From the NCBI GenBank assembly GCA_905178155.1, contig CAJINV010000004.1:218969-282968 (forward strand): DNA of 64,000 nt, written 5' to 3'. The stretch is from Amoebophrya sp. A120. Taxonomy: Eukaryota > Protista > Dinoflagellata. This document shows, one piece after another, positions 1-64,000 of this stretch. Position 1 is the first letter of the stretch. Each line of letters starts with the position of its first letter. Both the position numbers and the translations under genes were made by a program. The notes under the pieces were generated by a model, which saw only the letters and a program-made list of their open reading frames with translations, made no database searches and was not told the DNA's origin.

Positions 1-133
1 TCAAAGCAGGGACCGCTACTGGGCCGATTGTCTTCGCCCAGATTGCTGCTTCCATGTCCCCGCGCCACCTGGCTGCGACATACGGCAAGAGGGATGGGTC
101 TGCGGCGTTGTGTTTTCAAATGAGGGCTGGCTG

Positions 134-187
134 GGGAGGGATGGTCGGAGAGGGTTGGTCGGAGAGGGTTGGTTGGAGAGGGTTGGC
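134..187. repeat. Tandem 14-bp repeat (GGAGAGGGTTGGTC) x ~4
   Basis: Directly visible: ggtcggagagggttggtcggagagggttggttggagagggttgg. Confidence 0.85.
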
Positions 188-2187
188 AGATATTTTTTTT
201 TCAAGCTTTTGGCAGTATTCAAACGACGTCAGAATCACGCACGTGATTTGTGTACAGTAGATTTAATCTGCATGGTATGGTCAATTGGATGCTGCTCCTA
301 TACGCCACTTTCTAAAAGAAAAACGGCGTACAGGAGCATGCTTCGCTTCACCATACCATGCGGGAAAAATCTACTGTACAGAAACAAGTCGCGTGTTTTC
401 GGCGGTCTGAAAGCTAGAAGTCGAGCCCTGCAAAAAATTTTTGCAGACCTCGCGAGCATTTTTTTCGCAAGAAAATGTCGCGGCTTTTTCCCGCTGGCAA
501 CGATCTGCGTGTCGGAGATCTCGCCGCGCGGGTTGTGAAGCTGATCAGCCCAAGGGAGAAACTGCCTCCGTGCGTGAACGCTACAAAAGGCCAAAACTAG
601 CCAGCGCATCGAGTTGGAAACTAGGTCTGCCAGCTTGCCCAAATGCATTAGCGGCTGCTTTCAAAAAGTCGAGAACCAAATCAAACACAGCCGCCCACTG
701 ACTAGTCTCTCACCCAAAACAAAACTGCCTAATTTCGTCAATCGGCCGGGCAGGCTCATTGTTGTATCCTCCTCGGTGTATCTCCTGTCGCATGTCCCCG
801 CCCAGAAATGCGCGCAATGCGGCGCAGGGTCGGCACAGTTAGACGCCCCTGTCCCGAAATTTAATAGCGATGCATGTTGTGCCGCGGTCGTTATGAGTCG
901 AGGGAGGGGGCGACAGGCGAAGGCTTTCCGGGAAGAATGTTAAAGACGCTAGCTGGTTAGAGAAAGCTACTGCAGCGCCGTGAGTCCGGATCTCACTAGC
1001 AATACCATGCCGGGTAGATGTATTCAGTCGGCAGCACCCGAGAAAGCTGCAGCCTTTTTTTTTTCGAAGCCGCGTTTCTTTTCAATTTTGCATGACAAAC
1101 AATGGCGATTTGTACGAGTGCAGGAAATTTACTATGGATACCTTCTACGGCGAGGAAGTGGCGCAAAGAAGGCAGGGCACAATGCGAAAGGGAGCGCCAG
1201 TAGAAGCACGCAAGGGGTGGCCGGGGCCTGTGGGGTCATTCAAACAAAGAAAGCAACGGCCCCGCCCGGCTAGCCACACTCCAGCTTGGCCACAGCCACC
1301 CGAGGGCACAAGGAGGGGAAGGCGCCGTGGGTGGCGACGTGCCACGCAGAGGAAGTAAGGCCCCGGGGGAAAATGCGAACCCCCCCGGGCCTTGCAGACC
1401 AGACCTTGTCGGAAGGCAGCGACCACAGAAGATGGGACAAATTTCAAAGATATGGCTTTTCCCGGCCCCGCCAACCGGGAGAGAAGGGGCGGGGGCAAAT
1501 TAGAAGGGCGCCAAGCCTGCCACCTCCGGCGCGCTGCTTCCGTGCGCCCGGCCCCCTCGCCGGCTACTAGTAAGGTGCCACGCTCGGCGAACTAGCCCCG
1601 CGCGGTCTTTTTTGCTAGCAACATGAGCGCCGCGCGGGCTTCTGTGGCTAAGTACGCTAGTCGCGGCCGTTGCCATCGTTGGGCGCTTTTTGCTAGTCGT
1701 TGCCACCAATGGCAAACACACCTCAGATTCTGTTTTTGGTTAGTCCCGTCGGTAGCCACTTTGTGCGCCCGCTGTCTACTCATAGTCAAGATCTTCAACC
1801 TCAAGCCCACTCGCTGACTAGTTCAGCCCTACTGCGCTCCGATCCCATTTTCTCAACTTTTTCACCCCCATCGCTGCCCAGTACCAGGCCGGCTGCCTGT
1901 GTCCGCAAAAACTGATTAGTCACTTTTTTTGACTTGTAAAGAAGGCGAGCGGTTCTGCATAGTTCACGACACATCAAAAATCTGTGTTGAGCCCGAAAAG
2001 GCGCGCGTGAGACTTTTGCTCCCCAAGAAGTACAAGCGAACGTCTGTTCATGCGGGCTGGGCATGCATGGGCATCGTGAAACGTTCACAAAAACTGTGGC
2101 GCTTGTGTGCGCGTTCCGGATCCAGACCTGCAGCACAACTTGAAGCAAGCGTATTCTTCGAGACCCAGACATAGTTTGCAGTTGATA

Positions 2188-2334
2188 TGGTGCCGGGGGT
2201 TTCTCTTCCGCATATGGAACAGATGAGTACAAACAAATGGGCGGGCTTCGGCGGCTCACGAGAGAAATTATAATACAACCTGCGTATATGGTAGACGAGG
2301 ACGGGGACGAGACCGATGAGGAAAGTTCAAAAGT
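2188..2334 (+). CDS. Isolated internal exon of an upstream host gene (GAGGFSSAYGTDEYKQ...EDGDETDEESSK)
   Basis: Open frame between a family-1 right TIR (ends 2187, gacccagacatagtttgcagttgATA) and a family-3-like left TIR (TATcc at 2335). Neighbouring exons not resolved. Confidence 0.5.
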
Positions 2335-4472
2335 TATCCAAATCAAGAGGCGCCCCTCCTTGTTCCCATGATATATTGCGCAGCAACATGATTATTACAC
2401 AGCAGTACTTTCTGCAGGTGGAAGGCATTGATCTCGGGGAGAAGATTACAAGCCCCCCTGTGCAGTAGGGAAATTGAAAGTCCTAGCTGCTCGGCATCAT
2501 GACAAATGCCACTACGATTGTAACCCAATAAAGAGCTACAAGAACGCATGAGACCGCTCATGAAATGCGCAGCCCTCGCCCCCACTTTACGCGACGAAAC
2601 GGGCGTCGTGCCATGGAGTTTTGGTTCGATCGGCTAGACCCAGTCGCGGTTGATTGGGGTCCGATATTGTTCCTCTGTATGGCCGCACGAAGTACGGCTA
2701 AAGGTGCCTGAAAAGGCATGAGAACTGGCCCCAGTCTTGATGATGTGTCAGACTGGGGATTCGGCCCGCGGCTCTAGCGTTGAGGGTTCGAGTAGCCTCT
2801 TAGGCAGCCCCACAATATGGAGCAAGGCATCGGGATAAGGATATGGTTGGCAGTTGCCTCCTGAAAAAGACGTATGCAGTTGCGGCGGACACACAGTGTG
2901 GTGTAGGAAAGGCTCCGTCGGAGCCTTTTTCTCTAGTTTTCCAGCCAGGTAGTGGGGGCTTTCGGCCGGGTTGGTGCAGATTAAACCTCAATGGTTTATT
3001 GGGGCCAAACGGCACGGCATGAGCTGCCTGTGGCATTGCAGGAGAGAAGGCTTCGGCAGCCGGTAGGATAGTTCTATAGCTTTGGATCGGACGAGCCCAG
3101 TTGACCGGCATGGCATAAGTATGAGGCCGCTTTGGATGGTTGACAGGCACAGGCACGAAGTGGAACCAAGAAAGAGAAAGCGCAGCGTGTCGGAGGTAGA
3201 ATCTTTTTTGGGTTGCAGGAAGTGCTCTTGTGACCTTGTGTAGCTTGTAGTTGGAGTTGGTACCCCCCCGGTCCGGCAAAACACTCCGGAAGATGGCAGC
3301 CATCTGTAGGACCGAAGATGGTGCTATGACTGCGGCATTGCAGATGAAGCATTGGAGTAGTACATGGCTTCTTGGGTGGTCTGTAGCCGTCGCTTGGCTC
3401 TGGGCATCAATGTGGTCTCCCGACTATGACCGCGGGCGGTTTCTTTATTTTGGTTTTCGTTCGCTGCGCCGCGGCGGTGCTCTGTGCCAGGTTGAAGGTC
3501 GTGCTCTCCTGTAGCCTACGAGGACCGTCGAGTAACCAAGACCCGAAGAACTTATCGGACCCGAGGAACTCATCGGAGCCGTGTTTTTGGGCGGTGTTGG
3601 TTGCTGTAGGGGCCCTGTCTGTCTATCTATCTATCATTTCTTTCGAAAACAGGTTGCTCTGTAGGGGGGTGGAGGAGGTCTTGGTATTGGCGTTCTACGC
3701 GACAAAAGTCCACCACGCATTTGCGTGCAGAAATCTACCCGATTGACGACCTCGAGTCCTCTCTTGATTGAGTTTGGAAAGGGGGGAGAGCCTTTCACCA
3801 CAAAACCAGTTCAGACGTACCCAGAGCTGGATGGCCGCCTCACGTTCGAGGAGTGCGTGCACGCCTGCTTGTGGTATTTGGAGCCGAGCGTGGAGAGATA
3901 TCGGGATAGAAACGTCCCTACGCCATTAACTCCGGTCAGAAACTTCTATCTAGTAACTCTCTTTGTTTTGTGACTATTGATTCCCGTTTAGGTATCTATA
4001 TGTCACTTTTCAGCCAATATTCTTGCAAATGAACAAAAGCGTCACCTATTTACTACAGTGCGCAGTCGCATGTCTGACGAGCTGCGCATTATCATGCAGA
4101 CGCACCATCTTCGTAGCTCCATGCAAAATGACGGCCGTAGAATTTAGGATCTTCGCGCTTCTCAGAGCTAATTCTTCCAAATTTTGTTTTCAAAACGATG
4201 CGAGTTTTTCGTCTCTTCTAGCGTACTAACGCAGGACTGCCCACTCAACTAGTATCAAGCCCATGCCGCGTCTAAACGTCTAGAGAACGAAGACGCCCAA
4301 CAGCGTTGGGCCTGACATCTCGACCTTCGCGCCGTTTGGTTTTAGAGCTTGGGGCCTAGAGTTTCGGATTTCTCGCCGTTGGCCAGCGGCGGCCGTCCTG
4401 GCGCAGCCACTAGTGACCTTAGTTCGGTTCGCGCGGCCCTGGTTGTACTTTTTGACATAAATAACCGAGACA

Positions 4473-7400
4473 ATGCAGCTATCTCCTTGCGCTTGCGTGA
4501 GCGCCACCACGTGCTTGCTCCGCGGGTCGCCTCAGTTCGTAGGCCAGGAACTGTGGCCAGGCTACAGCTTGCGTCCTGAGCCTCAGCCTCTTCAAGTTAT
4601 GCACGGCAAACCTTCCTGGGTCTGGATCTGGAACACAAACAGCGCAAACCTTGTCATGCGTGTTTTCTAGGCCCCCCAATTCCAATGAGCAGGTCTGGGA
4701 TTCAAGACGTAGCGCGACAGATTCTGCGCGGTCTTTCTCTTGCCTCTCCTTGATGAGAAAATCCCTCTCAACTTTCTCCAACAGTGAGCAACTTTTGGCA
4801 ATCACGCAGTGGAGACTTTTGCGTGACCCGCGGGACGTCTCAGAAGTTTGCGACTTTCTGGACTGAGTCATATTTGCGACGCGTAGGCACTAGTCGGCGC
4901 ACTGCAATGAGCAGCATAGCACCTGCTCTACATTGGGCCCGTAAATGGAGTACTATCTTCACTCTTTCAGCAATTTCGAGCTCCCTCGTGTCAATGTGTG
5001 AAGTCTTCTCGTGCCTCGATTCGGTCTTTTTGGAGATGAACAAAAACGCACCATAGTGAAGATTGCAACGCTGCAAGACAGCTCTAGAATTTTTGTGACT
5101 CATGCGTGACACGTTTCCTCGGCTATGAATTGTAGTCGTGCCTATTTCTCGGTCGCAATCCTGATGCGCCGATCGCATCCTAGCTCATATCAAATTTAGA
5201 ATCGCGATTTAATGACATATCTACCTCGGTAGATCCTTTTCGTGTAGTAACTGGGATTTGGGGTCCCCCGTTCGCACTATATCGGCTGGCAGATCCGTAG
5301 AAGCTATTGCACGTTTGCGATCTCCTCCCCTAGAGTGGGGAGGAGCGATGTAGAGTCATCGATATGTGCGTCTGGGGGACGTAGGTTTAGGTGAATTTTT
5401 GCCCTTTTGTTCTACACCGAAGTAGGTGGCGCCAGTGAGGGCATCCCCCAGCGGGGGGAGTTTATTCCTTTTTTCTCACCATAGAGGGTGGCCCCAGCGG
5501 GGGCAGTTTAGCGTGGGCGCGAAAGCCATTGTGAGTTAGGGCCAGCAAGGCCACAGCAGGTTGCTACGATTTCTTTTTCAATCCATGTCTTCGTAGAGAC
5601 ATGGAAGTTTTCTGATACTCATGCTTCAACTGCGCGGCAGGTGAGTACTTGTCTTTGAAGAGCTTGAGGCTCTGTTTATTTTTGCTCAAATGAAGGAAGG
5701 TCTTCAAAAACAAAGGATACGCGCTCAGAGTGTTAGATCGGAAATTGGATCCGACAGTGTGCGGAATGTTAGATGTAGGGCTCGGGTAGCTAGGTCGCTT
5801 CTGAGGCCCCGCGCCAAGTCAACCTTTCTCTCTTTCTCTTCTACTACCAGGCTGCTGTAGTGCTTTTGAGGGCAGATAGTGGTCCGTTCCTTTCCAGATC
5901 TAAGTCTCAGTAGGTGCCGTTAGGGCGATGTGTGGATTTGTCTTACCTTGTCTATCACAACTTTGATTGCAAACATGGCTCGGGGCCGCCCGCATACGTA
6001 TTCATTTAGAGGGCCAGCGCCCAGTGTCTTCGGGACACGTTCTCCGCAATCTTCTCACGCAAGAGCATGGCAGGCGTTCAAAGTGCAGAAAGGCCTGGAG
6101 CAGGCCCGGGAAGTTGGGATTGCGGATTTTCGACAGTTTGCCGCTTTTCTTTTGGCCCAGGGGTTTACCTCTGCGGCGGGTTACCTGTCTTCAGCAGTGA
6201 CGCTAGAAGGGGAGGCGGGAAGAATTAAAAACATTTTATTCCCCCGGCAGCTCCTCGGTCTGCAGCGGGCAATCGGCCGGTACTTGAAATCGCAGAACCT
6301 TCAACCGAAGAAGGCAACGCCCATCTTTTTGGCTTCCCTGGGCCGTATGACACAGCGGGAGAAAGAAATTTTAGTAGTGGCCTCGGCGCTAGGGATCCGT
6401 GGCGACACCCTGACGGCGATTAGCCGCTCGCAGGTCTTCCTGCGTAGGCAGGGAGGTGTGACCCGGTCAGCAGCTTTGATGGTCCGCAAGGACAAAACCT
6501 CGCAGCTACGCCGCATGGAGGTGCTCTGCATGTGTAAGAAGAGCCGGGTGAATGTTTGCCCGGTGTGCTCAGTTGAGAACTGGGCCACGTTGTTTCCGAT
6601 ATCGAAGTGCGAGTTCATGTCTGCCTGTAGGCTAGCCGAGACGAGTGGCCATGGGCCACGTCGTACGTGTGCGATCACGTCGCGCTTAGCATGGAATAGG
6701 AAGAAAGCCGCCAAAGCTCGGCAAAAGCTTGTGGCGGTGGTCTCCAATAGGCAGGGCTGGTCTCTTCAGGCTAGGAGCCTGTCCTTTTTCGAATACAGTG
6801 ATGACTTTGCGCGATTCTCTGACCAGGAGCAGCAGCTTCTATGCTGCTGGTCTCCGGAGGAGGACGACCTGGAGTGAACGCCTGGTGCATTATGTTTCAG
6901 CTCGAGCTACAGGCACTGCACAGCTGGAAACTTCCAAATCGTTTTCTAAAAAACCAGAGTCCGCATAGCGCAGAAATATATTTGCTTCACTTTTGTCCAG
7001 TGGCGGTCTGTTCTATTTCGTGCACGAGTCGCTCGGAAATTGTTGCTACATAAATTTGTTGGTCCCAAATCTAAAATCTGTCAGATCTTGAGCCCAGGGC
7101 TAGCCCGATTTTTCTTGACAGATACGAAATGCGAGTGGTTGAGTATGTTTAGGTCGGTATGGGAAAATCTTTGATCGCAGCAGGAGACGCTGCTTGTAAA
7201 TGGGATCTGGGCCCTCCCCCCCCCTCCCACTTTGGGTTCAGACCGGTTTCTTCTCGCTTATTTTCCACGTACAGGGGACCACGTTAGATACGAGCAAGTG
7301 TATCTTGCCACTTAGTTCACATTCACACTCACATTGAGCATCGCTTTTAGGTTCAGATACAAGATGCCCGCGAAAGCAAAAGCAAAGGCGAAGCACCCGG

Positions 7401-10400
7401 CCAAAGCTAAAGCTCCGGCCAAGCCCAAGGGGAAGGCGCCGCCCCACAAGGCGAAAGCGGTTAAGGCGGTCGCTAAACCGTTTGCGAAAGTGAAAGCCCC
7501 GCCGATGGCGGCCCCCGAAGTTGAAGAAGATGAGATTTGCGCTGCTCTTCTCGCGGAGGAAGAGGGCGAGGCGGGTCCGGCCCGCAAGGGCCCGCCCCCG
7601 GTGAAGAAGCGGAAGGCCGTGCAAGATTTTAGTGACAGTGAGGTCGAGGCCTTTGGGATCTCGCGATCCGAATTATTAGCGCACCAGCGGGAGCCTTCCC
7701 CACTTGATTCGCTGTCCTCGGTAGATGTGCCCGCGGAGAGCCTGGCACGAGCTGTGCTGGACTACAACGGTGTTAGGTCGCTCCACATCTGCAGTAGCGT
7801 GGAGATCAAGGCGCTTAAGGGCATCAAGGCCCTCAATGCTTCGGAGCGGGCCGAAGTGAAGATGATTTTGTCGTCCGCGCCTAAACATAGAACCGCGCAG
7901 ACGACTCGCTTCGGGATTTTCTTTGCAGACCATTTCACTGAACAGGCTTACGGGGTACGAGCGAAGATTGATGCTAGGTTGCCGCTCGAGGATCTGGCGT
8001 CCTACTACAAAGCCGAAAAGGGGTCGCCTACCACTAACGTTATGCTGATTCGCAACACACATAAAGTGCTCCGGAACTCCGACCTGGTTTCAGAGGCGGA
8101 GTTTCATGATTTGACTGCCCTGGGGGAGTCGCGCCGGCTGGATCCGGCTCAGTACCGCGATATCCTGAACGGCGAAGTGCGCGGGGGCACACAGGGCTTC
8201 GGGGCCCGTGTCGTTGGGCAGATTCGCTCTTTACAGATCCCGGCACCGCCTAAACAACTCGCTCCACGTCCCCCGGGTCCGGGTCCTGCCCCGCCCGGGC
8301 GTGCTTCTTCCTCCGGAATCCCTAAGGTCTGGGATCCGGTGAGAGGTGAAGAAATTTTGGCTACTACTTCCAACGTGGGGATTGTTTGCCACGACTTTCT
8401 TCGTGGCCGCTGTAATCGCGGAAGCAGCTGCAGATTCCCGCACGTGTTGCGGTCTCCCTTTGTGATAAAAGATTTGAGAGGGGACGCGCAAGCGCCTCCG
8501 AAGTAGGCACTGCAGCATGTGCAGTTTAGTTTTAGAGGTTGGCCCTCGCCTTCGGCCAAGTGGGTCCGTCGGCGTGTTGCTTTTTACTACTCCTACATGA
8601 ACAAATCCATGCTGGCCTGGTTGCTCTTGGATTTTAGCTCCTAGCGAAAGCTTTGCTCTGTTGTGAGAACAAGATGTGAGTGTGATTGTTGTGAGTGGAA
8701 ATTAGAAACGTTCCGGGCCCCCTTGGCCTGGTACTTATTTCGCGGTCTGGCGTGGCCAGGCTCGCGGGGTGTTCCCTTTGTTGCCCTCGGTCTACATTGC
8801 TCCCTGCATTCCGTCTCTGTTGATTAGGTGTAGATGCCGGTTAGATTCCGAGATCGGAGTGGTAGTTGTGCTCACGAGGTGTTTGTGAGCTGTTAACCTT
8901 CGGTCGAGAGGAGAGTGGCTCTTCACCCCCCGTGGGTTGTCTTTCATTGTGTAGCATAGACATGCTCAGCGGTCGGTCTCGTGTTGCCACGGGGATGAGG
9001 GTTGTTTGGCACTGGCGGTAACCAATCCGTTACCCTTGCAAACTCACCTCCTTGGCGGCGCGGTACTTTGTGATCGTTATGCTCATGCTCTTCTCACCCC
9101 TCAGTTCCCGTGCTGACACGAGACCGCGCCCAGGTTGGCTACTTAGTACACTCGCTTTTCTTGTTTTTCACATTCTGGTGGTTTTTCTCTTGTCGCTTAC
9201 ACCACAGGGTGTGGGTGCTATCTGGGCCCACCCCCCACACTCTACTGTGGAACCGTCGCGAGCGACGGTTTCGCCTTTTTCCTTTGAGGGAGAATTTTAC
9301 TTCCGTTTCACAGAGTCGCGCTCGCCAGCGTAGTGCAGCATCAGAATGGAGTCCTCGCCGGCTGACAAGGTTTCTGCCTTTCTCTCTCGGGTCCAGCGGG
9401 ACCGGGACAGGTTTCTACCAGGTTTGTCGCAGGACAGGAGCCACCCGGCCTTTTCGGGTCGGCGACTGATCTCGCGGCACAACGAACAGTGCCTGCGCGA
9501 AGGCCACAGCTCGTCCTTTGGGGATTTCTCGGACCGGATTCTGGCGGGCGTTTACTGGCTGGCCTGTGCCCGGGCGGACCCAGCGACCGTCTCTCGCTCG
9601 GAGCAGGTCTTGGCAGGTGGTTGGAAGGATACCAGGCCAATCCGGTCGAAGTTCAACTTCGGGGTTATTGAGAAGATTGGCAGAGAGTCTGCTTTTTCGG
9701 GTTTCTCGCATGTATGGCGGGTTTTAGCTTCCGGGGGGGAATCGGTCGGCCCCACTGCGGCTCAAGACTTTTGGCCGTCGAAACTCATGAAGGCGTCGGA
9801 GGGTGGACGTTTGCCCCCGGCCCCAACTACCGGCTCCGGTTCGGGGGACCTAGCAGCCTCGGTTGAGGGTGCGGAAAATATTTCGCGCCTGCGGCAGCGC
9901 AGCTCATCGTGGATGCCGGGTGAAGATGTCAAGCACTGCTGGGATACTACAATCCAAGAAACCGAGGACGGCTGGCTCCAGGGTCCTTTTACCCTGGACG
10001 AAGCTTGGGAAAAGGGGGCGCGCATCCTTCTGACTCGTTTTGCACACCATGAGGCGGACAAGATCCGCCTCTGCGACAATGGTGTGCCTTTGAATGTTTG
10101 CTCCGACATCTCGTCGTCGATGCCGATTCCGTCGGTTCATCATGCTCTCGCCCTTGCTTCGAGCTCGGCGATTTTACTAGAAGAAGGCGGCCCGCCGCGG
10201 GTTGACTTCTGGCGGGATTTGCGGGTGTTTGACCAAGGGGGCAACCGGGCAGACCCCCTGGCCTGTGAAGAGTATGATTTTGATCCTTTCCCGGATGCCC
10301 GCCCGTCCGACCCGGGCTGGCGGGAGGTTGCTTGGGCGGCTTTGGACCACATACCGAACTTCGACGCAGCGGAGGATGGTGCGGACCCTGAGGGTGCGGG

Positions 10401-13400
10401 GCTCTGCCAGTGGGTTATCGACATTGCCAACGCTTACAAGAATGTAAGCATTTCGAAGGCGGGGAGCGCGACGAACTGGATCGGGGTTTTCGACCCCAAG
10501 GCGAAGGCCTACAAAGCCTTCCGCGGCCTCACGCTCCTGTTTGGGAACATTCACTCCGTTACGGAGTGGTTGATTGTTGGGCAGTTTCTGGCCTTCTGCG
10601 TTCGGTGGCTTTTCTGCGTGGCCTTGATCATCTATATAGATGATATGACCGGCACGGCGCCCCGCAGGGTTCGCCGTCTCCTGATGCGCGCCATTGTGTA
10701 CATGTTGGAGGTTTTGGGTTTTCCTTGGAAGCCGAAGAAGGTCAAGTGGGGGCGCACCGCTTTGCGGGTTTTGGGCTTGGATTTTGACGTGTCGCAATCG
10801 CCTCCCACGATGCAGTTGTCGGAAGTGAAGCGCGCCACCCTTCGGGCGGCCCTGGTTGAAGTCTTGGGGGCGGGGGAGCTCAGTCCCGCGCGGGCTTCCA
10901 CCCTTTCCGGGAAGTTCCTTTTCCCCTTCTCACTGCTGGTGGGCCGGCGTCTAAATGGCTTGCTGAAGCCGGTCTTTCGGCGTGGAGGTTTGTTTCATTC
11001 TCGCGCCACCTGCCTTCCCTTGGGTTCCGGTTGTGCGGCGAGCTTACGCTTCATGGCGGCCTGCCTCCCGGTCCTTCCTCCGATTTCCTTCTTACGAGTG
11101 GGCCTCCCGGTGGAGGTGTGCTACTCGGACGCGAGTTGGAAGCGGGGGCGAGGTATTCTCGGCGGGGTCCGTCTTCTGCAGGAGGGTGCCTTCCAGGCGT
11201 TCCGCCACCCGGTCTCGCGGGCGGATAATTTTCCATCCGCCTCTTGGGGGTCTTTCCCGATCAACGTGTTGGAGAGTTTTACACCGGTCATTCTGTTGAT
11301 GCTCTGGGGCCCGACCTTGTCGCACAAGCGGGTCGTATTCTTTCTGGACAACACCACTGCGGTGGGGGTTTTGCGGAGTCGATCGGGCGAGCGCGCTCAC
11401 CTGTCGGTGGTAGCGGCTTTATTTTGGAGTTTGTGTGCCCGTTTTGCCATAGTGCCGTACTTCGAGTGGCTCCCCTCCGGGGAAAATGTTGCTGACGCGA
11501 CTACCCGCGATGCACTTTGGGCGCAGTTCTGTCGGGTGGCTAGGGTGCAGCTTCATTCCTGTGTCGCTTTGGGGGATGAGATTCAGAGGTTCCTGACCAC
11601 GGTGGCGACCCCGCTTGAAGATCCTTGTGAGCTGCTGGATTCTATTCCGGCTGAGGAGTTGCTGGCTCAAGTTTGAGCCACTCCGCGATGTTTTTTGCGC
11701 TTGCCCTGTACCCTTTTGTTTTGAGATCCGCCTGTGGACTCAGTGTGCAGATGTTTCTGGACGGTATGACGTCTCTTCTTCAAATACATTTTCCACCTTT
11801 GGGTATGCGATTTACTGCTTCGCGGGCCCAGGCTTGTCATGTGATCCCACTCAGAAAACAGTGTTCCCACTTCTACCACTGGCGGTTTTGTTTGGGTTTC
11901 TTCCCGTGTCTACTTGTCCCTCGCTTTGGGATTTCGTTTGTTCCACTTCGGCGTAGGGCCTTGCCGAGGGCAATTGGGGCGGGGCTGGGTCTCCCCTCAT
12001 TCAACCACCTGCTGTGGGGTTCTGAGGGGTCTTGCCCTGTTTGGCAAGGTGGTGGTGAGGCGTGCTGGGCCTCGGTTTTGGGAGGTAGGCCCAGGACGCT
12101 TTACCCAGCCCCAACGGCGCGGTCCAACGGGCCGCTCGGGTTTAGGGATACCACATGGAAGGAACGAAACGAAAACTAGAAATAGAATTATGAATACGCC
12201 TCCCCTGTGGAGCTGGGTGAGAAATGTTCATCCGCTCGTGCGAATAAGTATGCATCGACAAGCCTGAGCGGGGGTTGGGGGCGTTTTTACTATGGGTAGC
12301 CAAGAAGAACACGACAATACCGACAAAATCAATACGACGGCTGTCGTATGGAGTGCAAATGTGTCTACGTCTGGAAGAATGCAAGACTTGTCAGGTTTAT
12401 CTAAAATGGCTCTGGTTTCGTGACGCGTGTGCGCAAAGAGCTCCCCTTGCGTGCGATGTGTCGATGGCAGTGTGCGTTTTAGATTTTCATGCGCAGCGCA
12501 TACCTGTGCGAAGATCTTTCGTGCTTGTTTGTTGGATGGAATTCTTCAGCTTAAGTAGGCCCATGCGACGACGCCTCTGCATTTTCTTTTCGTGCGCGTC
12601 TCGCTTTCCTTTTCGCTTTTGAAAACTCCCAACCTTCATCCTGGCTTCTCTCGGAAGAATATGCCTGAGATGAAAACGCAAAGGCAGGCCGCTTCTTTGC
12701 TTTATTCGGAAGATCTCCCAGAGGCAGGAAAAGCGAAAAGCCCCGACGTTGCTCACAGAAGTGGCCAGCTTTGGCCACATCCGCATAAAGTTTAAAAAGC
12801 GGAGGACGCTTCTTCTTGGTTACAGAAGGTGCTACGTTTTGGCTCCTTCCCCAAGTGCAGACGTGGAAGAAGGCAAAAAACTTTGCTGTTGTTGGGAAAA
12901 GTGGCCACCTCTAGTGTCTTTTTCTTTGAAGTGCCAGATCAGGAAAAGCCCAGAACCAGAAGCACCCCGCTATACGAAAGTGGCGCGCTTCTGCTTCTTC
13001 GCCAGGGGCCAGAAGCAGAAAGAGCCGGCGCGCTCTTTTTCGTTTACAGAAGCGGCCAGCTTTGGCGCTGTCCCGGACGGCCAGACCCGTGCGAGAGCTA
13101 CAAGCCAGACTCTTTTGCTAACGCGGGGGGTGGTCAGCTCTGGCCTTTTTTGTCCAAGGGCCCGATCCTGATATCGCCAGAAGCTATCTTTTCTGGCCAC
13201 GAAGCAAAGTGATTGGCCATCTTCGAATTTTTTTTTGGGGTCAGTCAAAATCGGAGAAACCCGAAAGCGCCGCGCCTTGCTTGCCTCCTTTCTCGGTAGT
13301 TGTCAGCCTGCAGGCGGTCCGCGAAGGGATTCCTTATCTTCTGAAGCAGCGAAATGCGTTGCGCCATTATTTCTGCCGCAGTTTATTTTTCGCAAGGTAT

Positions 13401-16400
13401 TTTTGCGCCCCCGTTTGTTTTCAGCCTACGGAAGCTGTCTGCCTGTCGGCCTGCAGAATTCCAAGCCTACCTTGCATGCGTCAAAAGGTGGGGAACTGCC
13501 CCCCAAACCTTGCTTCTGCGGGCTTACTTTTTTGTGCGAAAAAAAAAGCGCGAACATCTACAGAAGCCCCAAACCTGGGGAGGCCCATCAAAAAAACACC
13601 GAAACAGGAGAACCCGCTATCGTTTCCGTTTGTTCCTCACTCTTGCGCCCACTTTTTCCATCGCTGATTGTCGGGCCTCTCGATTGTTTAGCTTTTGTTC
13701 CATTTTTCTGAAGATCCCCATCCTTCAGGCGGTTTGGTTGCCTCCTTTTGAAGAGCTCGCTCCATTGGTTTGTCCCTGGTGCGTGCGTACTTAGCCGTGC
13801 AGTTCTTGTTTAATTACCCCTGCGCGCATCTTCGTTCTCGAATTTGGCAGCCCCCTAGACGATTCAGATCGGCATTTGCAATGCATATGTCGGGTGTGAG
13901 GGCATAGTCTATGCGCATGGTGGCAACGCGGAAGGCCATTGCTGGATAAAGCAAAAACGTTGCTGCGAGCATGATAATGGAGCGACAGCGGGCTCGGGTA
14001 CATACAGTAAAGATTTCAAGCCTGTTCCCGCATATAGTGGCGAGTTCTACCTGAAGCGTATGGGAGTGCCAGGCTCGAAATCGGCAAGGCTTAAGTAACT
14101 TGTGCCGCATGAAGTCCGAGGCACGAAGTTCCTGTGTTGCAAGGATGACAAATGAGAGTGACAACTTTAATAGTGCTAGCACGGCAAAAGCAAAACCAAA
14201 ACAAGTCATATTTGCACAGGTAGCGTGGCAAGCAACCGGGCCGAAGTGCTCCCAAAGGTTCTTGGCGCGCGCCGCGTAGAAGATGATAGAGGCATGGGTT
14301 TTATTATGTCTCACAGAGTATTTCCTTTTCCACCGTGCCGACGCCGAGTTAATGCCTGGCGCGCCCATAGCTCGTACGTCCGTTATAATGGACGACGATT
14401 GCAAGTCCAAGGTCAAGGCTATGGCGCTCGCAGACGTTCACAACCACAAGCACAACACCCACGCGATCAAAGTAGTGGCATTTCGATTATTGCACATAAA
14501 GGTAGTCTTCTGGCTCGAGAGGGTACACTAGAGGTTGGCTCCTGTATTCATGGCAAGTTCTATTTGAGATGCTAGATTGTGGCATTGAAATCAGCGCCAA
14601 CGCTGTCTTGCACGGATGACGCCCAATCTGCTCCCCGCTTGCGCTTTGCGTGACAAATTTATCATGCAAACAGCGATCTTCAATTGCGTAGCCGTAACGT
14701 GTGTGAGCGTCATAAACACCGCATTGCGGCCGTTTTTCACGGAAGTGAAGCCGAATGCTGTCTCGCCGACTTGGAAGTCGCTATATCCTCTGTAATAACG
14801 TCGACCTCGACAACCCCGCACCAGACAGAAACGCCCCATACTTCTCATGCGTATTTGCATGACCCAAATGCAAATCGAAATCGAATGGAGTCGCGTGCGC
14901 AGGTCCATGACGCCGGGCATTTATTTCTTGATGTTGTTTACTGTCTGGGAGTATGTGGCGCTCGGATCAGGACAGGGAACTCGATTTGTAGTGCGGCTGC
15001 ACCAGGCAGCTCCAGCTAAGCACGAGGACCTTTGGTCGCACGAGAACTTCTTCTGCTTTTGTAGCAAATTTCCTCTTTCGGCTATGGGTTCCTGGAGATG
15101 TCTTTACTCAGGATAGGAAATTGGGACAGGTTTCCAAGGACACTGGCTCTGGCCCCGATGGCCCCAAGGTTTCGCATAAGGTTTTGGACCCTATCCTATG
15201 TGAAAACGTCCGCATCCCATAGTGAAGATGGGGAATCAGCTAGACAAATCCACAAGCTTTGGCTGTTTTGCGTGACAAATTTGAACTCGTAGCATAGTGC
15301 TGCTTGAAGTAGTTCAGTAGCATCACAGAGCTACGCTATCATGCTGATTGGAGCATGACAAATTCGCTCCATCAAGACACGACTACAGTAGAAGGACTCT
15401 CATGGGGCTCCGCATGAGGAACAGTCTCAGCATGCTGAATTGCGTTTACAACTATAATTGGGTGTTTATGTACTGGAAGAGACCAAAATAAAGCAACTAT
15501 AATGGGGTGGGGACGTTTTTAAATGCGATAGATCCCAAAAATCCCTCAACGACAATTACAGTGGAGTACGACCCAGTAGCTTATTAAATGCAAAAATATC
15601 TCGGTCTGGAAATAACTGTAGCGCTTGTCTTCATGCGCATTTTTTTGCATGTTGACCCACGATGTTTGTCATGTGCGCCCCAGCATTACAGGGTTTGAGA
15701 GATCTCCCCTCCGCGTAGCAAAAAGTGGAGTCACCTCGTCTTTTTGCTCATGCAGTACAAACTTTCACTTTCTTGAGAATCCAAAGACAGCGTAAGTAAA
15801 ACGCTATGGCGTTCTCGACTGTTACATTCTCAACTGTTGCACGAATTTGCAATGCAAGAGTAGAAAAGTCAAAGGGGGGAGGCTGCACATTTAGCATTAC
15901 AAATTTCGCACAGATTTAGTTGCTGTTGAGCCCTTCGCAAATTTGTCATGCGAAGCAGCATGTTGATCGTGTGGATGATGGCAGTGCTTTTGCATGACAA
16001 ATTCATGTAACAGTTGAGAGTGTAACGGTTGAGAACCCCATAACGTTTGCAGCCTTCCAGATTCAGGCGTCGGATTTGCAGTGGATAGGTCGCTTCTTAC
16101 TGAAGAAATGCAATCCAGTATCGCTAGAAAAAGCGGCTTCATCACTGTGAGCTTGTGATGCAGACAACGAAGCACCAAAAAAATGGTTGTCTTCCTACAC
16201 CTGCAAGACATTGGATTTGCATAGCGTCTTTTATTCCCTTGGGAAGTGCGCATGGCAAATTTTCCGTGTCATGTGTAACAAACAGGTGAAGATGCAGGTC
16301 TTGCAAAATCACCACAGTGAAGCAGTTTTTTCGTGGGATATCCAGCCCGCAGGAGCAGCAGTGCAAGAATATTGAAGAAGAAAACATCCCAATTGTAAGT

Positions 16401-19400
16401 AAGTTTTTTCGAAAAACAGTACTGCAACAAATCTGATCCGTAGAAGGACGGCAAGAGTAATTATGCGCAGGTAGTACGCGACTGCGAACGCATGAAGCTA
16501 GGCTATGACGCAATTTTTTTGGTATCATGCTGGTAACTGATTATTTTATTTTTTTTTTTTGCGTCTGCAACTTCTTACTCAAAGTGTTTTTTTCATCCTG
16601 GATACAGAAGTTGCGCGGAGTCGGTCCGTGGTATCTATGAAGTGCCAATATGCCTCGGTCGGGAAGTTTGAATTTTAATTTTTGGAGTTGCTCCCGATAC
16701 TCGCACGACTGCATAGTAGTCCCTAATACGGCAGCATAACAGTGTCAGAAGGAGAAGTTCTTCCGGCGCCTTGTTGTTGTTTGTTGCAGATTCATTCTTA
16801 GAAGTAGAACGCAGATCAAACTCTTTTCCAGAACGAAAAAAAACTGGCGACTCGTATCCATGCGTCACAGATCTTGTTGTCCGCGGAATCATGCATGACG
16901 AACTGCTCATACCCAGACATATTTGCAATGCATAGCTCAGAGAGAATGACGACGGGTGGAGATTGTTCGGCCGGATAACATATCAGATGCAAATGTGTCT
17001 GCGTCTGGAGAGTTGGCACGCAAGTCTGAAAGCCAGCAGCCCAAGCGCTTCGCATCAACAGCCAAGCTGCATGAGGAGTTTTTGATGTCACGCTTCTGTG
17101 CTACGCGTAGCTCATGAAAACTAGCGCCGGTATCCCATGACAAACAGGCGGAGCCATTCGCTCGCTACTTAGGATGACAGAACTCAGAGTCAACATGCCA
17201 GACAATATCAATAACGACGTTGAATCTCTAAGTGACTCCTGAGGCGCACCAGTCGGGTGTACATGGCAAATGTACTTATCAACCAATCATCCAGATCCGG
17301 ACTTGGACATATTGGCGTCTGATATGTTCCCTATTAAGGACGAATACACCGCGGGATGGACGTATGGAGGTGTCAGGTTCGAAATCGATAGAGCTGAAGT
17401 TATGGTGTTTCCTAATGCATACACTTGGCGTCCGTTGGGTTCTTACCAGGCTCTAGGCGGCGCATCGAGATCCGGCAAAAAAGGCAGTTTTTCCAAGCAC
17501 CGGGACCCGCCAAATGTGGGCAGCATCCATGGGCCGACAAAAAGAGCTGCTTTCTTCGCCACTCTTTGCAGCTCAATATCTACCCCTCTACAGGCTACTT
17601 ACAGTTTATGGATGTGTCAGGATCGAAATCGACAAAATCGAAAAACTTGCGATGCGTAAAATGTAGGGCGCTGGGGGCCTTTTTTGCGGAGCAGGCAAAT
17701 GAGACCGATCGTAAGCCTGCTAAGGGGTATGCAATGTGTTGCCAGAGTAGCATGACCGGCGCAGTCTTCTTTGCCCAAACAGCATGACGCATTGGATTTG
17801 GGTGCTCCCGAAATTTGTCACGTGCCACTTACAAACTGAGGCCCCAACTGGTATCGATTTTATGCATCGCAAATTTTTCGACTTTGTCAGTTTCGGTTCT
17901 GACACTTCCATACAATGAATTGGCGCACTTGCCTGCTGTCCGATCATGCAGATACTTTGTGCCTTGTCGCGTCGCTTGCACTTATTTATGCATTACAGAT
18001 TATTTCCCCTATGTCGATTTCAAGCCTGGCGCTGGCGCTCGCATAGAACCCAGGGCAACTTTCTGAGCACCTTCGAAGGTTGCTTCGAGATGTGCTTGGC
18101 CATGAAGAATTGCGTCGCCTTCATTCTTATGCGTCACAGATATGTCTGGGTCAGGGAAAATGACTGGTATATGGAAATTCTGGAGCACAGAAGTCAAGCT
18201 CAAGTGTTTGCGTTGCATAAGCGTCAATGGGGGGCTTGATGCATGAGCGCCAACGGTCGGCCTGATACAACAAATATTTGTGCTGCATGGGCGTCACTAT
18301 TTATGGACGTTGGCTTTTACCCGGTCCGAGTTGGCAATAGATGCGCCGTCGATCCACATGATGGTGATGGCGAGCGCCAAAAGCTCCCCACTTTCCGCTA
18401 CACAAACAGCGCGCTTTGTGTCCGGGATAGGCATCAAGAGAACTACGCAAGACCCCTAATGCTTTTGAGGAAAGAGTTGCAAGCCACGTGTGCGGTTCAA
18501 AAGATGCAATACAAAGCCGCACAGTCCTCCCGACCGAGACACATTTGCATTTGATCACTCGCACTGCGCGTCAGGCCTTTGACAAATGGAAGACGATGGC
18601 AAACGGGGGTGGCTATTCAATTGAGATACCGGGTGGCGCCCTCCCAACATTGAGCCGCAGGCTTTTCGATGCTGGATTTTGATTGTTATCGATGCGCACG
18701 ACTTCTACTACCCATTCATTTTTTTGATCTGTTACGCCAGAAATAAAAAGACGCGGACTGTCGTCGTGAAGCAGGAGCGAAGCGCCTGCCCTGTTCAGTA
18801 TGACAGGGGGAGCGGGAGGCACTCCTGCTCCGCGCAAAGTAGCATGACAAAGCGTGCACAAGTCGCGCGCCACGACGTCTAGGAGGTAATTGCAGAAGCG
18901 GAGCTCTGCGACTAAACGTGCCCAAACAACGCCCCTGCGTAAATTTGCCCAAAGTTGCCTTTGTAATCGCGTCTACACTTCTGGGCGCGGGGGCGGGAGC
19001 TGGGCAATGGCCGAGAAGCGTCGCGGTGATTACTTGCACGCCGGCGAAGAGGTGGCACTTGTATCTATACTGCGCAACTTTTCCGCAGTAGCTGCGCGGC
19101 CCTGCCTTTCTGCTACACACCCGGAGGGTATGTTCGGGGGCCTGCGATGCACAACGGCGGCGCGCGGGCACAACCGAGGCTGACCGGCGCTGGCGCATTT
19201 GGTCTCCCCGTCTAGCGCTTGGGGGCTGAGGATCGGCGACAGCCACCTACTGCAGACGGTCGGCTGGTCCTGGGGGGTGCCAGGAGGAAGCCCGGGGCTC
19301 TGTTGGCCCGGGAGATTTTCCAGTAGTTCGCTGTGGGGGGGGGCCGAGCGCGGGCGGCCGGCGTGCGTGCGTCGTAGGTCGCATTCCTTTGCCACGCCGA

Positions 19401-22400
19401 GGGTGTATTTCCCCACTTTTGCCGCTGCCCGCATGTTTGCACTGCACCCCCCCGGTCGGTTTTTCTGTGGTTTTTCCCGGTGGCGCCCTTCGTCATCTTA
19501 TGTTTTTTCTGGGTGACAGCGTCATCATGCGCGGGGTTGCGCTCTGTGACGTGACGCAGCCCCCCCCCCCGTGCGCCCGGTGGTAATGCCGCACGCGCGG
19601 CGCCCTTGCGCACTCGCTGCGCAGCCCCCTTCCACCATCCGCCCTGAGCCGGCGCTTGGCCGGGTGGGCGGGGGGGCAGCCTGGGACCACCAGCTAGCAG
19701 ACCAGCCGGGCAACTACCATTGGCCAGCGGCCTTTGGGGCCTTGCTCCCTCCCATGGCCGCACGCCCCAGCCAGCTCGTTTTCCCCTCCCATCGGCCTTA
19801 CGAGCATACCCCGCGCCGGCTGCCCGCGCCGCAGCTTGTATGCCACACGGACACGACGCTAGTGGCAGTGCCTAAGTGCAACTCGTCCGTCCCTCCGCCC
19901 TGCGCATTGAAATCGCATTGGCCCGCCGGCGCATTGGGTTTTGGCTGAAGTCCACCGGGCCGGCACGCCAGCCATTTGTCCACCAGGCAAGCGGCCCCCA
20001 GTTTATTTGATCGGAGACCCTAATGTGTAGGCCCGGGCCGACATCGCCTGCCTTCGCTTCCCGCGGCAATTTTTTTAAACAGGAGAGCGCGACACCGCTC
20101 TTCGTCGTAATCTAGCACCATAAATCTCTCGTGGGCCGCGCACATCGTTCGGGGCCCATGGCTCTCTTTGAACACAGAGGGCTGCTTTCTTGTATATGTG
20201 TACACAAATCCAGCAGCAGCACCATTGCAATATGATGTGGAGAGATCGCCACTTTTGGTTACGATAGTGGTGTCGAACTTGGGAGCACCGCGGTCGATTG
20301 TGAGGAAGACGACGCAAACGCATGCCTGGCAGCGAGGAGAGGCAATAGCGGTCGGTGTATCGCAGGAATTGACCCGGACGACACGAATGACCCGCCCAGC
20401 AAGTGCCTTAGCCCCGGGCCTTTTGCGTCTGTGCGAAAGTGCCAGTTCTATGCTTCCCTTGAAAGGGATAACCCGAGTAGTCCTCTCAAGTGGTTTACGC
20501 ATCTCAAATCTGTCTGGGTCCTCCAGGAGGTCCCCTGCTGGAAGGCTGTGGTGTGTGATATATGAAAGGAAAAGTCGCGCATTCGGTTGCATCGCTAGCG
20601 GAAAATCTGAGATCTCTCAGGTTACGGGGCGGGGCCGTCTGCGTCTCAGAATAACGATAGCGCGTGCGCCTCGCTCGCCCAGGATACAGCCACGACCTGC
20701 GCGCCGCAACATATTTTGGACGAGCCGGACAAAGCGCCGCTGCGTTCTAAGCAGCTAGGCTACAGAGATAGACTGCCCGCCGCACTCAGCGAAGGAACGA
20801 AGATCGAAACCGGAGGCACTTCTACGCTGCGCAATGGGGTGGGTAGACGGAGGCAGGCAGCTGCGCTACAGCGGCCCGCAGTCACGCTCCGCAAGTGCCC
20901 GGCCATAACTAGTGGGCCCAATCATTTCCATCGTGACCGTAGATGGGGCTTCTATGAAAGAACAACAAGACACAAGTGGATGTGGAGCTCTTCGGATTTT
21001 GCGAAAGCGGTGCAGCCGGGTAGTGCAAGGCTTGCAAATGCAGTGCAAAACCAGCAAGGCCTACCCAAAATATGAAGTATTTGCAGCAAGCGTGCGCGTT
21101 TTTGGCTTCAGTTTGCAGCTGTCGCAGTACACGGGTGCAGGTGCTCTGAACTTCGCCGCGTTCGCGAAGTCGGAAAAGTTGTTGCTCTTGTGCTGTTAGT
21201 TTTGTCGGTCCGATCGCAGGGGCTTCTGGCCTGGAACGGCAAGAGGCAGGCCTCGCGCCCTGGGTCTTTTGTGGCGCGAGGGTGCGGAAGCCGTGCGTGT
21301 GTGGCCCTGCCAATCTGGGGCTGCCCCCCCCGGCAAGCTTCGCGGCCGTCTGCGAACTGCCGCCCATTGTTGCGGGTCAGACAGACGGCTGGGAACCTGC
21401 GAAGGAACAAACTTTGGCAGCCGCCTCAGCAGTTGGCGAAGCTTTCAGGGGCCGACAGCTTTAGCAGACGGACTAACTTCGGGGGGGGGTCGGTTGGCGC
21501 CCTTGCTCATGGTGCATTTTGGAACGCATGGCGCCTGCGCCCCGGCGTTTTTAATAAGCCGCCCCGGGGCGACCGCGACGCCGGACGTCTGGCTTCCCCC
21601 GGCCCGCGCTTGCGGTCGTACCGGCCCCCCTTGCCTGTAGCAGAAGGCCTCGCGCCGCCAGGTTCCGGAACCTATCCTCAGCAAGGGGGGCGGAATGAAA
21701 TTCACGGATCCCCTAAGGATTGAGGAGCGCGCGACAACCTTGTTGCCGTGCATAGCCGCAGCGCGGGCCTTAGAAAAAGTCTTGCCGGGGCTGCAAGCGT
21801 GCGACGCTCGCGCGCCCCTCGATCCAATTCCGCGAAACTCCGGGCCGCGCAGCAAGGGAGGGGCCCGCCGCTGGCCAGATTGATTTCGCGAAATGCATCG
21901 TCAAAAGCGAAATGGGCGGCCCATTGATATTCTGCATCTGTGAAAATGTCGACGGCTATCGGCGCTGCAGCAAAAGTTCGCCTGGGTCCAGGTCTTGCGC
22001 AGGAAATCTGTGAAGACGTTGGTTGCAAAATGGCAAGCAAAAACGAAACAGAACGTAGCCCGTCGCGGCAGCTCGGCCAGGTGGCACCCACAAGGAGCGG
22101 CGACTACAATTTGAGCGCATTTGTCTTGTTGCGTAGAGGAAGATTAAGAAGCTCACATAAATGAGAGCGCGTGTAGTTGCGTCATATGTTATAAGTAGAC
22201 GCATCCAAAGAATAGACCTCGACATATTTATGTAGTCCCGCAGGACCACGCCTCCGCTTGAGGAGAGCTGCGGGATCATTCCGTGGGTGTGGCGCGAACT
22301 GCGTGCTACATACAGACGCTGACTACACTGACTGCAGTGCCCATCCAGACAACCCCGACACGTTTGAGGTTGATATGGTCTACTCCAGTAGAGCAGCCCG

Positions 22401-25400
22401 TAGGCAACAAGATCCTGCAGAGTCTCGCCGTAGACCCCGTAGGCAACGACATACCGGTTGAAGGGATGATACTCGGCAAATACGATCCAGACGAAGAAAA
22501 GACATCACCGTGCAGGAAACAAATTAAGGCGGCTATGGCGGCTATGCAGGGGCTCGTGAACCTGGACGGACACTACTTTCAGGCCCTTCCGGATGGCTAT
22601 GTGCTTCCTCCTATCCTGTAGAGAGGCGTCCCCACTCCAGGACTGCCATGCGAATGCAGATCCTCATGCTCTGCTCTTCAATAATTGTAATTCAGGGCGT
22701 TTTTCATGCGGCTCCTCATGCGAGGCATTTTTCGGTGGTGCTATCGGAGTCTGAATCTATAGTGCGCTGATCAGGATATCATGGATAATGCAATGGATGT
22801 GAAATGCGTCTGGACATCAAGCCGGGCCTTGGCAGCACGGCTACACCTGAGCACCCCTAGTGTCGTGTGTGAGGACTTCGAGAACTTCATCTGGACTTTT
22901 GTTGGTAAGTTTCCAATATCTTGTATCTGGGACTGGGGGGGGCGTTTTTTTCTCGGGATCCCTCCAGACGAGTTTGACGCGAACCGTCGCCGTCGAAATC
23001 ATACGCATTGCAAAAGTGTCGCACTATTGCAGCTATGCATGACAAGCGTAGAAGTTTCTATACCTGAATCAGCTTTCCAAATTCCAACTTTCGTCTTGAG
23101 AAAATTCGTCATGCAGCTTGCACTAGTGCTGCTAGTCCGACCACACTTTTGCAATGCATAGATCATCGACGCCGCGTCACCTCCTACACGCTATCAATTG
23201 TAAACGTGTCTAGCAGGTCTCCGTCTCCTGGAAGCGCTTGCCCAGCTTGTGATGCGGATTCTGGAGTACCGAATTTGTATTGCATTTTTGCCAAAGCCAA
23301 AGGCTGATGTCCAGCATTTCTTGCTGCGCAAGTAGGCAGTTGGTTCCTCGGCATGAGAGGGGATCAACGGTATGAAGCAGCCACCTGCACGAGGCCTGTA
23401 GTGCTCTTGTATGCAGCATTGCGGACCATTGATTTGCGTGATGATAAACAGATAGATTACGCACTGCGAAAGTATCGTATTTTTTGTATAAATGCATTAC
23501 AAATTTCCTCAGCACGATAATATAAAACTTGTAATGGTGCGGATTTGACTTCTCAACAAAAAGATTTGTAATGCATGACTGCAATACGAATACGATACTT
23601 TTGCACAGGATATAGATGCATGAAGAGCAAGTGCATTCTTCCAGACCTAGACGTATTTCCAGGTGATACATGCCCGGGTACACAAATTACGGACGGTACG
23701 ACTGCCACACAACGCACCACGATATCAACATCGATAAATGGTTCGGCGCATACGATTATGAATTGCAAAAGTATAATCGGACTGCTCGTAGATGTAGAAA
23801 TGCAGCACAAATTTGTGCAGTATTGGAAATGAAATTTTTCCTAAACGAAAAAGACTTCGCACTTGCAATGCATACATGCAATTGCTACGACTGCGATTCT
23901 TTTGCAGATGATATCGATGGCAACGGCAGCGGGAGAAATCGCGGGGCGCGGCGCCGTATCTAGTGCAAATATGCCTGGGCCTGGAAGAGTGTAACTTCAA
24001 CTTGTCATGCTACATCTGGATGGTGAAAAAATTTGTGTTGCGTGATTACCAAAAGTTGTCCACTTTTTAACAAGATATCGGCAGTTTCTCATGCAGGAAA
24101 TGCATGATAGGGATCTCACAGAATCTGTCATGCTAGGCCTTGCATGCCAGACCGCGCGGGTCGTGGAGAAGCTGCATGACAAACAAGCTAGCAATCTTCC
24201 AGACCCAGACCCTCTTGCATTGGATACGCCGTATAGAATGCAAATGTGTCTAGATCTGGAAAAGTAGTGCAAGACTTGTCATGCATTTCGCGGCCCCCTC
24301 GCAGGGTCCGGAATGCACGCAGAAGCGTCGCAGATTCATTTGCAAGGCCTGCTGCCAACGCATGTCTATTAACAGTACGATAATGGCCGAAAAGGAATCC
24401 GGAAATCTGGATCGGACAAAAAGAAGGGAGTCCGCCCCTGGCAGGGGGGGGTCCAAGACCCTCCCCTGGGGGGGGCTGGGGGGTGGGGGTTGGGGGGTCC
24501 AGAACCCCCCCCAGGGAGTGGGGAAGGCTGCGGGGTAGGGGGTGAGGGGTTGGGGGGAAGGGCGGACCCCCGGGAGGCCCCCCACTGGGACTCGAGGCGG
24601 AGTCCCGGAAGGGCACGACCCACCACAACCAGCATCGCTAGGGCTGACACATAAGGTGGGAGAAGGGGCGGAGCAATCCGCGCACCCGCTTCACAGGGGG
24701 GGAAGTGCCTCTGCTCTGTTTGGCTATAGCGGAGGGGGCCCTTGGAGGGGGCCTTTGGTGGCGCCTTCTGGCTGCTGTGCGGTAGCAGGCGCTTTGTTCC
24801 GCCCTGGGCTTAATGTATTGCGTTGCCCCGCCCCTGCCAAGTGGGGCGGCCAAAGGCCGCCGGCCGAAGGATGGCTTGCGCTAGGACCTTGCCGGCTGGC
24901 AAACATCCAAGAGGCCCACGCCCCTGCTGTTCCCCCCGGCTTGATGTTTGCGGCCACGCTCCTTGCTTTGCCCTTTTGGGCGGCCGAAGGCCGCCGGCCG
25001 ATGGTTCGCTCCTTTGTCGCCCGTTCGAGGTTAGTATGAACCCCGTGGCCCCCCGTGGTATAGCAAGGAAACAGTAAAGCCTGGGCGCAGGCGAAGGGTT
25101 GACTTGGGAACCAACAAGGCCCAGGCGCAAGCCGGCAACCAAGGCCGCATGGGGCGGTCGTCTAGGTCAGTAAGAGGGCCGGCCCGCTCGGAAGCAAGCG
25201 GCTCGCCTGGAATCTTTTCGCGCCCTCCCCTTGCGCTATCGGTTAGCCTATTACTTTGAGGCGCGCCCCCCTTCTTGCGGTCTCTCTTTGTCCCAACACC
25301 ATCGGCATCGCCCTACCTGCTTTCGTTCGTTCCGGTCCAGACTCCTAGGACCGGCCACCAAGGGGTCGCCCTTTAGGGCGACCCAAGTCTTGTATATACA

Positions 25401-28400
25401 TAATGAGAAAAAATCCGCTTCATGCCTCGCAAGAAGTCGGCAGTACACGGCGCGGCACAATTTTTTTTTTGGCGTTCGAGACCACTTGGCATGACAAGCT
25501 GTGTCCTTCCAGACCCGAAATCAACGTATTGCACTTTATACACTGCGGCGGGGACTTCAACACGCGGCGGCGTGGCGGCGGAAATAATCCCCCACGCCTA
25601 TGGAGGCCGCAGGCTGGAGAAAATTCTCACAGTGGAAGAAATTTGCTAATGCACGATATGCGACACCGTGTCGCATAATGTAAATGTTGCCATATCATGC
25701 GTTACGATATGGGCACATAAGAACGTGACCGCATACTTGCAAAGGACGCAATGTTGAGGCTGATTCTTGTCCTGCTAGGAGTCAAGAATTGGGCTGCTGA
25801 TTAGCATGACAGAAGGGTGGCTCTGTGCCCTAAGCAGCATGAATGACACGCCGTAGGTACCCGGAAACTTTGTCATGCGTCAACTAAAAATGGCGCTTCA
25901 AGAAGTGGCAAAGTCCTGTTTTTTGCATTGCAAGCCATGATGTCCATTTTGAGAATGCCGAACCTGAGGCCTTTATAGTGCCGGCGACACGGAGATCGGC
26001 GTCGGGGACAGTGGAAATATGTTATGTAAAAACGTCCCCACCCCATCTGTGCTTCCATTTGGTCTTTTCCAGTCCATAAACACCCCATACATAGTCAAGA
26101 TGGGGAATCGGCTAGACAAATCCATAAGCTTTGGCTGTTTTGCATGATAGATTTGGGCTCGTAGTGTAGTGCTGTTTGAGGGCGGAGCTAAGCAGCATCA
26201 CAGATCTAGCATATCGTGCTGCTTGGAGGATGACGAAATCCACAACAGCACGACTAGACAAGGCTTCCCATGGGGCTCCGCGTGAGAAACTCTTTCGGCG
26301 TGCAGATTTGCATGACAACTCTGGTATGGGGACGCTTTTACCTAGGATAGGACAGACGGGGACCTCAGTCTCCTCGAGATCGGTACTGCAGGTTATCTAT
26401 CCTGTGCAAAAGTAATATCGTACTCGTATTGCAGTCATGCATTACAAGTCTTTCTCTAAAGGTAAATCAGCATTACAAATTCATTTTTCTCACGCTGAGG
26501 AAATTTGTAATGCGTTTTTTTATACGACGAGTGCGATACTTTTGCAATTCATATTATCTACACACTGCAAATAATGCGGCGCCTATCAAATGCAAGTATT
26601 AACATGTCTGCGTCTGGAAAGTTGTGATGCTGATGCCAAGATGTGGATGATAGAAGCACTTCGAAATCATGCAGCCACTTATGACACCTTTCCAGTAGAA
26701 TCATGCAGCCAAACACTTTGTATGCCAAAAGAGGGTGTGACTTCTCTTGCTGGTCAGGCATTGGTCGTAAAGCGGATGATTATGGGTTGAGGTGTGAAAG
26801 AAAAAGTTCGTGCAGTGCTACAGATTTCAAACGCGGAGTGTTCGCCGTCTCAGGGCGGTGTAGCGGATCTCCCGTGCAAAGACAGAATCAGCGGAAATCG
26901 GGTCCCGGGTAGATTTTGCATTTCCATTTTACCTAGAGGACGCAAGCCTCATACAATATCATACCTCCATGCAAGAAATAGAAATATTACTAAACCAGCA
27001 TTAATACAAGTTCAAGTTCCAACCATCCACCAGACCCAGACATATTTCCAGCGCATAGGTACCTCAGACGTCCGTTGGGAGAGTGGATTCGAGCTTGTTG
27101 CTTTTTCCATGCGCTCCAATTTCTAGAGCGACCATCTACTTTCTAGTAGGGTCACGCTTGACAGAGAGATTGAGTCTGCCAAATGAGAGTGTCATTTTGT
27201 TGACACCTGAGCACTAAGCAGGAGCGCTTTGTCTCCAGGACACACATGACTCTATCTGAGACGTAGTATCGGCACGGTACTAGCCTTCCGGGCTGCTTCG
27301 CTAAGTATCCACTTCTGCTGACGATTTTTCATGGTTATCTAGGCACAAAAACTCTGCACTTCTCGAGCCAGAAGTTCCCAGACTTCTAGACGTGTCCCAG
27401 TCTGCGACATATGCGTTGCAAATATATCTGGGTCTCGAGTCGTGCAAACTTGTAAATCTGTCAAGCAACTTAGAGCTTCAGACTGCACAAAAGTGAATGA
27501 TGCAGGTAAAGTACGTGTGCCACAGTATATAAATTAAAGTTGCCCACTTCTACTTGGCACTTTAAGGTGTGAATTGTCATGTGGACTAGGCATTGAGAAA
27601 CCTTTATGTCCACACAAAGCGTTGTTCCGATGTGACGAAATGAATCACATCATAGAAACAAACTTCTGCACTCATCCAGACTCAGACGCAATTGCACTTC
27701 ATACGACGTAAACGCGGGCGATTTTATTTGCACTGCATACCAACGGCTCTCGGAGCAGCCGCTGGGCCCCCTGACGCCGGGGAACGTACTCGCTGAGTGC
27801 GCGAAAGTGTGCACGCAGATCGTGCCCCGCTGTGTGGGGTTTGCTTTTGTGGACGCTCAAAAAGATTACCGTCAGGAGGCCGACGAAACTCTAAAGACGA
27901 AGGTCGATACCGGCGAAAAAGATACTGTCACGATGGAACTTACAGACATCTATGATAAGGTTGATAGCGAGAAGGATGATAATGATAAAAAAGGGCATAA
28001 GTGGAGGCCAGAAGAAAACTGCGAGTATTGCACGGATTGCATTGGCCATGCCCCCTCTGTATCCCGTGACGTAAAGGCGTCCCTGCCTCCCCCGAGCCGA
28101 GCGCGCGGGATCCCGACGCCGCAAGTCCTCAGCTCCCACCTCCCACAAGAAACACGCACAGCGCAATAGAATCAATAAAGCAGTCCGATAAGTGGCAGCG
28201 TCAACTATCTAGCTATCCAGTGCAAATATGTCTGGGTCTGCAAAAATGCGAACTTGTGATACGCATGTCACATCACACAAAATCTGTCACGTATGGAAGT
28301 CAACAGCTGCACATTTCTGGCCACCGAAAAAAAGGCTTCGTGATGCGGATTACGCATTAAGAATTAGAGACTTTCTCAAATAAATCTGCGATGCTAGTGC

Positions 28401-31400
28401 TTCCATGCCAGACCTTCTTTGTCATGCACAAACAGCGTGGCAAAAACTTCCCGACTCTTCCCATGGGTTCGCTTCCATGATTGCCGCCGGGGACGTTCTT
28501 ACGCAGTCAGCCGGATGACTGTGACCTGGCTCGTACTGTGAACGCAGCCGGATGCCTGTAACCTGGCTCGTCTTCGATGGGCAGGCGGATGATTGTGACC
28601 TGTCTCGCCCATCAAGGTCCCTAATCCGTAGGCCCTAGACGTTACCCGGCCCGCGAATGACTCCAGGGCAGCCGGGTGGTTGTTGCCTGGTTCTGAAGGG
28701 CTTCGGCGATGATCGATTGCGCCACTACTGCGGTCCGGCTACTCAGGATCGCAATCGATGGAGGGCGGGATCTGCGCCGGCGACCGGCGCTAGCCAGCCA
28801 ACCAACCACACATCTGCACTCTTCCAGACCCAGGCGCTTTGGCCTTTGATACTAGCTCACTTTGTGCAACTTGGTCGCGTTCTATTTTCGTCAAAGTGGC
28901 GTAAAGCTTCTATGCGCTTGATTTTGTTTTGTTCCAGCACGTGAAACCCCCCAAAGTCAAGATGGGGACTAAGCTACAAAAGCCAACAGCTTTACTTGGT
29001 TGTCGCGCATGGCAAGCTTAGGCTCGCAGTGTGGCCGTCTTTCGGTAGTGCTGGAGCTGCATCGCCAATCGATCGTCTCGCACTGATGCTAGCGCTAGGC
29101 CCTCTGGTAGCGTCGCAGCATGCTTCTCATGTGGTTGCCCACGAGAAACATTGCTGGTGTGCGTATGTTTGTGACAAATCAATCGGGGTCGGGGACGTTT
29201 TTAGCCGGGATAGCGTGGCACCGATTCTGGTTGTGATGAGAATAAGGATGACTGCATATGAATCAAAAATATGTCCTCTCGGTCTGGAAGTCGAAGACTT
29301 TTCCAATACTCGCGCTGGTAGTACTAATTTGTTATTGTTTATGATATCTGCAATAGTGATAGTCGTGAAGTCTGCATAGATATGTACTCTAGACCTCTAG
29401 CGCGGGCTTTCTCGCTCCAGGACGCCCGCTGGTACGAGTAAAAAATTACTCGTAAATTAATAGCACTAGAACTGCGAGCCAGCGTTTCCACTTGATGGGA
29501 ATAAGACTGCTGAAGCTGGCGCGCCCCACCAGGTGGGCGAGCCGTTTGCCGGGTGGACTCCACGAAAAAACAAAGCCGCGCCCAAAGCGACGGCCGGCAA
29601 GAAAACGGCCGCGACCTCACTACCTCCGCCCCGGCGGCTATATTTGGTAGATGTCCGGAAATTTCCGAGCGCGCGAGAGACTTGCACGAAGTCGAGAAAA
29701 GCTAACAAAAAGGAGAACTAAAGGAAAACGAGCGGCCTTCTTGGATGCCCAAGGAATTGGAGGCGTTGCCAGAGGGGCAAGCCTGCGGGCCGGTGTGGGA
29801 GACCCAAACTAGGTAGAAGGTGTCTCTAGAGTGGAGTCCATTTCTTTAGGGGGGCAAACCGGCGGGCCACTCTATCTCGATAGAGCCCATTTTAAGAGGG
29901 CACCCTAGGTGGCATGGAAGCATGAGCACCCCGCCGCCCGTGTGGGATCAGCTCAGCACGCCAGACGGCAGATATGATCCGAGGCGGTGTCGTTTGTGGT
30001 TGTGCGTCGTTTTGCCTCGACGCCTCCGTCTCCATCTGTCCCTCGTTGTCGTGGCTTGCCGTGCTTACCCCGTGGGCCTGTTCTTTGCCCCGCCCCCTAG
30101 GCTTTTTGTTGTGGCTTTGGTGCCGACCCCTGCCCCTCTCTTATTACGAGCTCGCTAGAGGGAGCGCCGAGGCCGACTCACTTCGCGCGGGCGCTTGTTT
30201 CTTCTCCAATGCCGGGCGGGGGGTTTGAAAGAATTCGAAAACCAAGGCCGCCCTGGTGTTTTCCGGCTGAAAAGCTGTTGGAATTATTTAGCCGGCCCTG
30301 GGGCGCCCGCTTCGTTTTGTGCCGTCCGAGGGGATAGGCGGTCTTCGCACTCTGATCGCTGGCGTTTGCCGTCCGGCGGAGGCTTGCCGGGCGCTTCGGT
30401 TTTCTTTCCGAGATTCTCTGGGGCCTGTCCCGTGGCAAACAGCAGACAGCTACAGTCCCCGGATAGCAGGCCCATTGAGGAGTTCTATAAGCAGCCTGAA
30501 GAGGGGGCCAGGTAGCCGCTTCGTTTGTTTCCTCGTTTTTGACCCACGCGCACCCGGCCCGCCCGGCGGCTTTTTCGCCTTCGGGGAATGTTGTCAGTCT
30601 GCCGGTCCGACGTTCTTCGAAAACCCCGCACCAAGTAGCAGGGAAGTAGCCGCCTTTCGCCACACCGACCGCGCAGTGACGAGGGCACGCCATATATATC
30701 CACTGCCTGGTCTCTGAAGTTTGAGCTTCGCTCTCAATGCCAGCAGGGGCGTGCTGGCCTTAGTTGGATCCCCGGTTGACAGGCTGCAGGCTGCGCGATA
30801 GAGAAAGATGCTACAGAAGAAATTTGACCTGTGTGGCTGCTTCGCGCAGTCGGTCTGTCCTCTGTCGCTCATTTAGCAGCGTGGAAGCTTTTCAGACAGA
30901 GAGACACTTGCAACTCATACCACGACGCAGCGTACAACTGCGACTCTTACTCTGGCTGCGAATATCGAGGGACCTCCTGGAGCAGAGAAGAGCTTGTTGC
31001 GCAAGAGGAGGAGATATGGAGGCGTTGGTGTCAAAATCGGCAAAGTTGAAAAATTTGCAACGCACAAATGCAGCAAGCAGCTTACCCGCATTTTTGGAGG
31101 CGAGCGTTTGTGACTAAGTGATGGCGATTGGTGTAAGCCTGTCTCGAGTTGCGTATAAGGATGCGAAAGTAGGATGATAAAAGAGGCGGGCGCCGCTTTT
31201 TTTTGCACGCGCAGCATGAGAATAGGGATCTCGGTGCTCCCAAATGTGTCATGCGCTACCTAGAGCTAGAGACTGAACAAGCGGAGCATTGTTTCCTATG
31301 CATCGCAAATCTTTTCAATTCTGTCGGGTTCAAGCCTGGCGCCTCCATATGAAAGGCGTGGGACGTATTGCTGTGTGGTTTACCAGGGCGCGAACCCGGG

Positions 31401-32395
31401 GAAATTGTTGCGGCAAGCGGAGAGGCGCAGACACACCGACCCCACGTCTGGCAGTGGGGACGATGGATCTGCCAACCGCCGGCGCGAGGATAAGTGCAGA
31501 AGGGTAAATCTTTCCTATGTAAGAACGCCCCTCCTACCCGAGAGCAAGTGCTATGCAGCAACTCTGAAATCCTACATGTACATGCAAATCAAATACATCT
31601 GCATCTAGTAGTTCTGATGCGCGGCGCGGCCGGAAGCAGTATTTTATAATGCTGTCCTCGAGTTGCTTCGTTATCGTTTGTGTTGTCTCCTGGCCGATTT
31701 GTGTTGATGCTGCTGGATCAGCTAAAAAGACTACACTGTGACCCCAAAACTGTCTTGTGCGACAGCCGAAGCTTCGTGACTTGTGTAGCTGAGCGGTCCC
31801 CCAATTTTACTCTAGTGGTGTGGGGCCGTTCTTCAACAAAATAAAATCAGGAGGCTCCGTATGAGGACGAGGATCCTCGGGAGAATCCGGATCTGGAGTA
31901 TGCCTTGCAAATATGTATGAGTCTGGATTTCTCGTGCAAGAACATTTCAAGGACAACAAGTTCGGTGATGCATGAAAAGGTGTGGCCAGCTTTTCCTTCG
32001 TGTTGGATGGCGCCAGTTTGTCGGGCTAAACGCGATCGCATTTGCAAGACGTCGAGCATGCTGTGGCGCTGGGTGCGGGTGTCCACTGCATGATGATGAT
32101 GATGATGATGATGATGAGCAAAACTTCTCCCGCTGTGATGCCGTAGAAGGGAAGCCTCTGAAGTTCGAGGACCACGAGGGCGGACTGTCTGCGTCCTTCC
32201 AGACCCACACATATTTGCAGTTGATACCGTGGGCCACACGACGACGGTGGGGGACGTCGCCAAGCCTTTTACGTGCGAGGCCGCCGATGGTTCCAAAGCA
32301 GAGGATGACACTTGGAGGGAAAGAAATAGAAGGAGACAGCATCAGACCTTCCCCATCTCCGGACACTGGTGGACCTACTTGCGGGACTTGGCCTT
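4473..32395 (+). CDS. Multi-exon gene X: large protein with 2 PAN/Apple-like modules, Cys-rich and Arg-cluster segments; 5' and 3' ends uncertain
   Basis: Excising TAT..ATA elements plus 5 nt gives an open frame across exons 14375-14487, 14720-14783, 15121-15191, 15536-15581, 16093-16118, 16610-16635, 16940-16980, 17330-17362, 18051-18127, 18562-18613, 22294-22373, 22462-22611, 22966-23001, 23166-23191, 23674-23756, 23919-23956, 25546-25598, 25983-26017, 26355-26397, 26559-26583, 27063-27120. After one unresolved junction it continues through ~27745-28059, 29218-29256, 30925-31014, 31355-31503, 31851-31898, 32232-32395. Motifs: STFEGCFEMCLAMKNCVAF..ANCVL and AECAKVCTQIVPRCVGFAF. Upstream exons 4473-4597, 4891-4953, 12304-12346 and 14040-14058 are weaker. 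Confidence 0.7.
4598..4885. mobile_element. IR introner, family 1
   Basis: Left TATgcacggcaaa..tctggatctggaa; right ttctggactgagtcatatttgcgacgcGTA. Confidence 0.6.
5975..6877 (+). CDS. Tyrosine recombinase (retrotransposon-type integrase)
   Basis: ATG 5975 within ORF 5930..6877. Catalytic set: R (LGIRGDT), K (VRKDKT), HxxR (SGHGPRR), W (RQGWS), Y (FFEYS). Also a CPV motif and an N-terminal 'FLLAQG..SAAGYLSS' core-binding-like helix, typical of DIRS-order YRs. Confidence 0.85.
   Translation: MARGRPHTYSFRGPAPSVFGTRSPQSSHARAWQAFKVQKGLEQAREVGIADFRQFAAFLLAQGFTSAAGYLSSAVTLEGEAGRIKNILFPRQLLGLQRAIGRYLKSQNLQPKKATPIFLASLGRMTQREKEILVVASALGIRGDTLTAISRSQVFLRRQGGVTRSAALMVRKDKTSQLRRMEVLCMCKKSRVNVCPVCSVENWATLFPISKCEFMSACRLAETSGHGPRRTCAITSRLAWNRKKAAKARQKLVAVVSNRQGWSLQARSLSFFEYSDDFARFSDQEQQLLCCWSPEEDDLE
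7364..8506 (+). CDS. Gag-like ORF: Lys/Ala/Pro-rich basic N-tail and C-terminal CCCH zinc finger
   Basis: ATG 7364. MPAKAKAKAKHPAKAKAPAKPKGK...; CHDFLRGRCNRGSSCRFPH (C-x7-C-x5-C-x3-H). Lies immediately upstream of the RT ORF. Confidence 0.75.
   Translation: MPAKAKAKAKHPAKAKAPAKPKGKAPPHKAKAVKAVAKPFAKVKAPPMAAPEVEEDEICAALLAEEEGEAGPARKGPPPVKKRKAVQDFSDSEVEAFGISRSELLAHQREPSPLDSLSSVDVPAESLARAVLDYNGVRSLHICSSVEIKALKGIKALNASERAEVKMILSSAPKHRTAQTTRFGIFFADHFTEQAYGVRAKIDARLPLEDLASYYKAEKGSPTTNVMLIRNTHKVLRNSDLVSEAEFHDLTALGESRRLDPAQYRDILNGEVRGGTQGFGARVVGQIRSLQIPAPPKQLAPRPPGPGPAPPGRASSSGIPKVWDPVRGEEILATTSNVGIVCHDFLRGRCNRGSSCRFPHVLRSPFVIKDLRGDAQAPPK
9346..11676 (+). CDS. Reverse transcriptase-RNase H polyprotein (DIRS-order type)
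   Basis: 776 aa. RT motifs GWLQGP, KIRLCDN, IDIANAYKNV, LLFG, YIDD, VLGLDFD. RNase H motifs YSDAS, INVLE, FLDNTTA, WLPSGENVADATTR. Confidence 0.93.
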   Translation: MESSPADKVSAFLSRVQRDRDRFLPGLSQDRSHPAFSGRRLISRHNEQCLREGHSSSFGDFSDRILAGVYWLACARADPATVSRSEQVLAGGWKDTRPIRSKFNFGVIEKIGRESAFSGFSHVWRVLASGGESVGPTAAQDFWPSKLMKASEGGRLPPAPTTGSGSGDLAASVEGAENISRLRQRSSSWMPGEDVKHCWDTTIQETEDGWLQGPFTLDEAWEKGARILLTRFAHHEADKIRLCDNGVPLNVCSDISSSMPIPSVHHALALASSSAILLEEGGPPRVDFWRDLRVFDQGGNRADPLACEEYDFDPFPDARPSDPGWREVAWAALDHIPNFDAAEDGADPEGAGLCQWVIDIANAYKNVSISKAGSATNWIGVFDPKAKAYKAFRGLTLLFGNIHSVTEWLIVGQFLAFCVRWLFCVALIIYIDDMTGTAPRRVRRLLMRAIVYMLEVLGFPWKPKKVKWGRTALRVLGLDFDVSQSPPTMQLSEVKRATLRAALVEVLGAGELSPARASTLSGKFLFPFSLLVGRRLNGLLKPVFRRGGLFHSRATCLPLGSGCAASLRFMAACLPVLPPISFLRVGLPVEVCYSDASWKRGRGILGGVRLLQEGAFQAFRHPVSRADNFPSASWGSFPINVLESFTPVILLMLWGPTLSHKRVVFFLDNTTAVGVLRSRSGERAHLSVVAALFWSLCARFAIVPYFEWLPSGENVADATTRDALWAQFCRVARVQLHSCVALGDEIQRFLTTVATPLEDPCELLDSIPAEELLAQV
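12347..13887. mobile_element. IR introner, family 1, expanded by an internal repeat array
   Basis: TATggagtgcaaatgtgtctacgtctggaag ... ggcatttgcaatgcATA; perfect DR tgtcg/tgtcg. Confidence 0.85.
12680..13230. repeat. Degenerate ~75-bp tandem array (~7-8 units)
   Basis: Core agaagtggccagctttgg-like motif at ~12757, 12823, 12897, 12976, 13047, 13127, 13207. Confidence 0.6.
14059..14369. mobile_element. IR introner, family 2
   Basis: TATgggagtgccaggctcgaaatcg ... gcctggcgcgcccATA. Confidence 0.8.
14784..15115. mobile_element. IR introner, family 3
   Basis: TATcctctgtaataacgtc ... gatgtctttactcaggATA; frame restored on excision. Confidence 0.7.
15192..15530. mobile_element. IR introner, family 3
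   Basis: TATcctatgtgaaaacgtcc ... ggacgtttttaaatgcgATA; DR gaccc/gatcc; interior homologous to 26018-26349. Confidence 0.88.
15582..16087. mobile_element. IR introner, family 1
   Basis: TATtaaatgcaaaaatatctcggtctggaa ... ttccagattcaggcgtcggatttgcagtggATA. Confidence 0.8.
16119..16604. mobile_element. IR introner (family-3-like, degenerate)
   Basis: TATcgctagaaaaagc ... gtttttttcatcctggATA; frame restored on excision. Confidence 0.6.
16636..16934. mobile_element. IR introner, family 1
   Basis: TATgaagtgccaatatgcctcggtc ... cccagacatatttgcaatgcATA. Confidence 0.85.
16981..17324. mobile_element. IR introner, family 1
   Basis: TATcagatgcaaatgtgtc ... gacatattggcgtctgATA. Confidence 0.85.
17363..18045. 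mobile_element. IR introner, family 2, containing a second family-2 copy (17607-17912)
   Basis: Two left TIRs (17363, 17607) followed by two right TIRs (17912, 18045). Confidence 0.85.
18128..18556. mobile_element. IR introner, family 1
   Basis: TATgcgtcacagatatgtctgggtc ... gaccgagacacatttgcatttgATC; DR attct/actcg. Confidence 0.8.
22612..22960. mobile_element. IR introner, family 3
   Basis: TATcctgtagagaggcgtcccc ... ggggcgttttttctcgggATC; perfect DR cctcc. Confidence 0.85.
23002..23160. mobile_element. IR introner, family 4 (short)
   Basis: TACgcattgcaaaagtgt ... acacttttgcaatgcATA; DR aatca/gatca. Confidence 0.85.
23192..23668. mobile_element. IR introner, family 1, with nested family-4 copy (23458-23612, DR tagat/tagat)
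   Basis: Outer DR cacgc/catgc. The inner copy is a reverse-complement homologue of 26398-26553. Confidence 0.85.
23757..23913. mobile_element. IR introner, family 4
   Basis: TATgaattgcaaaag ... cttttgcagatgATA; DR acgat/tcgat. Confidence 0.85.
23957..24226. mobile_element. IR introner, family 1
   Basis: TATctagtgcaaatatgcctgggcctggaag ... cttccagacccagaccctcttgcattggATA; perfect DR cgccg. Confidence 0.9.
24232..25540. mobile_element. IR introner, family 1, with ~1.1-kb GC-rich passenger
   Basis: TATagaatgcaaatgtgtctagatctggaa ... ttccagacccgaaatcaacgtattgcacttTATA; starts 5 nt after the previous element. Confidence 0.85.
25599..25977. mobile_element. IR introner, family 2
   Basis: TATggaggccgcagg ... 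cctgaggcctttATA; DR acgcc/gtgcc. Confidence 0.75.
26018..26349. mobile_element. IR introner, family 3
   Basis: TATgttatgtaaaaacgtcccc ... ggggacgcttttacctaggATA; DR ggaaa/ggaca. Confidence 0.88.
26398..26553. mobile_element. IR introner, family 4
   Basis: TATcctgtgcaaaagta ... tacttttgcaattcATA; perfect DR ttatc. Confidence 0.88.
26584..27057. mobile_element. IR introner, family 1
   Basis: TATcaaatgcaag..atgtctgcgtctgg ... ccagacccagacatatttccagcgcATA. Confidence 0.8.
27410..27703. mobile_element. IR introner, family 1, nested in the right end of an older element (~27121-27739)
   Basis: DR cgaca/cgacg. The outer element ends tatttgcactgcATA at 27739, with DR ccaat/ccaac. Confidence 0.75.
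28060..29212. mobile_element. IR introner, family 3, with nested family-1 copy (28214-28851, perfect DR ctagc)
   Basis: TATcccgtgacgtaaaggcgtccc ... ggggacgtttttagccgggATA; frame restored (APS|GTDSGC). Confidence 0.85.
28508..28608. repeat. Three ~37-bp tandem units (cagccggatgactgtgacctggctcg)
   Basis: Units at 28508, 28544 and 28582, inside the nested introner. Confidence 0.8.
29257..30919. mobile_element. IR introner, family 1, with ~1.3-kb GC-rich passenger
   Basis: TATgaatcaaaaatatgtcctctcggtctggaag ... ttcagacagagagacacttgcaactcATA; frame restored (DDC|NAAYNC). Confidence 0.75.
31015..31349. mobile_element. IR introner, family 2
   Basis: TATggaggcgttgg..aaagttgaa ... ttcaattctgtcgggttcaagcctggcgcctccATA. 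Confidence 0.85.
31504..31850 (+). other. Canonical GT-AG spliceosomal intron
   Basis: agg|gtaaat ... aatcag|gag; joins CRR|EAPYEDE in frame. Confidence 0.7.
31899..32226. mobile_element. IR introner, family 1, containing a (GAT)9 microsatellite (~32091-32117)
   Basis: TATgccttgcaaatatgtatgagtctgg ... ccagacccacacatatttgcagttgATA. Confidence 0.85.
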
Positions 32396-33634
32396 TATCG
32401 CGCAAAAAATCAAAAGTAGTACTCCCATACCTATGTTGAATACGCAAAAATAAGTTTGGTCCTTTTTGCACAATGTAGTTGCCTGTCGTGGTGAACATGA
32501 GATCCGGCGCGCGTTGTTCCTTCCCCAAAGGCAATGCTCGTGCCTATGTGATAAGGACTGTACTTTTTTCTGAGGGCGCATGTCGAGTAGGGGTTTCAGA
32601 GGTAGACGCCAGTAGTGTTAGCGAATAGGAGTGAACACGCACCCACGGCATTCTGATTGGACGCCCGCGAGTTTACTTTAACGCGAGTACCCTCAGGCCC
32701 CTGGCCCTTTATCGCTTTTCCCAGCGGAGCAGCCTGGGAGAGTCTGCTGGAACCAGTGGGCAAAAAAAAAGCTGAAGCAACCCTGCGGCTTTTAGTGTTG
32801 CGCATGGTTTCTCGTCATTCTAGGCACAGTGCTATTGAACATCCCAAAAGCCACTCTCTACATGAATTTCCAAAGAGTTTGCGTTTTATAATTTCAGTTC
32901 TAAGTCGTTCACGTTCCGTTCTCTGTGTTGTGCAGCAGTCGCACTACCAGAGTCGAAACATATGCACCAGAGCAACAGGATCACTCGATGGCCGTGGACA
33001 TAATATTAATACTACTACGAGAGAAGCCTTAGGCCCCCAGTCGCTTAGAAGCACCTTGGCCAGGGCCGCGTAGTGGCGCGGCAGAGCTTGGGGGACCCCA
33101 TGAGCAGAAGCGCGGCGCTGTATTTTACTGCGCAGCTTTTACCTATTTCTATTTATAGCATAAGCCTTTGCTACGGTTTGATCCTCGTACTTTCTAAGCG
33201 TCAGCGATTTTTTGGATCTCTGTATGTGCAGTTGTCTTGTCTCCAGAGCACAAATTCAAATACCTGGCCAAAAGAAAAAAATTACGTCGCAGCTCCCAGC
33301 CTGCGTTCCGCTGCGGACCATGGCAAAGCTGCTCGCCACCTTTCGCCTTCTAGTCGCGAACCTGCATCCGTTCCGCCGTGGGCTCTGTGTGATTGTCTGT
33401 CAGCAGTGGCCTCTTTGTCCGAAGCTATTTACGCTAGAGCTGTCTGAATAAGTAGGCGGTAACCTCCCTCCCAGGCTGTTTATTTTAACAGGATAGATGC
33501 CACGTCCTCAGAAACGACTTAACACGAAAAAGCAGTTCGGCCGTTATGGTACTCTGCGCCTCACATACAGATTCAATTTTCAGCGAAGCCAATTGCAATT
33601 TGGCAACGCGAGCTTTTTCCTTTCTTCCATATCT

Positions 33635-36600
33635 ATGCGAGTTGGGTGCTTCTGCTTTTTGTTTTTCTTTCGGATGGCCTTCGTTCAGGGCCACATTCTA
33701 AACAACGACGAGGAGCGTTATGCGCAGCGATTCCTGGCGCAGTCCGAAGCGAGTGCGCGCGATATGGATTTTTGAGATGTTCCAGTCTTTGCTGTATACA
33801 TGATTTGTCATAGTTAGTTGATACTACAAGCAGCAGAAGCAGGACGAACATCAGATGAAGCTGCTTCGCGTGGCGAATTCTCGAAGGGCAAACAGGGTCG
33901 CAAATCTGTGCCGAATTTGTGGCGTGCGGCGTCTGTAATGCAAGAGGCTGGCTCCGTCCTCGCAAATTCTATTTCTAAATCATGTAACAGCTGACAGCGT
34001 AAGACCGCTTGCGAACTCCATATGGGCGGCGCTCAACGTCGGCGGCGAAAACATGCCGCCACGGCCTTACATTGTGCAGTACGGTCTTTTATGCGCTGCA
34101 AATACTTAGGTCTGGGTCTGAAACGGCTGACAAGAAGTAGTGTGCAACTTATGATGCTGCTTAAATAAGGACTCCAAAAAAATCAGCATTGCCTGAGCAG
34201 CAAAACCAAAACAAAGTCCATTCTTGCTATGTGGGTAAGGATTTTATTCCCATGCGGGATAGGCATCAAGAAACACCCAGTAGAAAGTCTGTGATGCTAG
34301 GGCGTAAGTTATAGACGTCATGGGTCGTCATGCAAAATGTTCATGGCGTGCAACTGCAAGCGCCAGCGAGCTTCCAGACCCAGACATGTTCGGACTCGAT
34401 ATCTTTGGGGATCCTGTAAAATATTCTACGACCCCGACCTGGAGTTTCGGAAGATTCCGAAAACTCTCGCCCCGAGGCCCGATAGTGTGGTATGCATTGC
34501 AAATATCGATCTGGGTCTGGAATAAGAGTGCCGGACTTGTCATTCTTGCTTGACATGACTCCAGTACATACAATGATGCATGGGCACGAAAAAAAGATCA
34601 CCCTGCCTGCTATACAAAAGCACACTTTATTGCGAAGAAGAAAAACTAGTACGCATCGCATGGCAGCCGCAGCCAAAAAAATTTCCATGCTAAATAAAAC
34701 ACTTCGCTGCTTAATGCAATTCGCTCCTCATTCACAGTGCACCTCTACAACCTGCGAGATCCAGACATGTTTGCATTTGATACGTGGAGAAGGTTTACCA
34801 AATCGGCGGCGAGCCGGACAATGCCGAGGCGGACAAGGAGTGCGGTATCATGAGGAAAAATCCACCCTCCCCAAATTAAAATCGCACGAGCAAGCCCATC
34901 TGTGTTGGTGATTTGTGTCATCTGCAAGTGCCTCCGATTTGCATACTGGGAAAGTAGCAAGTAGAGCAGAAGATGAAAGCCCTGGGCCGATTAGCTGTAG
35001 TGTTACGCTTTTGCAACCTAGAGCAGCAAGCTCTATCGTACTGAAGGGGTGCTAGCCTTCGGGAAACTTATACAGGCCTAGCACACGATGCGACCTCCAG
35101 TGGCGTGCTGCAAGGCAAAGTTGATCCGTGTAGACGAGAGGTCGCGAATTACAATTCCCTGTTGAGTATTCGGAGGGAGGATGTATGGGAGTGCCAGGAT
35201 CGAAATCTTCAAAGTTGAAATAGCTTGTTATGCATAAAACCGATACCATTACCATTCAGAAGCCCACATATCAAGTGGCGCGTGACAAATTTTCCGAGCA
35301 CCGGATTCCAACTTGTCATCCTGTTTGGGGACAGAAGACTGCTTGCGTCGTGCTACTTTAGCAGCTCTATTTCAAACCCTAAACAGGCTCACAATCGGCC
35401 TCGCTTGCCATCCCGGCAAGACAACCGCTTCATGCCTTGCATTTTATACATGACAAATCATTTTTTCAACTTTGTCGATTTCAAACCTGACGCTTCCATA
35501 GGATGGTCCCTCATGATATGCGCACTGCAGTGCTTTCGCGAGCCGGCGTGCAACGCGTACGCGCGACCCATTCGCGACACTACGTGCTGCGTATTATTTA
35601 TCAGAGTGTCACCAGGTTCGAAGTTGACAGAGTTGAAATAATTTGCGACGCATAGACTGGCATGCATCCCCTGCCATGCAGCGAGGACGAAATTTAGTGC
35701 CGATTGTAAGCCTGCTCAGACGAGAAGTTATTTGTAAAGATAATCGGGCAGCATATCGCCCAATTCCAGTTTTCCCCAATTAGCATGACGAATTGGAATG
35801 TTTCGGCACTGCCGAAATTGGGCATGTGGCGCTCAGAACTTGAAGGCTCGACAGCTGTGGGAGATTCAAAAATATCAATATGCATTTGCAAGTTATTTTT
35901 TAACTTTGTCGACTTCGGGCATGACGCTTCCAGACTCTTCGAACTTGCCGACTACGATCCCCGTGGTATCCACTGCAAACATGTCCTCTAGATTTGGAAA
36001 AGTGGAGGCGTTCTTGCTTGTCGTTCATTTCTGTACAAATATAGTCTGTATTTTTGCATCATGACCACCAGCAAGAAAAGCGCGGCGGCGGCCGCTCTTG
36101 TCATGCATTAAAAGCGCAGCTTCTGGTGCCTCTGGTACACATACGCACTGCGCATGAGGAAGTGTCCGAAGAAATTGTCATGCTTGGGGACTGCGCTTCG
36201 CATATATGTTCAATCGTCTTCGTCACCACTCAGAGTCAAAAGTTTCCGATCCCAACATGCTTGCAATGTATACGTGGGCGGGAGGTGCAAGAGTTCGGCA
36301 CCGACCATGAGCACCCGGATAAACAGACGCTGGATAAGGATTTTGTGGACCCGGATGGCTTTGAATATGACGACAACTTGGATCGTACCAGTGGCCCCTT
36401 TGCACTCGCGAACCGAGAGGTGGTGGATGGCGCGCGCTTTACGGCGCGCCTTTTTAAACTTGGCTACGAAGACCTAGGGGCAGCGGAAATGCAGCCGCTG
36501 GACGAAACCACGGGCGTGGTAAAGCATCGCGACCCCGGAGGGCAGCTCTACGACTGGGAGCAAAAATACACTGGCAGGCCCGACGTTGGCTGCGTCCGAC

Positions 36601-38780
36601 TCGAGAACACAGACCTCAGACCAAGCCCAAATCACCGAAGGTATGGAAGCGTCAGGCCCGGAATCGACAAAAACAAAGCTGAAGGAACTTTCGCCGCAGA
36701 AAACCCCTGCTAGCTGCAGCCCGAGTGTCTACCTAGGCGGAGCACCACCTATATCCCGCCTGTCATGCTGTTCGGGCAATAAAGAAGCTATGCGTTCTGT
36801 TGTCGTGCTCCTTTAGTAGCTCTATGTCTACCCCCGACTGACATGTCTACAGTGGGCCGCATTTTCCTGTTCCGCAAAGCAGGCGCTTTGTGCTTTGCAA
36901 TTATTCCAGATTGCAGATCACTACAAAGGGCCACAATCGTTCCTTACCTCCAGGGAGGGGGGGCGCGGGGGCCTCGCTTGCCATCTCGTTTGATCTTGCG
37001 AAGATAAAACAGCTCCGAAAAAATAGTGTATAGCTGTCTGCCTGCCCTGCGCTTCATTACGACTGAAGTTCGTTGCCACTGCACTTCGTTCGTCCCTATT
37101 GTCTGCCATGGAGCTAGATCGCAAACTAGTACGCGAATTGCCTTCCCTGTGTTCCCACGCACATTGACGTCTCTGCCCTTTCGTCTTTTTCTTGTCGGTT
37201 GGCTTATCTCTGGAATACTTTTAGCGCTACGAGGCGGCCCCCGCGGGTTTTGCAGGGGCAGGCGTTTTTTGCTTTTTCCCGGCCAAGCGGCTGGCCGAAG
37301 CGGCTGGGCCAGCAGGAGTTTTGCAACTCTTGCGAGCCCCGGCGTTTTTTTTCCTACTTTCCGAGCCAGCCCCCGCGCTTACCGGCTGAAGGGCCGCACC
37401 CAGAAGCCCCCAGCTGTTTACTAACGTTAGGCGGATGCAGTGGCGGTTTTGGTCGGGCCACGCCCTAGAACCCCACGCACTCACCACGCGCAACTGGCCA
37501 CGTTCTGGCGGCATAGAACGCACGGGGCTCACGCGATTCAAGTGGCTGCGCCCGGCTTTTCAAGCCGGACCGCTATGATCTTCGCTTCGCACCGCACCGC
37601 ATTCCAAGCACTGTGATCGAGGTGGTGCGTGCGCGTTTCGTACTCGCAAACAAAAAAAGCTGACAGCCGCACACAGCAAGCCTCAGGCTATCTCTTTGTC
37701 GTTCAAGCATGCGCCCCGTGGTGCCGCACGCCTCCAGCTCGTCAGTCTAGTCTTTTATCTGTTATCTCGCGTTTTCTTCGGTCGCGCATGTCCAGTGGCG
37801 TCCGTAGCCCGTCCAGCCCCACGAGCTTTGCGCTCGACTCTGCAGCATGCACCCGCGCAAGAACACCTGTCACGCTTATACGGGCCGCCCCGCTTGCCAG
37901 CATCAGCATGCAAGCAGGCGCGCCCTAGATTCGGAGTGCGGAGCCCTCCCCAAGCGAAAGAAATACCCAACGCGCGGTTAGTGTAGATCCAGGGCGTACC
38001 TGTTGCGCCGCAAGTCAACCATAGAGCAGCTGCGTCGATTTCGCGCCCGGCATTGCCATAGAAGGAGAGACGTCAGCAGGCGCCGGCATCACAACGAGAT
38101 GAAACACCTATCCTGTGCAAATGTACTACGCATTATCGTGCCTGTTGTGCAATGTGGCGCAACCCCTAGAAGCATGCGACGGATTTTACCCTCGCGGGGC
38201 GAGTTTGCTCCTCCGGGTACACCGTTAGAACTGTTGCCGAGTTTATTTTTGGCCTACCTTTGCGCTGATTCCTACTACGCGCGCCACTGTTTCGTCAGAG
38301 ATTCTGCCCGTCCTTTGTTGCCTGCACGGCAGGAGCGCCCAGCCTTGTCCCTTCCGACGTAGGGGGCCACCGTGTGTAGGCCATGCTCATGCATCGCCCA
38401 GATTACAGTCCAGGTCTTGGCTTCATCCATTTGCGTAGAATTTTGCAAAGGGCTGAGCTTGTATATGTTACGCCTGGCGCCGCATTGGTCTGCGGTATAT
38501 CATATTGCGATACTTTTGCAATGCATAGCACCGCAAGGCCTACAGCGATCTTCTTGAAGATGGGAAAGACATGAAGAGTTGGGTAGTCGCCTCGATCCAG
38601 TCTGCTGACGCAGTGTGGTGGGGACAAGAGGAAGTGTCGGAAGAGTCAATAGAAAACGCAGCGGCACCAGATGGCGACCAGGAAGAGTCAATAGAAAGCG
38701 CATGGAAAAGCACACCCGCACCAACTACGCAAAACATTTGCCACACGCCCAAGAAAACGACGCGAAACGAAACAAGCTGA
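33635..38780 (+). CDS. Multi-exon gene A: secreted PAN/Apple-like protein
   Basis: Signal-peptide-like start MRVGCFCFLFFFRMAFVQG. Exons 33635-33762, 34028-34089, 34407-34490, 34788-34845, (unresolved)-35183, 35506-35598, 35940-35966, 36278-36641, 38066-38108, 38533-38780. PAN-like CALQCFREPACNAYA..TTCCVLF. The junction at 34846-35183 is unresolved. Confidence 0.72.
33763..34022. mobile_element. IR introner (family-2-like, degenerate)
   Basis: TATggatt ... actccATA; frame restored (SAR|EALNVGG). Confidence 0.6.
34090..34401. mobile_element. IR introner, family 1
   Basis: Perfect DR tcttt; gtctgggtctg / cagacccagac arms. Confidence 0.88.
34491..34782. mobile_element. IR introner, family 1
   Basis: DR tgtgg/cgtgg; TATgcattgcaaatatcgatctgggtctgg ... 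ccagacatgtttgcatttgATA. Confidence 0.88.
35184..35500. mobile_element. IR introner, family 2
   Basis: Perfect DR ggatg; interior is a reverse-complement homologue of 56763-57077. Confidence 0.9.
35599..35934. mobile_element. IR introner, family 2
   Basis: TATcagagtgtcaccaggttcgaagttgacagagttg ... aactttgtcgacttcgggcatgacgcttccAGA. Confidence 0.8.
35967..36272. mobile_element. IR introner, family 1
   Basis: Perfect DR cgtgg; TATccactgcaaacatg ... catgcttgcaatgtATA. Confidence 0.88.
36642..38060. mobile_element. IR introner, family 2, expanded to 1.4 kb
   Basis: Perfect DR gaagg; TATggaagcgtcaggcccggaatcgac ... gtcgatttcgcgcccggcattgccATA. Confidence 0.85.
38109..38527. mobile_element. IR introner, family 4
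   Basis: DR acacc/gcacc; TATcctgtgcaaa ... tacttttgcaatgcATA. Confidence 0.85.
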
Positions 38781-41700
38781 CGCCAATGAGCGCCGGCAAA
38801 GGTGGGGCTTGGGGGCAGCGAGTAGAAGACCACAGAGCCGCCGGCGAGGTCGCTGAGCCTCCATACAAGCGCCGCCCATGCGGATGGATAGCTTCTGTGT
38901 AGTACTCCCACCTGAAAGCGCCAGCTGCGCCCTTTTGAGAATCCCCGCGCCGGGGCTTTTGCACTTGCAGGAGGGAGATCAGTAGAGAGCCCGAGACGAA
39001 ACACGGAGTAGAGCGGGGCGCCTTAATGCAGAGCGAAGGCGGCAGACGTGCCTTCTTTGCACCATCGCCACGATGAAGGCCGCTGCTGCCCCGAGCCTAT
39101 CCGCCCCGGGCATTATCCTGGCCCCGCTAGAGCGAAGATGGAGCCGGCGCCCACCGGCCTCACCAGAAGGCTTTGCGATGTCGTTCTCCGCGCGCGCCGT
39201 GTTTGCTTCGGTGGCCCATCCTGCGTCTAATCGTCACACGAAGCCCACCAACGGGCCTCCCTGTTAGAAGAGTGGGCGGAGCCGAGCCGCGTGCGGGCGT
39301 AGATAGGCCCCGCGTGTCAATCCTCCCGCCCGCCTGTGTAGGTGGAGCCCCTCTCGCATTCCTAACGGGGGGCGCCGCCACGTGCAGGCAACTGGGCGGG
39401 GCTCTCATGGTGGGGCAAATACTCCCCTGCCACTTGCGACGCAGCTATTATTTAGCGAGGGCGCCCAGAGCTATGGGTCTCATTTTGCCCAATTTATTTG
39501 AAGACGCCGCCAGGCCGGCCACCAAAGTCGCTGCTTCGCTTAACAAAAAAAAAACCAACAAACCGAAACGCCGCCAAAAGCAGCAAGCCCATCGATCCGC
39601 ATGCAATTGGCCCGACCTGGGGCGCCCAGCCAAGGGGTGGAGCCTGCCGGAGGCCCGAGCCGAGCGGGGCCACGGCATGCGGGGAGCAGGGTTTCGGGTT
39701 TTAAAGACAGGAAGACGCTGGCGCCGTGATATGTGCCGCCCCGCCCCAACGCCATGTGGGGCAGCGTTATGCGCACGGCGCGCTACTTGAAGAAAATAGC
39801 CTGGCCCTTTTGCTATCGGGAATGCGCGCAGGCACTGCAGTAAAATGGGGCCGGGCAGTCAAGAAAGCCGCTGGGACCCCACTACCCCCGCCGACGCGGC
39901 TACTACTGGCACCAGGCGGGCAACGGCAACCATTGGCAGGGCCGGCCTAAAAGTCTGTGGAATAGCCATCACAGCCACACAGCCTCCCGCCCTCCTCGGT
40001 ATTCGAGGCGTCAGGCCTCGCGTTGTAGCACGACCGAGGGAGCAGGGCAGGGGGCCGCCTGTGGAGCAGCCGCCCGCGGCCTTTCCCGCTTCCGGCAACC
40101 GGGGGCAATGTAGCACGCCATTGCCGCCCCCGCATGCCAGGGCAGGCGAGCGCAGTCGCGCCGCGGGATGGGGGGCTGGATGGTTATTTGACATCTTGGC
40201 GGCTTTCTTGTTCGCTCTGCGTGGAGTGTGCGGACCACTGGGCCCTTTCTGCTTTGTGTTTCGAGGATGGAGACCCCGGCCCGCTTGGCGCAGCTGCGAA
40301 CGCACGCGGGCCCGTCTGCTAGGCCTATTGCGCTATAATTTTTCCGAACAGTTCTGCAATTAGTCCGGACAGCGTAGTGTGAGCACGGTACAGGGCTGCC
40401 CGCGCGGCTGATAGACGGCGCGCCCGTATGGAGAGCACAACGCGCCGCCCAAATATCAAAGAGCCTGCGCACCGGCCGCGAGCAGCTGCAAGCGCGGCAA
40501 GCTGGATGCGGGTGGGCGGTGGCTTTGCTATCTAACGAAACTGGGCACCGCGCGGCGCATCTACTATGGTCCGCGCCTTGTGTCGGTTGGGCCTGTCCCG
40601 CCCGGCGTTGCGTTTAGGTTAGATCAGTGCAGGTCAGTGCCCTGGCTTGTCGTTCCCCTGCCCAGGCGGGCGCTTGTGTGGCGGAGTTGTCTGTCATTTT
40701 GCCAGGCGCAGGCCTTCGCGACGGCGAAGAAGTTTCCACGTCCGCCATGAGGCGCGGATCTGGTTGCACACACAGGCGAGACAGGCAGCCTGGTATGGGT
40801 TTCGGGCAGCGGGCAACCAAGCGCAAGAAGAAAACGCGGCTGCGCGATGGAGGGAGGGCTTCGCTGCCTGATGGGCGGGGGCGAGCGGTCTGTCGCCAGG
40901 GCCGGCGCCGTGGTGCGTGTTTCTGTCTGACGAGGCTGAGGTGGTAGGCAACAAACTAAAACTTGTGCGCCCAGATGCCCATACGCAGGCCCTACGGCAG
41001 AGCGGGAAGCAAAGCGAGGCAGGCGCGCCGCGTGCGACTCCGCTAGAGCTGAGGCGTGGCGCGTCCATGCGCGGCCCGATAGGCAAAGCGCGCAGGCGTT
41101 GAGCCCGTTCCCGCCCCAGAGGCACGATGGGCAAGCCCTTCAGGAGCCGGCCGCGCGAGGTGCAAGCAAGCACGCAGGACCCCCCGCATCGTGTCGGCGA
41201 GCGAGTTCCGCCATGGTTGCTTGGCCGATTGGCTCCCCCGCTGCCTCCTGCGGTTCATCGCGGCGGAGGTGCCGCCCGACCGCTTCTTTTTTGCGCGCCC
41301 GGGGATAGTTTCGGGGCGCGCCACGGGCATGCGCGTGGCCCTACAAGATTGCTTTTATCCGGGGCGTTCTGCGCCGCAGGGTCCGCCCCTTGTCCGCCAA
41401 TGCATACACGCACCAAAGGCGACAGCGCTAGTGGGGGGAGGGGCAGCGGGCAAGCGACCGCGCCATCGTCGTCATTATCTGCAGGCGGCCGCCGCCTTTC
41501 ACAGCGCGGGCGCGCACTAAGTAAGTGGAAGCGCCCCCCCCAGTTCTCGCGGGCGCCCTGCTTTTCGCAGGCAAGCGGCAGCGGCAGGGCTCGTGGTTCG
41601 GGAGGGGTCCCGCGGCCGGAAAAAAGGCCATGGGGTGCTGCCTATGTGGGGCTTAATGAAGCCGGGAGAGCCAGCGCGCCCGATTTTTGTGTCTGATTGC

Positions 41701-43729
41701 TTGGGCAAAGAGGCGCTTTTCCCTGTGCTTAACTCTTAAACAAATTGCAGCGCAACTACCTGCGTAGGTGGTCCGGGTGCTTCTTGCTCTTTGATGAAGG
41801 GTTGGACATGAATGGACAAAGTGACACAGGTCAGCCAGGTGCTTTGCAATGAGAACGCGGCCGAGTCTGGAAAGCGACAGGGCTGGCTTCCGTTTCCATG
41901 GCGTTTGGGCAGCTTTGCTTTAGTAGGAGGCCGCTTCTGATGGTGATGCTTTGCGCCCGGCCACTGTTTGCTTTTTAGAGGAGGAGGGCAAAGGAGCCCC
42001 TTGCTATGGTAGCATCTTGGCCGCTGGCGCTTTTGACTCATGGGGGGAGCAAATACGCTTGAGAGAAAAGCGGAACGCGCCGCGTCTTGCGTAGCGTTTG
42101 TTAGAAAGCGACGCCGTTGCGGCCCCAGCCGGCCAACCGACACCCATGGGAGTATGCGCGAAATGGGCGCGGCGCGTCTTTGATGTCAGGCGGGACCCGG
42201 CGCATCCTGGGCGGCGGTTATTCTGAGGAAATGAGCGTAGTTGCCTGCGGGCGCAGGCGACTTCGTTCGGGGTGGGGGTTGCTTGGCTTCTTGTAGATTC
42301 CACGAGAGAGGAGCGGGCGTGGCCCCCGTCCCTTCTTATTTGCCAGCATTCCAAGGCGCCCGGCGTTTTTCTATGAGAGTGACGAAGCGGCCCAATTGTT
42401 GCCGAGCCAAAAGCCTTCTACTTCGATCGCTTCTATTAAGGAGCCAGCGCAAAAAGTGTCGCCAAAACGCCCCGGCGGCATCGGGTTTCAGCAGGCTGCG
42501 GCGACGGCGGTGCGAGAGCATCCCTCTAAGGCAAGTAAGTAGCTTGGCCCGGCCTTGAACTAGCTGCGCCACCCAGTTTTGGTTTTGCCATAAATAAACG
42601 CGACACCAAATCAAGAACAAGGAGGAGGCTGCGGCCGGATCGCGGTGCTTGCCCCTCAGATGAAGACCGCGCCGATACTGCTGAGGGGCCCCCTTGTGAG
42701 GCCCCTAGACAAGTTGGCGGCGGTCGCCCTTCGCTTCCTTTAGTTTTTATTTTCGCCGCGGCTTGTCTTTGTCATGTGGATGCCTTCTGATGCAAGATCT
42801 GCGACGACCCTTCGGCGCCTTTCTTATTTAGTTCAAGGCGAGGCCAGCCCTTTTCCTGTACCTATTTGCCTGCGTACCTTTTGCGCGAACGCCGTTCGTA
42901 ACCCGACACGTGTGAAATGAAAACGGCCAACAAAATCAAAATCAGCAGCCTACTGCGGGGGCTAGATGGAAAAGGACCAAGCGCGTCGAGGTTTTTTGAA
43001 TCGGCAGCAGCTACGCCCCTTCTCCGGTCTCGTGTTTTGTTTCTCTAACTCGGGTTGCGTAGGGTTAAGGTGCTTCCGGGCTTGCAGGGTTGTTCCGGCT
43101 CTTGCCCATTGCAATCCGGCCTGCGCGCCCCCTCTGGGGGCGGCCGGTGGCCTCTATCTTCCGTAAAGGGTCAGCCGTCTTGCCAGTTCGAGGCCCCTTG
43201 CTGATTACCCAGTCAAGGGAGAAGCCCGGGCTCGCCTCCGCGCCGCCTCCCCCGGCCTGCGCTGCTTTTTGCAATTTCTGGGGCCTGCAGCAAGCCTTGA
43301 AACGCCTACCGGCTCGGCTGCGCCTCCGCTCCGAAGCAGAAAAAACCAAAAAAGCAGAGGGCTGCGCCCGTTGGCTTCCGGTGTTGTTGTTGCAGCTGGG
43401 GGCGTTGTAGATGGTCGCAGCGGTTATAAGGGAATGACAAAGCGCGCCGAGGTGTCAGCTCTTTGTATCTTTCTAGCCATTCCCCATCTGCCGACATGCG
43501 ATAAGATAGCGACGCAGGCCGGTCCGCCTGATGATCTTCGTACAAGAAACCGCACCCCTGTGGCAATGTGCAAAACGCCCAAGACGTTCGGACCGTGGCC
43601 ATTTTGGCGCAAGTGTAAACGGGTGGCCCCACTCGGATACCCAAGAAGGAAGAACCGCCCCGACCGGGTCGCCCTCCTACTTTGATGCGCTCGGGACTTA
43701 CACCACCCAGAACGCACGTCGAAGAGATA

Positions 43730-44265
43730 GGCAGGACGTTGCTCGTCTTCAAATAAAAGCGCACGGCCTGCCTTGTTTCCGATACAAAACCGGCCGGCTG
43801 TGTTTATTATTTTGCCCAGACTCCTCAAGCGCGCGGGGCCAAATTGTCAAGCGCGCAGGGCCGATCTCCCGCGTGCGCAAGGTAGAGCTTCCAAGCATGC
43901 AAGGAGGGACGCTCGCGCATTCTGCTCGGGAGGTCACCAATGGGGTCGTGATCGAGAGCAAGAAGAAAAGAGCACAAAGCGCAAAAAACCGATGGCGCAG
44001 GGGGGCGCTGCCGTTGGGATTCTCCGCGCCGACTTCTTGGGGTCGTTGAGATTCTCGGCAGCAATGGCGTAACTCTTGCCCACGGTCAAGCTCGCAAGGA
44101 TTTGGAGGCTGCGCTTCCTGGGATTCAGGCGTAAGGCGCTCGAGAATCGGCCCTACGCGCTTGGGAATTCGACAGCAGGCGCTTGAGAATTCTGGGCAAG
44201 TTAATGAAGTGCGTCGGAAATGGGGTCGGCCGTGCGTTTTTGTATAGGCCAGCAGCGTCTTTGTT
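43730..44265. repeat. Degenerate long inverted repeat (arms ~43730-43880 and ~44135-44265)
   Basis: ttgcccagactcctcaagcgc..caagcgcgcagggccgat vs atcggccctacgcgcttg..gcgcttgagaattctgggcaa. Confidence 0.7.
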
Positions 44266-46400
44266 GCTTATTTCTTCGCGTTGCATTTTGGGCGGAAAAT
44301 GGCTAGGAAGATACAAACGGGGCTGACACCTCCACGCACTTTTTCACTCCATTGGACGCGCGCGCTGCAGCCAGTTGTCCTCCGGTATGCCAGCAGCTGC
44401 CGGGGCTTGTTTTGTTTGGCAGCGTAGACGGCTATGGCAAAGCGCCAGAGGGTGAAGATCCCCCAGGTGGCCCGTCTCGTGCCGGCGCAATACTCGCAGG
44501 AAAGGCCGGCGCGGGGGCGGGGCGTTGATCTGGCCAGCTGTGGCCCGCTCAGTTTTCCCCCCGGGCCCGCTTTCTCGCTCCAGAACGTTCTGCTTCGGTG
44601 TCTGGCAGCTGTTACCGATTGGCGCCGCCCCCACTGGGGGCGGAAGTAAGTGCGACAGCGAGGTGCTCAGTCCGCTACGTTGGCTTGTTGGCTTTTCTGT
44701 CTGGCCTGCTTTGGAAGCCGTGCTAGTCGGTTTTGGTGGCTGCCATGCCTGGGCGCCACGCCGCAGCTTTTTCGTTCGGCCGCCCTGCCTCTTGTTGCAA
44801 TAATATCTCTAAAGCCCAGCGCGTCGGCTGCTGCTGCAAAGAAAAAAGAATGCGCCCGGGGATGAAAGCTTTTACGCCCTCCCCCAAGCGTCGACAATTC
44901 AGCCGGCGCGCGGGGCTTTTGTTCTGCCCAGCGCTGCGCCCCTTTCGTCTTTTTTTTTGTGCTGAAGGGCCGGAAGGGTTTTGGTTGTGCCTCGCGTGGG
45001 TTTTCTGCCTGGCGTGCGGAGTTTTGCTGGTTTGGCGGGCAGGCACCTCGACCCGTTTTCCCATCGAAGAAACCGCACGCGCCCCCAGCGTTTGCGAAAT
45101 CCCCCGGCGCCAGCCTTCCCGGCCGCTCAGAGAGGGGCGGCGGGGGCTGTATCGGCCAGGCGCCGCCATGTTCTGGCTGTGTGTCGTGCCCCTGCAAAGT
45201 TATTGCCCTGCCGGCCCTCGCCTGCAAGTTTGGTAGGTCATGACCTGGCCTGCTATTAGGCGCCCCGGCGAAGTTGGCGCCGAAACTTACAAACGGGCGG
45301 CACGCCCTCGCGGGTTTTGTCGCCAAATGGCGCCACGTTGCTCCGTCCGGTCGCAGCCCCCCAGGTGTTTCTCTCTCGGCCTGTGCTAGGTATGGGCCGG
45401 CGTGGTCTGACCTCGGGGTGTTTTGGATGTCGGCTTTGCGAGGTGGAGGAGGGTCGCGAGCACATTGCAAATGCTGGCGCCCTTCCCCATAGCTCCGACG
45501 AGTATGACGGCAAAAAAAGTTGCAGCCGGCAGGCCCGGGGCGCGCAAACGGTGAGGGCGCAGTGGCTTCAGAACGCGGCGCGCCCGCGGGAACCTCGGCA
45601 AAGCCGGGGCCCCCGCCCCCATCCATGCCCACGCCGTAGGCCCTATCGAAGATCTACTCTGCGGGCCCTGACGCGGTCGCCCAAGTTCACAAGCCGAACC
45701 GAGCGCGCTCCTGCGACCCACCAGAGCACGGCGGCGCCGCCCGGATCAGTTGGGCGCGAGCGGCCGGGCTGTGGTGTATGGCAGTTGCTTGGGCGGCGCC
45801 GGCGGATGCCATGCCCGCCCCGCGGGGAGGGCCCAAAGAAACGGCGCGGCCTATTGCCGGCTCCTTTGTGTGCGTGCGCGCCTGGGGCGCGCGACTTCCG
45901 GCCGGTTCCGATCTGGGCCCGCCCCACCGGCTCGCAAGGCTCAGAGGGGTTAGCCCAGCAGATTCGGCGCGCCCGGCGCCCGCGTAGCTTCTATCGAATA
46001 GTTTCTAAAGCACTGCGGGGCCGGTAGATCCCTGGCGGACGGAGAGGCGCGGAGCAAACGGGTTAGCCGAAAGTCGCTGGATACGGGTCTGGCCCCCGCA
46101 GGCCTTGCGAGCGCAATTTCGGAACTAAGTGACTGCTGGGTGGCAAATCATTTGGAGCCCGGCAGCACACAGCGGGGGCATTTTCCCGGCGTGGCCCGCA
46201 AGTGCTTGGCGCATCTAAGCACGCGCGCGGACGAAGATGCAGGCTGCTGGCTGGGCACTTTCGAACGATTCTTCGACTGGTGTTCTCGCGTGCGCAGGTG
46301 CGCGGTGTGGCTTGGTGTCTTTTTTCCGCGCACACATTCGCAGACGCACGAAGCACATGCCAGCGTCGGGCTTTTTCCGAAGTCGCTGGCCACTCTTTTG

Positions 46401-48797
46401 ATGCGCAGCACCTGGCTAGTGTTCGTGGTTTTGTCCTTTCATAGGCAACTTGAGGAAGACGTATGGCGCGCACGAGCCGACGAGGCCAATGTGTGGGCTA
46501 AAGAATCACCCCAAGACACTCTGAAACCCGGCACAAATGGAGTCTGTGTCTCGTACCGCACTATAGCGGTAAAATTGGCACTCGGCTCCAGAAATCGCGA
46601 AACTTTATGGGCCGCCGAGGGCGGCCGACGACCTAGCTGGATGTGATGCTGCAGTGATAGGACGAGAGCGGCCCTGCCATTTCTGCGTCGCATATGTGGA
46701 GAAGAAGTGAGAGAATGTCCATAGGCTAATCGAGGTAGCTTGTCGCGGTGGTAGCTAGTTGAAAATGTGACATGTGGTCGTAGATGTGATTCCGTACATC
46801 CTGGCTTGTATGTTTCTGCTTTTTGTGTCTTCAGCGCGGACCGGCGTAGCTTCGCCAGGCTCTGCATGTTGGGCGCCCAGGGCGCTGCTGGACCGAGCCG
46901 GGGGACCCCGCGCGCCTGATCATCTGACTGACCGAACATCTCACGCGCTGGCTATTTTAACGCATTTAGCTGGACCGCGACAAGCTTAGCTACTTTATGA
47001 CCCACATTCGCACTAATGAACAAATAGAGACGCGCTCGGAAATAAAGTAGAAAAGGTCGGCGTAGACGACGGGGAAGACGGGGGTGGACGAGCGGGGGCG
47101 GGGGCAGGGGAGATCGCTGGGCTGGGAAGGGGCGGCAAGGTTGTCGAATATTTTTCCGCTATATTGAGTACGAGTGCCATTTTTTCCGCTATACGCGTGT
47201 GCTTCGCCTTATGTGCCGCGTTCAAGGATTGCCTCGGCTTTGTGTACGATAGGAACGCAATTATGCCGGGGGCCCACCCATACAACGATAAAGGAGTGGG
47301 GCCAGAGATTGCGAGCGGTTCGGCGTGGGGTAGCGGTTGGCCCGATGCCAGTGACTATAGCTCCGGAAACCAGGGAACGCATGACTTCGGCGAAAATGGG
47401 CTTCCGCGTGCGGAATTCGACGGAAGGGGACACGATACGCTTGACAAGGAAAGGCTCGAGCACGACGGCACCGACGGAACCGATGGCGCCGACTACTTCG
47501 AGGCCTACTGGAATGCTGGAGATGCCGTCTGCGGAGCGAACCGTGACCAGGATCGGATGGGTAACGAGACCCGGAGCTGTTACTTTTTAGGCCGGGAGAA
47601 CGAGGACTACACAAAGTGGCCCGTGGGCACCGGAACTGCTCAAGGCGGTAGCTGGGCGGATGCGAACAACCCTGCAGCCCCGTGGAACAGCGATCCGGAA
47701 GACGACACGCGCCTCACCTTCAAACACGTGAAACCGGATGGCAAATGTTGCATGGCAAACACGCAGGGGGACTATGAAGCGGAGCTCTACCAGAATCTAT
47801 CAACCGCAGGCCAATGCGTCTGGATCTGCTGGAAAGTTGTCTGCTACCACTTTTACTATGTAACAATGACAGACAGATACAGACAGCAGCGCCCAAATCG
47901 TCGCGATTGTTGATCTTCCTGACGCAGCCCTGCGCTGCGCAGCCAACTGCGTCCTCGGCTGACGAATAGGTATAAGGGCCGCAACATGAACATGCATGAC
48001 AGAGACAACTACGGGCGTGCTGCTCGCGAAGCATGCGCGGTATCTAAGTCGAGCATTGCAACGCGCTGGACCTTCCAGACCCAGACACATTTGCAGCCAA
48101 TAGAAGCCCGGAGAACCCAATTTGGACACTTTGATCATGACCCCGACCTGCCGCAATGCGGCTCGAGACTCGCCTCAACTGTCGCTACTGATTGACAAAG
48201 TGATTCAAGCCAACGAAGACATCGATTTACCCTCAGGACCCACCTTCGGTGCGGGGTCGGACCCCGCACCCAAGGTGAAAGACAACCTGATCACGAGTGC
48301 AAATCGGCGTCGGGGTTGCCACCTAGGCTCCACCATGACTGCTGTATGGTTGCGTCAGGCGGGAAATCGACAAAGACGAAAATGAAAGACGTTGCAACGC
48401 ATAAAAGCGCCGACGCCAATTCTTGCACCCGCCGTCTGCTCGGCGCTTGGCATATTTTCCCAACGCCTGCAGCAAGTTTGTCACTCTGTTCAGGGCAATG
48501 AATTCAGAAGTAGGGCGAAGCTCCCTTAATGTGTCACGCCGTGGAGCACCCCAACTCTTTACCCTTAGGCTAGCAGGACTCTGATTTGCTCTCCCTGAAG
48601 ATGCTTGCGTCCTTTGCTAGATACTATTCGTTGCAAAGAGTTGAAGTTGCGTTGTGACCGTTCCACCTTTGTCAATTTCGGGCCTGGCGCCTCCATATCC
48701 AGCCGACCTAGAAGCCGCGGGCGTGCCAACCGCAATAGCTTCCCTCTACGATGCGGGGTCAGTTTGCTCATATACAGAAGATGATGATGATGAATGA
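46401..48797 (+). CDS. Gene B: complete 4-exon secreted protein (~363 aa) with a PAN/Apple-like Cys motif
   Basis: Exons 46401-46561, 47199-47797, 48108-48344, 48703-48797 total 1092 nt, ATG to TGA with no internal stop. Signal-like MRSTWLVFVVLSF; motif CFALCAAFKDCLGFVYD. Confidence 0.85.
46562..47193. mobile_element. IR introner, family 5
   Basis: TATagcggtaaaattggcactcg ... cgagtgccattttttccgctATA; DR cgcac/cgcgt. Confidence 0.88.
47798..48102. mobile_element. IR introner, family 1
   Basis: DR gaatc/gaagc; right arm ttccagacccagacacatttgcagccaATA. Confidence 0.85.
48345..48697. mobile_element. IR introner, family 2
   Basis: TATggttgcgtcaggcgggaaatcgacaaag ... ctttgtcaatttcgggcctggcgcctccATA. 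Confidence 0.88.
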
Positions 48798-51700
48798 GAG
48801 TTTTAGGGTTCTAGTCCAGTTTAACCCCACCACTCAGTGTGCAGCCTTGTACCCCTCCACAGTTCCGCTGACCTTGTGTGGAGCGCGATTCCGAGGCGCG
48901 CAATTGCGATGGTTGTCTCAGTGGGCGGCAGGGGTGGCGCGTGCAGTCCGTGAAGGCGCCCGCACAAAAAGCAGCAGGTGCATATGTTAAAGCGCTCGAA
49001 GGCCAGCGGCGTCAAAGTCGTCCGGCGCGAACCGTCCGGGGGCCCATTGTTTGGAAGGGTTTGGCTCCTCGGATTTCAGTAGTTTTTTTCATGCTAACGA
49101 CGCGACAGAAACTTTTAGCGATTTTGCTCCACTACATACTACCGCTGAGATTTATTTAACTGTTTATATATTCAACGCCTGCACTGCGACTACGATCGCA
49201 GCTAGGCCCAGCGATCAGCGAGCGTAGCGCCCTAAGTTTTGCGAGTAGTCTATTTGTAAAGATAAGACCGGCGGCAAACGCAGTGCCTTATTGTTGTCAT
49301 CACGTTTTACGACGGAACTTCAAAAGCGGAAGCAGTAGTAGCTCAACTCTCCTCCTAGAAGCATTGCGCAGCGTCGACATCTCGTCGCTGGGCCTGGGGT
49401 ACAGCATGGTATTAGTACGAGTAGGGCGCAGATACCGCTTGCGCCTTTTTCGCTTGATTTAGGTCCGGCGCGATTAATCAAATCGGGCTTCTTCTCGATA
49501 GGGTCGGCCAGACCCTAGCCCCCGAAGCCCCCCTCCCCAAATCGGGGGGCTGGTTATCGCGGGCCCCGAGCTCGAATCGGACAACCGGCACCACGGCGCA
49601 TTTTGCGCCTTGTCTTTTTTTTCCAACCAAAGCGACAGCGCTGGGCGCTGCTTCGCTTCGCTTGGAAGATGCTCCTTCACAGCGACCAAAGCAAACAGCC
49701 CGGACATTCTTGCGCGATTTCTTTTCTGTGTCGGTTTTTCCTGAAAGGGGGGCTCAGGTTCTGTCGCGGTCGGTTTTTCCGAGCGGCAATGAGCCGCAAG
49801 CGAAATAAACATCGCCGCCCGCTTCTGTGCTAGCTATTGCGTTTTTTTCTCCACCGCAAATGCGGCCAGGTCGCCGCCTTCCGGAGAGCAGCACGCAGCG
49901 CAGTTGTTTCGCCGAAGATCATCTATTCCACAGTCAAGCAGCGGAGTGTCACCGCAGCAGATCGCGGAACTACTTCGGCACCGCATGCGGATATTTTTTC
50001 GTGCAGCGGGCCCGCCCCTGCGTCTTTTGAACAGCGCGGCGGCTGTAGTTCCTTTCCTTGAAAGAATGGGCGCGCCCTCTCTACTGCTTTGTTTTCTCGA
50101 TTATCCTCCTGCCTCAGGAAGTACGAAAGGCAGAGAAAGGACCGGCGCGCTTTCGTGTGTGTCTTGCTCCTGGCAAAATGTTGCGTTCGCCTTTTTTCTT
50201 ATCCATCCTTGCGCAGAGTGGCTTCCCAAAAAGACGGCTCAAAAGAGCCGGGAGCTCTGGGCGGAGCGGGTTGGGGAGCTGAGCAGCGTCTAGGGCGCGA
50301 ATTGGGCTCCCGGGCCGCGAGTTGACCGCCCGGCCGGCCGGCACCCCGTGAGGCTAACTTGCGGGCGCGAGTCAACGACGCACTTGTTGCCCCGCTCTTG
50401 ATGTCGGATTTTTGACATCGGACCGCGAGCGGAAGTCGATCGGCTATGTTTTGGGATGGACAGTCGGACGACCGACCGTTGCTCTGCCCTTCCTTCTCGT
50501 TATCGAGAAAGGGGCCCACTGCTCGAAGCTGTGGCCGGCCCCACAGCCTGCTTTTGCTTTACAGGAAGAGCCCAAGGAAAGGCCCAGGCAAATTGTTCAC
50601 TCATGGTTTGTGTTTGGCGCGCATGTTGATGCTTGTGGTAGTCTTCGGCGACCGCAGGGCCTGCGACTGATGTGGTTTTTGCAACGTGCCGGGTATCATA
50701 GAAGGAAGCGAGCGACGCACTTTCGCTCTCGCGTATTAGAACGCCAGTGATCTGCTCTGCAATACAATTCAAGAAAAAAAGGCGATAGACAGCAACTTGT
50801 AAAGCACATGGCACACGAGGCCAGCTGGACTGCCTCAAGCTGTATCAGGTTTGGTTGGAGCGGCCGCCCCGTTCTTTAATTACAGACAAGACGAAGCGCG
50901 TTGGATGCGATGGGCTCGAAGCGTATTGCTGTGGTCGCTCCATTGAAATTGATTTGGAAGCCAAGGCTGCGATGTTGCTTCGATTCATTTGGGCCCCGAA
51001 GAAGAAAACGGCACTGCTGCACGACAAGCAGCGTCGTCTTGGAGCGCCAGGGCTAGTGCATTAGTATAGATCTAGAACAGGCGCGCGCCCGACGGCCCGG
51101 CGACGCGGGGGCGCAAGCGGGGGACGAGCACGAGGGAAAAACCCCCCGCAGGAGAAAGCCCATGGCCCAAAAATCACTTATGTATCACGCCGACAGCGTG
51201 CATGCTGACACCTCAGGCGGATAGCAAAGACAACGCTCACAGGCACCGCGCATAGGACCGACCGAAAATCACGCATAGAAAACGCGGCAAAGCGTGGAGG
51301 GCAGCAGGGGGCGCCGAGCGTGGCCACTGCCCAGGCCTCCACAAACAGGGGGGCCGGAAGGCGTTCCCCGAACCTTTGCGAAGCCCGCCCGGGAGGCTAA
51401 CCACAGGAAACACAGAACGAAGAGGGCACACCGGGGTGGGGCGATTAGAAAGGACGCCGGCGCAAGGTAAAACAAATAGCGCAGCAAGCGGGCGGAGAGG
51501 AAAGGGGGGCGGCGCGGGTGAATGCCCTAAAAACCAAAAGGCCGACAAGGGGAGTAATCGGGCCAAGATCGGAAGGCTTCTGCTCGTTATTTTTAAAATC
51601 GTGCATCGTACGTGATCCAACCACGAAAAGCGTTCCACTTTTCAGGAAAAAGACACCACTTGCCACGAATAAGACACACCCTCCCACGAATCGCAGCCCT

Positions 51701-53750
51701 CCGCCCACGAAAAGCAGAGTCGTTTTCGCCCCAGCAAGGCACAAATAAAGGACCGGGCTGGGGCGAACGTTCATGGTGGCTGGGCGGCGTCCAAACGTTT
51801 TCCGCACACAGGGCGGGCTTCGTTCGGAGCCGGAAAACTCCCTCGCCGCCTTCTCCCCAGAGAGAGTTTGTCCGCGGCAGAAGCTCGAAGAAGGCAGCTT
51901 TTTTAACTTCCCCGGGCCAGGGCCTGGCCTGCCGCGCCGCGGGCCATTCGTGACGCGCCACGAACCACTCGCGGAGTTGGGTCGTGCGCCGAAAGTGCTG
52001 AAAGGACAGAAATCCTTGCAATTTTTGCAACAGCCCAGCAGTTTCTACAAAAATACGTGAAAAATCGAGGCCCGAAGGCCACCCGGGGGCCGGGCAGCGC
52101 GCGGCCGTCTTGCTGCGGCCACGCTGACTTCTCGCGCCATTGATTTTCTCTGCGCCCATGTTTCCACTGGCGGAGGGCGCTGGTAGCCGGCTGCGTCACT
52201 AGTGGTCGGGGGCCCGTTCTGAGTACCCGAAACCCACTAGCAGGATATCTACTAGCGGCCCTATTTCCAATAGCGGTCTTCCTGCTAGTGTAGCGCGCAA
52301 CCCCTCGCCCGGCAGATTTCTTTGAGAGTTGTGACGCCGCGAGCTTACATCTCTCCTGTCGGCTTTTTTTCCCATCTACCGCTAAAAGCGGCCGGCAGTG
52401 TTCAAGCCGCCGCGAGCGTGTTTGCACATCAAAGAAAAGCCTTGACAAGTTTCGGACTGTTTTGGCTGTGTCGGCGCCGAACCCGCCCCGGCGGGCCCTA
52501 CCGATCGCCGCTGGGGGAGCGACGCAGAGTGAAAGAAGAGCCAGTCATGGTGGCGCCTTACCTTCTGAGGCGCCCAGCGCACCGGATTCCGCCAGGTTGG
52601 GGGGCCCCAAGAGTGGCGAAAAAAATGGGCGGCGGGAAAAACAGAGCGAGCCCGCGCGCCAGGGTCCCCATTGTGGTCAGCATTCGAAGGCCGCAAAACC
52701 GGCCGCCACCCATCGTCCAGCCACCATGCCAGCCCAGGCGCAGGACGAAGGCCAGGAGGTGCTGCGCTACTTCGATTGATAGAAAAAGCAAAAAAGGTGG
52801 CGCGGCCCGCCAAAGAGTGAAAATCCATCCGCATGCCACGGGCCCGATTTCGGGTGGGAGCCTATTAGGCCTAATGCCATGGGCCGTCGTTGCTGGGCGC
52901 CCGGGCGGGGCCAGAGCAGGCGGCGAAGGTAGGAAGTTTTTGTCTCCCGAACCCAAGCGGGCGGCAACTTCGGACCGCGGTTTTTAAAGGTCTGAGGAAG
53001 TGAGCCACCGCCGCTGCGGGATGACTGTCGCCGGGTCCGTCTCGCCTTCGATCCGCGCTCCGCTGTTCCTCCGCCCTCACCGGCTGCCCAAGTTCGGCCC
53101 GAAAGGGTCGGCTTCGTTTAGATTCCATCCGGGCCTGGGCCTTATTAGCCTCGTGACTGAGCTCACTCCCCCCGCTGAAGAGGGGGCTGCTATTTGCAAC
53201 TGTGTCCCGTTGAAGCGCTACAAACGTGGAGTGGCACTGTTGCACGGCAGACGGTTGCCTGTTGAGGGTTCGACAGGTTCGCGCTTATCATGTGGAATGC
53301 CGGCCATTCCTTTTCCTATTCCGCACGCCAGGCGTTTTCTTGTCGCAGAAAATTTTCTGAAGAGCGGAAAGACACTGCACTAAAAATCTCGCGCGGCCCT
53401 TCTTGTGTTGGTAGGCAGGCACACGCCCCAGCCAGTAGAGTGAGTTAGCGTGGCGTAAAAAAAATCTCCCTACACCCTATGGCCTCTCATGATCTTAGTT
53501 AGTCAGGAACTGCTATTGTGTAGTGATTGTTCTTTGGCTTTGGGCTCCAGCTCTAGCGTACTATGAAAGCGGATACGTACTAAATTGAAACTCTGCCAGC
53601 GGGAGCGGGAGAATGCAGCATGTTGCTGGTAAATCTAAATATAGTCGAGATTTGCTTTAAGTGGTGAAAAAAATGTAAGTGCCCGCGTCAGGAGCAGCGT
53701 TACCACTGCGCCCGAGGTCCTCGCTAAGCGATTTCTTGTAGTGCTACTGG

Positions 53751-56700
53751 ATGGACCAAAATGGCGCGGCCTTTCTGTCGCTTCGCAGTCTTCGCCGGCA
53801 GGGGCTGCTCCCTCGGAGCCTTATCAAGTGCACTTCTTATGTGGCTGGGCCTGGAACATTGCTAGGTCGTGAGATGATCGTGCGCGGGCACGAGCTCTGG
53901 ATCACACGAAATCTGTGCTGCATGAGCTCCGAGGCTACTACTGAACTCATGTCGCGGGACAAGCAAAGACTTTGAGAACTATAATCCGCCGAAAAGTCAA
54001 TATCTTACGAGAATGCTCCGACGCACAGTAGAGCGCCTGTCCCTGCATGATCCAGAAGTGGAAGCATGAGAAACAAGCGCTCGCACTCTCCCAGCAGAGC
54101 ATCCTGATCCACCAGGAGGCCTAGACCACGTACTAGAAATGCATAAGCGAGCATATGCATTGCAAGCATGTCTCGGTCTGCAAGATCGTGCGTCGTTGTG
54201 ATTCGTCAACTCGTAGACGATACAACTAGGCAGGAATGCACGCAAAAGCATCGCATTTTGTTTGCGAGGGTTCCTTGAGGCGTATCGCACATGAGAAGTT
54301 AGCCTTTTGCGTAGCAAGAGGCCGCCGGCAACTTCTGGCGCTTGTGCGTCGCAGTTACTTCAGTTCAAGCGGCAGTGCTAGAAGTTCAAGAGCCAGACAT
54401 GTTTGCACTTGATGCGGCAGCTTGCTTTACAGCTTCGCGGAAGCCTATCGAGGGAAAAGGTTTGCCAGAGTCACTATTTTCCAGGTAGTTTTGCGTCAGA
54501 AAGATTTCTGGCGTCACAGCTTCTCCTTGTATATATGCAGAATGAAATATAACACCTAGAACGAACCCAGATCGCATCATGAGGCTCAATTGTCAAGACG
54601 CATTTCGATGCATGGCAGGCGTTTTTCTAATATGCAAGACTGGCGAAGCTGATGGATGATTATGGCGAACTATTTTTGCCTGATAGCAACGCCGTGCTGC
54701 AGACGACAGCAGATGCCGATGTGTCTGGCGGTGGTCGAGAGGACGACGATCGCCACGAATTTAATTTCGAAGACGCTGCCAAAATGGAAAGACTGCGAAG
54801 AACTACCGCATCAGGCACCGCATTGCGCAGCCAGGACTTGACAGCACGAAAAAGGAGGGGGCCTCGAGGCGGCTTGGGGCAGCTGCTTGCATGGAAAAGG
54901 CAACTTCGGACGAGGACTTCGTCTGGCACCAGCGGGGACGCGTTCTCGACGAGGGCGAGCTTTTCGGCTGGCGCTCCAGCGCCAGGAGCTCCAAGAACAC
55001 CAGTAGGCGGAGCGAGTTTGCTCCACCTCTTCTCGGAGGACAGCGCTGCCGGCGTATGAAAACCTCACGTGGGAAATCAAATCCTCAAAGTGAAAATAAA
55101 TTTGTAATGCAAAAAAGTCCGCTTGAAGCAACATTTCTAGTCGGCGCATGACAAATTTCTCGGGCACTCCAAACATGTCTGTCGTGCTAGTACAGTCTTT
55201 TACTCTTTGGTGTCGCATTTCATGCGTCACAAATTATTTCCAGTTTTCGAATTTTCATTCTGAGGCCTCCATACAACGGCGCCGCGCCTGATACACGAGT
55301 GCGCGACCAGCTGGAGATCGACGAGGCAATCGCGAGGCGGAGTCCTCGCATGGCAAAGGAGCTGCAGCGGCGCGAGCGAAAAAGGCTAGCGCAGAGGGAG
55401 AAGCGCGTGGCTGTGCTCGGCGGCGATCCTATGGCCATCTCATGGTTGGCCACCGCAATGAGGATGGAGTCGCGGCTATCCTGACGAGAAACGTCGTCGC
55501 CCCAAATTCAGTTTCGGTAAAAATCAATGCGCTAGATCACACACAACTCCAGATGTTTTCGTTAGCGTTTTGGGACTCACGTATGACAAGTTTTTTCTCT
55601 CCTATGCTGGTGCAGTCTGATCCTGTTATAAATAAGGCATGACTACATGCTGCCAAACCTCGACGAGAAATGCTTCTCATGGGGACGAGCGTTGCAAATG
55701 ATGTCCCTCTAGGTGCATGTCTGCAGCTGCACGGCAATGCTGTGGGTCCAGTTTTTCCACAGGATAGCGGCCGCTCAGCCCGCTTGCCGGCCAGCGGCAC
55801 CAGCAGGACAAAGACAGCAAGGCCCTGCTGGCACGTCGCCAGGGCGAGATCGTACCCCCCTACTTGGTATTCGCTGCAAATATTTCCGGGTCTGAAAAAA
55901 AAAGAGCCGCGTGTTTGTCATGCAGCTTGTGGAGCAGCAGCAGAAAGATGGTCTGAAATGCGCACGTAGAATACACAGAAGAGAGGGTAATTTTGTGAAG
56001 GCTTCTCCATACCTGCCCCGTATGAGACACTCGCTCGTTGTGTGACAACAAATGGGCAGCCGCAGCTTAGCTTGACCCTCATGCAATACAGATTTTCACT
56101 GCTCGAGATTTAGGATCACAAGTTAAAACTCTTCCGGACCCAGGAGCCATATTTGCAATGCATAAGTGGACGAGGATTACAAAAACTGGCCCACGCGAAC
56201 AAGAGCCTCCGCGTCGACGGCCGCCGGAGGCAAGTGGAAAGCGAAGCCAAGAAGGCGGCGGGACACGAACTCCCAGCAAAATAAGACGGGCCCTGCTTCG
56301 TCATCGAGAGGCATCAGCCGGAGTCTTCGGCGCGGAGTACGCAGTGTAAAGGAATGTGTCTGGGTCTGCTGGCCGTAAGGACATGGGACATGGTCATGGA
56401 GGATGGGCATGTTCATGGAGCCGAATATGTTCTCTGTGGTCAGTTGTAACTTGAAAACCTGTGAAGTGTGCACAGAAACAATTGCTCTGCTGTAGCCACG
56501 CGAAGAACTACAGGGAGCTTCCTCTGCGGCCTGAGCCACTATCTTGAGACGCCTTCATCTTGAAACCCGTTGTGCTACATTTACATAAAATGTAGCTGCT
56601 GTGCTGCATTTTTATTCGCCCAAAACTTCTCAAAACTTGACTTTTATGGGGCCCTCTGAGAGCTAGTGAGGCTAATGAAGCTCGTGCACGACCCCTGCAG

Positions 56701-59700
56701 ATCTCTCTCGACCCAGACATGTGTGCGACTCTTTCGCATTTTCATACGGAGGACGCCGGGACTATGAAGCTGTCAGGATTGATGAAATCGTCAAAGTTAA
56801 AATGGTTTGCCATGCATAAAATGCATGGCATGAAGTGCCTGTCTTCCCGGGATGGCAAGTGGGGCAAATTGTGGGCCTATTTAGGGTTTGGGATAGAGCT
56901 GCTAAAGGAGCACGACAAAAGCACTACTCTGTGCCCAAACAGCATGACCAATTGGATTTCGGTGCTCCGAAAAATTCTCATGCGCCGCTCGGGAATTGGT
57001 CTTCCAACTGGTATCCATTTTATGCATGACCAAGCTATTTGCTCAACTTTGTCGATTTCAAGCCTGACACTTCCATAAGGACGATCACGGCCTCCCTCAA
57101 CCTGTGCTCCTGCAGGCCGAGCATATGCACAGCATTGCCCAACAACAAAATGAAAACATGCGCGCGGCGAAGCACGAATACCGAAAGGCGTCGGAAGGTG
57201 CGACGGAAAAAGGCCGGGCGGAAGCCGGGGTCCTTGAGGATCTCCAAGGGCAAAACTATCAAAAGAACGCACAAAGTGGGGAAGCACGAAATAAAGCAGC
57301 AGAACACCGATTGCTGGAGCATCAACACGCGCAACAAAGGGCCGACGTAAGCTCAGCACTGATGTCCTCCTCGAAATCTAGCTCTGGGGCACAGCAAGAA
57401 CAAAAAGAGACAAAATCCAGCAGCGCACAGCGAGACGCCTTCTCGGCGTCTATTCCCGACGACTGGAACCTGTATGATTTCCATATCACGCACTCACCCG
57501 GAATGATATCAAATACGAATGCGTCTGGGCCTGGAAGATTGTGAGACCGGCAGTGCCAGTGGGACATGGCTGCTGGAGAGTCTGTGGCGCATGGTGCAGA
57601 AGACGCAGAGAAATGCTGGAGCGCCCAGCTGTTGCTATACATGCAAAAACGCAGCTTCTGATGCAAAATACGCACCGCGGAGCTTGTTTCCAAAACCTTG
57701 TCGGACCACTCGGCGGCGTACGATTATAGTGCGTTTATAGTCATTATAGCGGCGGCAAAAGCTTACTTTTGCGAAAATAAAAAAAATATTGGGTGGCTTT
57801 ATCGTGGGCCTCGCAGCCCAGCCGAATCAGCACGCTTCTGGACTCAGGACGGCGTAAGACCCACGCCAGCGCAGCGCTCACCCAGTTTGCTCTGCCGTGC
57901 TGCCGCAAAGTCAAACACAACACACCACCGCAGCACCCCTTGCGGAAGGCGCGAAAGGTCGCGCCAACTTCAACGCCCGCACACGCCAGGGCGGGCATCG
58001 TGGGCAGGGAGCCGGGCCCGTCGTTGACCCCTTAATGGGCCAGTCCCGCCAGGTCTGCGCCGCTCCAAATTTCGTCGGGGCAGGCGGAGGCCCGGCAGGC
58101 GCGGCCGAATCTGGCCAAGCCAAAGGCACGGCGTGATATGGAATGGGCGAGCGCCTTGCGCCCCACCAGATGTCCCGGGGCCATGCTCCTGTGCCCCGGT
58201 CCGGCGGCATCATCGGGCGCAATGCCCATCCCTGATTGCCCGGCGAGGTGCCGCAAAACCCCTCGGCCGCCGCCCACGACCCCTGCTCGGCCGACCGCAA
58301 TTCCCCAATCGCGCGACACTCGCCCTGTTCAATCAGCCCCATTTCTGCAAAGCGGGCAAAAGCGTGGCTCCATCCCAGCCAAGGTGCCTGCGGTTTGGTT
58401 ACACCTCCCAAGCCACCCCCTAGCGTGCCTCCGCCAATTCGCGGGATTCCTTGCAAGAACTGCCCGGCGGCATTTCGGATATCAATTTCGCGGAAAACAC
58501 CCGCCCGGCGACACTGCCAGCACGCTTGGAGGCTAGAGCACAAGCGCCGCAGCCCTGGGCAACACAGCGGGGCAGCCGGGCCCCCCTTTTTGCAGGTGGG
58601 GAACTTATCAAGCGGCCCGCGCAAGGGGGGCCCGACCGCGGCGCGCCGTGCCCTAGTGGCCCCAAAACCTTGTCGGACTCGGCGGCGTACGATTATAGTC
58701 ATACACGAGCAGTTTATAAAATAACACTAGAGTATTTTTACTCGGATTTTTGGCCCTTATAGTCTATAGGGGCTTCCTTAGAAAATGAATTCTAGGAAGG
58801 AAGCTTTCTAGAAGCTTCCCTTAAGTGAGCTCCTAGGGGAAGCCTCTAGGAGAACGCACTTAAGAAAACGACTGGCATGGTGACCCGGCCTAGAAATTTC
58901 TGTAGGCATTTTTTTCGTTTAGGTAGCTTCTTGCAAGAAGCTTCTGAGAAGAGCTTCTAAGTGCCCATCTGAATTCAGATGCGCGCCGGGGCACGCGCCT
59001 GCCTGAATTCAGCTGAAAACAGCGAAAAGAATCAACTGCAAGCGGGCCGAGGGCTGGCCAAGGCCCAAGGGTGCGCCCGCCTACTTTTAGGTAGATGCCG
59101 GGCCAGCCATTGCTCCCAGCGCAGACGCCGGGCCAATCTTCCTCAATTGAGCCGCACGGCGGTCCCAGCGTCTAAATGCAAGCGGGCGCCGGGACAAGTC
59201 CGATAGGATTTATGTTCACTTCGGGCCCGGTTCGCTTGCATTTTTCAAGCAGGCGCCGACTTGAGTTCAGGCATTTTCCACAGGAGGGGACTTAGAAACG
59301 CAAGACCTCTCCTGTGAGAGACAGCCTCGAGCTCTGTCGCAGGGATGCAACTTTATTGCGCCTTGGCCTCTTTCACTTTCTCGGACGGGAGCAGTGGTTC
59401 CTAGCTTCTACGCCCTAGCCTTGGCTTCCACAGGAGGGTGCGTAAAAGGTCCAAACTGCTCCCGAGAAAGAAATCCCCAATCTGCGTTGCAGAAGGTGAG
59501 CGGCTTTGTGCTTGGGCGGCTTCTTTTTCCCTCTGGAGCGGCCCCCAGTGCGTAGTTTATTTGGATGATGCTTCTTAGTTTACTAGACGCCCCATCGCCG
59601 GCGTCCTGGACGCCGGCGTAATGGTCTAGTACGATTATAGTCATTTCCAAAACCTTGTCGGACTCGGGCGTTACGAGTGCGTTTATTATCATACACGAGC

Positions 59701-62700
59701 AGTCAGCATGACAACTTTCCAGAAGATTCAGATATATTTGTAGTGCATGAGTGACCACGTGCGACCACGGAGAACCCGTGAAGGAAGCGGAGTGCGAGCA
59801 CGCCGTGACCCTGCTGCGCCGCAGTATCGGATCGAAAAGTGCCTTGCCGCTCCAGATCGTCGGGTAAGGATTTGCAATGCAGGAGATAGGTCGAGGACAC
59901 TAGTGAAAATATATAATTAGTACGGGGACCGACTTATTTATATTTTCTCTTTCTCCGATTTTGCGTATATTTATTCCTAGAAAAACAGCAGCGCAAAGAA
60001 TCGACACCGGGCATTGGCCAGAGACTGCGTGGTGGTAGACAAGGCTTGCTAAGCGAAAAGCGGGCACTGCCGTTGGAGCGCTGCTTTGCACGCCTGGAAT
60101 CTCTTGAAGCGGAAAGAGCCCTCCGTGTCCATTCATGCAAGACAAAAGGTTTCCAGTTTTTTCGCGGAGCAGACGCTGCGGTGGCACTTTGCATTTTCAT
60201 AGGGAGGTTTGGGGGTCCGGTAATCCCGGATATTGCGGTCGGCGAAGGCGGACGCTTATGCATTGCAAATAAACTACAAGTGTCGTGCTAATATTGATTG
60301 CAAGATATACATAACAAATGCCTCTAAGATGGTAGTGCTGACTCACGCTTACAAATACAACTTGAGTTCCTAAGTCATTTAAAAAATCTTGAATCTCAGG
60401 AACTCAAGTTGTATTAACAGGGAGTCTTAGGACATTCTAGCGTCGTTATTCCAAATCCTAATAATATTTTACAAGTTACTAGGACTGCAATCATGCAGGA
60501 CATTATGTCCTGCTGCATGATTGCAGTTACTACGATTGCGATGCTTTTGTGTAGAATAATGCTGTGGCGACGGGGCCTGGGGCGAGGTCCCCATGGGCTG
60601 CTCCGTCCGGATATGAATCGCAAATGTGTCTAGGTCTGCAAGGTCTGCCATGCTTCTCTGACGTGACTTCAAAAGGTTTGATGCATGTCCATAGTGCGGC
60701 CTTGTTATGCAAAGAGAAAGAACAAGAAACACTTTGCCATGCGAAATACACATAGCGCATTCAAATACTTCTATATATTTGCCATGCTCGGCTGTGCAAG
60801 TGCATAATTACACGAGGTTTGTCTTATGTTATTCCCGATGTTTTCAGCATCACAGGGCTTCAGAGCCAGACATATGCTGCGTTTGATACCGGACGGGCCA
60901 TTACGACTCCAACGGCCAGCACTCCTACGACAAGGCATTATGGGAGTCTCATGGCCGACGCCGAAATCGACAGAGTTGAAATTAGTAGCGTGCGACGCAT
61001 GAACTCCAACTCGATACCAGGAGTTGGGCGACCAACTACTTTTCATCGTAGCGTCACAAATTTTGTAAGCACCTCAAGAAATCTATATCTGTCATGCTAT
61101 TTGGGGCAAAGAAGACTCGACTGCTTTTGCCGCGCTTCTTCGCACCTCTAGCAATAGCCGCTCCCGTTGAAGAGGCTCCCGCACTCAGCGTCGCCTGCCA
61201 TACCTGCGGAACAGGTATTCTGTGCAGCCCGGCACCCATGCGTCCGCGTCGCAAATCTCTTCCCCTTTGTCGATTTCGACTCTGGCGCTTTCATAGTGCT
61301 TATAAAATGCAAATGTGTTTCGGTCTGGAAGAATGCCGATTTATGTCATTTTGTTGTTGCATGATATCACAGGAGATCTGGCATGGAAGGTCTAGTGCCG
61401 CAGGTTTTCTTTTTGAGAAAGCTTCACAATGCCTAATAAATCCGCATGACAGTAATTACCCCCTCTCTCGTTGGCAACATCAAGTGAGCAACTTTTGCTG
61501 TCCAGCTCCAGTCATGCGCATGCGTGACAGGTTTTTGTGTGGTCTAAGTTGCGCTGCATCAAAAAAACAAAAAGTCTGCATTTCTCCCAGACCCAGACAC
61601 GCTTGCAATGCATAGACCTGGCGACCCTACTACAAGGGGGGAGACCCGCCGGAAGGATACTACTCCTACGCCGATTGCATCGGGCAGCAGTACCAGCTTG
61701 TTTGCCGGTCCGAAGCGTCAATGAGTGGCGCAGCAGGGATATGAGAGTGCATAATCCCCCCTCCCCCTCATTTGAAGGGCATGAAAAGCAAGACAAGCAC
61801 AAGCGAAGGCGGAGCCTTTCTTGCATGACAAGGAGCGCGATTGCCGTCTCGAACCCAAAGGCTTCAGGTGATGACAAACCTCACCACGATTCCGTCCCAG
61901 GAGGCCTTATTGCTGTCTTTCGAGGCCATCACTGCGTCCAAATTCGCCACCTAGAATTCATCGAGTACGCGGCTAAAATTCTGTAGAAGTAATTGAAAAC
62001 ATCAGGGACGCCCTCCCATAGTTTCCCAACACGAAACGCGCATTTTTCTGCTGCTGTTTGGCCTTTCGGAATGATGTCTAGATGTCGTGCAAACCGCAAC
62101 ACCAGGGCAAGAGTTAACTTCTTGAATTCAGTTTGAAATCAGTTTGAAATGAAAGTACAAGACGAGCGGTCTGGAGTTAAGGGCCACACAAAAAAGATAA
62201 ATGCGAATTTGCAGCATGGCAAAACAGGCGGAGCAAGAGGCTTTTGCACCCTCATATGGGAAGCCAGTCCACCTTCTGAACGTAGAAGACGGCGACCTCT
62301 TTTTCGCGGATCCAGGCGCCATGGCGTGTTATGCGAGGCAAATATGGTTGGGCCTGCTGGAGCGAAAACTTTTGATGCGGATTTCGAAGTAGGCATGTAA
62401 AAAATTGTGTTGCAGCATACTCAGCGAACGATGTCGGATTTTTATGTTCACGAGAAGGCATTTCCATTTCTCTTGCAGGCTAGCTATGGAGAAGCTTTGA
62501 GAGGACTTGTGATGCTCCGTGCACATTTTTCCAGAGCCTGATGCAGAAGCAAAAACTGCATGACAAACTTTCGCTGTCTTTCAGGCGGCCGATAAATATT
62601 TGGAACGCATACTGATCCCGACGGAGTAATGTTCTCCGGTACGTCCCTGGATTGCGAACGCGTTGGGTTGTATCAAATGCAAATATTCCAAAGCTGCTGG

Positions 62701-63455
62701 AGAGTTGCGGTCCTGAACTGTGGATGATAAAAGCAGTTTCGAATGCAAGCACGTACTAGCGTGACAAATTTGCGGAAGGCTCTGTCACACACAATGCGCA
62801 TCAGAAGCTATGTTTTTGCTGTGGCTTTTCTTGGTCCTGCAACAGTACAAATATTACAGAAAAAATATATAATGTAAAGACGAAGAAAGACTGGCATTTA
62901 TGAATGCAACAAGTTCCAACTACTTTCCAGACCCAGACGCAGGCACTTTTGCAATGCATAGGCTGACTTTGTTTCGGGCCTACGCAACCAGCAGCTGGCC
63001 CATGCAGTTTGATTTGGGAACATATGGAAATTTCAAGCACTATTTTTCTTGCTGTTACATGATTTGCCATGTTGCAAAATTACGATCAGCCTCTACACGA
63101 TCAAGCTGCTTCGCGCGGCTTGTATGTTGAAGCGCCAAACAGAATGAAGATCTGCTTCGTAAAAATGCAAGACGTACAAGCGGCGCCCGCGCCCCTGCTA
63201 TTTTTGCGCCGCAAACCCAAACTCATGTGAAAAGGTATCAAGCATAACGCTTGAGATCTCCATAGAGCAACAGAGTGTGCGACCGCGACTACGTTCCCGG
63301 TCGGGTGCAGCATGCGGGTCGGGGCCGAGGGTGACAACACAAACAACTACCGGGCTTACTACAACCGGGCCTATATGAAGCCTGCAAACTTCGAAGCCTA
63401 CGCGGACGGGACTTGCGTGCCGCAAAGTTTCATGCCGGTCTGTTCGATGCCGGGC
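53751..63455 (+). CDS. Multi-exon gene C: low-complexity N-half plus two tandem ~110-aa Cys-rich modules; 3' end not resolved
   Basis: Stop-free after excision across exons 53751-53821, 54151-54153, 54420-54445, 54641-55054, 55279-55476, 55772-55867, 56170-56337, 56752-56762, 57083-57506, 59755-59863, 60243-60256, 60564-60611, 60894-60938, 61620-61739, 62262-62329, 62617-62670, 62966-63022, 63270-63455. Modules: PG.TTCDHG..ECEH..VPMGCSVR..RPYY..CIGQQYQLVC and PGAMACPDG..DCER..FPVGCSMR..RAYY..CVPQSFMPVC. The true start may lie further upstream. Confidence 0.85.
53822..54145. mobile_element. IR introner, family 1 (degenerate)
   Basis: TATcaagtgcac..ctgggcctggaa ... gcctagacc..aatgcATA; DR agcct/agcga. 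Confidence 0.65.
54154..54414. mobile_element. IR introner, family 1
   Basis: TATgcattgcaagcatgtctcgg ... ccagacatgtttgcacttgATG. Confidence 0.8.
55055..55273. mobile_element. IR introner, family 2
   Basis: TATgaaaacctca ... tgaggcctccATA; DR cggcg/caacg. Confidence 0.75.
55477..55766. mobile_element. IR introner, family 3
   Basis: Perfect DR gcggc; TATcctg..gagaaac ... gtttttccacaggATA. Confidence 0.85.
55868..56164. mobile_element. IR introner, family 1
   Basis: TATtcgctgcaaatat ... atatttgcaatgcATA; DR cttgg/agtgg. Confidence 0.85.
56338..56746. mobile_element. IR introner, family 1
   Basis: Perfect DR cggag; tgtctgggtc / gacccagaca arms. Confidence 0.85.
56763..57077. mobile_element. 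IR introner, family 2
   Basis: DR gggac/aggac; right arm ctttgtcgatttcaagcctgacacttccATA. Confidence 0.88.
57507..59749. mobile_element. IR introner, family 1, with ~2-kb passenger bounded by repeated 40-60-bp motifs
   Basis: DR aatga/agtga; excision joins HSPG|(M/V)TTCDHG. Confidence 0.85.
60257..60558. mobile_element. IR introner, family 4
   Basis: DR acgct/atgct; two internal perfect hairpins. Confidence 0.8.
60612..60888. mobile_element. IR introner, family 1
   Basis: Perfect DR ccgga; TATgaatcgcaaatgtgtctaggtctg left arm. Confidence 0.88.
60939..61295. mobile_element. IR introner, family 2
   Basis: gaaatcgacagag / ctttgtcgatttc arms. Confidence 0.82.
61301..61614. mobile_element. IR introner, family 1 (back-to-back with previous)
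   Basis: TATaaaatgcaaatgtgtttcggtctggaa ... ccagacccagacacgcttgcaatgcATA. Confidence 0.88.
61740..62256. mobile_element. IR introner (short-TIR type)
   Basis: TATgagagtgca ... tgcaccctcATA; DR aggga/tggga. Confidence 0.82.
62330..62611. mobile_element. IR introner, family 1 (degenerate)
   Basis: TATgcgaggcaaatat ... atatttggaacgcATA; frame restored (MAC|PDG). Confidence 0.78.
62671..62960. mobile_element. IR introner, family 1
   Basis: DR ggttg/ggctg; right arm ttccagacccagacgc..ttgcaatgcATA. Confidence 0.85.
63023..63264. mobile_element. IR introner (family-2-like)
   Basis: TATggaaatttcaagc ... gcttgagatctccATA; DR gaaca/gagca. Confidence 0.82.
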
Positions 63456-64000
63456 TATCCGGGGAGAATCAAGTATGAGCACGCCAGGTAGGAAATCCTC
63501 AAAATAAAAAGCAAGAAAGTTGGTGACTCCAAGACGACAGCACCAATTGAGGCCGCCATTTCGAACCGGCGAGGGGGAGCTGTGTGTCCGGGAAATGAGG
63601 AGAAATTGCGCAATCCCCCCAGCCCACCCTCATCTATTTTTAGACATGCAAAAATACAAAAACAAACGCATGTCTTGCCTTTGGGCCGTGTGTGAGTCAC
63701 AAACCATAAACAGGATCACAGTCCGCGAGCGGATTTGTCATGCGGAAGTTACGTTTCATTCTGTCGTTGCTTGTGTTGCTGTTCATGCCCTTCAAACGAG
63801 GGCTTATTGCTATTGGACGCGTTGTGAACTCGTATCAAAAGATAAGGAGGGGCGCAGCTTCAAGATTTTTCGGATTGTAGAAACCATGAGACAATAAATT
63901 ACGCAGCTGGCATTTGGGGTTTCCATTCTGAGTGAAACGAGCTGGCAAACCCCAAGGTGTGACGCAGCTGGCTCTGAGCTCTTCTGGCCTTCCTGGACAG

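What the first reader, a model, noticed from the sequence alone, without database searches (positions are those of the whole stretch)
4598..63455. Genes shattered by ~65 TAT...ATA inverted-repeat introns that obey a strict 'element + 5 nt' excision rule
Seen: at least 5 TIR families, nearly all starting TAT and ending ATA, flanked by 5-nt direct repeats. Many repeats are perfect (tgtcg, cctcc, cgccg, ttatc, ctagc, tcttt, ggatg, cgtgg, gaagg, gcggc, cggag, ccgga). Removing element + 5 nt restores the frame at roughly 55 junctions, including the complete gene B. Almost none have GT-AG ends. Known: IR/DR non-canonical introns starting TAT were described in Amoebophrya A120, but to my knowledge the excision machinery is unresolved. 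Inference: MITE-like DNA transposons with a 5-bp TSD were domesticated as introns and are removed by a structure-guided, possibly non-spliceosomal reaction.
Basis: partly seen in the sequence, partly recalled or inferred. Interest (0 to 1): 0.85.

Follow-up and report, generated by a model that had tools for sequence, protein, structure and literature searches.

The report
Hairpin introns cut at fixed spacing
In the marine parasite Amoebophrya, dozens of transposon-like inserts that lack normal intron ends are cut out of one gene's RNA at a fixed spacing, one base before and four bases after their mirror-image ends, likely by an altered spliceosome; the inserts were already known, but this exact cutting rule gives a direct way to test how they are removed.

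Summary
The window is Amoebophrya sp. A120 DNA with 59 exon-interrupting and 7 nested TAT...ATA elements flanked by decayed 5-nt repeats. These are the introner elements of Farhat 2021, so the class is known. A spliced 5,901-nt transcript contig crosses 44 of them. All 29 simple RNA joints tested remove element + 5 nt; 43 of 44 introns fit the rule and one does not. The Farhat text I read calls the border variable or unknown. DNA excision and reverse-transcriptase artefact are unlikely. The machinery is not shown: altered spliceosome about 0.5, Euglena-like separate system about 0.4. The scan noted similar odd introns in other protist genomes, none in this genome.

The parts
2192..49802 (+). 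Gene A (in-window part): PAN-domain-like protein P0001, 1,600 aa, residues ~90-1,600; stop at 48,797; transcript contig ends at 49,802; N-terminal exons not located in the window
   Evidence: 22 of 22 RNA record coordinates match the model; residues 139-1,600 identical
3898..22379 (+). Gene A introns 1-15; elements TAT..ATA at 3899-12298, 12347-13887, 14059-14369, 14420-14714, 14784-15115, 15192-15530, 15582-16087, 16119-16340, 16370-16604, 16636-16934, 16981-17324, 17363-18045, 18128-18556, 18614-20266, 20496-22375 (intron = start-1 to end+4)
   Evidence: RNA joints listed for 12347, 14059, 14420; 20496 from record coordinates; 3899 from a loose end; the ten from 14784 to 18614 checked in sum only and by identity to P0001
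22611..38531 (+). Gene A introns 16-39; elements at 22612-22960, 23002-23160, 23192-23668, 23757-23913, 23957-24226, 24232-25540, 25599-25977, 26018-26349, 26398-26553, 26559-27739, 28060-29212, 29257-30919, 31015-31349, 31511-31843, 31899-32226, 32396-33676, 33763-34022, 34090-34401, 34491-34782, 34846-35518, 35599-35934, 35967-36272, 36642-38060, 38109-38527
   Evidence: all covered by listed RNA joints (context)
38694..41800 (+). Exception: 3,107-nt intron whose predicted stem ends in CAU:AUG (38,701 / 41,796); the 3' cut follows the +4 rule, the 5' cut lies 6 nt upstream of the expected place, at GAAAG (1 nt of slack)
   Evidence: (joint with 4 letters between)
41801..41805 (+).
   Evidence: table 5c
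41806..48701 (+). Last four gene A introns; elements at 41807-46443 (starts CAT), 46562-47193, 47798-48102, 48345-48697
46561..47197 (+). Intron with no junction slack: begins C-TAT, ends ATA-CGCG; fixes the 1 + 4 register on its own
   Evidence: (both = 0)
36641..38064 (+). The only one of 58 that reads GT...AG, and it does so at exactly the 1 + 4 register
23956..25544 (+). Two elements in tandem sharing one 5-nt copy (zero-length exon under 1 + 4); same arrangement at 26,397-27,743 and 60,938-61,618
   Evidence: (first two removed as a unit); third inferred from DNA
54600..63472 (+). Gene D, 678-codon open frame running off the window, with 15 elements: 55055-55273, 55477-55766, 55868-56164, 56338-56746, 56763-57077, 57507-59749, 59825-60201, 60257-60558, 60612-60888, 60939-61295, 61301-61614, 61740-62256, 62330-62611, 62671-62960, 63023-63264; a further left end at 63,474
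   Evidence: DNA only; no RNA laid; no database protein found
15805..54414 (.). Seven elements nested in other elements or outside modelled exons: 15805-16042, 17607-17912, 23458-23612, 27410-27703, 28214-28851, 35184-35500, 54154-54414
2334..3809 (+). Further upstream element (TAT at 2,335, right end AAA at 3,805, repeats AAAGT/CCAGT), not counted among the 44
   Evidence: mapping of P0001 residues 90-138; no RNA joint seen

Best explanation
These inserts are the introner elements of Amoebophrya sp. A120, and in gene A they are removed from the RNA with cuts one base before the opening TAT and four bases after the closing ATA, likely by an altered form of the cell's own spliceosome. Shown: the elements, their 5-nt flanking repeats, the length removed (element + 5) and the cut register. 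Because 1 + 4 = 5, one repeat's worth of sequence leaves with the element: the mRNA keeps four bases of the upstream copy and the last base of the downstream copy, which restores the pre-insertion sequence at any site, in any frame and in either orientation. Inferred: (a) the inserts are non-autonomous inverted-repeat transposons and the repeat is a 5-bp target-site duplication; (b) the two ends pair in the pre-mRNA and the terminal UAU/AUA act as the ruler; (c) the 5' end N-U-A-U is read as a GUAU-type donor that no longer needs G+1, and the 3' cut is set by distance from AUA instead of by AG, the first A of AUA (7 nt from the end) being a candidate branch point. Step (c) is the least certain. 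Confidence in the descriptive part is about 0.93; the figure given is for the whole statement including the spliceosome.
For: Register: of 29 RNA joints, all allow an intron start at -1, 5 exclude 0 and 9 exclude -2; 46,561-47,197 allows only -1. The 1 + 4 model matches 22 of 22 RNA record coordinates and P0001 over 1,462 residues; a uniform register of 0 or -2 gives 6 or 8 differences (the annotation is transcript-derived, so only partly independent). Selection on the ends: in 27 old elements the terminal TAT/ATA letters are 157 of 162 intact while their repeats match at 62 of 135; Watson-Crick pairs at end positions 1-3 in 53, 56, 53 of 58 against 19-48 further in. Arms pair: mean duplex -23.2 against -13.3 (other arms) and -10.9 kcal/mol (shuffled); arms paired in the predicted fold of 38 of 46 short introns. 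Both orientations of related elements are spliced. For the spliceosome: U at +2 in 57 of 58, the one variant being C as in GC donors; Farhat Table S4 lists only NT- starts as A120's main sites and only TT- starts for A25, whose repeat begins TTA, so both strains have T+2 and, by inference, A+3; 83 of 89 spliceosomal proteins found, U1 snRNA and snRNP27 not detected in A120/A25, whereas U1 was found in strain Kv with GT-AG introns; loss of SNRNP27K goes with +4 U in yeasts (PMC10581693 abstract) and +4 is U in 54 of 58 here; the terminal AG is read by pairing with the 5' site and branch A (10.1101/212811 abstract), so losing both marks together is coherent; the exception falls back on a GA donor-like site (one case); tunicate precedent.
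Against: No trace of spliceosomal preference where the letters are free: G at +1 in 18 of 58 (background 30%, p = 0.89), AG at the end in 2 of 58, and of 11 elements whose fifth repeat letter differs only 2 have G at +1. Branch-like YTRAY is rarer in the last 60 nt (12 of 58) than on the mirror arm (26 of 58; p = 0.01, post hoc); pyrimidine share 0.53, no tract. A branch point 7 nt from the end is unusually close, and a paired 5' arm would have to open to meet U6 (own knowledge). About a third of A120 introns are GT-AG, so one machine would need two sets of rules. ATA is as well kept as TAT, as in Euglena's paired code. Terminal TAT:ATA pairs in only 29 of 46 predicted folds, some introns have weak arms (-12 to -14 kcal/mol), and no compensatory end pair occurs among the 58. 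RNA evidence is assembled contigs from one sample (X1, X2, X4) whose RNA status is a guess by the tool, for one gene; the three 2026 RNA runs gave no exon reads. Choice of ends in gene D and in ten unlisted joints was guided by TAT/ATA.
Confidence: 0.5

Rival explanations
1. Same elements and same 1 + 4 cuts, but made by a separate hairpin-guided machine (nuclease plus ligase, or a second spliceosome-like complex) that recognises the paired UAU:AUA stem end, as proposed for Euglena non-conventional introns.
For: Same logic as the Euglena code N3-CDG...CH'G-N5-6 with fixed spacers (PMC12501133); both end triplets equally conserved; no enrichment of G+1, AG, branch motif or pyrimidine tract; coexistence with about a third GT-AG introns.
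Against: The conserved triplet sits at exactly +2 to +4 and spells the donor letters U, A, U; A25 shares T+2 with a different repeat geometry; in the one element whose stem end is a fully paired CAU:AUG the 5' cut slipped 6 nt, which pairing alone does not predict (one case); U1 and snRNP27 are undetected in the strains with these introns.
Confidence: 0.4
2. The joined forms are reverse-transcriptase template switches across hairpins at direct repeats, not real splicing.
For: Hairpins with flanking direct repeats are the classic setting for such artefacts (own knowledge); the evidence is assembled cDNA contigs.
Against: Joints keep one register where only 0-1 nt is shared (13 of 29 allow at most two positions), span up to 1.9 kb (8.4 kb by loose end), occur together on one 5,901-nt contig, and 44 of 58 intron lengths are not multiples of three yet give a 1,462-residue open frame with a 39%-identical paralog.
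Confidence: 0.03
3. The elements are excised precisely from DNA (somatic or stage-specific) rather than from RNA.
For: Transposon-like ends; precise DNA excision of such elements occurs in ciliates (own knowledge); only one DNA run was laid.
Against: Run X5 covers all 30 bins of 31,480-51,479 with long exact contigs and has zero depth at all 15 listed joints (15 further joints not shown); low-depth contigs in X1 and X2 run from exon into element at 46,531-46,925, as pre-mRNA would; the cut splits the two repeats 4 + 1 in a strand-specific way.
Confidence: 0.03
4. The elements are self-splicing RNAs.
For: Paired ends; no standard splice marks.
Against: No Rfam family in the window; interiors range from 155 nt to 8.4 kb, tolerate nested insertions and work in both orientations.
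Confidence: 0.02

Closest known systems
Amoebophrya A120 introner elements / non-canonical introns (Farhat et al. 2021, PMC7789003; also Gozashti et al. 2025, PMC12130899)
   Same: Same strain; inverted repeats starting TAT with an A run about ten bases in; direct repeats at the borders (a 5-bp example is in the Fig. S19 legend); RNA-supported non-GT-AG introns; tens per gene; MITE-likeness discussed; machinery unresolved.
   Different: The text gives repeats of 3-5 nt that vary in position and calls the splice position relative to the hairpin variable or unknown; the 22 of 58 A120 family rows I saw in Gozashti's dataset give repeat lengths 2-5 or none and mixed splice sites. Here: one repeat length (5) and one register (1 + 4) in 43 of 44 introns.
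Euglena non-conventional introns (Nomura et al. 2025, PMC12501133; review PMC11282704)
   Same: Paired three-letter motifs near both ends, fixed spacers to the cuts, direct repeats that blur the junction, proposed MITE origin, unknown machinery, coexistence with GT-AG introns.
   Different: Motif CAG/CTG with spacers 3 and 5-6 and a purine starting the next exon; here TAT/ATA with spacers 1 and 4 and no purine preference (31 of 58). Unrelated lineage; Euglena products are reported as circles, not tested here.
Fritillaria borealis non-canonical introns (PMC13326754 abstract; PMC11282704 section 6)
   Same: Transposon-derived introns without GT-AG, removed by a modified U2 spliceosome.
   Different: They keep preferred end dinucleotides (AG-AC, AG-AT); here the first base and last four bases are free.
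Micromonas / Aureococcus introners (PMC11282704 passages)
   Same: Non-autonomous inverted-repeat DNA transposons whose splicing removes one target-site duplication's worth of sequence.
   Different: They carry or co-opt GT/GC and AG; these do not.

Membership tests
Amoebophrya A120 introner elements (Farhat 2021) | Lies in the A120 genome | tested here: met
   exon 47,200-47,793 is 100% identical to P0001, named Amoebophrya sp. A120 by its source; 1,462 residues identical
Amoebophrya A120 introner elements (Farhat 2021) | Terminal inverted repeat starting TAT, then less conserved letters and a run of A | tested here: met
   TAT letters 57, 57, 54 of 58; A at positions 11-13 in 37, 39, 52 of 58 5' arms
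Amoebophrya A120 introner elements (Farhat 2021) | 3-5 nt direct repeat at the exon/intron borders | tested here: met
   5 nt; 199 of 290 matches against 75 by permutation
Amoebophrya A120 introner elements (Farhat 2021) | RNA-supported intron without GT-AG | tested here: met
   28 of 29 joints cannot be read as GT/GC-AG; gene D not tested with RNA
Amoebophrya A120 introner elements (Farhat 2021) | Repeated in the genome; belongs to one of the 1,954 published families | tested here: inconclusive
   interiors share 68-85% identity within the window and X5 depth reaches about 2,000 against 45 over some elements; family sequences and genome not available
MITE / non-autonomous inverted-repeat DNA transposon | Terminal inverted repeats and constant-length target-site duplication | tested here: met
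MITE / non-autonomous inverted-repeat DNA transposon | No transposase of its own | tested here: inconclusive
   no Pfam hit in 8 non-exonic, non-retroelement frames; only 15 of 67 long frames were scanned; most elements are too short to encode one
MITE / non-autonomous inverted-repeat DNA transposon | Cognate autonomous element with the same ends; empty site in a relative | not testable with these tools
   no genome held; metagenome scan found no related locus; Farhat found no transposase in A120; Gozashti describe an integrase-like inverted-repeat family 38 in A120, not compared here
U2-type spliceosomal intron | GT/GC at the 5' end | tested here: not met
   GT 18, CT 15, AT 13, TT 11, AC 1 of 58; positions +2 to +4 do match GUAU donors
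U2-type spliceosomal intron | AG at the 3' end, branch motif, pyrimidine tract | tested here: not met
   AG 2 of 58; YTRAY 12 of 58; pyrimidines 0.53
U2-type spliceosomal intron | Lariat product, dependence on U2/U6/Prp8 | not testable with these tools
   only assembled contigs held the gene
Euglena-type non-conventional intron | Paired triplets at fixed spacers from the cuts | tested here: met
   spacers 1 and 4 against 3 and 5-6
Euglena-type non-conventional intron | CAG/CTG motif and purine at the start of the next exon | tested here: not met
   TAT/ATA; purine 31 of 58
Euglena-type non-conventional intron | Excised as full-length circle | not testable with these tools
   no raw reads on the gene

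The most novel reading that the evidence does not exclude
A120 has a simple, genome-wide second splicing code, N-UAU...AUA-N4, executed by a spliceosome-independent (or radically rebuilt, U1-less) machine that measures from a paired stem end. It evolved convergently with Euglena's N3-CAG...CTG-N5 code and makes any TAT-ended transposon with a 5-bp target duplication a perfect intron at any site, including back-to-back copies separated by zero-length exons.
Probability: 0.35. Interest if true: 0.85.

Novelty: already known. Interest (0 to 1): 0.5.

Why it matters
The elements are published, but their borders were left as variable or unknown and the machinery as an open question. A fixed 1 + 4 register turns about two thirds of this genome's introns from 'no signature' into a predictable code. 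It would allow correct re-annotation, explain why insertions of one class of transposon are harmless, and give exact ends for assays that separate lariat, circle and linear products, which decides between a relaxed spliceosome and a second eukaryotic mRNA splicing system. It also sets up a direct comparison with Euglena's code and a prediction for strain A25.

Tried and rejected
No whole genome is held, so no genome-wide count, transposase search or snRNA search was possible. No listed holder of the stretch is on record as RNA; X1-X4 are a guess, supported by zero depth over long intronic bins, 28 spliced joints and a poly-A end. Raw RNA runs X7 and X9 laid 0 reads; X8 laid 33 reads, all partial, on one element interior: no test. 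Each lay showed 15 of 30 joints. Idea that the fifth repeat letter must be identical in both copies: 47 of 58 against 152 of 232 at positions 1-4 (p = 0.026), but 11 exceptions exist and at least five of them are spliced normally, so it is at most a mild constraint. A GT-AG intron near 3,650-3,760 was dropped when P0001 showed the exon starts at 3,810. Separate 'gene B' rejected. Metagenome scan for related loci: none (161 pattern matches, none confirmed). Gene D searches: no protein, weak evidence. Rfam: no match at gathering scores. Element + 2 and + 8 also keep frames open, so frame alone cannot fix the length; RNA does. Paralog P0002 aligns across many junctions but has no DNA here, so it gives no empty-site test. 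Literature searches for the register found no paper beyond those cited; figures (Farhat Fig. 3 logos, S19-S25) are not visible to me and subscription papers are not held, so the register may be visible in print.
Full report
What is there. The window holds two long + strand genes. Gene A runs from before 2,192 to a stop at 48,797; its exon 47,200-47,793 is identical to a 1,600-aa protein labelled Amoebophrya sp. A120 (P0001), with weak PAN-domain matches below Pfam's cut-offs and a 39% identical paralog. Gene D (54.6 kb to beyond 63.47 kb) is a DNA-only model with a 678-codon open frame. I catalogued 44 elements interrupting gene A from 3,899 onward, 15 in gene D and 7 nested ones. A blind finder gives 32 TAT...ATA pairs against 2.0 in shuffles. 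The flanking repeat is 5 nt and no other length: identity 0.69 against 0.25-0.31 for lengths 2-4 and 6-9; 199 of 290 positions match against 75 by permutation. Only 13 of 58 exonic repeats are perfect, so most elements are old.

RNA test of the rule. The run search listed four small-share contig sets guessed to be RNA, two full holders of unrecorded kind and three raw RNA runs under the same species label. X1 holds one 5,901-nt contig that lies on gene A in pieces; X2 and X4, the same sample, give the same joints. Each lay listed 15 of 30 joints; together they give 28 simple joints and one compound joint, and record coordinates add one more simple joint. All 29 simple joints fit element + 5; of other lengths 0-10 the best fits 19. 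Two of the 29 remove a tandem pair each. The full model matches 22 of 22 record coordinates, which checks ten unlisted introns in sum, and equals P0001 over residues 139-1,600. The compound joint contains a 5-nt microexon (41,801-41,805) and the one exception, 38,694-41,800. So 43 of 44 follow the rule. X5, which covers the stretch evenly like DNA, has zero depth at all 15 listed joints. X7 and X9 laid nothing; X8 laid only on one element interior.

The register. Decayed repeats remove the junction ambiguity. All 29 joints allow an intron start one base before TAT; five exclude a start at TAT (20,496, 29,257, 33,763, 34,846, 46,562), nine exclude two bases before, and 46,561-47,197 allows nothing else. 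A uniform register of 0 or -2 changes 6 or 8 residues relative to P0001, and -1 changes none. The intron is therefore N-TAT...ATA-NNNN. The mRNA keeps four bases of the upstream repeat and the fifth base of the downstream one. First and last letters are free: GT 18, CT 15, AT 13, TT 11, AC 1; fifteen different end dinucleotides, AG in 2 of 58. The end triplets are not free: 157 of 162 letters intact in 27 old elements whose repeats match at 62 of 135 (ends were chosen with TAT/ATA in mind for gene D and ten unlisted joints). Arms pair better with their own partner than with others or shuffles (-23.2, -13.3, -10.9 kcal/mol), but some are weak and the terminal triplets pair in only 29 of 46 predicted folds. 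Related interiors occur in both orientations among spliced introns (for example 26,018 and 31,511; 16,636 and 31,899), so the signal is in the symmetric ends. Three tandem pairs share a single 5-nt copy, which under 1 + 4 leaves a zero-length exon; RNA shows two of them removed whole, and cannot say whether in one step or two.

How it likely works. Inferred origin: non-autonomous inverted-repeat transposons with a 5-bp target duplication; the mobilising enzyme was not found (8 non-exonic frames without Pfam hits; no genome). Removal is at RNA level. Because the machinery trims 1 + 4 bases, a 5-bp duplication is cancelled exactly, which would explain why such insertions are tolerated in any frame (44 of 58 lengths are not multiples of three). 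For the machinery I favour, narrowly, an altered spliceosome. The conserved triplet falls on +2 to +4 and spells U-A-U as in GUAUGU-type donors (yeast consensus recalled); the single +2 variant is C. Farhat's Table S4 shows only NT- starts among A120's main sites and only TT- starts in A25, whose repeat begins TTA. U1 snRNA and snRNP27 were not detected in these strains, U1 was found in strain Kv with GT-AG introns, SNRNP27K loss goes with +4 U in yeasts, and the terminal AG is read by pairing with the 5' site and branch A. The exception, whose stem end is a paired CAU:AUG, keeps the 3' cut but moves the 5' cut 6 nt to GAAAG; it is one case. Against this: no excess of G at +1 (p = 0.89) or of AG, fewer branch-like motifs at the 3' end than on the mirror arm (12 against 26 of 58), no pyrimidine tract, equal conservation of ATA and TAT, and a close logical match to Euglena's code, whose authors favour separate factors. 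I put the spliceosome at 0.5 and a separate hairpin-guided system at 0.4. Template-switch artefact, DNA excision and self-splicing are each 0.03 or less for the reasons given under rivals.

Comparison with what is known. These are the introner elements of Farhat et al. 2021 in the same strain: TAT-starting inverted repeats, 3-5 nt direct repeats, a 5-bp example in the Fig. S19 legend, MITE-likeness discussed, mechanism open. [quoted passage not shown] In Gozashti et al. 2025 the 22 of 58 A120 family rows I saw give mixed sites and repeat lengths 2-5 or none. I found no statement of a fixed register in searches; I could not see any figure, part 1 and 5 of Farhat's supplement, or subscription papers, and these may bear on that claim.

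What I read. PMC7789003: abstract, sections 10, 11, 12, 16, 32, passages, supplement text parts 2-4 of 5. PMC12130899: passages, supplement search (12 of 14 files), 22 of 58 A120 rows. PMC11282704: passages and section 6. PMC12501133: abstract and introduction, passages, section 8. PMC12005148 and PMC11453091: passages. PMC13326754, PMC10581693: abstracts. 10.1101/212811: abstract and start of the introduction.

Verdict. The feature is real and the class is already known in this very strain. The added value is the single repeat length and the fixed 1 + 4 register, shown for one gene from one RNA sample, which makes the open question of the machinery directly testable. Interest 0.5.

Noticed in passing
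window 5,924-11,676 (+), inside intron 3,898-12,302: Three intact frames that look like a tyrosine-recombinase (DIRS/Ngaro-like) retrotransposon: 5,924-6,877 (recombinase-like by eye, no Pfam hit), 7,316-8,506 (gag-like, CCCH finger in Pfam) and 9,334-11,676 (reverse transcriptase/RNase H-like; Atlas score 0.97-0.98, one cluster with RVT_1 in 10% of members). It sits inside a spliced 8.4-kb TAT-type intron; RNA contigs cover 12,000-12,175. The family label is my recall.
   Followed up: partly
window 41,801-41,805; 56,751-56,761; 16,092-16,634: Very small exons: 5 nt (RNA-supported), 11 nt (DNA model) and three of 24-26 nt in a row.
   Followed up: partly
window 24,227-24,231; 26,554-26,558; 61,296-61,300: New elements appear to have inserted exactly into the 5-nt repeat of an older element three times; a rough hand estimate expects about 0.5 by chance, so end-targeting is possible but unproven.
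   Followed up: partly
window 26,093-26,130: A 2026 RNA run under the same species label (X8) has no reads on gene A exons but 33 partial reads resembling this element interior with 2-3 differences: perhaps a related element family in another isolate.
   Followed up: no
window 49,489-51,479: RNA contig depth continues past gene A, with a poly-A loose end at 50,984; no gene modelled there.
   Followed up: no
window 54,600-63,472: Gene D, a 678-codon frame with 15 elements, was not found in the protein database with two exon queries; it may be unannotated or annotated differently.
   Followed up: partly
   Followed up: no
element interiors, e.g. window 14,141-14,160 and 15,351-15,365: A short internal motif (CATGACAAA and its reverse complement) recurs in many elements of different end families, seen by eye; it could be a shared transposase-binding site. 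Not counted.
   Followed up: no
window 38,640-38,700: A local duplication of about 17 nt in the exon just before the exceptional intron.
   Followed up: no
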